Shown: positions 1 through 64,000 of the stretch, in pieces
Layout of the letters: every line of letters begins with the position of its first letter
How positions within the stretch are numbered: the stretch's first letter is position 1
Origin: Lingula anatina
Taxonomy: Eukaryota > Animalia > Brachiopoda
DNA: 64,000 nucleotides
Direction of reading: 5' to 3'
Assembly: GCA_051362555.1 (NCBI GenBank)
Contig: CM120642.1
Location: 14,322,001-14,386,000, forward strand
Translations under genes and position numbers: made by a program
Notes under the pieces: model-generated
What the model was told of the DNA's origin: nothing
What the model saw: only the letters and a program-made list of their open reading frames with translations
Database searches by the model: none

Positions 1-111
1 TTTCTTTTAAAATGACAGTTTCAACAAACTAACAGTAAAAAGACTTGGCAAACACTGTAAATATTGAACATTTGTATCAATGTCATGTACAAATAGCTTG
101 GAATTACATAC

Positions 112-165
112 CTGTCCAACATTTATTAGCTGGTTAGCTTGGTCCACAGCAAACAGCAGTTTACC
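112..165 (-). CDS. COMMD6: COMMD6 coding exon 6 (GKLLFAVDQANQLINVGQ)
   Basis: 54 nt; acceptor cttcag|, donor CAG|GTATGT. Confidence 0.85.
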
Positions 166-2110
166 CTGAAGTTGAGGATAAAAAAGTCCATAGAAAAGGT
201 TCATGTGTCTGTTACAGATTCTTGATATGTAAAGATGCACATATTTTGTGATGAGGCAATGGATATGAATGGCATACACACTTAGTGAGGAAATACCTGT
301 ACATGTAAACTCTGATAGAGACAAAGATAAAAATATTCTATTCATTGTTGAGATAGATCCTGAGTTGATACAGTTAACAGGAATGTAGCGATGAACACTG
401 ACATAATTCGTTTAAGAAAAAAAAAAGCGTATCATAAATATACAAAACAGAAATACTAAAATATCACAAAGTGTGTGTGTGTGTGTCCCAAACCTTCCTA
501 GTGTGTAGCAGATAGAATTAAAATTTTAACCTGCTGGTTCCATATATGTTTTAACGTTGCCTGTGCACTCTCACTGAAGGCCGAGCTGCTTTGTAGCTGT
601 GATGTTAACTCTGCTGTACTGTACTTCAATCTGGCAGCAGTTCTTCATGTAAGAGAAAAGAGATAATTTAAAATTGCGTTTGGTGATCTCAACAACAGCA
701 ATTGTATTGTAAGTTCCTCAATTCAACAAAGAGATAAAGCAAGAATATATAGTACTACGTAACAATAGGCATGATTTAGTAAGAAATTTAGCCTTGTATT
801 GGTATCCATAGTTACTAAAGTAAAACAAAACAGAAAGATTCTCATTGAAATATACTGTATTTTCTAGCAATCATTTACCTAAATAAATAGGTAAGTGCAT
901 TCACGGAACTTTGTATGGCTTTTTCAGTGAGTGCTTCATTTTCAACCAATGACTTCTGAAAAAAACAAACCAAAATGTTATTCACCAGCTTTACATGACA
1001 AGAGGCCTTGAGAGAAATTTTAAATGCTGTATCAAAGTCATAGAAGTTTTTTTTTTCAGCTTGATTTATGCCATAAAAGCAGTAATAACTTTAAAAAAGT
1101 AAACATACTTACATTGTGTAGTGCTTTTACATTAATACTGCCAATTTTATACTGTAAGAACTGCATGACTTCATGGCACTAAATAAAAAGTTACAGGTCA
1201 AATTTCAGGAATTTCAACATTTCAAAAATATGATTTTAGAACACAAAAATTCACTGAAATGTTACTTCAACTTTTAAGTATAGTACTTTGTCTTTCGATA
1301 TCTTATAAGTGAAAGTTCGCCTTGTGACTGTCTAACTTTACCCAAAATAGTTTTTTTCTTAAATATTGAGTTTTTAAAAAGATCTATATAATTGTTGACA
1401 CTTACCATTTCTGCCAGTACATCTTGTGGCAGTTTATTGATTATTTCCACTGCTCCATAGAAGCCTTAACAGGAATTAAAAGAATGCAATATTAGAATCA
1501 CATGAGGCAAATATTGTTATAGTAGGGTTTGATACTTAATTGGGGCATATATGGTCTTACTATTAATTTAATGCACTGTCTGATAAAAATTAACGTAAAT
1601 TAATGTTTGTTTGTTTTTTCGTAACAAAATTAATGAATGGAATATTTTCGTTACTGGTGATACTGTAAAGGTACATTTATATGTTATGATGGTGTGACTT
1701 GTTAACTTAGCTCATGAGTCAATTAAATGAAAATAACGTCTCAGTAATTGTATTCTACCAAGATATCAATAAAATGAACCTGCGCGGTGTATCCGGTATT
1801 GTTGATGGGAGAAGCTGTTATTGTAACTTGTGTCTTACCACTACTGTTAGTGGTGTCCGCGTATATATTAAATACCAATACAAGTTATAGTACTAGTACA
1901 GTACTACTACTGGACCGGTAGTAGGCGCGGGTACATGCGAATTCTGCCTTAAATAGGAAAAAATACCCTCCTCGACGTCATAACCAACTAGGAAACATTC
2001 TAATAAAACCCAAAACTAATGTGTTTAGACAGTGCTTGATCCTGAACAGCATAGGCTAATCGTTGCACATTATTACCTTGAGGAGCCTGGTGAAGTATTG
2101 AGGCCGACAT
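112..2110 (-). CDS. COMMD6: COMM domain-containing protein 6, long form with N-terminal helical domain; 5' part (6 coding exons), gene continues past the left edge
   Basis: Six GT-AG exons (2110-2077, 1464-1406, 1178-1113, 955-879, 642-531, 165-112) have compatible phases and splice into one open frame: MSASILHQAPQGFYGAVEIINKLPQDVLAEMCHEVMQFLQYKIGSINVKALHNKSLVENEALTEKAIQSSVNALTYLFRTAARLKYSTAELTSQLQSSSAFSESAQATLKHIWNQQGKLLFAVDQANQLINVGQ. This has the COMMD helical-domain pattern (..FRxAA.., ..W.QQG..) and ends in GQ, where the COMM domain (LVDxQWKLG) is expected next. The paralog assignment is from recalled non-mammalian COMMD6 sequences. Confidence 0.85.
531..642 (-). CDS. COMMD6: COMMD6 coding exon 5 (TAARLKYSTAELTSQLQSSSAFSESAQATLKHIWNQQ)
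   Basis: 112 nt; acceptor ctcttttctcttacatgaag|, donor CAG|GTTAAA; phases fit both neighbours. Confidence 0.85.
879..955 (-). CDS. COMMD6: COMMD6 coding exon 4 (KSLVENEALTEKAIQSSVNALTYLF-R)
   Basis: 77 nt; acceptor ttttttcag|, donor TAG|GTAAAT. Confidence 0.85.
1113..1178 (-). CDS. COMMD6: COMMD6 coding exon 3 (CHEVMQFLQYKIGSINVKALHN)
   Basis: 66 nt; acceptor tttttatttag|, donor |GTAAGT. Confidence 0.85.
1406..1464 (-). CDS. COMMD6: COMMD6 coding exon 2 (FYGAVEIINKLPQDVLAEM)
   Basis: 59 nt; acceptor ttaag|, donor ATG|GTAAGT. Confidence 0.85.
2077..2110 (-). CDS. COMMD6: COMMD6 coding exon 1 (MSASILHQAPQ-G)
   Basis: aaaATGTCGGCC start; 34 nt; donor AAG|GTAATA; phase 1 matches the next exon. 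Confidence 0.8.
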
Positions 2111-2125
2111 TTTGTAGCACTGAAA

Positions 2126-2157
2126 GTCATGTGACGGTGTAAAACAAGTCACGTGAC
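2126..2157. promoter_or_regulatory. Paired extended E-boxes (GTCATGTGAC and GTCACGTGAC; M-box/CLEAR or USF type) immediately upstream of the COMMD6 ATG
   Basis: GTCATGTGAC at 2126-2135 and the perfect palindrome GTCACGTGAC at 2148-2157, 16-47 nt upstream of the start codon. Confidence 0.55.
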
Positions 2158-2595
2158 AATACCAAGGTGGCACGCGCACTGACATGAAGAAACAGCAAGG
2201 AACAGCAGTCCTACACGTAAATGAGGTAGCGTTCGTGATGTACATAACCACGGGTTGAAAAAAAAACTTATTTAATTAGCCAGTAAATTTCCAAGCTAAT
2301 TTTTGTGAAGAGACACTTGTAAATCAAAGATACCACATTATTAGTTTTGTAAAAACATTGAAGAGTTGACTTCTTTATAAATATAACGGTGATGTTTTAC
2401 TTTTAAAAGCTATCAACGAAGGTGCAAATTAGAAAACCAAATCAAGCTTAGAATAAATAAATAAATTTAAAAAATAACACCTCAGGGCTAATCAGGCGAG
2501 CACGGTACAGTGGCAGGTAAAGAAAACGCTTAAATAACTGCATGGTCTTTACACTGCTGTCAGCCCCTTGTCATATCATTAAGTGAAGAAGTTTT

Positions 2596-2805
2596 GGGAG
2601 ACCGGGGTTTAGTTGGACCCAGGGGTAATTGGCTCCTCGTCAATTTATGAAAAAGTTCCCACGAAGTAAAAAGTTTAATCACATAATCTTGTAAATTGAC
2701 TATATCCGACAATGCCACGAAAACGTCAGTTATAAAAAATTACTTCATCGGTGAGTCCGAAAAAAGTTTTCTGAAATTAACTTTGTTGGCGAAATTTCAA
2801 AATCT
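2596..2805. mobile_element. Possible DNA transposon end fragment
   Basis: Starts GGGAGACCGGGGTTTAGTTGGACCCAGGGGTAATTGG, an internally repetitive motif resembling TIR and sub-TIR ends of invertebrate non-autonomous DNA transposons. No partner end was found. Confidence 0.3.
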
Positions 2806-2807
2806 AT

Positions 2808-3125
2808 TTAGTTGAAGCTATTAACATCAGGCTGCATGGGCCAAAGCTCAATAAAAATGATGGGACTGAGTTACCCAACCTCTGTCTTCCACTATTTAGG
2901 GAGGGGTGGGGCACCTGACTAGACAGCACACTTGAGGGGTGGCAGGTTATAATACCTATCACAGCCCTTATTTCCCTGATGAAGTCTGTCTGTCAGCAGA
3001 CGAAATATTGGCTGGTAAATTTCATTGAATTTTCAATAGCTATTCACAAAAGGCACTCTACTGGTCATAACTTTTTCTCTGTTATTTGCATTCTTTTACA
3101 GACCAGAGTGACACTTTGTCTTCCC
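2808..3125 (+). mobile_element. Penelope-like retroelement 3' fragment (C-terminus of the GIY-YIG endonuclease plus 3' terminal region)
   Basis: Frame from 2808 reads LVEAINIRLHGPKLNKNDGTELPNLCLPLF, matching the PLE C-terminal pattern EAIxIxxxxPxLNxxxGxxLP. A hammerhead core follows about 80 nt later, as is typical of PLE termini. Confidence 0.75.
2968..3020 (+). ncRNA. Hammerhead ribozyme-like motif (minimal PLE type I variant)
   Basis: CTGATGA (2976-2982), A, stem II GTCTG (2984-2988) pairing with CAGAC (2997-3001), GAAA (3002-3005) overlapping the palindrome AATATT. Stem I and the cleavage triplet are weak or non-canonical. Confidence 0.6.
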
Positions 3126-3768
3126 CTCGTTTTTTTTCTCCATCCCCAAATATCCCGCATTTGATGTTTTTTTTTTTTCAATGTACATATCAGAAATAAG
3201 AATTAAATAATGGTTGCATCAAAAACAGATATGATGGCTTCAATGAGAAAGAAAATATTATTGTTTAACAACAAAAAATGTATATACAACAAATAAGCGT
3301 ATACGACCCGAAGCTTATAATAGTCCGGATTGGATGTAAGTTGTCAGAGGTAAGGGCGGTTAATTTCTGTTCTTCGCAAATAATGCTCCATGCCAGCAAT
3401 TTGGAATTCCTGGACATGTAATGCCATTTGGTTCACTTTGTGATTTTTTCTGTGGACTTTTGTTTAACCTTTCTTTGGAGTCCTAAATCTGCGATTTTGT
3501 TTTATGTGATTGAAAAAGATGGGACTATATCTGGCATCGCATTTACAGCACAATACCCATAACCTGCCTCTTGAAACCAATTACAAGAAACAACAAGTTG
3601 AAGAGAAAACAGTATTTTATTGATATAGCTTGTCCGCAAAGCTCAGCAAAAATGCAATTCAATCTCTATACAAAAGAATCGAAGCTGAATGATAGTTTAT
3701 ATGAGTACACTATCTCTTGCAAAATTGGTCAAGACAATTGTTTCATAACTGCGTGATCATGCATCTGT

Positions 3769-3769
<1 letters not shown>

Positions 3770-3801
<32 letters not shown>
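3770..3801. repeat. poly(T) tract, 32 nt
   Basis: Directly visible. Confidence 0.95.
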
Positions 3802-3803
<2 letters not shown>

Positions 3804-3810
3804 AGTATGT

Positions 3811-3982
3811 TGGTGTGAAGAAACTGAGGGTCCATGTAACAGAGAGTCCACCCTCCATTTAATTATATAACAGTTAGGGTTAGCCTGACGCGAGTGGGTC
3901 AAAATCTAGGGCGAGGCTTGCCTGTGCAAATTAATGGGGACCGGACTCTCTGTCATGGGGACTCTCTGTCACGTCACACCGG
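3811..3982. mobile_element. MITE-like element with terminal and subterminal inverted repeats
   Basis: TGGTGTGA...TCACACCGG termini; left subterminal ACAGAGAGTCC is inverted against two right-hand copies of GGACTCTCTGT. Confidence 0.5.
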
Positions 3983-4087
3983 TGTGGAACGAATTGGAGT
4001 CCTAAGAATGGAAGTCCAGGGTCCCATATGATTAGCACAGGTTAAAGGCTTAGACGTGGTATTGGGGTTACAGTCTGCGGATTTTTT

Positions 4088-4920
4088 TTACCACAAACGT
4101 CGTGGAAGACTGCACTCCTGACGCGTATTTCTAGTACCAAGAATATATCTCTGAACGCAGTTTCCCCCTGCTCTGCCGTAGTCGTTTGCCACCCTATCCT
4201 CGGCACTATCTGAGCCGTGAGATCCACCACTCTGCGCCCATTCCCTGGCCTCACTGAGTAGGATTGAAAAAAAAAATACGACTGTTATGACAAAACACGA
4301 TTATGGTTGTATGCTGTAGAAATCACACAACTGAATTCTTAGATAAACCCATTTCAATATACAATAACAATTTATACCTATATATCAAAACAAAGCAACG
4401 CTATTTTCCTTCAGAATGATTGCAATATGATAGCAGTAGTTTTTTAAAAAACGTTTTAAACAGACCAATATGGATTTCATTTACAATATCTAGATGAAAA
4501 ATATCAAAGGTTTTAAGTAGAGGCAAGGAGTTATAACTCCTTGGTAGAGGTAATTATTTCCGGCTTTGGAAGTTTTCATATCTGTGCAAGAGACAGAAAT
4601 ATGGAACTGCAACCTTACCTGATAGCCTTTGCCGTAAGTTTACCACAATAACCTAAACGTCCAGCCTCATAGTTGCCTCTGCAGTGGAAATATTTGTCGC
4701 AGTTTTGCCAGTTTGCTCGCCTCATGTCATAGTAAGCCCTTAGCATCCGACCCGCAGCTGCCCCAGCAGTGGCGGCACAATACGCTGGCACAGCTTAGAT
4801 TGCACGGTTTATCCATCGTGGTAAACCCCGCTTCACTCTGGACGCAGCGACATCGCTGTCAACCGCAGTGCTGAGGTGGAACAATACGGCGAGGAATATC
4901 CCAAAAACGAAGACTGTTGT
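4088..4920 (-). pseudogene. SAA: Serum amyloid A-like gene (Cys-rich variant), two exons visible, in-frame TAA at 4795-4797; start exon not located
   Basis: Exon 4920-4619 (302 nt, tttcag|...AG|GTAAGG) reads TTVFVFGIFLAVLFHLSTAVDSDVAASRVKRGLPRWINRAI*AVPAYCAATAGAAAGRMLRAYYDMRRANWQNCDKYFHCRGNYEAGRLGYCGKLTAKAIS. Exon 4253-4088 reads EAREWAQSGGSHGSDSAEDRVANDYGRAGGNCVQRYILGTRNTRQECSLPRRLW*. SAA hallmarks are present (RAYxDMRxAN, DKYFHxRGNY, ISxARE, DSxxDxxANxxGR), and the phase-2 intron in AIS falls where vertebrate SAA has one. Confidence 0.9.
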
Positions 4921-5076
4921 CTGAAATAAACATCATAGACCATGCTCATTCATCGATGTATGGTAGTTTGTAATGCATTTCGCTTTAAGTTAGAAAAGAG
5001 GGAGCACACCTAATGTTTTTTAAGATACTGAGATAAAATTAATTTATGATAAAATTGAATTAGAGAAGTGTAAAAT

Positions 5077-5121
5077 GTGTGTTTGTGTGTGTGCGTGTGT
5101 GTGTGTGAGAGGGGGGGGGGT
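5077..5121. repeat. Imperfect (TG)n microsatellite followed by a G-run
   Basis: Directly visible. Confidence 0.85.
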
Positions 5122-5376
5122 GAAATAACATTGCAACACATGTACTGCTTACAATCACCTTTATCATTTATAATTTGTTGCATAATAACGGGGTTAAACG
5201 AATGATTGAATGTTTTTTGTCATCCGGTTTAATTAGAACCTAGAATCTAGGACCATAAATATCTTGCATCCCAGCTAAAATACAGCTCTTTTCAATACCA
5301 CTTAAGTTACAGCATTGACATAGAATATTGAAACTGTATTGAACAGTTTCATGGTCATGTTTACACTCCCCTCCAT

Positions 5377-5510
5377 CTGGGCCCCGTAACTCGAAAGCAT
5401 CGCGCATTGCGACCGAGCGCAAGCGTCTCGATTCCATAACTCGCCCATACTCGCCCCATATAATAATACATTGTAGCCTCTATTTGATGCTTTCGAGTTA
5501 CGGAGCCCTG
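5377..5510. mobile_element. MITE (PIF/Harbinger-like) with 23-bp TIRs
   Basis: GGGCCCCGTAACTCGAAAGCATC (5379-5401) versus GATGCTTTCGAGTTACGGAGCCC (5486-5508), one mismatch; CTG at both ends. The superfamily assignment is inference. Confidence 0.7.
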
Positions 5511-6850
5511 AAGTGTTATTTTAATGGATAATAGGCTAAACGAGGATCCATTACATGATTCTCGATCAAAACGTGCAAAATCAAATTTTAAAAAGCTCTC
5601 TAAAAACGACTTATAAATTAGGATCAGCATTTCGCTATTGATACACAAGATATCTTGAAGGTTTCATTTCCCTGGTAAACGCTTCTTTCCATAAATGGAC
5701 ACTACCCATTTTAGACAACCGCTCAAACCCCAACTTTGCGACTTCGCTATGCGGTGCAACGAAGCAAAATGAAAAACATGGATTTCATGGGTTGTAGTCA
5801 TTTTGGTTGAACATTCGCGGATTTGGACTATAGTATGTACAATACCTTTTTCATCTTCCAACACCTAGCTTCTATATATGCAGTCACTCTGAAGGTCGAA
5901 GTGGACTGGCTTCACTGGTGCAGGACCTGTAAGCGAAAACCAAGTTAACAAAGGCTTATAGATATCCCCTTATATACATTTTTCTGAAAGGGATCGGTCG
6001 TCCTAGATTAGGATATGATAACAACAAAAAAAAAATGGTCCAGGATCTAATGATGTAGCGAGACATCTGTAACAACCTATGCGTCATTTTTTTTCTGCAG
6101 CCTCACTGGAGGAGAAAACATCTTATAATTTTACAGTGTAACGACAGATAAAAAGTGTCGTTGTCATTATATTATAGATATGATTTGAAGAAAATTAAAG
6201 CTAGAGGACATTTTGTGGTTTCGAAGTATTGATAGTGTTCTGACAAATTAAGTTGGCATTAAAGAAATTATGCCTTGTGGAAAAAACAATTAAGTGAAAT
6301 ATGGTTCTTCTAAGAAAAACGTTTGTGGTTTCTGCTGAAATTAAAGTGACATTTATGAGGAAAGTCATTTCGCATGGGGTGGTTTGTTTATAGTCCTTGA
6401 AGTTATTACATTTCTGAAAAACATCCGCTTTCAGCAGAACTTTAAACTTTTAATAGTTTGTTCCTTGAAATTGGTATAGAACTGTCCTCGAAAACGGAGC
6501 CTTGAACTTTTACTTGCTTGTTGACTTCCTTGTTTGGAGCAGCTGTCATTTTGTCTAATTGCTAATTTAGAGTTGAATTATACATTGTTTGATCTGGAGT
6601 CCACTCTTCGAACCACATCAAATGCTTGAAATAGACCTGAGAAAGTAATACAGGCAGTTCAGATAAAGAGAAAAGAGTGCATGGAATTTTTTACTTAGTT
6701 AAAGTTTTTTTAGTGTAAAAATGCACTTTATTCTTAAGATGTTTTCTAATTTAGATAAATGCACTTCATTGTTAATATATGATATTTTCTATTTTAAATA
6801 AATTCCTTGCATTCTTAAAATATCATTTCTTTATAAAAGGATATGACTAA

Positions 6851-6856
<6 letters not shown>

Positions 6857-6902
<46 letters not shown>

Positions 6903-6922
6903 GCGCGCGCGCGCGCGCGCGC
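6857..6922. repeat. Compound microsatellite (TC)17(AC)6(GC)10
   Basis: Directly visible: TC 6857-6890, AC 6891-6902, GC 6903-6922. Confidence 0.95.
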
Positions 6923-7460
6923 TTTCTCATTATGTATACAGTCACTGCATAGTAAGTGTGTGCACTTGGTACTAGATCTAGAAGTTAATATTGGCAGTAG
7001 GCTATAGTGCTATGCGTATGTTAACTGTAATAATAACTGGACTACCCCCTGTATCCACATTGACAGTTGATTGGAGAGATGGTCTCACATGACTGATGAC
7101 AGGTGGGATGTGAGCGGAGCCTGGCACACTTGGGTCTGGAAATTTTCTAAATTGAAAAATCAGAAAATAAAGTTCCAACACTGAAAGTTATCTCTGATCA
7201 ATAGCTTAGTGTACCATAATTCTTGCTATCATGTCGTACCTCCCACAACCTGTTTAAACAATTTCTGTGTGCCATTTTTTATTTGGTTTTAAACTATCCC
7301 TTCCCATTGACACACCCCTTGACACACCCCCTGTGGATGGCATCTGGTGCTGTTCATTTCGTTGTTTTGTAATCTTGTGTATTAGCCCCTCCCAATGTCA
7401 CAACACTCCCTTAAATGCCATCTTCTAACTTCTGTCACTGCCTGACAAGATTAGTAGTCC

Positions 7461-7690
7461 TAGGGGTGTATTTCCAGAGATTTAGATCGATCCAGGGATT
7501 AAAATTTAGATCGACCTAACTCCCTGGGGGTTCACGCTAAATTGCAGTCAGACGAGCGCGCACCATAGTTAATTACCCCTTTGCAGCTTTTAGTAGGCGG
7601 GACAGACGCTTAAGCCGGCTAAGCTGACAGTAATCTAGTGAGATTTCCACAGGGATAGATCGATCTAAAGTCTATGGAAATGGGGTCCTA
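7461..7690. mobile_element. MITE with imperfect ~32-bp TIRs
   Basis: TAGGGGTGTATTTCCAGAGATTTAGATCGATC at the left end versus GATCGATCTAAAGTCTATGGAAATGGGGTCCTA at the right end (reverse complement TAGGACCCCATTTCCATAGACTTTAGATCGATC). Confidence 0.65.
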
Positions 7691-7899
7691 TATACAGCAA
7701 TGAAAGTCCACGGTCCCATGTGATAAGTGAAGGTAAGATTTGCTGGAAGCAAGTTCAGTATATCGGACAAATATCACCTGTTACAGGACAAGGCTGTAAG
7801 GTTCCCAGGAGATTCCCACTATCTTCTAATTGTATATAGGTTTCTTGATATCTAACCCCTCCCAATGCCACACCCTCTCTCTAGCCACACCCTACTCAC

Positions 7900-8061
7900 C
7901 TGTCTGAGAGCCGTCTCCTGTTGCTTCTTGCTATAGTGTCCCTGGGTGCCACTTCCTGGCCCTGGCCTCCAGCACGTCCATAACTAACACTCTGGCCTGA
8001 GAGCTGAGACACTGGTCCTTCGCAGCCTGAGGTATTGTGTTGAATATCAGGTTGAGGGTAG
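7900..8061 (-). CDS. Isolated 162-nt exon encoding the C-terminal helices of a MIF4G-like domain; TAG at 7931-7933 (natural end or nonsense mutation)
   Basis: Strong splice sites ctttcatttcag|...CAG|GTGAGT. The phase-1 frame reads TLNLIFNTIPQAAKDQCLSSQARVLVMDVLEARARKWHPGTL*, resembling the eIF4G MIF4G end (YFNQM...[22 protein letters not shown]). A second frame is fully open but has no recognisable motif. Confidence 0.6.
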
Positions 8062-9729
8062 CTGAAATGAAAGGTGTGGTCATCATCAACATGGACTGAC
8101 TGTACAATTTCAGTGAGAACCAACTATATACTAAGGAAGGTGGATGTTTTAAAAATTTGCATTCAAATATGGTTCAATGACTGCTTTATCTTTAACGGAA
8201 AGGTGCTCAGATTACTAATCTAGGCAGCAATTAATTAATATTAAAACCGAGAATACAGGTGACAGAAAAAGAAGTATCTTATAATTAAAGAGAGTGAGAG
8301 TGACAACAATTACAAGTGACTTTTGGTCACTTGCTGTGAAGCGCCCCCCCCCCCCCACTTCCCTCTGGGAAATGCACAAACAGTCAGATGGCAGCCGTCA
8401 CGAATAACGCCGTTTCGTGGCATTTGCGATGGCCAACGTGAAAAACCATATCTTGCGAATAAAGCTCTTTTAAAATCAAACTAGGTCACTCTGTGCAGTC
8501 ATTTTATAAAGGCATGTAGAAAAACACGCAATCTTACTCGAAGTATCAGAGAATTACGTTAATGAGCATTAATTATGAATGAAAAACGGACACTATTTTA
8601 GAACTTCGGAAAAAAATGGAGCAAAAATTGTATCTCGCAATAGTGCGAGAAAAAAGTTGCCAGCCTGACTTGTTTTCATTTTTAGATATGAGTTACAATA
8701 TTATCTTAGGTTTAAAATTTCAAAGTTTGAAGAATGCTATGTGAGATCTTCTCAGTCTTGCATCATTAATTTAATTATACATTTATAATATATTGATTTA
8801 ATGCTAAATTACAATCGCTTTGTGGCAATGTTGCAGGCTTGGGCCTATTTTCACCCCAAAAAGATGACAAATTACACGAGTCATTAATATTTAAATAAAT
8901 TCCCCGTATGTTTCAGTTTTAATAAATATACATCAAAATTATATTTTATACAAATAGGCCTATAGCAACACACTGTGCTCACAGAAAAAAATGAAACTTA
9001 GAATAAGACATTTTTCATAAAAAAACAAAACAATTAGTAAATAGAATATTATAGCATTTGTTTATGTCACAGCTCTGTTTAGATAACTATTTTCTATTAT
9101 TATTTAAAAGCAGTTAGATCCTATATATTAACAAAGATAAAGAGCAAATCTATTTTACATGTAACTGGGTGGTCCTGACCCCTCCCCCTTCGGTTTCTGA
9201 AAAATATATCACACCAATATTCCCCTCTTGAAAAAATTTTTGACTAGCTGAATCATAGTTCTTAACCGTACCAAAGAGCACTGTTTGCCCTCAAAAACAT
9301 CAAAAATTTTTCGGGGCCCTTGAGCAGGCAACGAACCCCACGCCTAGGGGGGGTGATGGTCGGCTTCGAGGTCTGTCGTTCCGGACCCCCATTCTAATAA
9401 TCCTGGATCGGCCCATGAAACCCATCAATTTAGGAAAATTATCTTTAATAAGAATATAAATATGTATCGTCTAAAATGTTTGTGTTCATAGTTTTTTGTC
9501 TATTGAGGGTAAGGGGGTAGAAGAAGGGGAATGATCAGACCTTCAATTACCCATTTTTCGCAATCCCCCGTTATTTGCCATAGATTGACATCATTAAATA
9601 GGCTTCATATTAAAGTAGCAAAATCACCTATTCTACGCACATCGCACCATTGAAATCGAAAAGTAATTAACGGTACATGTCCAATAGGGCCTACTTAATT
9701 TCTCGGATCATTGGCCTTACCTCCATTTT

Positions 9730-10395
9730 CAAGATGGCGCCGTCCTATGGCGACATGATCTGTCGCGTTGTAGTATTACTTGTTATTTTACTTTCAGTTT
9801 TTAACCTTACTATTGGATACATAACTTATTCAAGAGAGGAGCTGCTAAGGGTCAGAAATACTTACATTGAGGGGAGCTATGACACGTTTGGAGCACTAAA
9901 TCGGGTTGACTTTATACCAGTACCGAGTATGAAGATTCAAATACGCGGCTGAAGGGGCGAAAGCGAGGTAAACGAGGTTGATTGAGAGTGTACTAACACA
10001 ATCTTTCACCGTCTGGCATGGTAGTGCTATAGCAGAGGACAAGAATCGCCTCAATCGAGTAGTAAAAACTGCCAGGCGCATTGTAGGTACTGTAGGGACT
10101 TGCCGTCAATCGAATGTTTGTATTCGAGACAAGTGCTCAAGAAAGTGAAGTCAATCATGGGTGACCCTGGTCACCCAGCAAATAGCCTACTCATGCATAT
10201 GTCATCACGCCGACTACGGTCATTAAAAGCAACCTCCACGCGCAATAAAAATAGTTTTTATCCATCAGCAGTACGTATTTTAAATGAACAAAATGTATTT
10301 TAATAAAACCATTGTATTACATTTTATCGACAGATCATACCAATTTTCATTTTATACTAGTATAAATATGACAATAAATTATTATTAGTATTATT
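9730..10395 (+). mobile_element. Internally deleted Rex1/Babar-type LINE (5' end fused to 3' end)
   Basis: The 5' part has CAAGATGGCGCCG, TYSREELLRVR and RKRGKRG (to 9978). From 9981 it reads IESVLTQSFTVWHGSAIAEDKNRLNRVVKTARRIVG, then after a frameshift LPSIECLY...DPGHPA...RRLRSLKATSTRNKNSFYPSAVRILN, the post-RT C-terminus of this clade. It ends in AATAAA (10373) and a (TTA)n tail. Confidence 0.8.
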
Positions 10396-10500
10396 TCAGA
10401 GGGGGCACCACCTGTAACTCTCTGTCGTCTGTCCATGGTCTGGCCACCATATCCCACGATGTCCCCGCTTTGTTTTCTTGCTGCATATCTCTAACAGGTA
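10385..10500 (-). mobile_element. Possible decayed RTE-type LINE 3' tip, tail-to-tail with the Rex/Babar copy
   Basis: The minus strand reads RDMQQENKAGTSWDMVAR then, in a shifted frame, MDRRQ. This loosely matches the RTE C-terminal W..(A)xDRxxW motif and is followed by a (TAA)-like tail. Confidence 0.3.
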
Positions 10501-11334
10501 TTGAACAGGTAGTCTAAATATCGCTTACATTAAATTCCATGCTGTAAAAATGAAAACTCCACGCCAGTCAGAAAAATATGCTTCGTATAAGCTGTGTAAT
10601 TTCATGTTAAGTTTATTTCATCATTTTGGCTTTCTACTTTTTTACTTCTCACCCCTAACCCTGAACCCGTTGAGGCAGATTGTTTAACTCCATCTTCAGC
10701 TAAAGGTATACTTTTTCATTTTAGTTATTAGAGACTCAGTCTGATAATATCCTCTTCATTATATGGTTGTATGCTTTTTGTTAATCTTTTTTTTAAATAA
10801 AAGACCATTTGGGTAATTGTAGTAGATGTAGATTATCAAAACGTGACGGTTTTTCCCCCTATAAGTTGACCTTTTACCATAAAACCTCCGTGTACGTAGG
10901 TCATGTTGCCCTGAGCAAAAAACCTTCTTCTGGGGTTCGCCCCCTCCTTTCCGTCTACAGACCTGTAAATTTGGGTAATTAAACAACATAAAAGATCACA
11001 GGAGCTGAGGGAGGTAACTCCCTACCTCCCCCCCCCCCACACACACAAGAAAGTTTTTTTAAACCATGTCAGTGGTTTAAACAGTGAAAAGGAACTATGG
11101 AGCCCTGCATGCCATCTTCTTTCAAAGAAATATAGGAAGAAGTTAAAATATTTAAGCAAATGAAAAAAGTAACTGTAAAACATTAAATCAGACCAAGTAC
11201 ATAATCCTTTCGTTATCCTTTCGCCTTTGAAAATTAATGCTACCAAAAAACTGGACAACTCCACATAAATATTAATAGCAAAAATGGATTATCACTTTAT
11301 CTTTATTTCTGTGAAACAAGAAATAAAATGAAAG

Positions 11335-14300
11335 AGTTAGGATAGTAAATTTCATTTTTGGGGGTGGTGGGATGGGTAAATTGATAAAATCTAATCTTGT
11401 TTTTCTTTTCTTTTTACAGGATGAAGAAGATGATGAGGGACCCCACCCAGACATGGACTTCACCCTTGGATCCAAGTTAAGGTTAGTAAATTTCATTTTT
11501 TTTGGGGGTGGTGGGGTTGGTAAATTGAAGAAATCTAATCTTGTTTTTCATTTCTTTTTACAGGACGAAGAAGATGAAGTGAGACCCCAACTGGACATGG
11601 ACTTCACCCTTGGATCCAAACTAAGGTAAGTAAATTTCTTTTTTTTGGGGTGGCGGGAATGGTAAATTGAAGAAATCTAATCCTGTTTTTCGTTTCTTGT
11701 TACAGGACAAAGAAGATGATGAGCGCCCCCAACCGGACATGGACTTCACCCTTGGATTCAAGCTAAGGTTAGTAAATTTCATTTTTTGGGGGTGGGGGGA
11801 TTAGTAAATTGAAGAAATCTAATCCTGTTTTTCGTTTCTTTTTACAGGACAAAGAAGATGATGAGCGCCCCTTCCCAGACATGGACTTCACACTTGGATC
11901 CAAGCTAAGGTTAGTAAATTTTATTTTATCGGGGTGGTGGGATGGGTAAATTAAATAAATCTTATCTTGTTTTTCATTTCTTTTTATAGGACGAAGAAGA
12001 TGAAGTGAGACCCCAACCGGACATGGACTTCACCCGTGGATCCAAGCTAAGGTAAGTAAATTTCATTTTTTTGGGGTGGCGGGAATGGTAAATTGAAGAA
12101 ATCTAATCCTGTTTTTCTTTTCTTTTTACAGGATGAAGAAGATGATGAGGGACCCCACCCAGACATGGACTTCACTCTTGGATCAAAGTTAAGGTTAGTA
12201 AATTTCGATTTTTTGGGGTGGTGGGATGGGTAAATTGAAGAAATCTAATCTTGTTTTTCTTTTCTTTTTATAGGACGAAGAAGATGATGAGGGACCCCAC
12301 CCAGACATGGACTTCACACTTGGATCCAAGCTAAGGTTAGTAAATTTCATTTTTTTAGGGTGGTGGGATGGGTAAATTAAATAAATCTAATCTTCTTTTT
12401 CATTTCTTTTTACAGGACGAAGAAGATGAAGTGAGACCCCAACCGGACATGGACTTCACCCTTGGATCCAAGCTAAGGTAAGTAAATTTCATTTTTTGGG
12501 GGTGGCGGGAATGGTAAATTGAAGAAATCTAATCCTGTTTTTCGTTTCTTTTTACAGGACAAAGAAGATGATGAGCGCCCCCAACCGGACATGGACTTCA
12601 CCCTTGGATTCAAGCTAAGGTTAGTAAATTTTATTTTTTCGGGGTGGTGGGATGGGTAAATTGAAGAAATCTAATCTTGTTTTTCGTTTCTTTTTATAGG
12701 ATGAAGAAGATGATGAGGGACCCCACCCGGACATGGACTTCACACTTGGATCCAAGCTAAGGTTAGTAAATTTCATTTTTTTGGGGTGGTGGGATGGGTA
12801 AATTGAAGAAATCTAATCTTGTTTTTCTTTTCTTTTTACCGGACGAAGAAGATGAAGTGAGACCCCAACCGGACATGGACTTCACCCTTGGATCCAAGCT
12901 AAGGTAAGTAAATTTAATTTTTTTGGGGTGGCGGGAATGGTAAATTGAAGTAATCTAATCCTGTTTTTCGTTTCTTTTTACAGGACAAAGAACATGATGA
13001 GTGCCCCCAACCGGACATGGACTTCACCCTTGGATTCAAGCTAAGGTTAGTAAATTTCATTTTTTTGGGGTGGTGGGATTGGTAAATTGAAGAAATCTAA
13101 TCTTGTTTTTCTTTTCTTTTTACAGGATGAAGAAGATGATGAGGGACCCCACCCAGACATGGACTTCACTCTTGGATCAAAGTTAAGGTTAGTAAATTTC
13201 ATTTTTTTGGGGTGGTGGGATGGGTAAATTGAAGAAATCTAATCTTGTTTTTCATTTCTTTTTACAGGACGAAGAAGATGAAGTGAGACCCCAACCGGAC
13301 ATGGACTTCACCCTTGGATCCAAGCTAAGGTAAGTAAATTTCATTTTTTTGGGGTGGCGGGAATGGTAAATTGAAGAAATCTAATCTTGTTTTTCGTTTC
13401 TTTTTATAGGACGAAGAAGATGATGAGGGACCCCACCCGGACATGGATTTCACACTTGGATCCAAGCTAGGGTTAGTAAATTTCATTTTTTTGGGGTGGT
13501 GGGATGGGTAAATTGAAGAAATCTAATCTTGTTTTTCTTTTCTTTTTACAGGATGAAGAAGATGATGAGGGACCCCACCCAGACATGGACTTCACACTTG
13601 GATCCAAGCTAAGGTTAGTAAATTTCATTTTTTTAGGGTGGTGGGATGGGTAAATTAAATAAATCTAATCTTCTTTTTCATTTCTTTTTACAGGACGAAG
13701 AAGATGAAGTGAGACCCCAACCGGACATGGACTTCACCCTTGGATCCAAGCTAAGGTAAGTAAATTTCATTTTTTGGGGGTGGCGGGAATGGTAAATTGA
13801 AGAAATCTAATCCTGTTTTTCGTTTCTTTTTACAGGACAAAGAAGATGATGAGCGCCCCCAACCGGACATGGACTTCACCCTTGGATTCAAGCTAAGGTT
13901 AGTAAATTTCATTTTTTGGGGGTGGGGGGATTAGTAAATTGAAGAAATCTAATCCTGTTTGTCGTTTCTTTTTACAGGACAAAGAAGATGATGAGCGCCC
14001 CTACCCAGACATGGACTTCACACTTGGATCCAAGCTAGGGTTAGTAAATTTCATTTCTTTGGGGTGGTGGGGTTGGTAAATTGAAGAAATCTAATCTTGT
14101 ATTTCATTTCTTTTTACAGGACGAAGAAGATGAAGTGAGACCCAAACCGGACATGGACTTCACACTTGGATCCAAGCTAAGGTTAGTAAATTTCATTTTT
14201 TTGGGGTGGTGGGATGGGTAAATTGAAGAAATCTAATCTTGTTTTTCTTTTCTTTTTACCGGACGAAGAAGATGAAGTGAGACCCCAACCGGACATGGAC

Positions 14301-17300
14301 TTCACCCTTGGATCCAAGCTAAGGTAAGTAAATTTAATTTTTTTGGGGTGGCGGGAATGGTAAATTGAAGAAATCTAATCCTGTTTTTTGTTTCTTTTTA
14401 CAGGACAAAGAACATGATGAGTGCCCCCAACCGGACATGGACTTCACCCTTGGATTCAAGCTAAGGTTAGTAAATTTCATTTTTTTGGGGTGGTGGGATT
14501 GGTAAATTGAAGAAATCTAATCTTGTTTTTCTTTTCTTTTTACAGGATGAAGAAGATGATGAGGGACCCCACCCAGACATGGACTTCACTCTTGGATCAA
14601 AGTTAAGGTTAGTAAATTTCATTTTTTTGGGGTGGTGGGATGGGTAAATTGAAGAAATCTAATCTTGTTTTTCATTTCTTTTTACAGGACGAAGAAGATG
14701 AAGTGAGACCCCAACCGGACATGGACTTCACCCTTGGATCCAAGCTAAGGTAAGTAAATTTCATTTTTTTGGGGTGGCGGGAATGGTAAATTGAAGAAAT
14801 CTAATCTTGTTTTTCGTTTCTTTTTATAGGACGAAGAAGATGATGAGGGACCCCACCCGGACATGGATTTCACACTTGGATCCAAGCTAGGGTTAGTAAA
14901 TTTCATTTTTTTGGGGTGGTGGGATGGGTAAATTGAAGAAATCTAATCTTGTTTTTCTTTTCTTTTTACAGGATGAAGAAGATGATGAGGGACCCCACCC
15001 AGACATGGACTTCACCCTTGGATCCAAGTTAAGGTTAGTAAATTTCATTTTTTTTTGGGGTGGTGGGGATGGTAAATTGAAGAAATCTAATTTTGATTTT
15101 CATTTCTTTTTACAGGACGAAGAAGATGAAGTGAGACCCCAACCGGACATGGACTTCACCCTTGGATCCAAACTAAGGTAAGTAAATTTCTTTTTTTTGG
15201 GGTGGCGGGAATGGTAAATTGAAGAAATCTAATCCTGTTTTTCGTTTCTTGTTACAGGACAAAGAAGATGATGAGCGCCCCCAACCTGACATGGACTTCA
15301 CCCTTGGATTCAAGCTAAGGTTAGTAAATTTCATTTTTTTGGGGTGGTGGGATGGGTAAATTGAAGAAATCTAATCTTGTTTTTCTTTTATTTTTACAGG
15401 ATGAAGAAGATGATGAGGGACCCCACCCGGACATGGACTTCACACTTGTATCCAAGCTAAGGTTAGTAAATTTCATTTTTTTGGGGTGGTGGGATGGGTA
15501 AATTGAAGAAATCTAATCTTGTTTTTCTTTTATTTTTACAGGATGAAGAAGATGATGAGGGACCCCACCCAGACATGGACTTCACTCTTGGATCAAAGTT
15601 AAGGTTAGTAAATTTCATTTTTTTGGGGTGGTGGGATGGGTAAATTGAAGAAATCTAATCTTGTTTTTCATTTCTTTTTACAGGACGAAGAAGATGAAGT
15701 GAGACCCCAACCGGACATGGACTTCACCCTTGGATCCAAGCTAAGGTAAGTAAATTTCATTTTTTTGGGGTGGCGGGAATGGTAAATTGAAGAAATCTAA
15801 TCTTGTTTTTCGTTTCTTTTTATAGGACGAAGAAGATGATGAGGGACCCCACCCGGACATGGATTTCACACTTGGATCCAAGCTAGGGTTAGTAAATTTC
15901 ATTTTTTTGGGGTGGTGGGATGGGTAAATTGAAGAAATCTAATCTTGTTTTTCTTTTCTTTTTACAGGATGAAGAAGATGATGAGGGACCCCACCCAGAC
16001 ATGGACTTCACCCTTGGATCCAAGTTAAGGTTAGTAAATTTCATTTTTTTTTGGGGTGGTGGGGTTGGTAAATTGAAGAAATCTAATTTTGATTTTCATT
16101 TCTTTTTACAGGAAGAAGAAGATGAAGTGAGACCCCAACCGGACATGGACTTCACCCTTGGATCCAAGCTAAGGTAAGTAAATTTCATTTTTTTGGGGTG
16201 GCGGGAATGGTAAATTGAAGAAATCTAATCCTGTTTTTCGTTTCTTTTTACAGGACAAAGAAGATGATGAGCGCCCCCAACCGGACATGGACTTCACCCT
16301 TGGATTCAAGCTAAGGTTAGTAAATTTCATTTTTTGGGGGTGGGGGGATTAGTAAATTGAAGAAATCTTATCCTGTTTGTCGTTTCTTTTTACAGGACAA
16401 AGAAGATGATGAGCGCCCCTACCCAGACATGGACTTCACACTTGGATCCAAGCTAAGGTTAGTAAATTTTATTTTTTCGGGGTGGTGGGATGGGTAAATT
16501 GAAGAAATCTAATCTTGTTTTTTGTTTCTTTTTATAGGACGAAGAAGATGATAAGGGACCCCACCCGGACATGGACTTCACACTTGGATCCAAGCTAAGG
16601 TTAGTAAATTTCATTTTTTTGGGGTGGTGGGATGGGTAAATTGAAGAAATCTAATCTTGTTTTTCTTTTCTTTTTACCGGACGAAGAAGATGAAGTGAGA
16701 CCCCAACCGGACATGGACTTCACCCTTGGATCCAAGCTAAGGTAAGTAAATTTCATTTTTTTGGGGTGGCGGGAATGGTAAATTGAAGAAATCTAATCCT
16801 GTTTTTCGTTTCTTTTTACAGGACAAAGAAGATGATGAGCGCCCCCAACCGGACATGGACTTCACCCTTGGATTCAAGCTAAGGTTAGTAAATTTCATTT
16901 TTTGGGGGTGGGGGGATTAGTAAATTGAAGAAATCTAATCCTGTTTTTCGTTTCTTTTTACAGGACAAAGAAGATGATGAGCGCCCCTTCCCAGACATGG
17001 ACTTCACACTTGGATCCAAGCTAAGGTTAGTAAATTTTATTTTATCGGGGTGGTGGGATGGGTAAATTAAATAAATCTAATCTTGTTTTTCATTTCTTTT
17101 TACAGGACGAAGAAGATGAAGTGAGACCCCAACCGGACATGGACTTCACCCGTGGATCCAAGCTAAGGTAAGTAAATTTCATTTTTTTGGGGTGGCGGGA
17201 ATGGTAAATTGAAGAAATCTAATCCTGTTTTTCTTTTCTTTTTACAGGATGAAGAAGATGATGAGGGACCCCACCCAGACATGGACTTCACTCTTGGATC

Positions 17301-20300
17301 AAAGTTAAGGTTAGTAAATTTCATTTTTTTGGGGTGGTGGGATGGGTAAATTGAAGAAATCTAATCTTGTTTTTCTTTTCTTTTTATAGGACGAAGAAGA
17401 TGATGAGGGACCCCACCCAGACATGGACTTCACACTTGGATCCAAGCTAAGGTTAGTAAATTTCATTTTTTTAGGGTGGTGGGATGGGTAAATTAAATAA
17501 ATCTAATCTTCTTTTTCATTTCTTTTTACAGGACGAAGAAGATGAAGTGAGACCCCAACCGGACATGGACTTCACCCTTGGATCCAAGCTAAGGTAAGTA
17601 AATTTCATTTTTTGGGGGTGGCGGGAATGGTAAATTGAAGAAATCTAATCCTGTTTTTCGTTTCTTTTTACAGGACAAAGAAGATGATGAGCGCCCCCAA
17701 CCGGACATGGACTTCACCCTTGGATTCAAGCTAAGGTTAGTAAATTTCATTTTTTGGGGGTGGGGGGATTAGTAAATTGAAGAAATCTAATCCTGTTTGT
17801 CGTTTCTTTTTACAGGACAAAGAAGATGATGAGCGCCCCTACCCAGACATGGACTTCACACTTGGATCCAAGCTAAGGTTAGTAAATTTAATTTTTTCGG
17901 GGTGGTGGGATGGGTAAATTGAAGAAATCTAATCTTGTTTTTCGTTTCTTTTTATAGGATGAAGAAGATGATGAGGGACCCCACCCGGACATGGACTTCA
18001 CACTTGGATCCAAGCTAAGGTTAGTAAATTTCATTTTTTTGATGGTGGCGGGATGGGTAAATTGAAGAAATCTAATCTTGTTTTTCTTTTCTTTTTACCG
18101 GATGAAGAAGATGAAGTGAGACCCCAACCGGACATGGACTTCACCCTTGGATCCAAGCTAAGGTAAGTAAATTTCATTTTTTGGGGGTGGCGGGAATGGT
18201 AAATTGAAGAAATCTAATCCTGTTTTTCGTTTCTTTTTACAGGACAAAGAACATGATGAGTGCCCCCAACCGGACATGGACTTCACCCTTGGATTCAAGC
18301 TAAGGTTAGTAAATTTCATTTTTTTGGGGTGGTGGGATTGGTAAATTGAAGAAATCTAATCTTGTTTTTCTTTTCTTTTTACAGGATGAAGAAGATGATG
18401 AGGGACCCCACCCAGACATGGACTTCACCCTTGGATCCAAGTTAAGGTTAGTAAATTTCATTTTTTTGGGGTGGTGGGATGGGTAAATTGAAGAAATCTA
18501 ATCTTGTTTTTCTTTTCTTTTTACCGGATGAAGAAGATGAAGTGAGACCCCAACCGGACATGGACTTCACCCTTGGATCCAAGCTAAGGTAAGTAAATTT
18601 CATTTTTTTGGGGTGGCGGGAATGGTAAATTGAAGAAATCTAATCTTGTTTTTCGTTTCTTTTTATAGGACGAAGAAGATGATGAGGGACCCCACCCGGA
18701 CATGGATTTCACACTTGGATCCAAGCTAGGGTTAGTAAATTTCATTTTTTTGGGGTGGTGGGATGGGTAAATTGAAGAAATCTAATCTTGTTTTTCTTTT
18801 CTTTTTACAGGATGAAGAAGATGATGAGGGACCCCACCCAGACATGGACTTCACCCTTGGATCCAAGTTAAGGTTAGTAAATTTCATTTTTTTTTGGGGT
18901 GGTGGGGTTGGTAAATTGAAGAAATCTAATTTTGATTTTCATTTCTTTTTACAGGACGAAGAAGATGAAGTGAGACCCCAACCGGACATGGACTTCACCC
19001 TTGGATCCAAACTAAGGTAAGTAAATTTCTTTTTTTTGGGGTGGCGGGAATGGTAAATTGAAGAAATTTAATCCTGTTTTTCGTTTCTTGTTACAGGACA
19101 AAGAAGATGATGAGCGCCCCCAACCTGACATGGACTTCACCCTTGGATTCAAGCTAAGGTTAGTAAATTTCATTTTTTTGGGGTGGTGGGATGGGTAAAT
19201 TGAAGAAATCTAATCTTGTTTTTCTTTTATTTTTACAGGATGAAGAAGATGATGAGGGACCCCACCCGGACATGGACTTCACACTTGGATCCAAGCTAAG
19301 GTTAGTAAATTTCATTTTTTTGGGGTGGTGGGATGGGTAAATTGAAGAAATCTAATCTTGTTTTTCTTTTATTTTTACAGGATGAAGAAGATGATGAGGG
19401 ACCCCACCCAGACATGGACTTCACTCTTGGATCCAAGTTAAGGTTAGTAAATTTCATTTTTTTGGGGTGGTGGGGTTGATAAATTGAAGAAATCTAATCT
19501 TGTTTTTCATTTCTTTTTACAGGACGAAGAAGATGAAGTGAGACCCCAACCGGACATGGACTTCACCCTTGGATCCAAGCTAAGGTAAGTAAATTTCATT
19601 TTTTTGGGGTGGCGGGAATGGTAAATTGAAGAAATCTAATCCTGTTTTTCGTTTCTTTTTACAGGACAAAGAAGATGATGAGCGCCCCCAACCGGACATG
19701 GACTTCACCCTTGGATTCAAGCTAAGGTTAGTAAATTTCATTTTTTGGGGGTGGGGGGATTAGTAAATTGAAGAAATCTAATCCTGTTTGTCGTTTCTTT
19801 TTACAGGACAAAGAAGATGATGAGCGCCCCTACCCAGACATGGACTTCACACTTGGTTCCAAGCTAAGGTTAGTAAATTTTATTTTTTCGGGGTGGTGGG
19901 ATGGGTAAATTGAAGAAATCTAATCTTGTTTTTTGTTTCTTTTTATAGGACGAAGAAGATGATGAGGGACCCCACCCGGAGATGGACTTCACACTTGGAT
20001 CCAAGCTAAGGTTAGTAAATTTCATTTTTTTGGGGTGGTGGGATGGGTAAATTGAAGAAATCTAATCTTGTTTTTCTTTTCTTTTTACCGGACGAAGAAG
20101 ATGAAGTGAGACCCCAACCGGACATGGACTTCACCCTTGGATCCAAGCTAAGGTAAGTAAATTTCATTTTTTTGGGGTGGCGGGAATGGTAAATTGAAGA
20201 AATCTAATCTTGTTTTTCATTTCTTTTTACAGGATGAAGAAGATGAAGTGAGACCCCAACCGGACATGGACTTCACCCTTGGATCCAAGCTAAGGTAAGT

Positions 20301-23300
20301 AAATTTCATTTTTTTGGGGTGGCGGGAATGGTAAATTGAAGAAATCTAATCCTGTTTTTCGTTTCTTTTTACAGGACAAAGAAGATGATGAGCGCCCCCA
20401 ACCGGACATGGACTTCACCCTTGGATTCAAGCTAAGGTTAGTAAATTTCATTTTTTGGGGGTGGGGGGATTAGTAAATTGAAGAAATCTAATCCTGTTTT
20501 TCGTTTCTTTTTACAGGACAAAGAAGATGATGAGCGCCCCTTCCCAGACATGGACTTCACACTTGGATGCAAGCTAAGGTTAGTAAATTTTATTTTATCG
20601 GGGTGGTGGGATGGGTAAATTGAATAAATCTAATCTTGTTTTTCATTTCTTTTTACAGGACGAAGAAGATGAAGTGAGACCCCAACCGGACATGGACTTC
20701 ACCCGTGGATCCAAGCTAAGGTAAGTAAATTTCATTTTTTTGGGGTGGCGGGAATGGTAAATTGAAGAAATCTAATCCTGTTTTTCTTTTCTTTTTACAG
20801 GATGAAGAAGATGATGAGGGACCCCACCCAGACATGGACTTCACTCTTGGATCAAAGTTAAGGTTAGTAAATTTCATTTTTTTTGGGGTGGTGGGATGGG
20901 TAAATTAAATAAATCTAATCTTCTTTTTCATTTCTTTTTACAGGACGAAGAAGATGAAGTGAGACCCCAACCGGACATGGACTTCACCCTTGGATCCAAG
21001 CTAAGGTAAGTAAATTTCATTTTTTGGGGGTGGCGGGAATGGTAAATTGAAGAAATCTAATCCTGTTTTTCGTTTCTTTTTACAGGACAAAGAAGATGAT
21101 GAGCGCCCCCAACCGGACATGGACTTCACCCTTGGATTCAAGCTAAGGTTAGTAAATTTCATTTTTTGGGGGTGGGGGGATTAGTAAATTGAAGAAATCT
21201 AATCCTGTTTGTCGTTTCTTTTTACAGGACAAAGAAGATGATGAGCGCCCCTACCCAGACATGGACTTCACACTTGGATCCAAGCTAAGGTTAGTAAATT
21301 TTATTTTTTTCGGGGTGGTGGGATGGGTAAATTGAAGAAATCTAATCTTGTTTTTCGTTTCTTTTTATAGGACGAAGAAGATGATGAGGAACCCCACCCG
21401 GACATGGACTTCACACTTGGATCCAAGCTAAGGTTAGTAAATTTCATTTTTTTGGGGTGGTGGGATGGGTAAATTGAAGAAATCTAATCTTGTTTTTCTT
21501 TTCTTTTTACCGGACGAAGAAGATGAAGTGAGACCCCAACCGGACATGGACTTCACCCTTGGATCCAAGCTAAGGTAAGTAAATTTCATTTTTTTGGGGT
21601 GGCGGGAATGGTAAATTGAAGAAATCTAATCCTGTTTTTCATTTCTTTTTACAGGACAAAGAACATGATGAGTGCCCCCAACCGGACATGGACTTCACCC
21701 TTGGATTCAAGCTAAGGTTAGTAAATTTCATTTTTTTGGGGTGGTGGGATTGGTAAATTGAAGAAATCTAATCTTGTTTTTCTTTTCTTTTTACAGGATG
21801 AAGAAGATGATGAGGGACCCCACCCAGACATGGACTTCACTCTTGGATCAAAGTTAAGGTTAGTAAATTTCATTTTTTTGGGGTGGTGGGATGGGTAAAT
21901 TGAAGAAATCTAATCTTGTTTTTCATTTCTTTTTACAGGACGAAGAAGATGAAGTGAGACCCCAACCGGACATGGACTTCACCCTTGGATCCAAGCTAAG
22001 GTAAGTAAATTTCATTTTTTTGGGGTGGTGGGAATGGTAAATTGAAGAAATCTAATCCTGTTTTTCGTTTCTTTTTACAGGACAAAGAAGATGTTGAGCG
22101 CCCCCAATCGGACATAGACTTCACCCTTGGATTCAAGCTAAGGTTAGTAAATTTCATTTTTTGGGGGTGGGGGGATTAGTAAATTGAAGAAATCTAATCC
22201 TGTTTTTCGTTTCTTTTTACAGGACAAAGAAGATGATGAGCGCCCCTACCCAGACATGGACTTCACACTTGGATCCAAGCTAAGGTTAGTAAATTTTATT
22301 TTTTCGGGGTGGTGGGATGGGTAAATTGAAGAAATCTAATCTTGTTTTTCGTTTCTTTTTATAGGACGAAGAAGATGATGAGGGACCCCACCCGGACATG
22401 GACTTCACATTTGGATCCAAGCTAAGGTTAGTAAATTTCATTTTTTTGGGGTGGTGGGATGGGTAAATTGAAGAAATCTAATGTTGTTTTTCTTTTCTTT
22501 TTACCGGACGAAGAAGATGAAGTGAGACCCCAACCGGACATGGACTTCACCCTTGGATCCAAGCTAAGGTAAGTAAATTTCATTTTTTGGGGTGGCGGGA
22601 ATGGTAAATTGAAGAAATCTAATCCTGTTTTTCGTTTCTTTTTACAGGACAAAGTACATGATGAGTGCCCCCAACCGGACATGGACTTCACCCTTGGATT
22701 CAAGCTAAGGTTAGTAAATTTCATTTTTTTGGGGTGGTGGGATTGGTAAATTGAAGAAATCTAATCTTGTTTTTCTTTTCTTTTTACAGGATGAAGAAGA
22801 TGATGAGGGACCCCACCCAGACATGGACTTCACTCTTGGATCAAAGTTAAGGTTAGTAAATTTCATTTTTTTGGGGTGGTGGGATGGGTAAATTGAAGAA
22901 ATCTAATCTTGTTTTTCATTTCTTTTTACAGGACGAAGAAGATGAAGTGAGACCCCAACCGGACATGGACTTCACCCTTGGATCCAAGCTAAGGTAAGTA
23001 AATTTCATTTTTTTGGGGTGGTGGGAATGGTAAATTGAAGAAATCTAATCCTGTTTTTCGTTTCTTTTTACAGGACAAAGAAGATGTTGAGCGCCCCCAA
23101 TCGGACATAGACTTCACCCTTGGATTCAAGCTAAGGTTAGTAAATTTCATTTTTTGGGGGTGGGGGGATTAGTAAATTGAAGAAATCTAATCCTGTTTTT
23201 CGTTTCTTTTTACAGGATGAAGAAGATGATGAGCTCTCCTACCCAGACATGGACTTCACACTTGGATCCAAGCTAAGGTTAGTAAATTTCATTTTTTTGG

Positions 23301-26300
23301 GGTGGTGGGATGGGTAAATTGAAGAAATCTAATCTTGTTTTTCGTTTCTTTTTATAGGACGAAGAAGATGATGAGGGACCCCACCCGGACATGGACTTCA
23401 CACTTGGATCCAAGCTAAGGTTAGTAAATTTCATTTTTTTGGGGTGGTGGGATGGGTAAATTGAAGAAATCTAATCTTGTTTTTCTTTTCTTTTTACAGG
23501 ATGAAGAAGATGATGAGGGACCCCACCCAGACATGGACTTCACTCTTGGATCCAAGTTAAGGTTAGTAAATTTCATTTTTTTGGGGTGGTGGGGTTGGTA
23601 AATTGAATAAATCTAATCTTGTTTTTCATTTCTTTTTACAGGATGAAGAAGATGAAGTGAGACCCCAACCGGACATGGACTTCACCCTTGGATCCAAGTT
23701 AAGGTAAGTAAATTTCATTTTTTTGGTGTGGCGGGAATGGTAAATTGAAGAAATCTAATCCTGTTTTTCGTTTCTTTTTACAGGACAAAGAAGATGATGA
23801 GCGCCCCCAACCGAACATGGACTTCACCCTTGGATTCAAGCTAAGGTTAGTAAATTTCATTTTTTGGGGGTGGGGGGATTAGTAAATTGAAGAAATCTAA
23901 TCCTGTTTTTCGTTTCTTTTTACAGGACAAAGAAGATGATGAACGCCCCTACCCAGACATGGACTTCACACTTGGATCCAAGCTAAGGTTAGTAAATTTT
24001 ATTTTATCGGGGTGGTGGGATGGGTAAATTGAAGAAATCTAATCTTGTTTTTCGTTTCTTTTTATAGGACGAAGAAGATGATGAGGGACCCCACCCGGAC
24101 ATGGATTTCACACTTGGATCCAAGCTAGGGTTAGTAAATTTCATTTTTTTGGGGTGGTGGGATGGGTAAATTGAAGAAATCTAATCTTGTTTTTCTTTTC
24201 TTTTTACAGGATGAAGAAGATGATGAGGGACCCCACCCAGACATGGACTTTACCCTTGGATCCAAGTTAAGGTTAGTAAATTTCATTTTTTTTGGGGTGG
24301 TGGGGTTGGTAAATTGAAGAAATCTAATCTTGTTTTTCATTTCTTTTTACATGACGAAGAAGATGAAGTGAGACCCCAACTGGACATGGACTTCACCCTT
24401 GGATCCAAACTAAGGTAAGTAAATTTCTTTTTTTTTTGGGGTGGCGGGAATGGTAAATTGAAGAAATCTAATCCTGTTTTTCGTTTCTTGTTACAGGACA
24501 AAGAAGATGATGAGCGCCCCTACCCAGACATGGACTTCACACTTGGATCCAAGCTAAGGTTAGTAAATTTTATTTTTTCGGGGTGGTGGGATGGGTAAAT
24601 TGAAGAAATCTAATCTTGTTTTTTGTTTCTTTTTATAGGACGAAGAAGATGATGAGGGACCCCACCCGGACATGGACTTCACACTTGGATCCAAGCTAAG
24701 GTTAGTAAATTTCATTTTTTTGGGGTGGTGGGATGGGTAAATTGAAGAAATCTAATCTTGTTTTTCTTTTCTTTTTACCGGACGAAGAAGATGAAGTGAG
24801 ACCCCAACCGGACATGGACTTCACCCTTAGATCCAAGCTAAGGTAAGTAAATTTCATTTTTTTGGGGTGGCGGGAATGGTAAATTGAAGAAATCTAATCT
24901 TGTTTTTCATTTCTTTTTACAGGATGAAGAAGATGAAGTGAGACCCCAACCGGACATGGACTTCACCCTTGGATCCAAGCTAAGGTAAGTAAATTTCATT
25001 TTTTTGGGGTGGCGGGAATGGTAAATTGAGGAAATCTAATCCTGTTTTTCGTTTCTTTTTACAGGACAAAGAAGATGATGAGCGCCCCCAACCGGACATG
25101 GACTTCACCCTTGGATTCAAGCTTAGGTTAGTAAATTTCATTTTTTGGGGTGGGGAGATTAGTAAATTGAAGAAATCTAATCCTGTTTTTCGTTTCTTTT
25201 TACAGGACAAAGAAGATGATGAGCGCCCCCACCCGGACATGGATTTCACACTTGGATCCAAGCTAGGGTTAGTAAATTTCATTTTTTTGGGGTGGTGGGA
25301 TGGGTAAATTGAAGAAATCTAATCTTGTTTTTCTTTTCTTTTTACAGGATGAAGAAGATGATGAGGGACCCCACCCAGACATGGACTTCACCCTTGGATC
25401 CAAGTTAAGGTTAGTAAATTTCATTTTTTTTTGGGGTGGCGGGAATGGTAAATTGAAGAAATCTAATCCTGTTTTTCGTTTCTTGTTACAGGACAAAGAA
25501 GATGAAGTGAGACCCCAACTGGACATGGACTTCACACTTGGATCCAAGCTAAGGTAAGTAAATTTCTTTTTTTTTGGGGTGGCGGGAATGGTAAATTGAA
25601 GAAATCTAATCCTGTTTTTCGTTTCTTGTTACAGGACAAAGAAGATGATGAGCGCCCCTACCCAGACATGGACTTCACACTTGGATCCAAGCTAAGGTTA
25701 GTAAATTTTATTTTTTCGGGGTGGTGGGATGGGTAAATTGAAGAAATCTAATCTTGTTTTTTGTTTCTTTTTATAGGACGAAGAAGATGATGAGGGACCC
25801 CACCCGGACATGGACTTCACACTTGGATCCAAGCTAAGGTTAGTAAATTTCATTTTTTTGGGGTGGTGGGATGGGTAAATTGAAGAAATCTCATCTTGTT
25901 TTTCTTTTCTTTTTACCGGACGAAGAAGATGAAGTGAGACCCCAACCGGACATGGACTTCACCCTTGGATCCAAGCTAAGGTAAGTAAATTTCATTTTTT
26001 TGGGGTGGCGGGAATGGTAAATTGAAGAAATCTAATCTTGTTTTTCATTTCTTTTTACAGGATGAAGAAGATGAAGTGAGACCCCAACCGGACATGGACT
26101 TCACCCTTGGATCCAAGCTAAGGTAAGTAAATTTCATTTTTTTGGGGTGGCGGGAATGGTAAATTGAGGAAATCTAATCCTGTTTTTCGTTTCTTTTTAC
26201 AGGACAAAGAAGATGATGAGCGCCCCCAACCGGACATGGACTTCACCCTTGGATTCAAGCTAAGGTTAGTAAATTTCATTTTTTGGGGGTGGGGGGATTA

Positions 26301-29300
26301 GTAAATTGAAGAAATCTAATCCTGTTTTTCGTTTCTTTTTACAGGAAAAAGAAGATGATGAGCGCCCCCACCCGGACATGGATTTCACACTTGGATCCAA
26401 GCTAGGGTTAGTAAATTTCATTTTTTTGGGGTGGTGGGATGGGTAAATTGAAGAAATCTAATCTTGTTTTTCTTTTCTTTTTACAGGATGAAGAAGATGA
26501 TGAGGGACCCCACCCAGACATGGACTTCACCCTTGGATCCAAGTTAAGGTTAGTAAATTTCATTTTTTTTTGGGGTGGCGGGAATGGTAAATTGAAGAAA
26601 TCTAATCCTGTTTTTCGTTTCTTGTTACAGGACAAAGAAGATGAAGTGAGACCCCAACTGGACATGGACTTCACACTTGGATCCAAGCTAAGGTAAGTAA
26701 ATTTCTTTTTTTTTTGGGGTGGCGGGAATGGTAAATTGAAGAAATCTAATCCTGTTTTTCGTTTCTTGTTACAGGACAAAGAAGATGATGAGCGCCCCTA
26801 CCCAGACATGGACTTCACACTTGGATCCAAGCTAAGGTTAGTAAATTTTATTTTTTCGGGGTGGTGGGATGGGTAAATTGAAGAAATCTAATCTTGTTTT
26901 TTGTTTCTTTTTATAGGACGAAGAAGATGATGAGGGACCCCACCCGGACATGGACTTCACACTTGGATCCAAGCTAAGGTTAGTAAATTTCATTTTTTTG
27001 GGGTGGTGGGATGGGTAAATTGAAGAAATCTCATCTTGTTTTTCTTTTCTTTTTACCGGACGAAGAAGATGAAGTGAGACCCCAACCGGACATGGACTTC
27101 ACCCTTGGATCCAAGCTAAGGTAAGTAAATTTCATTTTTTTGGGGTGGCGGGAATGGTAAATTGAAGAAATCTAATCTTGTTTTTCATTTCTTTTTACAG
27201 GATGAAGAAGATGAAGTGAGACCCCAACCGGACATGGACTTCACCCTTGGATCCAAACTAAGGTAAGTAAATTTCATTTTTTTGGGGTGGCGGGAATGGT
27301 AAATTGAGGAAATCTAATCCTGTTTTTCGTTTCTTTTTACAGGACAAAGAAGATGATGAGCGCCCCCAACCGGACATGGACTTCACCCTTGGATTCAAGC
27401 TAAGGTTAGTAAATTTCATTTTTTGGGGGTGGGGGGATTAGTAAATTGAAGAAATCTAATCCTGTTTTTCGTTTCTTTTTACAGGAAAAAGAAGATGATG
27501 AGCGCCCCTTCCCAGACATGGACTTCACACTTGGATCCAAGCTAAGGTTAGTAAATTTTATTTTATCGGGGTGGTGGGATGGGTAAATTAAATAAAACTA
27601 ATCTTGTTTTTCATTTCTTTTTACAGGACAAAGAAGATGAAGTGAGACCCCAACCGGACATGGACTTCACCCTTGGATCCAAGCTAAGGTAAGTAAATTT
27701 CATTTTTTTGGGGTGGCGGGAATGGTAAATTGAAGAAATCTAATCTTGTTTTTCATTTCTTTTTACAGGATGAAGAAGATGAAGTGAGACCCCAACCGGA
27801 CATGGACTTCACCCTTGGATCCAAGCTAAGGTAAGTAAATTTCATTTTTTTGGGGTGGCGGGAATGGTAAATTGAGGAAATCTAATCCTGTTTTTCGTTT
27901 CTTTTTACAGGACAAAGAAGATGATGAGCGCCCCCAACCGGACATGGACTTCACCCTTGGATTCAAGCTAAGGTTAGTAAATTTCATTTTTTGGGGGTGG
28001 GGGGATTAGTAAATTGAAGAAATCTAATCCTGTTTTTCGTTTCTTTTTACAGGACAAAGAAGATGATGAGCGCCCCCAACCGGACATGGACTTCACCCTT
28101 GGATTCAAGCTAAGGTTAGTAAATTTCATTTTTTCGGGGTGGGGAGATTAGTAAATTGAAGAAATCTAATCCTGTTTTTCGTTTCTTTTTACAGGACAAA
28201 GAAGATGATGAGCGCCCCCAACCGGACATGGACTTCACCCTTGGATTCAAGCTAAGGTTAGTAAATTTCATTTTTTGGGGGTGGGGGGATTAGTAAATTG
28301 AAGAAATCTAATCCTGTTTTTCGTTTCTTTTTACAGGACAAAGAACATGATGAGTGCCCCCAACCGGACATGGACTTCACCCTTGGATTCAAGCTAAGGT
28401 TAGTAAATTTCATTTTTTTGGGGTGGTGGGATGGGTAAATTGAAGAAATCTAATCCTGTTTTTCGTTTCTTTTTACAGGACAAAGAAGATGTTGAGCGCC
28501 CCCAATCGGACTTAGACTTCACCCTTGGATTCAAGCTAAGGTTAGTAAATTTCATTTTTTGGGGGTGGGGGGATTAGTAAATTGAAGAAATCTAATCCTG
28601 TTTTTCGTTTCTTTTTACAGGATGAAGAAGATGATGAACGCCCCTACCCAGACATGGACTTCACACTTGGATCCAAGCTAAGGTTAGTAAATTTTATTTT
28701 ATCGGGGTGGTGGGATGGGTAAATTGAAGAAATCTAATCTTGTTTTTCGTTTCTTTTTATAGGACGAAGAAGATGATGAGGGACCCCACCCGGACATGGA
28801 TTTCACACTTGGATCCAAGCTAGGGTTAGTAAATTTCATTTTTTTTGGGGTGGTGGGATGGGTAAATTGAAGAAATCTAATCTTGTTTTTCTTTTCTTTT
28901 TACAGGATGAAGAAGATGATGAGGGACCCCACCCAGACATGGACTTCACCCTTGGATCCAAGTTAAGGTTAGTAAATTTCATTTTTTTGGGGTGGTGGGA
29001 TGGGTAAATTGAAGAAATCTAATCTTGTTTTTCTTTTCTTTTTACCGGACGAAGAAGATGAAGTGAGACCCCAACCGGACATGGACTTCACCCTTGGATC
29101 CAAGCTAAGGTTAGTAAATTTCATTTTTTTGGTGTGGCGGGAATGGTAAATTGAAGAAATCTAATCTTGTTTTTCATTTCTTTTTACAGGATGAAGAAGA
29201 TGAAGTGAGACCCCAACCGGACATGGACTTCACCCTTGGATCCAAGCTAAGGTAAGTAAATTTCATTTTTTTGGGTTGGCGGGAATGGTAAATTGAAGAA

Positions 29301-32300
29301 ATCTAATCCTGTTTTTCGTTTCTTTTTACAGGACAAAGAAGATGATGAGCGCCCCCAACCGGACATGGACTTCACCCTTGGATTCAAGCTAAGGTTAGTA
29401 AATTTCATTTTTTGGGGGTGGGGGGATTAGTAAATTGAAGAAATCTAATCCTGTTTTTCGTTTCTTTTTACAGGACAAAGAAGATGATGAGCGCCCCTTC
29501 CCAGACATGGACTTCACACTTGGATCCAAGCTAAGGTTAGTAAATTTTATTTTATCGGGGTGGTGGGATGGGTAAATTAAATAAATCTAATCTTGTTTTT
29601 CATTTCTTTTTACAGGACAAAGAAGATGAAGTGAGACCCCAACCGGACATGGACTTCACCCATGGATCCAAGCTAAGGTAAGTAAATTTCATTTTTTTGG
29701 GGTGGCGGAAATGGTAAATTGAAGAAATCTAATCCTGTTTTTCGTTTCTTTTTACAGGACAAAGAAGATGATGAGCGCCCCCAACCGGACATGGACTTCA
29801 CCCTTGGATTCAAGCTAAGGTTAGTAAATTTCATTTTTTGGGGTGGGGAGATTAGTAAATTGAAGAAATCTAATCCTGTTTTTCGTTTCTTTTTACAGGA
29901 CAAAGAAGATGATGAGCGCCCCTACCCAGACATGGACTTCACACTTGGATCCAAGCTAAGGTTAGTAAATTTTATTTTTTCGGGGTGGTGGGATGGGTAA
30001 ATTGAAGAAATCTAATCTTGTTTTTCGTTTCTTTTTATAGGACGAAGAAGATGATGAGGGACCCCACCCGGACATGGACTTCACACTTGGATCCAAGCTA
30101 AGGTTAGTAAATTTCATTTTTTTGGGGTGGTGGGATGGGTAAATTGAAGAAATCTAATCTTGTTTTTCTTTTCTTTTTACAGGATGAAGAAGATGATGAG
30201 GGACCCCACCCAGACATGGACTTCACTCTTGGATCCAAGTTAAGGTTAGTAAATTTCATTTTTTTGGGGTGGTGGGGTTGGTAAATTGAATAAATCTAAT
30301 CTTGTTTTTCATTTCTTTTTACAGGATGAAAAAGATGAAGTGAGACCCCAACCGGACATGGACTTCACCCTTGGATTCAAGCTAAGGTTAGTAAATTTCA
30401 TTTTTTGGGGGTGGGGGGATTAGTAAATTGAAGAAATCTAATCCTGTTTTTTGTTTCTTTTTACAGGACAAAGAAGATGATGAGCGCCCCTTCCCAGACA
30501 TGGACTTCACACTTGGATCCAAGCTAAGGTTAGTAAATTTTATTTTAACGGGGTGGTGGGATGGGTAAATTAAATAAATCTAATTTTATTTTTTATTTCT
30601 TTTTACAGGACAAAGAAGATGATGAGCGCCCCCAACCGGACATGGACTTCACCCTTGGATCCAAGCTAAGGTAAGTAAATTTCATTTTTTGGGGGTGGCG
30701 GGAATGGTAAATTGAAGAAATCTAATCCTGTTTTACGTTTCTTTTTACAGGACAAAGAAGATGATGAGCGCCCCCAACCGGACATGGACTTCACCCTTGG
30801 ATTCAAGCTAAGGTTAGTAAATTTCATTTTTTGGGGGTGGGGGGATTAGTAAATTGAAGAAATCTAATCCTGTTTGTCGTTTCTTTTTACAGGACAAAAA
30901 AGATGATGAACGCCCCTACCCAGACATGGACTTCACACTTGGATCCAAGCTAAGGTTAGTAAATTTTATTTTATCGGGGTGGTGGGATGGGTAAATTGAA
31001 GAAATCTAATCTTGTTTTTCGTTTCTTTTTATAGGACGAAGAAGATGATTAGGGACCCCACCCGGACATGGATTTCACACTTGGATCCAAGCTAAGGTTA
31101 GTAAATTTCATTTTTTTGGGGTGGTGGCATGGGTAAATTGAAGAAATCTAATCTTGTTTTTCTTTTCTTTTTACCGGACGAAGAAGATGAAGTGAGACCC
31201 CAACCGGACATGGACTTCACCCTTGGATCCAAGCTAAGGTAAGTAAATTTCATTTTTTTGGGGTGGCGGGAATGGTAAATTGAAGAAATCTAATCCTGTT
31301 TTTCGTTTCTTTTTACAGGACAAAGAACATGATGAGTGCCCCCAACCGGACATGGATTTCACCCTTGGATTCAAGCTAAGGTTAGTAAATTTCATTTTTT
31401 GGGGGTGGGGGGATTAGTAAATTGAAGAAATCTAATCCTGTTTTTTGTTTCTTTTTACAGGATGAAGAAGATGATGAGCTCTCCTACCCAGACATGGACT
31501 TCACACTTGGATCCAAGCTAAGGTTAGTAAATTTCATTTTTTTGGGGTGTTGGGATGGGTAAATTGAAGAAATCTAATCTTGTTTTTTGTTTCTTTTTAT
31601 AGGACGAAGAAGATGATGAGGGACCCCACCCGGACATGGACTTCACACTTGGATCCAAGCTAAGGTTAGTAAATTTCATTTTTTTGGGGTGGTGGGATGG
31701 GTAAATTGAAGAAATCTAATCTTGTTTTTCTTTTCTTTTTACAGGATGAAGAAGATGATGAGGGACCCCACCCAGACATGGACTTCACTCTTGGATCCAA
31801 GTTAAGGTTAGTAAATTTCATTTTTTTGGGGTGGTGGGGTTGGTAAATTGAATAAATCTAATCTTGTTTTTCATTTCTTTTTACAGGATGAAGAAGATGA
31901 AGTGAGACCCCAACCGGACATGGACTTCACCCTTGGATCCAAGTTAAGGTAAGTAAATTTCATTTTTTTGGTGTGGCGGGAATGGTAAATTGAAGAAATC
32001 TAATCCTGTTTTTCGTTTCTTTTTACAAGACAAAGAAGATGATGAGCGCCCCCAACCGGACAAGGACTTCACCCTTGGATTCAAGCTAAGGTTAGTAAAT
32101 TTCATTTTTTGGGGGTGGGGGGATTAGTAAATTGAAGAAATCTAATCCTGTTTTTCGTTTCTTTTTACAGGACAAAGAAGATGATGAGCGCCCCCAACCG
32201 GACATGGACTTCACCCTTGGATTCAAGCTAAGGTTAGTAAATTTCATTTTTTCGGGGTGGGGAGATTAGTAAATTGAAGAAATCTAATCCTGTTTTTCGT

Positions 32301-35300
32301 TTCTTTTTACAGGACAAAGAAGATGATGAGCGCCCCCAACCGGACATGGACTTCACCCTTGGATTCAAGCTAAGGTTAGTAAATTTCATTTTTTGGGGGT
32401 GGGGGGATTAGTAAATTGAAGAAATCTAATCCTGTTTTTCGTTTCTTTTTACAGGACAAAGAACATGATGAGTGCCCCCAACCGGACATGGACTTCACCC
32501 TTGGATTCAAGCTAAGGTTAGTAAATTTCATTTTTTTGGGGTGGTGGGATGGGTAAATTGAAGAAATCTAATCCTGTTTTTCGTTTCTTTTTACAGGACA
32601 AAGAAGATGTTGAGCGCCCCCAATCGGACTTAGACTTCACCCTTGGATTCAAGCTAAGGTTAGTAAATTTCATTTTTTGGGGGTGGGGGGATTAGTAAAT
32701 TGAAGAAATCTAATCCTGTTTTTCGTTTCTTTTTACAGGATGAAGAAGATGATGAACGCCCCTACCCAGACATGGACTTCACACTTGGATCCAAGCTAAG
32801 GTTAGTAAATTTTATTTTATCGGGGTGGTGGGATGGGTAAATTGAAGAAATCTAATCTTGTTTTTCGTTTCTTTTTATAGGACGAAGAAGATGATGAGGG
32901 ACCCCACCCGGACATGGACTTCACCCTTGGATCCAAGCTAAGGTTAGTAAATTTCATTTTTTTGGTGTGGCGGGAATGGTAAATTGAAGAAATCTAATCT
33001 TGTTTTTCATTTCTTTTTACAGGATGAAGAAGATGAAGTGAGACCCCAACCGGACATGGACTTCACCCTTGGATCCAAGCTAAGGTAAGTAAATTTCATT
33101 TTTTTGGGTTGGCGGGAATGGTAAATTGAAGAAATCTAATCCTGTTTTTCGTTTCTTTTTACAGGACAAAGAAGATGATGAGCGCCCCCAACCGGACATG
33201 GACTTCACCCTTGGATTCAAGCTAAGGTTAGTAAATTTCATTTTTTGGGGGTGGGGGGATTAGTAAATTGAAGAAATCTAATCCTGTTTTTCGTTTCTTT
33301 TTACAGGACAAAGAAGATGATGAGCGCCCCTTCCCAGACATGGACTTCACACTTGGATCCAAGCTAAGGTTAGTAAATTTTATTTTATCGGGGTGGTGGG
33401 ATGGGTAAATTAAATAAATCTAATCTTGTTTTTCATTTCTTTTTACAGGACAAAGAAGATGAAGTGAGACCCCAACCGGACATGGACTTCACCCATGGAT
33501 CCAAGCTAAGGTAAGTAAATTTCATTTTTTTGGGGTGGCGGAAATGGTAAATTGAAGAAATCTAATCCTGTTTTTCGTTTCTTTTTACAGGACAAAGAAG
33601 ATGATGAGCGCCCCCAACCGGACATGGACTTCACCCTTGGATTCAAGCTAAGGTTAGTAAATTTCATTTTTTGGGGTGGGGAGATTAGTAAATTGAAGAA
33701 ATCTAATCCTGTTTTTCGTTTCTTTTTACAGGACAAAGAAGATGATGAGCGCCCCTACCCAGACATGGACTTCACACTTGGATCCAAGCTAAGGTTAGTA
33801 AATTTTATTTTTTCGGGGTGGTGGGATGGGTAAATTGAAGAAATCTAATCTTGTTTTTCGTTTCTTTTTATAGGACGAAGAAGATGATGAGGGACCCCAC
33901 CCGGACATGGACTTCACACTTGGATCCAAGCTAAGGTTAGTAAATTTCATTTTTTTGGGGTGGTGGGATGGGTAAATTGAAGAAATCTAATCTTGTTTTT
34001 CTTTTCTTTTTACAGGATGAAGAAGATGATGAGGGACCCCACCCAGACATGGACTTCACTCTTGGATCCAAGTTAAGGTTAGTAAATTTCATTTTTTTGG
34101 GGTGGTGGGGTTGGTAAATTGAATAAATCTAATCTTGTTTTTCATTTCTTTTTACAGGATGAAAAAGATGAAGTGAGACCCCAACCGGACATGGACTTCA
34201 CCCTTGGATTCAAGCTAAGGTTAGTAAATTTCATTTTTTGGGGGTGGGGGGATTAGTAAATTGAAGAAATCTAATCCTGTTTTTTGTTTCTTTTTACAGG
34301 ACAAAGAAGATGATGAGCGCCCCTTCCCAGACATGGACTTCACACTTGGATCCAAGCTAAGGTTAGTAAATTTTATTTTAACGGGGTGGTGGGATGGGTA
34401 AATTAAATAAATCTAATTTTATTTTTTATTTCTTTTTACAGGACAAAGAAGATGATGAGCGCCCCCAACCGGACATGGACTTCACCCTTGGATCCAAGCT
34501 AAGGTAAGTAAATTTCATTTTTTGGGGGTGGCGGGAATGGTAAATTGAAGAAATCTAATCCTGTTTTACGTTTCTTTTTACAGGACAAAGAAGATGATGA
34601 GCGCCCCCAACCGGACATGGACTTCACCCTTGGATTCAAGCTAAGGTTAGTAAATTTCATTTTTTGGGGGTGGGGGGATTAGTAAATTGAAGAAATCTAA
34701 TCCTGTTTGTCGTTTCTTTTTACAGGACAAAAAAGATGATGAACGCCCCTACCCAGACATGGACTTCACACTTGGATCCAAGCTAAGGTTAGTAAATTTT
34801 ATTTTATCGGGGTGGTGGGATGGGTAAATTGAAGAAATCTAATCTTGTTTTTCGTTTCTTTTTATAGGACGAAGAAGATGATTAGGGACCCCACCCGGAC
34901 ATGGATTTCACACTTGGATCCAAGCTAAGGTTAGTAAATTTCATTTTTTTGGGGTGGTGGCATGGGTAAATTGAAGAAATCTAATCTTGTTTTTCTTTTC
35001 TTTTTACCGGACGAAGAAGATGAAGTGAGACCCCAACCGGACATGGACTTCACCCTTGGATCCAAGCTAAGGTAAGTAAATTTCATTTTTTTGGGGTGGC
35101 GGGAATGGTAAATTGAAGAAATCTAATCCTGTTTTTCGTTTCTTTTTACAGGACAAAGAACATGATGAGTGCCCCCAACCGGACATGGATTTCACCCTTG
35201 GATTCAAGCTAAGGTTAGTAAATTTCATTTTTTGGGGGTGGGGGGATTAGTAAATTGAAGAAATCTAATCCTGTTTTTTGTTTCTTTTTACAGGATGAAG

Positions 35301-38300
35301 AAGATGATGAGCTCTCCTACCCAGACATGGACTTCACACTTGGATCCAAGCTAAGGTTAGTAAATTTCATTTTTTTGGGGTGTTGGGATGGGTAAATTGA
35401 AGAAATCTAATCTTGTTTTTTGTTTCTTTTTATAGGACGAAGAAGATGATGAGGGACCCCACCCGGACATGGACTTCACACTTGGATCCAAGCTAAGGTT
35501 AGTAAATTTCATTTTTTTGGGGTGGTGGGATGGGTAAATTGAAGAAATCTAATCTTGTTTTTCTTTTCTTTTTACAGGATGAAGAAGATGATGAGGGACC
35601 CCACCCAGACATGGACTTCACTCTTGGATCCAAGTTAAGGTTAGTAAATTTCATTTTTTTGGGGTGGTGGGGTTGGTAAATTGAATAAATCTAATCTTGT
35701 TTTTCATTTCTTTTTACAGGATGAAGAAGATGAAGTGAGACCCCAACCGGACATGGACTTCACCCTTGGATCCAAGTTAAGGTAAGTAAATTTCATTTTT
35801 TTGGTGTGGCGGGAATGGTAAATTGAAGAAATCTAATCCTGTTTTTCGTTTCTTTTTACAAGACAAAGAAGATGATGAGCGCCCCCAACCGGACAAGGAC
35901 TTCACCCTTGGATTCAAGCTAAGGTTAGTAAATTTCATTTTTTGGGGGTGGGGGGATTAGTAAATTGAAGAAATCTAATCCTGTTTTTCGTTTCTTTTTA
36001 CAGGACAAAAAAGATGATGAACGCCCCTACCCAGACATGGACTTCACACTTGGATCCAAGCTAAGGTTAGTAAATTTTATTTTATCGGGGTGGTGGGATG
36101 GGTAAATTGAAGAAATCTAATCTTGTTTTTCGTTTCTTTTTATAGGACGAAGAAGATGATTAGGGACCCCACCCGGACATGGATTTCACACTTGGATCCA
36201 AGCTAAGGTTAGTAAATTTCATTTTTTTGGGGTGGTGGCATGGGTAAATTGAAGAAATCTAATCTTGTTTTTCTTTTCTTTTTACCGGACGAAGAAGATG
36301 AAGTGAGACCCCAACCGGACATGGACTTCACCCTTGGATCCAAGCTAAGGTAAGTAAATTTCATTTTTTTGGGGTGGCGGGAATGGTAAATTGAAGAAAT
36401 CTAATCCTGTTTTTCGTTTCTTTTTACAGGACAAAGAACATGATGAGTGCCCCCAACCGGACATGGATTTCACCCTTGGATTCAAGCTAAGGTTAGTAAA
36501 TTTCATTTTTTGGGGGTGGGGGGATTAGTAAATTGAAGAAATCTAATCCTGTTTTTTGTTTCTTTTTACAGGATGAAGAAGATGATGAGCTCTCCTACCC
36601 AGACATGGACTTCACACTTGGATCCAAGCTAAGGTTAGTAAATTTCATTTTTTTGGGGTGTTGGGATGGGTAAATTGAAGAAATCTAATCTTGTTTTTCG
36701 TTTCTTTTTATAGGACGAAGAAGATGATGAGGGACCCCACCCGGACATGGACTTCACACTTGGATCCAAGCTAAGGTTAGTAAATTTCATTTTTTTTGGG
36801 GTGGTGGGATGGGTAAATTGAAGAAATCTAATCTTGTTTTTCTTTTCTTTTTACAGGATGAAGAAGATGATGAGGGACCCCACCCAGACATGGACTTCAC
36901 TCTTGGATCCAAGTTAAGGTTAGTAAATTTCATTTTTTTGGGGTGGTGGGGTTGGTAAATTGAATAAATCTAATCTTGTTTTTCATTTCTTTTTACAGGA
37001 TGAAGAAGATGAAGTGAGACCCCAACCGGACATGGACTTCACCCTTGGATCCAAGTTAAGGTAAGTAAATTTCATTTTTTTGGTGTGGCGGGAATGGTAA
37101 ATTGAAGAAATCTAATCCTGTTTTTCGTTTCTTTTTACAGGACAAAGAAGATGATGAGCGCCCCCAACCGGACAAGGACTTCACCCTTGGATTCAAGCTA
37201 AGGTTAGTAAATTTCATTTTTTGGGGGTGGGGGGATTAGTAAATTGAAGAAATCTAATCCTGTTTTTCGTTTCTTTTTACAGGACAAAAAAGATGATGAA
37301 CGCCCCTACCCAGACATGGACTTCACACTTGGATCCAAGCTAAGGTTAGTAAATTTTATTTTATCGGGGTGGTGGGATGGGTAAATTGAAGAAATCTAAT
37401 CTTGTTTTTCTTTTCTTTTTACAGGATGAAGAAGATGATGAGGGACCCCACCCAGACATGGACTTCACCCTTGGATCCAAGTTAAGGTTAGTAAATTTCA
37501 TTTTTTTTTGGGGTGGTGGGGTTGGTAAATTGAAGAAATCTAATCTTGTTTTTCATTTCTTTTTACAGGACGAAGAAGATGAAGTGAGACCCCAACCGGA
37601 CATGGACTTCACCCTTGGATCCAAACTAAGGTAAGTAAATTTCTTTTTTTTTGGGGTGGCGGGAATGGTAAATTGAAGAAATCTAATCCTGTTTTTCGTT
37701 TCTTGTTACAGGACAAAGAAGATGATGAGCGCCCCCAACCGGACATTGACTTCACCCTTGGATTCAAGCTAAGGTTAGTAAATTTCATTTTTTTGGGGTG
37801 GTGGGATGGGTAAATTGAAGAAATCTAATCTTGTTTTTCTTTTATTTTTACAGGATGAAGAAGATGATGAGGGACCCCACCCGGACATGGACTTCACACT
37901 TGGATCCAAGCTAAGGTTAGTAAATTTCATTTTTTTGGGGTGGTGGGATGGGTAAATTGAAGAAATCTAATCTTGTTTTTCTTTTATTTTTACAGGACAA
38001 AGAAGATGATGAGCGCCCCTACCCAGACATGGACTTCACACTTGGATCCAAGCTAAGGTTAGTAAATTTTATTTTTTCGGGGTGGTGGGATGGGTAAATT
38101 GAAGAAATCTAATCTTGTTTTTCGTTTCTTTTTTTATAGGACGAAGAAGATGATTAGGGACCCCACCCGGACATGGATTTCACACTTGGATCCAAGCTAA
38201 GGTTAGTAAATTTCATTTTTTTTGGGTGGTGGCATGGGTAAATTGAAGAAATCTAATCTTGTTTTTCTTTTCTTTTTACCGGACGAAGAAGATGAAGTGA

Positions 38301-41300
38301 GACCCCAACCGGACATGGACTTCACCCTTGGATCCAAGCTAAGGTAAGTAAATTTCATTTTTTTGGGGTGGCGGGAATGGTAAATTGAAGAAATCTAATC
38401 CTGTTTTTCGTTTCTTTTTACAGGACAAAGAACATGATGAGTGCCCCCAACCGGACATGGATTTCACCCTTGGATTCAAGCTAAGGTTAGTAAATTTCAT
38501 TTTTTGGGGGTGGGGGGATTAGTAAATTGAAGAAATCTAATCCTGTTTTTTGTTTCTTTTTACAGGATGAAGAAGATGATGAGCTCTCCTACCCAGACAT
38601 GGACTTCACACTTGGATCCAAGCTAAGGTTAGTAAATTTCATTTTTTTGGGGTGTTGGGATGGGTAAATTGAAGAAATCTAATCTTGTTCTTCGTTTCTT
38701 TTTATAGGATGAAAAAGATGATGAGGGACCCCACCCGGACATGGACTTCACACTTGGATCCAAGCTAAGGTTAGTAAATTTCATTTTTTTGGGGTGGTGG
38801 GATGGGTAAATTGAAGAAATCTAATCTTGTTTTTCTTTTCTTTTTACAGGATGAAGAAGATGATGAGGGACCCCACCCAGACATGGACTTCACACTTGGA
38901 TCCAAGTTAAGGTTAGTAAATTTCATTTTTTTGGGGTGGTGGGGTTGGTAAATTGAATAAATCTAATCTTGTTTTTCATTTCTTTTTACAGGATGAAGAA
39001 GATGAAGTGAGACCCCAACCGGACATGGACTTCACCCTTGGATCCAAGTTAAGGTAAGTAAATTTCATTTTTTTGGTGTGGCGGGAATGGTAAATTGAAG
39101 AAATCTAATCCTGTTTTTCGTTTCTTTTTACAGGACAAAGAAGATGATGAGCGCCCCCAACCGGACAAGGACTTCACCCTTGGATTCAAGCTAAGGTTAG
39201 TAAATTTCATTTTTTGGGGGTGGGGGGATTAGTAAATTGAAGAAATCTAATCCTGTTTTTCGTTTCTTTTTACAGGACAAAAAAGATGATGAACGCCCCT
39301 ACCCAGACATGGACTTCACACTTGGATCCAAGCTAAGGTTAGTAAATTTTATTTTATCGGGGTGGTGGGATGGGTAAATTGAAGAAATATAATCTTGTTT
39401 TTCTTTTCTTTTTACAGGATGAAGAAGATGATGACCGACCCCACCCAGACATGGACTTCACCCTTGGATCCAAGTTAAGGTTAGTAAATTTCATTTTTTT
39501 TTGGGGTGGTGGGGTTGGTAAATTGAAGAAATCTAATCTTGTTTTTCATTTCTTTTTACAGGACGAAGAAGATGAAGTGAGACCCCAACCGGACATGGAC
39601 TTCACCCTTGGATCCAAACTAAGGTAAGTAAATTTCTTTTTTTTTTTGGGGTGGCGGGAATGGTAAATTGAAGAAATCTAATCCTGTTTTTCGTTTCTTG
39701 TTACAGGACAAAGAAGATGATGAGCGCCCCCAACCGGACATTGACTTCACCCTTGGATTCAAGCTAAGGTTAGTAAATTTCATTTTTTTGGGGTGGTGGG
39801 ATGGGTAAATTGAAGAAATCTAATCTTGTTTTTCTTTTATTTTTACAGGATGAAGAAGATGATGAGGGACCCCACCCGGACATGGACTTCACACTTGGAT
39901 CCAAGCTAAGGTTAGTAAATTTCATTTTTTTGGGGTGGTGGGATGGGTAAATTGAAGAAATCTAATCTTGTTTTTCTTTTATTTTTACAGGATGAAGAAG
40001 ATGATGAGGGACCCCACCCAGACATGGACTTCACTCTTGGATCCAAGTTAAGGTTAGTTAATTTCATTTTTTTGGGGTGGTGGGGTTGGTAAATTGAAGA
40101 AATCTAATCTTGTTTTTCATTTCTTTTTACAGGACGAAGAAGATGAAGTGAGACCCCAACCGGACATGGACTTCACCCTTGGATCCAAGCTAAGGTAAGT
40201 AAATTTCATTTTTTTTGGGGTGGCGGGAATGGTAAATTGAAGAAATCTAATCCTGTTTTTCGTTTCTTTTTACAGGACAAAGAAGATGATGAGCGCCCCC
40301 AACCGGACATGGACTTCACCCTTGGATTCAAGCTAAGGTTAGTAAATTTCATTTTTTGGGGAGGGGGGGATTAGTAAATTGAAGAAATCTAATCCTGTTT
40401 GTCGTTTCTTTTTACAGGACAAAGAAAATGATGAGCGCCCCTACCCAGACATGGACTTCACTCTTGGATCCAAGTTAAGGTTAGTAAATTTCATTTTTTT
40501 GGGGTGGTGGGGTTGGTAAATTGAATAAATCTAATCTTGTTTTTCGTTTCTTTTTACAGGATGAAGAAGATGATGAGCGCCCCCAACCGGACATGGACTT
40601 CACACTTGGATTCAAGCTAAGGTTAGTAAATTTCATTTTTTGGGGGTGGGGGGATTAGTAAATTGAAGAAATCTAATCCTGTTTTTCGTTTCTTTTTACA
40701 GGACAAAGAAAATGATGAACGCCCCTACCCAGACATGGACTTCACACTTGGATCCAAGCTAAGGTTAGTAAATTTTATTTTATCGGGGTGGTGGGATGGG
40801 TAAATTGAAGAAATCTAATCTTGTTTTTCGTTTCTTTTCATAGGACGAAGAAGATGATGAGGGACCCCACCCGGACATGGATTTCACACTTGGATCCAAG
40901 CTAGGGTTAGTAAATTTCATTTTTTTGGGGTGGTGGGATGGGTAAATTGAAGAAATCTAATCTTGTTTTTCTTTTCTTTTTACAGGATGAAGAAGATGAT
41001 GAGGGACCCCACCCAGACATGGACTTCACCCTTGGATCCAAGTTAAGGTTAGTAAATTTCATTTTTTTTTGGGGTGGTGGGGTTGGTAAATTGAAGAAAT
41101 CTAATCTTGTTTTTCATTTCTTTTTACAGGACGAAGAAGATGAAGTGAGACCCCAACTGGACATGGACTTCACCCTTGGATCCAAACTAAGGTAAGTAAA
41201 TTTCTTTTTTTTTGGGGTGGCGGGAATGGTAAATTGTAGAAATCTAATCCTGTTTTTCGTTTCTTGTTACAGGACAAAGAAGATGATGAGCGCCCCCAAC

Positions 41301-44300
41301 CGGACATGGACTTCACCCTTGGATTCAAGCTAAGGTTAGTAAATTTCATTTTTTTGGGATGGTGGGATGGGTAAATTGAAGAAATCTAATCTTGTTTTTC
41401 TTTTATTTTTACAGGATGAAGAAGATGATGAGGGACCCCACCCGGACATGGACTTCACACTTGGATCCAAGCTAAGGTTAGTAAATTTAATTTTTTTGGG
41501 GTGGTGGGATGGGTAAATTGAAGAAATCTAATCTTGTTTTTCTTTTATTTTTACAGGATGAAGAAGATGATGAGGGACCCCACCCAGACATGGACTTCAC
41601 TCTTGGATCCAAGTTAAGGTTAGTAAATTTCATTTTTTTGGGGTGGTGGGGTTGGTAAATTGAAGAAATCTAATCTTGTTTTTCATTTCTTTTTACAGGA
41701 CGAAGAAGATGAAGTGAGACCCCAACCGGACATGGACTTCACCCTTGGATCCAAGCTAAGGTAAATAAATTTCATTTTTTTGGGGTGGCGGGAATGGTAA
41801 ATTGAAGAAATCTAATCCTGTTTTTCGTTTCTTTTTACAGGACAAAGAAGATGATGAGCGCCCCCAACCGGACATGGACTTCACCCTTGGATTCAAGCTA
41901 AGGTTAGTAAATTTCATTTTTTGGGGAGGGGGGGATTAGTAAATTTAAGAAATCTAATCCTGTTTGTCGTTTCTTTTTACAGGACAAAGAAGATGATGAG
42001 CGCCCCTACCCAGACATGGACTTCACACTTGGATCCAAGCTAAGGTTAGTAAATTTTATTTTTTCGGGGTGGTGGGATGGGTAAATTGAAGAAATCTAAT
42101 CTTGTTTTTTGTTTCTTTTTATAGGACGAAGAAGATGATGAGGGACCCCACCCGGACATGGACTTCACACTTGGATCCAAGCTAAGGTTAGTAAATTTCA
42201 TTTTTTTTGGGTGGTGGGATGGGTAAATTGAAGAAATCTTATCTTGTTTTTCTTTTCTTTTTACCGGACGAAGAAGATGAAGTGAGACCCCAACCCGACA
42301 TGGACTTCACCCTTGGATCCAAGCTAAGGTTAGTAAATTTCATTTTTTTGGGGTGGTGGGATGGGTAAATTGAAGAAATCTAATCTTGTTTTTCTTTTCT
42401 TTTTACCGGACGAAGAAGATGAAGTGAGACCCCAACCGGACATGGACTTCACCCTTGGATCCAAGCTAAGGTAAGTAAATTTCATTTTTTTGGGGTGGCG
42501 GGAATGGTAAATTGAAGAAATCTAATCCTGTTTTTTGTTTCTTTTTACAGGACAAAGAAGATGATGAGCGCCCCTACCCAGACATGTACTTCACACTTGA
42601 ATCCAAGCTAAGGTTAGTAAATTTTATTTTTTCGGGGTGGTGGGATGGGTAAATTGAAGAAATCTAATCTTGTTTTTTGTTTCTTTTTATAGGACGAAGA
42701 AGATGATGAGGGACCCCACCCGGACATGGACTTCACACTTGGATCCAAGCTAAGGTTAGTAAATTTCATTTTTTTGGGGTGGTGGGATGGGTAAATTGAA
42801 GAAATCTAATCTTGTTTTTCTTTTCTTTTTACAGGATGAAGAAGATGATGAGAGACCCCACCCAGACATGGACTTCACTCTTGGATCCAAGTTAAGGTTA
42901 GTAAATTTCATTTTTTTGGGGTGCTGGGGTTGGTAAATTGAATAAATCTAATCTTGTTTTTCATTTCTTTTTACAGGATGAAAAAGATGAAGTGAGACCC
43001 CAACCGGACATGGACTTCACCCTTGGATCCAAGCTAAGGTAAGTAAATTTCATTTTTTTGGGGTGGCGGGAATGGTAAATTGAAGAAATCTAATCCTGTT
43101 TTTCGTTTCTTTTTACAGGACAAAGAAGATGATGAGCGCCCCTTCCCAGACATGGACTTCACACTTGGATCCAAGCTAAGGTTAGTAAAATTTATTTTAT
43201 CGGGGTGGTGGGATGGGTAAATTAAATAAATCTAATCTTGTTTTTCATTTCTTTTTACAGGACGAAGAAGATGAAGTGAGACCCCAACCGGACATGGACT
43301 TCACCCGTGGATCCAAGCTAAGGTAAGTAAATTTCATTTTTTTGGGGTGTTGGGAATGGTAAATTGAAGAAATCTAATCCTGTTTTTCTTTTCTTTTTAC
43401 AGGATGAAGAAGATGATGAGGGACCCCACCCAGACATGGACTTCACTCTTGGATCAAAGTTAAGGTTAGTAAATTTCATTTTTTTGGGGTGGTGGGATGG
43501 GTAAATTGAAGAAATCTAATCTTGTTTTTCTTTTCTTTTTATAGGACGAAGAAGATGATGAGGGACCCCACCCAGACATGGACTTCACACTTGGATCCAA
43601 GCTAAGGTTAGTAAATTTCATTTTTTTAGGGTGGTGGGATGGGTAAATTAAATAAATCTAATCTTCTTTTTCATTTCTTTTTACAGGACGAAGAAGATGA
43701 AGTGAGACCCCAACCGGACATGGACTTCACCCTTGGATCCAAGCTAAGGTAAGTAAATTTTATTTTTTTGGGGTGGCGGGAATGGTAAATTGAAGAAATC
43801 TAATCCTGTTTTTCGTTTCTTTTTACAGGACAAAGAAGATGATGAGCGCCCCCAACCAGACATGGACTTCACCCTTGGATTCAAGCTAAGGTTAGTAAAT
43901 TTCATTTTTTAGAGTGGGGAGATTAGTAAATTGAAGAAATCTAATCCTGTTTTTCGTTTCTTTTTACAGGACAAAGAAGATGATGAGCGCCCCCAACCGG
44001 ACATGGACTTCACCCTTGGATTCAAGCTAAGGTTAGTAAATTTCATTTTTTGGGGGTGGGGGGATTAGTAAATTGAAGAAATCTAATCCTGTTTTTCGTT
44101 TCTTTTTACAGGACAAAGAAGATGATAAGCGCCCCTACCCAGACATGGACTTCACATTTGGATCCAAGCTAAGGTCAGTAAATTTTATTTTTTCGGGATG
44201 ATGGGATGGGTAAATTGAAGAAATCTAATCTTGTTTTTCATTTCTTTTTACAGGATGAAGAAGATGATGAGGGACCCCACCCAGACATGGACTTCACTCT

Positions 44301-47300
44301 TGGATCAAAGTTAAGGTTAGTAAATTTCATTTTTTTGGGGTGGTGGGATGGGTAAATTGAAGAAATCTAATCCTGTTTTTCGTTTCTTTTTACAGGACAA
44401 AGAAGATGATGAGCGCCCCTTCCCAGACATGGACTTCACACTTGGATCCAAGCTAAGGTTAGTAAATTTTATTTTATCGGGGTGGTGGGATGGGTAAATT
44501 AAATAAATCTAATCTTGTTTTTCATTTCTTTTTACAGGATAAAGAAGATGAAGTGAGACCCCAACCGGACATGGACTTCACCCGTGGATCCAAGCTAAGG
44601 TAAGTAAATTTCATTTTTTTGGGGTGGCGGGAATGGTAAATTGAAGAAATCTAATCCTGTTTTTCTTTTCTTTTTACAGGATGAAGAAGATGATGAGGGA
44701 CCCCACCCAGACATGGACTTCACTCTTGGATCAAAGTTAAGGTTAGTAAATTTCATTTTTTTGGGGTGGTGGGATGGGTAAATTGAAGAAATCTAATCTT
44801 GTTTTTCTTTTCTTTTTATAGGACGAAGAAGATGATGAGGGACCCCACCCAGACATGGACTTCACACTTGGATCCAAGCTAAGGTTAGTAAATTTCATTT
44901 TTTTAGGGTGGTGGGATGGGTAAATTAAATAAATCTAATCTTCTTTTTCATTTCTTTTTACAGGACGAAGAAGATGAAGTGAGACCCCAACCGGACATGG
45001 ACTTCACCCTTGGATCCAAGCTAAGGTAAGTAAATTTTATTTTTTTGGGGTGGCGGGAATGGTAAATTGAAGAAATCTAATCCTGTTTTTCGTTTCTTTT
45101 TACAGGACAAAGAAGATGATGAGCGCCCCCAACCGGACATGGACTTCACCCTTGGATTCAAGCTAAGGTTAGTAAATTTCATTTTTTGGGGTGGGGAGAT
45201 TAGTAAATTGAAGAAATCTAATCCTGTTTTTCGTTTCTTTTTACAGGACAAAGAAGATGATGAGCGCCCCTTCCCAGACATGGACTTCACACTTGGATCC
45301 AAGCTAAGGTTAGTAAATTTTATTTTTTCGGTGTGGTGGGATGGGTAAATTGAAGAAATCTAATCTTGTTTTTGTTTTCTTTTTACAGAATGAAGAAGAT
45401 GATGAGGGACCCCACCCAGATATGGACTTCACACTTGGATCCAAGCTAAGGTTAGTAAATTTCATTTTTTTGGGGTGATGGGGTTGGTAAATTGAAGAAA
45501 TCTAATCTTGTTTTTCATTTCTTTTTACAGGACGAAGAAGATGAAGTGAGACCCCAACCGGACATGGACTTCACCCTTGGATCCAAGCTAAGGTAAGTAA
45601 ATTTCATTTTTTTGGGGTGGCGGGAATGGTAAATTGAAGAAATCTAATCCTGTTTTTCGTTTCTTTTTACAGGACAAAGAAGATGATGAGCGCCCCCAAC
45701 CGGACATGGACTTCACCCTTGGATTCAAGCTAAGGTTAGTAAATTTCATTTTTTGGGGGTGGGGGGATTAGTAAATTGAAGAAATCTAATCCTGTTTTTC
45801 GTTTCTTTTTACAGGACAAAGAAGATGATGAGCGCCCCTACCCAGACATGGACTTCACACTTGGATCCAAGGTAAGGTTAGTAAATTTTATTTTTTCGGG
45901 GTGGTGGGATGGGTAAATTGAAGAAATCTAATCTTGTTTTTCGTTTCTTTTTATAGGACGAAGAAGATGATGAGGGACCCCACCCGGACATGGACTTCAC
46001 ACTTGGATCCAAGCTAAGGTTAGTAAATTTCATTTTTTTGGGGTGGTGGGATGGGTAAATTGAAGAAATCTAATCTTGTTTTTCTTTTTTTTTTTACAGG
46101 ATGAAGAAGATGATGAGGGACCCCACCCAGACATGGACTTCACTCTTGGATCCAAGTTAAGGTTTGTAAATTTCATTTTTTTGGGGTGATGGGGTTGGTA
46201 AATTGAAGAAATCTAATCTTGTTTTTCATTTCTTTTTACAGGACGAAGAAGATGAAGTGAGACCCCAACCGGACATGGACTTCACCCTTGGATCCAAGCT
46301 AAGGTAAGTAAATTTCATTTTTTTGGGGTGGCGGGAATGGTAAATTGAAGAAATCTAATCCAGTTTTTCGTTTCTTTTTACAGGACAAAGAAGATGATGA
46401 GCGCCCCCAACCGGACATGGACTTCACCCTTGGATTCAAGCTAAGGTTAGTAAATTTCATTTTTTGGGGGTGGGGGGATTAGTAAATTGAAGAAATCTAA
46501 TCCTGTTTTTCGTTTCTTTTTACAGGACAAAGAAGATGATGAGCGCCCCTACCCAGACATGGATTTCACACTTGGATCCAAGCTAAGGTTAGTAAATTTT
46601 ATTTTTTCGGGGTGGTGGGATGGGTAAATTGAAAAAATCTAATCTTGTTTTTCGTTTCTTTTTATAGGACGAAGAAAATGATGAGGGACCCCACTCGGAC
46701 ATGGACTTCACACTTGGATCCAAGCTAAGGTTAGTAAATTTCATTTTTTTGGGGTGGTGGGATGGGTAAATTGAAGAAATCTAATCTTGTTTTTCTTTTA
46801 TTTTTACAGGATGAAGAAGATGATGAGGGACCCCACCCAGACATGGACTTCACTCTTGGATCCAAGTTAAGGTTAGTAAATTTCATTTTTTTGGGGTGAT
46901 GGGGTTGGTAAATTGAAGAAATCTAATCCTGTTTTTCGTTTCTTTTTACAGGACGAAGAAGATGAAGTGAGACCCCAACCGGACATGGACTTCACCCTTG
47001 GATCCAAGCTAAGGTAAGTAAATTTCATTTTTTTGGGGTGGCGGGAATGGTAAATTGAAGAAATCTAATCCTGTTTTTCGTTTCTTTTTACAGGACAAAG
47101 AAGATGATGAGCGCCCCCAACCGGACATGGACTTCACCCTTGGATTCAAGCTAAGGTTAGTAAATTTCATTTTTTGGGGGTGGGGGGATTAGTAAATTGA
47201 AGAAATCTAATCCTGTTTTTCGTTTCTTTTTACAGGACAAAGAAGATGATGAGCGCCCCTTCCCAGACATGGACTTCACACTTGGATCCAAGCTAAGGTT

Positions 47301-50300
47301 AGTAAAATTTATTTTATCGGGTTGGTGGGATGGGTAAATTAAATAAATCTAATCTTGTTTTTCATTTCTTTTTACAGGACGAAGAAGATGAAGTGAGACC
47401 CCAACCGGACATGGACTTCACCCGTGGATCCAAGCTAAGGTAAGTAAATTTCATTTTTTTGGGGTGGCGGGAATGGTAAATTGAAGAAATCTAATCCTGT
47501 TTTTCTTTTCTTTTTACAGGATGAAGAAGATGATGAGGGACCCCACCCAGACATGGACTTCACCCTTGGATTCAAGCTAAGGTTAGTAAATTTCATTTTT
47601 TAGGGGTGGGGGGATGGGTAAATTGAAGAAATCTAATCCTGTTTTTCTTTTCTTTTTACAGGACGAAGAAGATGATGAGGGACCCCACCCAGACATGGAC
47701 TTCACACTTGGATCCAAGCTAAGGTTAGTAAATTTCATTTTTTTAGGGTGGTGGGATGGGTAAATTGAAGAAATCTAATCCTGTTTTTCGTTTCTTTTTA
47801 CAGGACAAAGAAGATGATGAGCGCCCCCAACCGGACATGGACTTCACCCTTGGATTCAAGCTAAGGTTAGTAAATTTCATTTTTTGGGGGTGGGGGGATT
47901 AGTAATTTGAAGAAATCTAATCCTGTTTTTCGTTTCTTTTTACAGGACAAAGAAGATGATAAGCGCCCCTACCCAGACATGGACTTCACATTTGGATCCA
48001 AGCTAAGGTCAGTAAATTTTATTTTTTCGGGATGGTGGGATGGGTAAATTGAAGAAATCTAATCTTGTTTTTCGTTTCTTTTTATAGGACGAAGAAGATG
48101 ATGAGGGACCCCACCCGGACATGGACTTCACACTTGGATCCAAGCTAAGGTTAGTAAATTTCATTTTTTTGGGGTGGTGGGATGGGTAAATTGAAGAAAT
48201 CTAATCTTGTTTTTCTTTTCTTTTTACAGGATGAAGAAGATGATAAGGGACCCCACCCAGACATGGACTTCACTCTTGGATCCAAGTTAAGGTTAGTAAA
48301 TTTCATTTTTTTGGGGTGGTGGGGTTGGTAAATTGAATAAATCTAATCTTGTTTTTCATTTCTTTTTACAGGATGAAGAAGATGAAGTGAGACCCCAACC
48401 GGACATGGACTTCACCCTTGGATCCAAGCTAAGGTAAGTAAATTTCATTTTTTTGGGGTGGCGGGAATGGTAAATTGAAGAAATCTAATCCTGTTTTTCG
48501 TTTCTTTTTACAGGACAAAGAAGATGATGAGCGCCCCTTCCCAGACATGGACTTCACACTTGGATCCAAGCTAAGGTTAGTAAATTTTATTTTATCGGGG
48601 TGGTGGGATGGGTAAATTAAATAAATCTAATCTTGTTTTTCATTTCTTTTTACAGGACGAAGAAGATGAAGTGAGACCCCAACCGGACATGGACTTCACC
48701 CGTGGATCCAAGCTAAGGTAAGTAAATTTCATTTTTTTGGGGTGGCGGGAATGGTAAATTGAAGAAATCTAATCCTGTTTTTCTTTTCTTTTTACAGGAT
48801 GAAGAAGATGATGAGGGACCCCACCCAGACATGGACTTCACTTTTGGATCAAAGTTAAGGTTAGTAAATTTCATTTTTTTGGGGTGGTGGGATGGGTAAA
48901 TTGAAGAAATCTAATCTTGTTTTTCTTTTCTTTTTATAGGACGAAGAAGATGATGAGGGACCCCACCCAGACATGGACTTCACACTTGGATCCAAGCTAA
49001 GGTTAGTAAATTTCATTTTTTTAGGGTGGTGGGATGGGTAAATTGAAGAAATCTAATCTTGTTTTTCATTTCTTTTTACAGGACGAAGAAGATGAAGTGA
49101 GACCCCAACCGGACATGGACTTCACCCTTGGATCCAAGCTAAGGTAAGTAAATTTCATTTTTTTGGGGTGGCGGGAATGGTAAATTGAAGAAATCTAATC
49201 CTGTTTTTCGTTTCTTTTTACAGGACAAAGAAGATGATGAGCGCCCCCAACCGGACATGGACTTCACCCTTGGATTCAAGCTAAGGTTAGTAAATTTCAT
49301 TTTTTGGGGGTGGGGGGATTAGTAAATTGAAGAAATCTAATCCTGTTTTTCGTTTCTTTTTACAGGACAAAGAAGATGATGAGCGCCCCTACCCAGACAT
49401 GGACTTCACACTTGGATCCAAGGTAAGGTTAGTAAATTTTATTTTTTCGGGGTGGTGGGATGGGTAAATTGAAGAAATCTAATCTTGTTTTTCGTTTCTT
49501 TTTATAGGACGAAGAAGATGATGAGGGACCCCACTCGGACATGGACTTCACACTTGGATCCAAGCTAAGGTTAGTAAATTTCATTTTTTTGGGGTGGTGG
49601 GATGGGTAAATTGAAGAAATCTAATCTTGTTTTTCTTTTATTTTTACAGGATGAAGAAGATGATGAGGGACCCCACCCAGACATGGACTTCACTCTTGGA
49701 TCCAAGTTAAGGTTAGTAAATTTCATTTTTTTGGGGTGATGGGGTTGGTAAATTGAAGAAATCTAATCCTGTTTTTCGTTTCTTTTTACAGGACGAAGAA
49801 GATGAAGTGAGACCCCAACCGGACATGGACTTCACCCTTGGATCCAAGCTAAGGTAAGTAAATTTCATTTTTTTGGGGTGGGGGGATTAGTAAATTGAAG
49901 AAATCTAATCCTGTTTTTCGTTTCTTTTTACAGGACAAAGAAGATGATGAGCGCCCCTACCCAGACATGGACTTCACACTTGGATCTAAGCTAAGGTTAG
50001 TAAATTTCATTTTTTTGGGGTGATGGGATGGGTAAATTGAAGAAATCTAATCTTGTTTTTCTTTTATTTTTACAGGATGAAGAAGATGATGAGGGACCCC
50101 ACTCGGACATGGACTTCACACTTGGATCCAAGCTAAGGTTAGTAAATTTCATTTTTTTGGGGTGGTGGGATGGGTAAATTGAAGAAATCTAATCTTGTTT
50201 TTCTTTTATTTTTACAGGATGAAGAAGATGATGAGGGACCCCACCCAGACATGGACTTCACTCTTGGATCCAAGTTAAGGTTAGTAAATTTCATTTTTTT

Positions 50301-53300
50301 GGGGTGATGGGGTTGGTAAATTGAAGAAATCTAATCTTGTTTTTCTTTTATTTTTACAGGATGAAGAAGATGATGAGGGACCCCACCCAGACATGGACTT
50401 CACTCTTCGATCCAAGTTAAGGTTAGTAAATTTCATTTTTTTGGGGTGATGGGGTTGGTAAATTGAAGAAATCTAATCTTGTTTTTCGTTTCTTTTTATA
50501 GGACGAAGAAGATGATGAGGGACCCCACTCGGACATGGACTTCACACTTGGATCCAAGCTAAGGTTAGTAAATTTCATTTTTTTGGGGTGGTGGGATGGG
50601 TAAATTGAAGAAATCTAATCTTGTTTTTCTTTTATTTTTACAGGATGAAGAAAATGATGAGGGACCCCACCCAGACATGGACTTCACTCTTGGATCCAAG
50701 TTAAGGTTAGTAAATTTCATTTTTTTGGGGTGATGGGGTTGGTAAATTGAAGAAATCTAATCCTGTTTTTCGTTTCTTTTTACAGGACGAAGAAGATGAA
50801 GTGAGACCCCAACCGGACATGGACTTCACCCTTGGATCCAAGCTAAGGTAAGTAAATTTCATTTTTTTGGGGTGGCGGGAATGGTAAATTGAAGAAATCT
50901 AATCCTGTTTTTCGTTTCTTTTTACAGGACAAAGAAGATGATGAGTGCCCCCAACCGGACATGGACTTCACCCTTAGATTCAAGCTAAGGTTAGTAAATT
51001 TCATTTTTGGGGGGTGGGGGGATTAGTAAATTGAAGAAATCTAATCCTGTTTTTCGTTTCTTTTTACAGGACAAAGAAGATGATGAGCGCCCCTACCCAG
51101 ACATGGACTTCACACTTGGATCCAAGCTAAGGTTAGTAAATTTTATTTTTTCGGGGTGGTGGGATGGGTAAATTGAAGAAATCTAATCTTGTTTTTCCTT
51201 TCTTTTTATAGGACGAAGAAGATGATGAGGGACCCCACCCGGACATGGACTTCACACTTGGATCTAAGCTAAGGTTAGTAAATTTCATTTTTTTGGGGTG
51301 ATGGGATGGGTAAATTGAAGAAATCTAATCTTGTTTTTCTTTTATTTTTACAGGATGAAGAAGATGAGGGACCCAACCCAGATATGGACTTTACTCTTGG
51401 ATCCAAGTTAAGGTTTGTAAATTTCATTTTTTTAGGGGTGGTGGGGTTGGTAAATTGAAGAAATCTAATCTTGTTTTTCATTTCTTTTTACCGGACGAAG
51501 AAGATGAAGTGAGACCCCAACCGGACATGGACTTCACCCTTGGATCCAAGCTAAGGTAAGTAAATTTCATTTTTTTTGGGGTGGCGGGAATGGTAAATTG
51601 AAGAAATCTAATCCTGTTTTTCGTTTCTTTTTACAGGACAAAGAAGATGATGAGCGCCCCCAACCGGACATGGACTTCACCCTTGGATTCAAGCTAAGGT
51701 TAGTAAATTTCATTTTTTGGGGGTGGGGGGATTAGTAAATTGAAGAAATCTAATCCTGTTTTTCGTTTCTTTTTACAGGACAAAGAAGATGATGAACGCC
51801 CCTACCCAGACATGGACTTCACACTTGGATCCAAGCTAAGGTTAGTAAATTTCATTTTTTTGGGGTGGTGGGATGGGTAAATTGAAGAAATCTAATCTTG
51901 TTTTTCTTTTCTTTTTATAGGACGAAGAAGATGATGAGGGACCCCACCCAGACATGGACTTCACACTTGGATCCAAGCTAAGGTTAGTAAATTTCATTTT
52001 TTTAGGGTGGTGGGATGGGTAAATTAAATAAATCTAATCTTCTTTTTCATTTCTTTTTACAGGACGAAGAAGATGAAGTGAGACCCAAACCAATGGACTT
52101 CACCCTTGGATCCAAGCTAAGGTAAGTAAATTTTATTTTTTTGGGGTGGCGGGAATGGTAAATTGAAGAAATCTAATCCTGTTTTTCGTTTCTTTTTACA
52201 GGACAAAGAAGATGATGAGCGCCCCCAACCAGACATGGACTTCACCCTTGGATTCAAGCTAAGGTTAGTAAATTTCATTTTTTGGGGTGGGGAGATTAGT
52301 AAATTGAAGAAATCTAATCCTGTTTTTCGTTTCTTTTTACAGGACAAAGAAGATGATGAGCGCCCCCAACCAGACATGGACTTCACCCTTGGATTCAAGC
52401 TAAGGTTAGTAAATTTCATTTTTTGGGGTGGGGAGATTAGTAAATTGAAGAAATCTAATCCTGTTTTTCGTTTCTTTTTACAGGACAAAGAAGATGATGA
52501 GCGCCCCTACCCAGACATGGACTTCACACTTGGATCCAAGCTAAGGTTAGTAAATTTTATTTTTTCGGGGTGGTGGGATGGGTAAATTGAAGAAATCTAA
52601 TCTTGTTTTTCGTTTCTTTTTATAGGACGAAGAAGATGATGAGGGACCCCACTCGGACATGGACTTCACACTTGGATCCAAGCTAAGGTTAGTAAATTTC
52701 ATTTTTTTGGGGTGGTGGGATGGGTAAATTGAAGAAATCTAATCTTGTTTTTCTTTTATTTTTACAGGATGAAGAAGATGATGAGGGACCCCACCCAGAC
52801 ATGGACTTCACTCTTGAATCCAAGTTAAGGTTAGTAAATTTCATTTTTTTGGGGTGATGGGGTTGGTAAATTGAAGAAATCTAATCCTGTTTTTCGTTTC
52901 TTTTTACAGGACGAAGAAGATGAAGTGAGACCCCAACCGAACATGGACTTCACCCTTGGATCCAAGCTAAGGTAAGTAAATTTCATTTTTTTGGGGTGGC
53001 GGGAATGGTAAATTGAAGAAATCTAATCCTGTTTTTCGTTTCTTTTTACAGGACAAAGAAGATGATGAGCGCCCCCAACCGGACATGGACTTCACCCTTG
53101 GATTCAAGCTAAGGTTAGTAAATTTCATTTTTTGGGGGTGGGGGGATTAGTAAATTGAAGAAATCTAATCCTGTTTTTCGTTTCTTTTTACAGGACAAAG
53201 AAGATGATGAGCGCCCCTACCCAGACATGGACTTCAAACTTGGATCCAAGCTAAGGTTAGTAAATTTTATTTTTTCGGGGTGGTGGGATGGGTAAATTGA

Positions 53301-56300
53301 AGAAATCTAATCTTGTTTTTCGTTTCTTTTTATAGGACGAAGAAGATGATGAGGGACCCCACCCGGACATGGACTTCACACTTGGATCCAAGCTAAGGTT
53401 AGTAAATTTCATTTTTTTTGGTGATGGGATGGGTAAATTGAAGAAATCTAATCTTGTTTTTCTTTTATTTTTACAGGATGAAGAAGATGAGGGACCCAAC
53501 CCAGATATGGACTTTACTCTTGGATCCAAGTTAAGGTTTGTAAATTTCATTTTTTTAGGGGTGGTGGGGTTGGTAAATTGAAGAAATCTAATCTTGTTTT
53601 TCATTTCTTTTTACCGGACGAAGAAGATGAAGTGAGACCCCAACCGGACATGGACTTCACCCTTGGATCCAAGCTAAGGTAAGTAAATTTCATTTTTTTG
53701 GGGTGGCGGGAATGGTAAATTGAAGAAATCTAATCCTGTTTTTCGTTTCTTTTTACAGGACAAAGAAGATGATGAGCGCCCCCAACCGGACATGGACTTC
53801 ACCCTTGGATTCAAGCTAAGGTTAGTCAATTTCATTTTTTGGGGGTGGGGGGATTAGTAAATTGAAGAAATCTAATCCTGTTTTTCGTTTCTTTTTACAG
53901 GACAAAGAAGATGATGAACGCCCCTACCCAGGCATGGACTTCACACTTGGATCCAAGCTAAGGTTAGTAAATTTCATTTTTTTGAGGTGGTGGGATGGGT
54001 AAATTGAAGAAATCTAATCTTGTTTTTCGTTTCTTTTTATAGGACGAAGAAGATGATGAGGGACCCCACCCGAACATGGACTTCACACTTGGATCCAAGC
54101 TAAGGTTAGTAAATTTTATTTTATCGGGGTGGTGGGATGGGTAAATTAAATAAATCTAATCTTGTTTTTCATTTCTTTTTACAGGACGAAGAAGATGAAG
54201 TGAGACCCCAACCGGACATGGACTTCACCCGTGGATCCAAGCTATGGTAAGTAAATTTCATTTTTTAGGGGTGGCGGGAATGGTAAATTGAAGAAATCTA
54301 ATCCTGTTTTTCTTTTCTTTTTACAGGATGAAGAAGATGATGAGGGACCCCACCCAGACATGGACTTCACTTTTGGATCAAAGTTAAGGTTAGTAAATTT
54401 CATTTTTTTAGGGTGGTGGGATGGGTAAATTAAATAAATCTAATCTTCTTTTTCATTTCTTTTTACAGGACGAAGAAGATGAAGTGAGACCCCAACCAGT
54501 GGACTTCACCCTTGGATCCAAGCTAAGGTAAGTAAATTTCATTTTTTTGGGGTGGCGGGAATGGTAAATTGAACAAATCTAATCCTGTTTTTCGTTTCTT
54601 TTTACAGGACAAAGAAGATGATGAGCGCCCCTTCCCAGACATGGACTTCACACTTGGATCCAAGCTAAGGTTAGTAAATTTCATTTTTTTGGGGTGGTGG
54701 GATGGGTAAATTAAATAAATCTAATCTTGTTTTTCATTTCTTTTTACAGGACGAAGAAGATGAAGTGAGACCCCAACCGGACATGGACTTCACCCGTGGA
54801 TCCAAGCTAAGGTAAGTAAATTTCATTTTTTTGGGGTGGCGGGAATGGTAAATTGAAGAAATCTAATCCTGTTTTTCGTTTCTTTTTACAGGACAAAGAA
54901 GATGATGAGCGCCCCCAACCGGACATGGACTTCACCCTTGGATTCAAGCTGAGGTTAGTAAATTTCATTTTTTAGGGGTGGGGGGATTAGTAAATTGAAG
55001 AAATCTAATCCTGTTTTTCGTTTCTTTTTACAGGACAAAGAAGATGATGAGCGCCCCTACCCAGACATGGACTTCACACTTGGATCCAAGCTAAGGTTAG
55101 TAAATTTTATTTTTTCGGGGTGGTGGGATGGGTAAATTGAAGAAATCTAATCTTGTTTTTCGTTTCTTTTTATAGGACGAAGAAGATGATGAGGGACCCC
55201 ACCCGGACATGGACTTCACACTTGGATCTAAGCTAAGGTTAGTAAATTTCATTTTTTTGGGGTGATGGGATGGGTAAATTGAAGAAATCTAATCTTGTTT
55301 TTCTTTTATTTTTACAGGATGAAGAAGATGATGAGGGACCCCACTCGGACATGGACTTCACACTTGGATCCAAGCTAAGGTTAGTAAATTTCATTTTTTT
55401 GGGGTGGTGGGATGGGTAAATTGAAGAAATCTAATCTTGTTTTTCTTTTATTTTTACAGGATGAAGAAGATGATGAGGGACCCCACCCAGACATGGACTT
55501 CACTCTTGGATCCAAGTTAAGGTTAGTAAATTTCATTTTTTTGGGGTGATGGGGTTGGTAAATTGAAGAAATCTAATCTTGTTTTTCTTTTATTTTTACA
55601 GGATGAAGAAGATGATGAGGGACCCCACCCAGACATGGACTTCACTCTTGGATCCAAGTTAAGGTTAGTAAATTTCATTTTTTTGGGGTGATGGGGTTGG
55701 TAAATTGAAGAAATCTAATCTTGTTTTTCGTTTCTTTTTATAGGACGAAGAAGATGATGAGGGACCCCACTCGGACATGGACTTCACACTTGGATCCAAG
55801 CTAAGGTTAGTAAATTTCATTTTTTTGGGGTGGTGGGATGGGTAAATTGAAGAAATCTAATCTTGTTTTTCTTTTATTTTTACAGGATGAAGAAGATGAT
55901 GAGGGACCCCACCCAGACATGGACTTCACCCTTGGATTCAAGCTAAGGTTAGTAAATTTCATTTTTTGGGGTGGGGAGATTAGTAAATTGAAGAAATCTA
56001 ATCCTGTTTTTCGTTTCTTTTTACAGGACAAAGAAGATGATGAGCGCCCCCAACCGGACATGGACTTCACCCTTGGATTCAAGCTAAGGTTAGTAAATTT
56101 CATTTTTTGGGGGTGGGGGGATTAGTAAATTGAAGAAATCTAATCCTGTTTTTCGTTTCTTTTTACAGGACAAAGAAGATGATGAACGCCCCTACCCAGA
56201 CATGGACTTCACACTTGGATCCAAGCTAAGGTTAGTAAATTTCATTTTTTTGGGGTGGTGGGATGGGTAAATTGAAGAAATCTAATCTTGTTTTTCGTTT

Positions 56301-59300
56301 CTTTTTATAGGACGAAGAAGATGATGAGGGACCCCACCCGAACATGGACTTCACACTTGGATCCAAGCTAAGGTTAGTAAATTTTATTTTATCGGGGTGG
56401 TGGGATGGGTAAATTAAATAAATCTAATCTTGTTTTTCATTTCTTTTTACAGGACGAAGAAGATGAAGTGAGACCCCAACCGGACATGGACTTCACCCGT
56501 GGATCCAAGCTATGGTAAGTAAATTTCATTTTTTAGGGGTGGCGGGAATGGTAAATTGAAGAAATCTAATCCTGTTTTTCTTTTCTTTTTACAGGATGAA
56601 GAAGATGATGAGGGACCCCACCCAGACATGGACTTCACTTTTGGATCAAAGTTAAGGTTAGTAAATTTCATTTTTTTGGGGTGGTGGGATGGGTAAATTG
56701 AAGAAATCTAATCTTGTTTTTCTTTTCTTTTTATAGGACGAAGAAGATGATGAGGGACCCCACCCAGACATGGACTTCACACTTGGATCCAAGCTAAGGT
56801 TAGTAAATTTCATTTTTTGGGGTGGGGAGATTAGTAAATTGAAGAAATCTAATCCTGTTTTTCGTTTCTTTTTACAGGACAAAGAAGATGATGAGCGCCC
56901 CCAACCGGACATGGACTTCACCCTTGGATTCAAGCTAAGGTTAGTAAATTTCATTTTTTGGGGGTGGGGGGATTAGTAAATTGAAGAAATCTAATCCTGT
57001 TTTTCGTTTCTTTTTATAGGACAAAGAAGATGATGAGCGCCCCTACCCAGACATGGACTTCACACTTGGATCCAAGCTAAGGTTAGTAAATTTTATTTTT
57101 TCGGGATGGTGGGATGGGTAAATTGAAGAAATCTAATCTTGTTTTTCTTTTCTTTTTACAGGATGAAGAAGATGATAAGGGACCCCACCCAGACATGGAC
57201 TTCACTCTTGGATCCAAGTTAAGGTTAGTAAATTTCATTTTTTTGGGGTGGTGGGGTTGGTAAATTGAATAAATCTAATCTTGTTTTTCATTTCTTTTTA
57301 CAGGATGAAGAAGATGAAGTGAGACCCCAACCGGACATGGACTTCACCCTTGGATCCAAGCTAAGGTAAGTAAATTTCATTTTTTTGGGGTGGCGGGAAT
57401 GGTAAATTGAAGAAATCTAATCCTGTTTTTCGTTTCTTTTTACAGGACAAAGAAGATGATGAGCGCCCCTTCCCAGACATGGACTTCACACTTGGATCCA
57501 AGCTAAGGTTAGTAAATTTCATTTTTTTGGGGTGGTGGGATGGGTAAATTAAATAAATCTAATCTTGTTTTTCATTTCTTTTTACAGGACGAAGAAGATG
57601 AAGTGAGACCCCAACCGGACATGGACTTCACCCGTGGATCCAAGCTAAGGTAAGTAAATTTCATTTTTTTGGGGTGGCGGGAATGGTAAATTGAAGAAAT
57701 CTAATCCTGTTTTTCGTTTCTTTTTACAGGACAAAGAAGATGATGAGCGCCCCCAACCGGACATGGACTTCACCCTTGGATTCAAGCTAAGGTTAGTAAA
57801 TTTCATTTTTTAGGGGTGGGGGGATTAGTAAATTGAAGAAATCTAATCCTGTTTTTCGTTTCTTTTTACAGGACAAAGAAGATGATGAGCGCCCCTACCC
57901 TGACATGGACTTCACACTTGGATCCAAGCTAAGGTTAGTAAATTTCATTTTTTTGGGGTGGTGGGATGGGTAAATTGAAGAAATCTAATCTTGTTTTTCT
58001 TTTCTTTTTACAGGATGAAGCAGATGATGAGGGACCCCACCCAGACATGGACTTCACACTTGGATCCAAGTTAAGGTTAGTAAATTTCATTTTTTTGGGG
58101 TGATGGGGTTGGTAAATTGAAGAAATCTAATCTTGTTTTTCATTTCTTTTTACAGGACGAAGAAGATGAAGTGAGACCCCAACCGGACATGGACTTCACC
58201 CTTGGATCCAAGCTAAGGTAAGTAAATTTCATTTTTTTGGGGTGGCGGGAATGGTAAATTGAAGAAATCTAATCCTGTTTTTCGTTTCTTTTTACAGGAC
58301 AAAGAAGATGATGAGCGCCCCCAACCGGACATGGACTTCACCCTTGGATTCAAGCTAAGGTTAGTAAATTTCATTTTTTGGGGGTGGGGGGATTAGTAAA
58401 TTGAAGAAATCTAATCCTGTTTTTCGTTTCTTTTTACAGGACAAAGAAGATGATGAACGCCCCTACCCAGACATGGACTTCACACTTGGATCCAAGCTAA
58501 GGTTAGTAAATTTCATTTTTTTGGGGTGGTGGGATGGGTAAATTGAAGAAATCTAATCTTGTTTTTCGTTTCTTTTTATAGGACGAAGAAGATGATGAGG
58601 GACCCCACCCGAACATGGACTTCACACTTGGATCCAAGCTAAGGTTAGTAAATTTTATTTTATCGGGGTGGTGGGATGGGTAAATTAAATAAATCTAATC
58701 TTGTTTTTCATTTCTTTTTACAGGACGAAGAAGATGAAGTGAGACCCCAACCGGACATGGACTTCACCCGTGGATCCAAGCTATGGTAAGTAAATTTCAT
58801 TTTTTAGGGGTGGCGGGAATGGTAAATTGAAGAAATCTAATCCTGTTTTTCTTTTCTTTTTACAGGATGAAGAAGATGATGAGGGACCCCACCCAGACAT
58901 GGACTTCACTTTTGGATCAAAGTTAAGGTTAGTAAATTTCATTTTTTTGGGGTGGTGGGATGGGTAAATTGAAGAAATCTAATCTTGTTTTTCTTTTCTT
59001 TTTATAGGACAAAGAAGATGATGAGGGACCCCACCCAGACATGGACTTCACACTTGGATCCAAGCTAAGGTTAGTAAATTTCATTTTTTTAGGGTGGTGG
59101 GATGGGTAAATTAAATAAATCTAATCTTCTTTTTCATTTCTTTTTACAGGACGAAGAAGATGAAGTGAGACCCCAACCAGTGGACTTCACCCTTGGATCC
59201 AAGCTAAGGTAAGTAAATTTTATTTTTTTGGGGTGGCGGGAATGGTAAATTGAAGAAATCTAATCCTGTTTTTCGTTTCTTTTTACAGGACAAAGAAGAT

Positions 59301-62300
59301 GATGAGCGCCCCCAACCAGACATGGACTTCACCCTTGGATTCAAGCTAAGGTTAGTAAATTTCATTTTTTGGGGTGGGGAGATTAGTAAATTGAAGAAAT
59401 CTAATCCTGTTTTTCGTTTCTTTTTACAGGACAAAGAAGATGATGAGCGCCCCCAACCGGACATGGACTTCACCCTTGGATTCAAGCTAAGGTTAGTAAA
59501 TTTCATTTTTTGGGGGTGGGGGGATTAGTAAATTGAAGAAATCTAATCCTGTTTTTCGTTTCTTTTTACAGGACAAAGAAGATGATGAGCGCCCCTACCC
59601 AGACATGGACTTCACACTTGGATCCAAGCTAAGGTTAGTAAATTTTATTTTTTCGGGATGGTGGGATGGGTAAATTGAAGAAATCTAATCTTGTTTTTCT
59701 TTTCTTTTTACAGGATGAAGAAGATGATAAGGGACCCCACCCAGACATGGACTTCACTCTTGGATCCAAGTTAAGGTTAGTAAATTTCATTTTTTGGGGG
59801 TGGTGGGGTTGGTAAATTGAATAAATCTAATCTTGTTTTTCATTTCTTTTTACAGGATGAAGAAGATGAAGTGAGACCCCAACCGGACATGGACTTCACC
59901 CTTGGATCCAAGCTAAGGTAAGTAAATTTCATTTTTTTGGGGTGGCGGGAATGGTAAATTGAAGAAATCTAATCCTGTTTTTCGTTTCTTTTTACAGGAC
60001 AAAGAAGATGATGAGCGCCCCCAACCGGACATGGACTTCACCCTTGGATTCAAGCTAAGGTTAGTAAATTTCATTTTTTGGGGGTGGGGGGATTAGTAAA
60101 TTGAAGAAATCTAATCCTGTTTTTCGTTTCTTTTTACAGGACAAAGAAGATGATGAACGCCCCTACCCAGACATGGACTTCACACTTGGATCCAAGCTAA
60201 GGTTAGTAAATTTTATTTTATCGGGGTGGTGGGATGGGTAAATTAAATAAATCTAATCTTGTTTTTCATTTCTTTTTACAGGACGAAGAAGATGAAGTGA
60301 GACCCCAACCGGACATGGACTTCACCCGTGGATCCAAGCTATGGTAAGTAAATTTCATTTTTTAGGGGTGGCGGGAATGGTAAATTGAAGAAATCTAATC
60401 CTGTTTTTCTTTTCTTTTTACAGGATGAAGAAGATGATGAGGGACCCCACCCAGACATGGACTTCACTTTTGGATCAAAGTTAAGGTTAGTAAATTTCAT
60501 TTTTTTGGGGTGGTGGGATGGGTAAATTGAAGAAATCTAATCTTGTTTTTCTTTTCTTTTTATAGGACGAAGAAGATGATGAGGGACCCCACCCAGACAT
60601 GGACTTCACACTTGGATCCAAGCTAAGGTTAGTAAATTTCATTTTTTTAGGGTGGTGGGATGGGTAAATTAAATAAATCTAATCTTCTTTTTCATTTCTT
60701 TTTACAGGACGAAGAAGATGAAGTGAGACCCCAACCAGTGGACTTCACCCTTGGATCCAAGCTAAGGTAAGTAAATTTTATTTTTTTGGGGTGGCGGGAA
60801 TGGTAAATTGAAGAAATCTAATCCTGTTTTTCGTTTCTTTTTACAGGACAAAGAAGATGATGAGCGCCCCCAACCAGACATGGACTTCACCCTTGGATTC
60901 AAGCTAAGGTTAGTAAATTTCATTTTTTGGGGTGGGGAGATTAGTAAATTGAAGAAATCTAATCCTGTTTTTCGTTTCTTTTTACAGGACAAAGAAGATG
61001 ATGAGCGCCCCCAACCGGACATGGACTTCACCCTTGGATTCAAGCTAAGGTTAGTAAATTTCATTTTTTGGGGGTGGGGGGATTAGTAAATTGAAGAAAT
61101 CTAATCCTGTTTTTCGTTTCTTTTTATAGGACAAAGAAGATGATGAGCGCCCCTACCCAGACATGGACTTCACACTTGGATCCAAGCTAAGGTTAGTAAA
61201 TTTTATTTTTTCGGGATGGTGGGATGGGTAAATTGAAGAAATCTAATCTTGTTTTTCTTTTCTTTTTACAGGATGAAGAAGATGATAAGGGACCCCACCC
61301 AGACATGGACTTCACTCTTGGATCCAAGTTAAGGTTAGTAAATTTCATTTTTTTGGGGTGGTGGGGTTGGTAAATTGAATAAATCTAATCTTGTTTTTCA
61401 TTTCTTTTTACAGGATGAAGAAGATGAAGTGAGACCCCAACCGGACATGGGCTTCACCCTTGGATCCAAGCTAAGGTAAGTAAATTTCATTTTTTTGGGG
61501 TGGCGGGAATGGTAAATTGAAGAAATCTAATCCTGTTTTTCGTTTCTTTTTACAGGACAAAGAAGATGATGAGCGCCCCTTCCCAGACATGGACTTCACA
61601 CTTGGATCCAAGCTAAGGTTAGTAAATTTCATTTTTTTGGGGTGGTGGGATGGGTAAATTAAATAAATCTAATCTTGTTTTTCATTTCTTTTTACAGGAC
61701 GAAGAAGATGAAGTGAGACCCCAACCGGACATGGACTTCACCCGTGGATCCAAGCTAAGGTAAGTAAATTTCATTTTTTTGGGGTGGCGGGAATGGTAAA
61801 TTGAAGAAATCTAATCCTGTTTTTCGTTTCTTTTTACAGGACAAAGAAGATGATGAGCGCCCCCAACCGGACATGGACTTCACCCTTGGATTCAAGCTAA
61901 GGTTAGTAAATTTCATTTTTTAGGGGTGGGGGGATTAGTAAATTGAAGAAATCTAATCCTGTTTTTCGTTTCTTTTTACAGGACAAAGAAGATGATGAGC
62001 GCCCCTACCCAGACATGGACTTCACACTTGGATCCAAGCTAAGGTTAGTAAATTTCATTTTTTTGGGGTGGTGGGATGGGTAAATTGAAGAAATCTAATC
62101 TTGTTTTTCGTTTCTTTTTATAGGACGAAGAAGATGATGAGGGACCCCACCCGAACATGGACTTCACACTTGGATCCAAGCTAAGGTTAGTAAATTTTAT
62201 TTTATCGGGGTGGTGGGATGGGTAAATTAAATAAATCTAATCTTGTTTTTCATTTCTTTTTACAGGACGAAGAAGATGAAGTGAGACCCCAACCGGACAT

Positions 62301-64000
62301 GGACTTCACCCGTGGATCCAAGCTATGGTAAGTAAATTTCATTTTTTAGGGGTGGCGGGAATGGTAAATTGAAGAAATCTAATCCTGTTTTTCTTTTCTT
62401 TTTACAGGATGAAGAAGATGATGAGGGACCCCACCCAGACATGGACTTCACTTTTGGATCAAAGTTAAGGTTAGTAAATTTCATTTTTTTGGGGTGGTGG
62501 GATGGGTAAATTGAAGAAATCTAATCTTGTTTTTCTTTTCTTTTTATAGGACGAAGAAGATGATGAGGGACCCCACCCAGACATGGACTTCACACTTGGA
62601 TCCAAGCTAAGGTTAGTAAATTTCATTTTTTTAGGGTGGTGGGATGGGTAAATTAAATAAATCTAATCTTCTTTTTCATTTCTTTTTACAGGACGAAGAA
62701 GATGAAGTGAGACCCCAACCAGTGGACTTCACCCTTGGATCCAAGCTAAGGTAAGTAAATTTTATTTTTTTGGGGTGGCGGGAATGGTAAATTGAAGAAA
62801 TCTAATCCTGTTTTTCGTTTCTTTTTACAGGACAAAGAAGATGATGAGCGCCCCCAACCAGACATGGACTTCACCCTTGGATTCAAGCTAAGGTTAGTAA
62901 ATTTCATTTTTTGGGGTGGGGAGATTAGTAAATTGAAGAAATCTAATCCTGTTTTTCGTTTCTTTTTACAGGACAAAGAAGATGATGAGCGCCCCCAACC
63001 GGACATGGACTTCACCCTTGGATTCAAGCTAAGGTTAGTAAATTTCATTTTTTGGGGGTGGGGGGATTAGTAAATTGAAGAAATCTAATCCTGTTTTTCG
63101 TTTCTTTTTATAGGACAAAGAAGATGATGAGCGCCCCTACCCAGACATGGACTTCACACTTGGATCCAAGCTAAGGTTAGTAAATTTTATTTTTTCGGGA
63201 TGGTGGGATGGGTAAATTGAAGAAATCTAATCTTGTTTTTCTTTTCTTTTTACAGGATGAAGAAGATGATAAGGGACCCCACCCAGACATGGACTTCACT
63301 CTTGGATCCAAGTTAAGGTTAGTAAATTTCATTTTTTTGGGGTGGTGGGGTTGGTAAATTGAATAAATCTAATCTTGTTTTTCATTTCTTTTTACAGGAT
63401 GAAGAAGATGAAGTGAGACCCCAACCGGACATGGACTTCACCCTTGGATCCAAGCTAAGGTAAGTAAATTTCATTTTTTTGGGGTGGCGGGAATGGTAAA
63501 TTGAAGAAATCTAATCCTGTTTTTCGTTTCTTTTTACAGGACAAAGAAGATGATGAGCGCCCCTTCCCAGACATGGACTTCACACTTGGATCCAAGCTAA
63601 GGTTAGTAAATTTCATTTTTTTGGGGTGGTGGGATGGGTAAATTAAATAAATCTAATCTTGTTTTTCATTTCTTTTTACAGGACGAAGAAGATGAAGTGA
63701 GACCCCAACCGGACATGGACTTCACCCGTGGATCCAAGCTAAGGTAAGTAAATTTCATTTTTTTGGGGTGGCGGGAATGGTAAATTGAAGAAATCTAATC
63801 CTGTTTTTCGTTTCTTTTTACAGGACAAAGAAGATGATGAGCGCCCCCAACCGGACATGGACTTCACCCTTGGATTCAAGCTAAGGTTAGTAAATTTCAT
63901 TTTTTAGGGGTGGGGGGATTAGTAAATTGAAGAAATCTAATCCTGTTTTTCGTTTCTTTTTACAGGACAAAGAAGATGATGAGCGCCCCTACCCAGACAT
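11335..64000 (+). repeat. Tandem array of ~370 x ~142-bp units with higher-order structure; each unit is an ~80-nt intron-like part plus a 62-nt exon-like part; open at the right edge
   Basis: Consensus gttagtaaatttcatttttttggggtggtgggatgggtaaattgaagaaatctaatcttgtttttcttttctttttacag|GATGAAGAAGATGATGAGGGACCCCACCCAGACATGGACTTCACCCTTGGATCCAAGCTAAG, repeated head-to-tail with no interruption seen. Copy number is estimated as length/142. Most units carry a BamHI site. Confidence 0.98.
11420..11481 (+). other. First 62-nt exon-like cassette of the array (DEEDDEGPHPDMDFTLGSKL-R), representative of all copies
   Basis: Preceded by CTAAT, a polypyrimidine tract and ACAG (AG at 11418-11419); followed by GTTAGT at 11482. 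Only frame 0 is open. Confidence 0.7.

Follow-up and report, generated by a model that had tools for sequence, protein, structure and literature searches.

A stretch of Lingula anatina DNA carries, over at least 52 kb, tandem copies of a 142-bp unit laid out as a complete exon-intron cassette, and we think it probable that this array arose when one real exon, together with its splice signals, underwent runaway amplification in tandem and that it now evolves as a neutral satellite. In the window (the whole 64,000-nt stretch analysed here), Tandem Repeats Finder reports one array at 11339-64000 with a period of 142, 370.8 copies and 90% matches, which bears out the unit length (~142 bp) and copy number (~370) put forward in an earlier note on this DNA. 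The array runs past the window's right end, so its size of at least 370 units and at least 52 kb (52.7 kb in the window) is a lower bound. Even if neutral, it clearly exemplifies a satellite soon after it emerged from a spliced exon: a single stretch lets one read the probable first breakpoint, the stage of subtypes and the amplification that came later.

Table 1. Features of the array and its left-hand neighbourhood (positions of the window).
Feature	Position	Strand	Remarks
Tandem array of 142-bp exon-plus-intron units	11335..64000	+	370 complete exons; four subtypes, irregular 4-unit higher-order cycle
Left edge: short look-alike of exon end and donor	11335..11346	+	GA replaces GT; seen in the sequence, role putative
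First intron-like spacer	11341..11419	+	G-run, branch motif, pyrimidine tract and CAG, without GT donor
First 62-nt exon-like unit	11420..11481	+	phase 0 to 2 in the open frame; the read joint of exon end to exon start maps here
First complete intron	11482..11563	+	GT...AG, 82 nt
21-unit block in two exact copies	29110..35925	+	copies start at 29110 and 32943; right end approximate
Neighbour: spliced, expressed exon closing a MIF4G-like domain	7900..8061	-	outside the array
Neighbour: two exons of a serum amyloid A gene	4091..4929	-	outside the array; 95-98% identical to Lingula anatina proteins

Splice signals of the unit

Parsing the array yielded 370 complete exon-like units, of which 363 measure 62 nt and seven 59 nt, the last complete one at 63824-63885 and a 371st interrupted at the window end; every one of the 369 introns between them measures 79-83 nt. 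With its short monomer in a long head-to-tail array, it has the layout of a satellite. The earlier note had each unit carry donor, branch motif and acceptor in order, and this holds on the + strand only. GT is intact in all 369 donors (GTTAGT 270, GTAAGT 93, other GT starts 6), AG is kept in 346 of 369 acceptors (CAG 288, TAG 58, CCG 20, CAA 2, CAT 1), and both are intact in 345/368 inner copies. CTAA(T/C) begins 29 nt upstream of the exon in 361 of the 370 units, so that branch A and acceptor are separated by ~26 nt; donor and branch lie 54-58 nt apart.

On a generic weight matrix, not trained on this species, the best splice score over 369 units averaged 14.6 on the + strand and -0.5 on the - strand, so that a minus-strand exon cassette was rejected. 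When two modal units were subjected to circular dinucleotide shuffles (5000 each, either strand allowed), the observed donor plus acceptor score was reached by 3/5000 and 0/5000 shuffles, and none of 5000 for either unit matched it together with branch motif and open frame.

Reading frame and variation among copies

Frame 0 is open in 366/370 exons while stops occur in frame 1 of 369/370 and in frame 2 of 370/370, as the earlier note had described. The pattern thus stands, yet it carries no evidential weight because 49% of shuffled exons (9,851/20,000) likewise have exactly one open frame; at least one was open in 16,633/20,000. The open-frame exons encode 63 distinct peptides. Joining successive exons brought a stop inside the second copy in 4/4 trials, as 62-nt joints break the frame. 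A long unspliced reading frame through the array was rejected, the longest open stretch being 151 codons.

Searches with the exon peptide gave no relative among 1.84 billion representative proteins (0 at E 0.001), in PDB sequences (0 matches) or in Pfam (0). A word-index search of longer proteins with the peptide in the read-through frame gave 0/56 candidates at E 10, Atlas features for residues 1-21 had no usable match, and a 27-nt exon motif had 0 matches in metagenome contigs. A parent gene or protein was hence not found in protein, Pfam, PDB and metagenome-contig searches, the protein queries being 21-residue peptides, which are weak queries whose empty results are no proof of absence.

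Single-step alleles comprise 18 synonymous and 45 non-synonymous changes (P 0.08-0.34 for a synonymous excess), and dN/dS of the array exon is ~0.65-0.86, not significantly below 1 at limited power. Alleles present in fewer than 10 copies, with a synonymous to non-synonymous ratio of 10:33, match the expectation without selection; those in at least 10 copies tilt towards synonymous (8:12, P 0.04-0.12). All seven exon length variants are 3-nt deletions, from two or three events. Selection on the reading frame is therefore weak at best, and we see no sign that the copies are selected as variants of one protein segment, the synonymous excess in the full allele set being non-significant and no protein relative having been found. 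The 369 intact GT donors, deletions of 3 nt only and synonymous-leaning common alleles leave room for past or weak selection.

The copies vary in the manner of a satellite. Four subtypes follow the cycle G-V-F-Y in 217/369 neighbour pairs; among 10,000 shuffled orders the number of conforming pairs averaged 84.6 and never exceeded 118. Units are 94-97% identical within subtypes and 85-91% between them. An identical twin over 114 nt exists for 271/362 copies, and full units come in 198 distinct forms among 369. Variants spread irrespective of coding or splicing function, a statement of limited power: alongside the dN/dS above, 27/370 copies carry a dead acceptor or a stop, with a dead CCG acceptor spread over 20 copies from 12842 to 53617 and one stop over four. 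The exact doubling of a 21-unit block may have occurred recently within the array or may come from the assembly.

Transcription of the unit

We sampled RNA from 4 of 9 runs, from 3 studies, at 6-25% of each run. Read depth at the unit was only 1-15 in the four runs, though all similar copies stack there; per run it was 13, 2, 8 and 11 at intron position 11406 and 16, 2, 10 and 18 at exon position 11464. Reads were mainly of the sense strand in 4/4 runs and mainly had the intron end attached. With a strand split of 12.3 vs 0, pure DNA contamination is disfavoured in run X1; it is possible in run X2 (9.4 vs 5.25).

Junction reads at the 62-nt boundaries, which the earlier note had proposed to look for, were in part recovered: in one of the four runs six reads (two starts) connect the array exon end exactly to the exon start. 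The joint is placed from 11479 to 11418; allowing for 3 ambiguous letters, it corresponds to a step from 11481, where the exon ends, to 11420, where it starts, and it carried the label 'between: not known'. It was the one joint seen for the unit among the rows listed. The window DNA contains no 62-nt unit, all 369 spacers being of 79-83 nt. Template switching by the reverse transcriptase at the three shared letters offers an alternative account. The unit reads are mostly of one allele class, whose allele pair, T at 11464 with C at 11477, is present in 0/363 window copies, and so stem from other copies, which likely sit in a more distant part of the array, on a different haplotype or at a paralogous locus. 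A run search among indexed contigs listed no RNA that contains the unit.

Origin of the array and alternative explanations

That the unit goes back to a real exon is likely, judging from its splice signals and the six boundary reads (two starts, one of four runs). Of the earlier proposal that it derives from a real coding exon plus short intron, exon and intron are thus supported by strand-specific signals and boundary-exact reads; 'coding' is not, as no protein relative was found and frame selection is weak at best. The note's further suggestion, that a gene fragment gave rise to the satellite, agrees with the subtype cycle, the twins and the neutral-like alleles. At the start stands what every unit still displays on the + strand only: donor, branch motif, pyrimidine tract and acceptor. 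The first duplication may have come about when the exon's donor and the look-alike 140 nt upstream of it served as partners in slippage or in an unequal crossover, which makes the left edge of the array (11335-11346) a candidate breakpoint. Such an event would have placed the donor directly before the final ~74 nt of the upstream intron, resulting in a self-contained 80-nt intron. Divergence into the four subtypes (85-91% alike) would have followed, and the 4-unit block would then have been amplified and shuffled by unequal crossover; here the pattern is seen and the history is read from it. This course is in keeping with the unequal-crossover model of satellite evolution. Family copies are transcribed at low level, mainly in sense, with a few reads running exon to exon at exact boundaries. 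Exon-joined products would be unable to extend a protein, since a length of 62 is not divisible by three and stops close both other frames; they may be non-coding or targets of decay.

Known systems share parts of this picture. Dscam1 clusters in Drosophila have up to 53 exons (PMC5740500) and those of Penaeus monodon Dscam 26, 81 and 26 (PMC6851185), so that the maximum of 48 Dscam1 variants, which the earlier note had taken as its benchmark, was too low. Like such clusters, the Lingula array repeats a single internal exon in many homologous tandem copies that have splice sites of their own (GT and AG in 345/368) and one frame (open in 366/370). Unlike them, it has at least 370 near-identical copies in satellite-like cycle order, and we found for it no host gene, no domain and, among the read joints listed, no one-exon-per-mRNA reads, nor a docking site of the kind that pairs with a selector in Dscam1-type exon choice (PMC12962786). 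In SmPoMuc genes of Schistosoma mansoni, too, an exon with flanking intron is tandemly repeated as a genomic unit with subtypes (PMC2576457). There, ~1-kb units with a frame-keeping 27-nt exon occur in ~20 genomic repeats per gene and are translated, whereas the Lingula unit has 142 nt and at least 370 copies, and its joined exons lose the frame. The splice-site-dense chicken array LL2R is a single locus of ~360 copies, ~86% alike and transcribed from one strand (bioRxiv 10.64898/2026.03.19.712899); it has a more than threefold donor excess and is considered to splice poorly, in contrast to the one balanced donor-branch-acceptor set per Lingula copy. Higher-order satellites and the central repeats of oyster Helentrons (PMC7492417) resemble it in short monomer, recurring subtype order, recent homogenisation and neutral variant spread, and differ from it in that the Lingula monomer is a complete splice cassette. 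Neither this array nor a satellite with a balanced exon-intron cassette as monomer was found reported in the open-access literature; the supplements of bioRxiv 10.1101/2024.05.28.596352 may list the repeat.

A functional bank, in which a host gene on the + strand, its constant exons lying far off, takes one 62-nt exon per mRNA and frameshift and decay remove double inclusions (at most 63 peptides), seems to us very unlikely. It would accord with the splice sites and frame kept in most copies and with the frameshift that 62-nt exons do cause on double inclusion; clusters of this type commonly have exons of non-multiple-of-three length and some show exon-joining reads (PMC5740500), and the donor-to-branch distance comes close to a steric limit of <50 nt. 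Against it we count that the peptide is in no protein searched, that the copies are near-identical, homogenised rather than diversified, with dN/dS near 1 and dead copies spread, that reads are low, mostly intron-bearing and of one allele class missing in the window, and that the left flank yielded no + strand exon: a splice scan of 1-11335 gave no candidate, 7000-11335 showed none covered by reads, and depth was 0 at 11077-11227, just left of the array, in 4/4 runs. The matching + strand flanking exons that the earlier note had looked to were thus not found in the tested part, and one of its two options, the giant alternative-exon bank, does not fit these observations. No perfect complement of at least 13 nt to the unit, as a docking site might provide, occurs in the 11-kb flank by a crude test. 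There is accordingly but a slim chance that a brachiopod gene holds here the largest alternative-exon cluster known, with at least 370 splice-competent 62-nt exons, satellite-amplified, one chosen per mRNA, and dozens of variants of an acidic 20-residue segment; if it were true that a host gene uses one copy per mRNA, the 81-exon shrimp Dscam cluster would be surpassed more than fourfold.

Sense-biased reads in 4/4 runs from 3 studies would suit a selected non-coding transcription unit, be it a splice-signal-rich repeat RNA with affinity for splicing factors, a role suggested for LL2R, or a long non-coding RNA that is repetitive and spliced. AATAAA, present in 47/369 introns, could terminate such transcripts, and LL2R itself provides a precedent of similar size. 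We nonetheless regard this as unlikely, with depth very low for 370 copies (compatible with a non-coding unit inasmuch as these libraries under-sample nascent nuclear RNA), reads that mismatch the window copies, no promoter seen, no stable fold (z +0.96) and, in 1-13000, no Rfam family beyond one weak, chance-level match. Similarly doubtful is an origin inside a mobile element, either a Helentron/Helitron or a DNA transposon, with a captured or own spliced exon and the array as its outgrown central repeat. The oyster arrays, which look like satellites yet form the central repeats of Helentrons (PMC7492417), and the inverted likeness and patchwork on the left (see below) speak for it, but the 27-nt match is short and does not reach into the unit, and no transposon protein or terminus was found within the window, which lacks the array's right end. 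Most improbable is that an ordinary satellite resembles splice signals by chance or that misassembly multiplied a short array: the open frame is expected by chance, T-runs and G-runs are frequent in satellites and one 21-unit block is exactly doubled, but the shuffles almost never attain the splice score, the joint reads sit exactly on predicted boundaries, and 198 distinct units in irregular order are difficult to produce by mis-assembly. The array is also a natural test of how the spliceosome handles near-identical 62-nt exons that occur in their hundreds, separated by introns of 80 nt.

Left flank of the array

The MIF4G-like exon to the left gave 0/16 candidates in a word-index protein search; a common origin with the array unit was rejected, as the two are on opposite strands and no exon or intron pieces are copied in 1-11334. 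Positions 11281-11307 (27 nt), 28 nt left of the array, are 81% alike, in inverted orientation, to 9130-9156 within a dispersed repeat, a likeness with E 0.034 in a small search that stops short of the unit. The neighbourhood of the array resembles a patchwork of duplicated pieces.

Results

The array is a real, unusually clean exon-intron satellite. As the earlier note's estimate of about 370 cassettes had it, there are 370 complete units, the exon-like part (hereafter exon) being 62 nt long in 363 and 59 nt in seven, and the 369 spacers between exons measure 79-83 nt each. GT starts every one of these spacers (369/369), AG ends 346, and a branch motif lies 29 nt upstream of the exon in 361/370 units. 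The argument that the exon is open in one frame only carries no weight, since 9,851 of 20,000 shuffled exons likewise have exactly one open frame. On the + strand, AATAAA occurs 5' of the branch motif in 47/369 introns (e.g. 11954, 12380, 13658).

Four exon subtypes comprise 118, 92, 79 and 67 copies, with 14 others, and one cyclic order is kept in 217/369 neighbour pairs (maximum of 10,000 shuffles, 118). Identity is 94-97% inside a type and 85-91% across types, 271/362 copies match another copy perfectly across 114 nt, and one block of 21 units recurs in exact form within the array. Such order and identity patterns suggest a split into four types, after which a 4-unit block would have been amplified by unequal crossover. 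The left edge (11335-11346) looks like an exon end plus donor, with GA replacing GT. This look-alike and the true donor, which lies 140 nt further downstream, may have been the two ends of the first duplication; the product would be precisely the array unit, composed of the donor, the terminal stretch of the upstream intron and the exon.

RNA evidence comes from four of nine raw-read runs under the same species label (X1, X2, X4 and X7; 6-25% of each), mapped to 7000-11500, which has one unit inside; reads were counted with both mates and hence are not independent. First mates on the minus strand denote + strand RNA, as calibrated by the minus-strand 7900-8061 exon in X1 and X2, not in X4 or X7. 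Mean first-mate depth (-/+) over 11379-11500 was 12.3/0 (X1), 1.36/0, 8.43/0.48 and 9.4/5.25 (X2), and directly left of the array depth was 0 in all four runs. Most unit reads cover the intron end (13, 2, 8 and 11 at 11406 versus 16, 2, 10 and 18 at 11464), and only two X1 reads extend beyond an end of the mapped stretch, so few read on through the donor there. The check for junction reads at the 62-nt boundaries gave an exact joint of exon end to exon start in X1 (11479 back to 11418, three letters ambiguous; six reads, two starts), with the letters between marked as not known by the tool; it is the sole joint involving the unit among 15 of 24 listed, and is absent from those listed for the other three runs. 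Reads have T at 11464 in 42/46 cases and C at 11477 in 33/36, while window copies have T at 11464 in 42/363, in every case paired with T at 11477; the transcribed copies are thus not those assembled in the window.

Discussion

Between the two options of the earlier note, our data favour a satellite born from an exon, and probably a neutral one, over a functional exon bank, which we consider very unlikely. Single-step exon alleles comprise 18 synonymous and 45 non-synonymous changes (P 0.08-0.34, dN/dS 0.65-0.86), the ratio being 10:33 for alleles in <10 copies and 8:12 for those in >=10 (P 0.04-0.12). A dead acceptor (CCG) is scattered across 41 kb in 20 copies and four copies carry a stop codon within the exon; 27/370 are broken in one way or the other. 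Against pure neutrality, no spacer has lost its GT, and all seven exon length variants are 3-nt deletions from two or three events. Across the GT/AG positions, four in all, three derived alleles occur, which is close to the average of about 1.1-1.3 per site. As for a bank, Dscam1 clusters employ docking site-selector pairing (PMC12962786); the largest have 53 exons in Drosophila (PMC5740500) and 81 exons in shrimp (PMC6851185), so that the maximum of 48 cited earlier was too low. In the Lingula array, a test for selection on the exons gave no significant synonymous excess over all alleles, and no + strand exon candidate outside it passed a scan of 1-11700. In SmPoMuc, a 27-nt exon and its introns recur about 20 times without disturbing the reading frame (PMC2576457). 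Here, exon-to-exon joins hit a stop within the second copy in 4/4 trials, hence translation into a repeat protein is ruled out; protein use could be possible solely with one exon per product, and we found no evidence for such use.

That the array is a selected non-coding repeat RNA seems unlikely to us. Chicken LL2R, a transcribed 360-copy array, has an excess of donors (bioRxiv 10.64898/2026.03.19.712899). Carriage by a transposon, as for oyster arrays within Helentrons (PMC7492417), appears similarly improbable. Least probable is a chance resemblance or artefact: when two modal units were shuffled 5000 times each and scored on either strand with a generic weight matrix, not trained on this species, 3/5000 and 0/5000 shuffles equalled the observed splice score, and with this matrix mean best scores of array units were 14.6 (+) versus -0.5 (-). 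In its available text, the preprint describing the Lingula genome has a single mention of satellites, within the legend to a figure (bioRxiv 10.1101/2024.05.28.596352).

Features of the window
Feature	Position	Strand	Basis
Inverted-repeat element	3812-3980		short element; 53-nt arms, 72%
Serum amyloid A (SAA) gene	4091-4929	-	Pfam SAA match; signal peptide, dibasic site
Inverted-repeat element	5376-5511		short element; 26-nt arms, 92%
Exon-like by eye	5880-5930 and 10400-10500	-	acceptor-like ends; almost no read cover at 10400-10500
Spliced transcript ending MIF4G-like domain	7052-7145 and 7900-8061	-	read cover
Dispersed element, presumably MITE-like	7464-7690		inverted ends; heavy cover by divergent reads, both strands, 4/4 runs
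Broken frames, which we take to recall a LINE reverse transcriptase end	9950-10300	+	covered by divergent reads; no Pfam hit at E 0.1
Array left flank and dispersed repeat	11281-11307 and 9130-9156		27-nt inverted match, 81%
Tandem exon-intron array	11335 to window end	+	period 142, 370.8 copies, 90% matches

Among minus-strand neighbours, the 7900-8061 exon is spliced and well covered in two of four runs, transcript depth being about 200-290 in one study's two runs, with values close to 0 for the remaining pair; its three PDB matches at E <=10 are all MIF4G-domain proteins (best E 0.027). A search of the window recovered none of the partner exons that reads connect to it, reads on the transcript show fixed differences from the window, and an older gene model begins within the upstream intron and fuses the exon to SAA, which together suggests a duplicated fragment or a gene with very long introns. 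A search of 1-11334 recovered no piece of the array unit. The SAA gene is 95-98% identical to Lingula anatina proteins, which makes this brachiopod or a close relative the likely source of the window. It has a stop codon in place of Gln45 of three of these proteins (P0001-P0003); the copy or allele seen here thus appears defective. An older assembly holds two near-identical SAA models on separate scaffolds.

What the first reader, a model, noticed from the sequence alone, without database searches (positions are those of the whole stretch)
11420..64000. Coding-like substitution pattern: constant C-terminal half, variable N-terminal half
Seen: several common differences between monomer classes are synonymous in the open frame (codon 1 GAT/GAC, codon 10 CCA/CCG, codon 13 GAC/GAT, codon 15 ACC/ACA/ACT, codon 18 TCC/TCA, codon 20 CTA/TTA), so PDMDFTLG(S/F)KLR is nearly fixed. 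Amino-acid differences cluster in codons 2-9: DEEDDEGPH, DEEDEVRPQ, DKEDDERPQ, DKEDDERPY, DKEDDERPF, DKEHDECPQ, DEEDDELSY, DKEDVERPQ. Inference: the main monomer classes diverged under protein-level constraint, which a neutral satellite should not show.
Basis: partly seen in the sequence, partly recalled or inferred. Interest (0 to 1): 0.78.

Follow-up and report, generated by a model that had tools for sequence, protein, structure and literature searches.

The report
Satellite of 370 spliceable exon-intron units
A 142-base unit made of one short intron and one 62-base exon is repeated at least 370 times in a row in what is likely a lamp-shell (Lingula) genome; related copies are spliced exon-to-exon in RNA, which breaks the reading frame, so the array is likely a non-coding satellite that grew out of a gene's exon, and its 'coding-like' mutation pattern is only borderline.

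Summary
The listed codon differences are real, but the inference is weak. The array (11342 to beyond 64000) has 370 full units: an ~80-nt GT-AG intron plus a 62-nt exon. Common alleles are 10 synonymous to 12 non-synonymous (dN/dS 0.31); rare ones 9:33 (0.95). The excess is borderline: p 0.02-0.19 by threshold, 0.05-0.14 without CpG transitions, 0.09-0.47 without ambiguous codon 7. Non-synonymous sites are not clearly less variable than the intron. RNA reads join exon to exon at the predicted sites (17 reads); such RNA cannot encode the repeat. The expressed copies are diverged relatives with a neutral-looking allele mix (6:17), changes in the 'constant' half and a likely stop. No read showed a constant downstream exon. 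Best reading: a satellite amplified from a four-unit block of a gene's frame-breaking exon, with at most a faint relic of old constraint. A giant mutually exclusive cluster is unlikely but not excluded. The scan noted two analogous exon-intron arrays on other DNA.

The parts
11342..64000 (+). Tandem array of a 142-bp intron+exon unit; 370 full units plus a partial one; runs off the window's end
   Evidence: Tandem Repeats Finder period 142, 370.8 copies, 90% matches; unit alignment; loose four-unit order G-V-Q-Y; 243 of 370 units have an identical twin, mean pairwise difference 13.7 columns
11342..11419 (+). First intron-like copy: branch point, pyrimidine tract and CAG intact, but no GT donor (GATAGT) and no exon copy before it; left edge of the array
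   Evidence: Sequence; unit u1
11420..11481 (+). First 62-nt exon copy (20 codons + AG; frame 0 DEEDDEGPHPDMDFTLGSKL); RNA of related copies lays on it with exon-to-exon joints
11482..11563 (+). First complete intron: GTTAGT donor, G-runs, CTAAT branch point about 55 nt from the donor and 25 nt from the acceptor, CAG acceptor
   Evidence: GT in 369 of 369 junctions; AG in 347 of 370 acceptors; distances
11706..11767 (+). Example of the Q-class exon (DKEDDERPQPDMDFTLGFKL), the commonest single exon sequence (45 copies)
7900..8061 (-). Context: expressed minus-strand exon resembling the end of a MIF4G domain; its upstream exon is not in the window, so the array may lie antisense in that gene's intron
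   Evidence: Depth 176 and a 416-read loose end in X1; loose end absent from the window; weak PDB match E 0.027

Best explanation
The array is 370 or more head-to-tail copies of an intron plus a frame-breaking 62-nt exon, and is likely a non-coding satellite that grew by unequal crossing-over from a late exon of a gene family, its 'coding-like' pattern being at most a faint inherited relic. Shown: the unit's anatomy; the 62-nt length; stops in both other frames; exon-to-exon splicing at the predicted sites in related expressed copies; neutral behaviour of recent mutations. Inferred: (1) the exon with the end of its upstream intron was first duplicated a few times (left edge at a near-match of the donor region); (2) about four or five copies diverged (classes G, V, Q, Y), perhaps while one still ended a protein; (3) the block was then amplified recently and irregularly; (4) where the family is transcribed, splicing joins neighbours, any open frame ends in the first or second repeat exon, and further exons form a spliced untranslated tail that would be a target of nonsense-mediated decay.
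For: Exon is 62 nt in 363 of 370 units and 59 nt in 7. Frame +1 has a stop in 369 of 370 exons and frame +2 in 370 of 370; the spliced product's longest open run is 56 aa. RNA joints go back 62 nt in 10 reads, 44+18 letters in 4 reads and 56+3 in 3 reads, on the + strand (strand calibrated on minus-strand genes). No loose end to a non-repeat exon was listed at the donor. Rare alleles fall at the same density on S, N and intron sites (0.73, 0.69, 0.66 per site). A dead acceptor (CCG) stands in 20 units and a TAG codon in 4. Read alleles are 6 S: 17 N, with G>T at codon 17 position 1 (likely TGA) in 18 of 83 reads. The loose G-V-Q-Y order and many identical twins point to block amplification. 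No real protein hit for the peptide.
Against: Synonymous sites among common alleles are about 2.5 times as variable as the intron (p 0.017) and dN/dS is 0.31. Both exon deletions are 3 nt. 336 of 370 units keep both splice sites and an open 62-nt frame 0. In X1, 20 reads enter the exon from sequence that did not align (X2: 5), and both low-agreement consensus ends are open in frame 0, so some family members may be translated into the first repeat exon. The reads come from diverged relatives, not demonstrably from this array, and number only 116. Protein searches were weak: the expressed MIF4G-like exon also found nothing. The right end of the array was not seen.
Confidence: 0.62

Rival explanations
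1. Selected spliced repeat RNA: the array is the body or untranslated tail of a long non-coding RNA whose repeated exons are kept for an RNA-level role, such as protein binding through the purine-rich GAAGAAGATGATGA run, or antisense regulation of a host gene. The pattern of variation would then reflect splicing signals, not codons.
For: Strand-specific spliced RNA with about 4-5-fold exon enrichment over intron in X1; reads on both strands in X2 and X3. The intron is less variable than synonymous sites among common alleles. The possible minus-strand host exon is expressed in X1, the run with most array reads.
Against: Expression is very low: 28-44 reads per run in X1-X3 and 5 in X8 with all copies collapsed on one unit. 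Reads do not match this array's classes (ACT at codon 15 in 80 of 84 reads against 44 of 370 units). Splice-signal positions are no more conserved than the rest of the intron (0.28 vs 0.36 per site). No RNA family or hairpin.
Confidence: 0.17
2. Giant mutually exclusive exon cluster: each mRNA takes one 62-nt exon (phase 0 to phase 2) between constant exons; joint inclusion is removed by frameshift and nonsense-mediated decay; the variable N-terminal half supplies diversity.
For: Frame 0 is open in 366 of 370 exons with canonical sites in most; dN/dS 0.31 among common alleles; unaligned upstream sequence joins the acceptor in 20 X1 reads. In human clusters 60% have non-3n exons and 22% of those show joining reads (PMC5740500, passages), so joining reads alone do not exclude this.
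Against: No constant downstream exon appeared at the donor, where a similar number of reads would be expected; donor-side joints went to another repeat exon. Donor-to-branch distance is about 55 nt, above the <50 nt steric limit used in PMC5740500. Only 95 distinct exons among 370, most encoding a handful of peptides. No upstream + strand exon joined to 11420 was listed within 11.4 kb (15 of 55 joints shown). Likely TGA in 18 of 83 reads.
Confidence: 0.08
3. No constraint ever: the unit comes from a non-coding exon, the open frame is luck, and the synonymous excess is noise on about 12 sites.
For: A 20-codon frame is often open by chance (inference: about 0.4 per frame). p is above 0.05 in most robust versions; minus frame 0 gives a similar 9 of 23; read alleles are neutral.
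Against: The open frame is exactly the phase-0 frame; both deletions are 3 nt; the diverged read variants and upstream loose ends stay open in that frame.
Confidence: 0.1
4. Coding repeat protein through a second donor 4 nt downstream (66-nt exon, 22 residues per repeat).
For: The +4 GT gives an open 66-nt exon in 265 units.
Against: It gives a stop in 73 units, spread through the array; RNA joints have period 62 or 59, and none with 66 was listed.
Confidence: 0.03

Closest known systems
Satellite DNA with higher-order repeats, derived from gene sequence (general class; recalled)
   Same: Over 52 kb of head-to-tail 142-bp monomers in a few classes with a loose four-unit order, many identical twins and neutral recent mutation.
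   Different: Each monomer is a complete spliceable intron plus exon, and relatives are spliced exon-to-exon in RNA.
[quoted passage not shown]
   Same: Clonal tandem exon-intron units ascribed to unequal crossing-over.
   Different: There exons are 90 bp with uniform phase-2 introns and encode protein repeats; here the exon is 62 nt, asymmetric, and consecutive splicing ends the frame.
Mutually exclusive exon clusters (human survey PMC5740500, passages seen; arthropod Dscam, recalled)
   Same: Tandem look-alike exons open in one frame, non-3n length, canonical splice sites.
   Different: 370 or more copies, mostly redundant; neighbours are joined in RNA; no constant downstream exon seen; branch distance above the steric limit.
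SNHG14 / SNORD116-SNORD115 repeated non-coding exon-intron arrays (PMC11608373, passages seen)
   Same: Tandem exon-intron units spliced consecutively into non-coding RNA.
   Different: There 29 and 48 introns each release a snoRNA; the 80-nt intron here has no C/D boxes, no Rfam match and no hairpin.

Membership tests
Satellite DNA / higher-order tandem repeat | Long head-to-tail array of a short monomer | tested here: met
   370.8 copies of 142 bp over 52.6 kb
Satellite DNA / higher-order tandem repeat | Monomer classes in a higher-order pattern with recent homogenisation | tested here: met
   Commonest neighbours GV 71, VQ 60, QY 52, YG 47, GG 44 of 369; 243 of 370 units with an identical twin; the order is irregular
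Satellite DNA / higher-order tandem repeat | No protein-coding constraint on current copies | tested here: inconclusive
   Rare alleles neutral (dN/dS 0.95), common alleles 0.31 with borderline p
Satellite DNA / higher-order tandem repeat | Heterochromatic or centromeric location | not testable with these tools
   No genome is held; the left flank is gene-rich
Protein-coding tandem exon array (Tetrahymena 90-bp type) | Exon length a multiple of three with symmetric intron phase | tested here: not met
   62 nt in 363 and 59 nt in 7 of 370; RNA joints have period 62 or 59
Protein-coding tandem exon array (Tetrahymena 90-bp type) | Long ORF after splicing | tested here: not met
   Longest open run 56 aa in 22,919 spliced bases
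Mutually exclusive exon cluster | Similar tandem exons open in one frame with canonical splice sites | tested here: met
   336 of 370 fully intact at 62 nt, 7 more at 59 nt
Mutually exclusive exon cluster | One exon per transcript between constant flanking exons | tested here: not met
   17 exon-to-exon reads; no non-repeat exon listed at the donor; upstream partner unresolved. The reads are few and come from relatives of this array
Mutually exclusive exon cluster | A mechanism of exclusion (steric, structure, or frameshift with decay) | tested here: inconclusive
   Steric limit not met, about 55 nt; frameshift with decay is possible by length; docking-selector structures were not searched
Small-RNA host array (SNORD116 type, mirtron) | Intron releases a snoRNA or a pre-miRNA hairpin | tested here: not met
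   0 of 370 introns have CTGA or TGATGA; fold z 0.0-0.4 for 4 of 4 introns folded; no Rfam match at gathering score in 10900-12500

The most novel reading that the evidence does not exclude
The array is the variable cassette of a Lingula gene: several hundred alternative 62-nt exons, one used per productive mRNA, exclusivity enforced only by frameshift and decay, with an acidic variable half and a constant half. That would be several times larger than the Dscam clusters I recall (up to about 48 exons) and maintained by satellite-like turnover.
Probability: 0.08. Interest if true: 0.9.

Novelty: new variant of a known kind. Interest (0 to 1): 0.4.

Why it matters
Under the best reading it is a clear case of a satellite being born from a gene: the monomer is a whole intron plus exon, still read by the spliceosome in relatives. 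It shows how tandem exon duplication can run away when the exon is not 3n and so escapes protein constraint. It also offers 370 natural variants of one short intron for studying splice-site decay. Under the novel reading it would be a very large alternative-exon system in a little-studied phylum.

Tried and rejected
No whole genome is held, so the array's right end and other family loci could not be read. Peptide searches found no real relative: PDB 0, Pfam 0, word-index search 0 of 2 candidates, and the full HMMER scan gave 1 hit, a repeated plant Fn3-like/glycosyl hydrolase protein matching 15 of 36 residues, half of them intron-derived, which I rejected as chance. The protein atlas did not answer. 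A metagenome scan for a degenerate junction pattern gave 0 matches. Run search: no RNA holder listed; nine raw-read runs were offered by species label, of which I laid 7 (X1-X5, X7, X8). Minus-strand reading of the unit was rejected: its AG is lost in the TTA class (63 units) and its GT in 58 units, with no pyrimidine tract. The +4 donor was rejected. Mirtron and snoRNA were rejected. A three-exon, three-frame repeat protein was rejected because every class has stops in frames +1 and +2. An upstream + strand exon matching the unaligned read ends was not found in the window (best 9 mismatches of 26). My early guess of a sea cucumber was wrong. Literature searches listed no paper describing this array; the Lingula genome paper PMC4595640 (passages) has no occurrence of 'satellite' or 'mutually exclusive' in its main text; its supplements were not read. 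PMC9013439 was searched for five terms with no passage returned. No structure or complex was predicted: there is no protein long enough to fold.
Full report
What is there. From 11342 to the end of the window lies one tandem array of period 142, 370.8 copies, 90% matches. I cut it into 370 full units and aligned them. Each unit is an intron of 78-83 nt (80 nt in 328 of 370) followed by an exon. The intron has a GTTAGT or GTAAGT donor (GT in 369 of 369 junctions), G-runs, a CTAAT branch motif about 55 nt from the donor and 25 nt from the acceptor, a pyrimidine tract, and CAG or TAG (AG in 347 of 370). The first copy lacks its GT and has no exon before it. There are 199 distinct units and 95 distinct exons; 243 units have an identical twin and the mean pairwise difference is 13.7 columns. 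Four exon classes (G 121, V 97, Q 83, Y 67, other 2) follow a loose G-V-Q-Y order. The organism is likely a Lingula brachiopod: a flanking serum amyloid A exon is 98% identical to a Lingula anatina protein.

The exon is 62 nt (363 units) or 59 nt (7 units), never a multiple of three. Frame 0 is open in 366 of 370 exons, but frame +1 has a stop in 369 and frame +2 in all 370. Splicing all exons together gives 22,919 bases whose longest open run is 56 residues. The 21-residue peptide can therefore be made from at most one exon per message. A second GT four bases downstream would give an in-frame 66-nt exon in 265 units but a stop in 73, and no RNA joint of that period was listed.

Testing the observation. 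Counting each distinct allele once, those in 10 or more copies are 10 synonymous and 12 non-synonymous; rarer ones are 9 and 33, dN/dS 0.31 and 0.95. Class consensus pairs give 0.24, 0.34, 0.36, 0.38, 0.51 and 1.23. Significance is borderline and depends on choices. With each change keeping its base type, p is 0.044 at threshold 10, 0.022 at 15, 0.057 at 30 and 0.19 at 5; dropping codon 7, whose path is ambiguous, gives 0.09-0.30. Dropping CpG transitions gives 0.054-0.14, and both together 0.20-0.47. Common versus rare gives Fisher p 0.04-0.28. Against the intron, synonymous sites are hot (0.81 vs 0.33 alleles per site, p 0.017) rather than non-synonymous sites cold (0.25, p 0.29; codons 10-20 0.12, p 0.057). 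The clustering in codons 2-9 is p 0.115 after allowing for the choice of window. Of five control frames, minus frame 0 gives a similar 9 of 23. Alleles in a converting array are not independent, so these p values are rough. In favour of some constraint: both exon deletions are 3 nt, and the open frame is the phase-0 one.

RNA evidence. I laid raw reads on stretches holding the first unit only. On 1-11500 flanking genes with CT..AC introns have first mates on + in X1, X4 and X5, which fixes the strand convention; the array bin in X1 has the opposite direction (6.43 vs 0), so its RNA is + strand. On 11200-11500 116 reads were laid (X1 44, X2 28, X3 39, X8 5). Depth in X1 rises from about 7-10 in the intron to about 40 on the exon. 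Joints that go back by one exon length show exon-to-exon splicing at the predicted sites: 62 nt in 10 reads (X1 6, X3 4), 44 plus 18 letters in 4, and 56 plus 3 in 3. Seven reads go back 142, unspliced. X2 and X3 also have flat opposite-strand coverage of 4-8. So the splice sites work, and neighbours are joined out of frame.

Limits of that evidence. The reads are not from this array's classes: codon 15 reads ACT in 80 of 84 reads but 44 of 370 units, and several letters seen in 18-34 reads occur in no unit (counts summed by me). They come from other loci or other haplotypes. Their 23 listed exon alleles are 6 synonymous and 17 non-synonymous, no excess over 25% (p 0.53), and 5: 11 in codons 10-20; 14 further rows were not shown by the tool. 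One allele, G>T at codon 17 position 1 in 18 of 83 reads, likely makes TGA (the next two letters were not listed as changed). Loose ends in X2 and X3 show still more diverged exons that keep D-x-D-x-T but change most neighbours. So the 'constant C-terminal half' is not a property of the family. At the acceptor, 20 X1 reads and 5 X2 reads come from sequence that did not align (median 74-76 nt, agreement 0.60-0.67, ending in AAG, open in frame 0). This may be a non-repeat upstream exon or strongly diverged repeat exons; it is not in the window. At the donor, the only loose end listed at the splice site was another repeat exon.

How it most likely works. Shown: anatomy, frame break, consecutive splicing in relatives, neutral recent mutation, spread of dead acceptors (20 CCG units) and stops (4 units). 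Inferred: a late exon of a gene family, entered in phase 0, was duplicated with the end of its upstream intron; four or five copies diverged, perhaps while one still finished a protein, leaving a faint synonymous excess; the block then expanded by unequal crossing-over into a satellite. In transcribed members an open frame would end at codon 17 or in the second repeat exon, and further exons form a spliced untranslated tail, likely prone to decay, which fits the low read counts. Unaligned-upstream reads in X1 (20) are at least as many as repeat-to-repeat reads (13), which suggests that expressed members carry few repeat exons, not hundreds (inference). I give this 0.62; a selected spliced repeat RNA 0.17; no constraint ever 0.10; a giant mutually exclusive cluster 0.08; a 66-nt coding repeat 0.03.

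Context. Upstream lie three minus-strand transcription units: a multi-exon gene ending near 2110 at its 5' end, the serum amyloid A gene, and an exon at 7900-8061 resembling a MIF4G end (weak) whose upstream exon is missing from the window. The array may thus sit antisense in that gene's intron, but X1, where that exon has depth 176, shows no minus-strand reads on the repeat, so this is open. No joint from the flank into 11420 was listed (15 of 55 joints shown).

Comparison with what is known. It is built like the Tetrahymena 90-bp exon arrays (PMC6564038, abstract and outline) but fails their defining 3n, symmetric-phase feature. It works like the repeated non-coding exons of SNHG14 (PMC11608373, passages) but hosts no small RNA. 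It resembles mutually exclusive clusters, 60% of which have non-3n exons and 22% of those joining reads in human (PMC5740500, passages), but no constant downstream exon was seen. Nine literature searches (listings only) showed no description of this array. Two earlier notes of this scan describe analogous exon-intron arrays in other genomes; I did not test them and they did not change my reading.

Verdict. Observation partly confirmed, interpretation partly supported at best. The substitution pattern is a borderline signal on about 12 synonymous sites. The real feature is a very large satellite whose monomer is a working intron plus a frame-breaking exon: a new variant of a known kind, interest 0.4.

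Noticed in passing
window 3632-5933, minus strand; codon at 4795-4797: Spliced, highly expressed serum amyloid A gene (Pfam SAA E 1.5e-14; 98% to Lingula anatina XP_013412765). The window has an in-frame TAA where the database protein has Gln and nearly all reads of three runs have the other letter (X4 1098 of 1098, X7 1097 of 1101, X5 309 of 309): a nonsense allele or an assembly error.
   Followed up: partly
window <164-2110, minus strand: Six-exon or longer gene confirmed by five RNA joints in all four runs. It looks like a COMM-domain protein (COMMD6-like); that name is recalled and no call confirmed it (one search found no such family on single exons).
   Followed up: partly
window 7146-8061, minus strand: MIF4G-like last coding exon, depth 176 in X1 but about 2 in X4 and X5; upstream exon (416-read loose end) absent from the window. 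Its 3' intron is listed with ends TC..AC, probably an allelic indel.
   Followed up: partly
window 9726-10390: Short, internally deleted LINE-like fragment with a reverse-transcriptase C-terminal look (recalled; Pfam gave no match).
   Followed up: partly
window about 7460-7690 and 5400-5490: Repeat elements with heavy RNA cover on both strands and opposite-strand joints, as expected of small inverted-repeat transposons.
   Followed up: no
window 11465-11476 and the same place in most units: A 12-bp palindrome CTTGGATCCAAG spans codons 16-19; it may shape which letters vary there. The Q class breaks it.
   Followed up: no
RNA reads laid on 11435-11437 (X2, X3): Loose ends show much more diverged exon relatives that keep D-x-D-x-T in frame 0 but change most other codons non-synonymously: the family is older and wider than this array.
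   Followed up: partly
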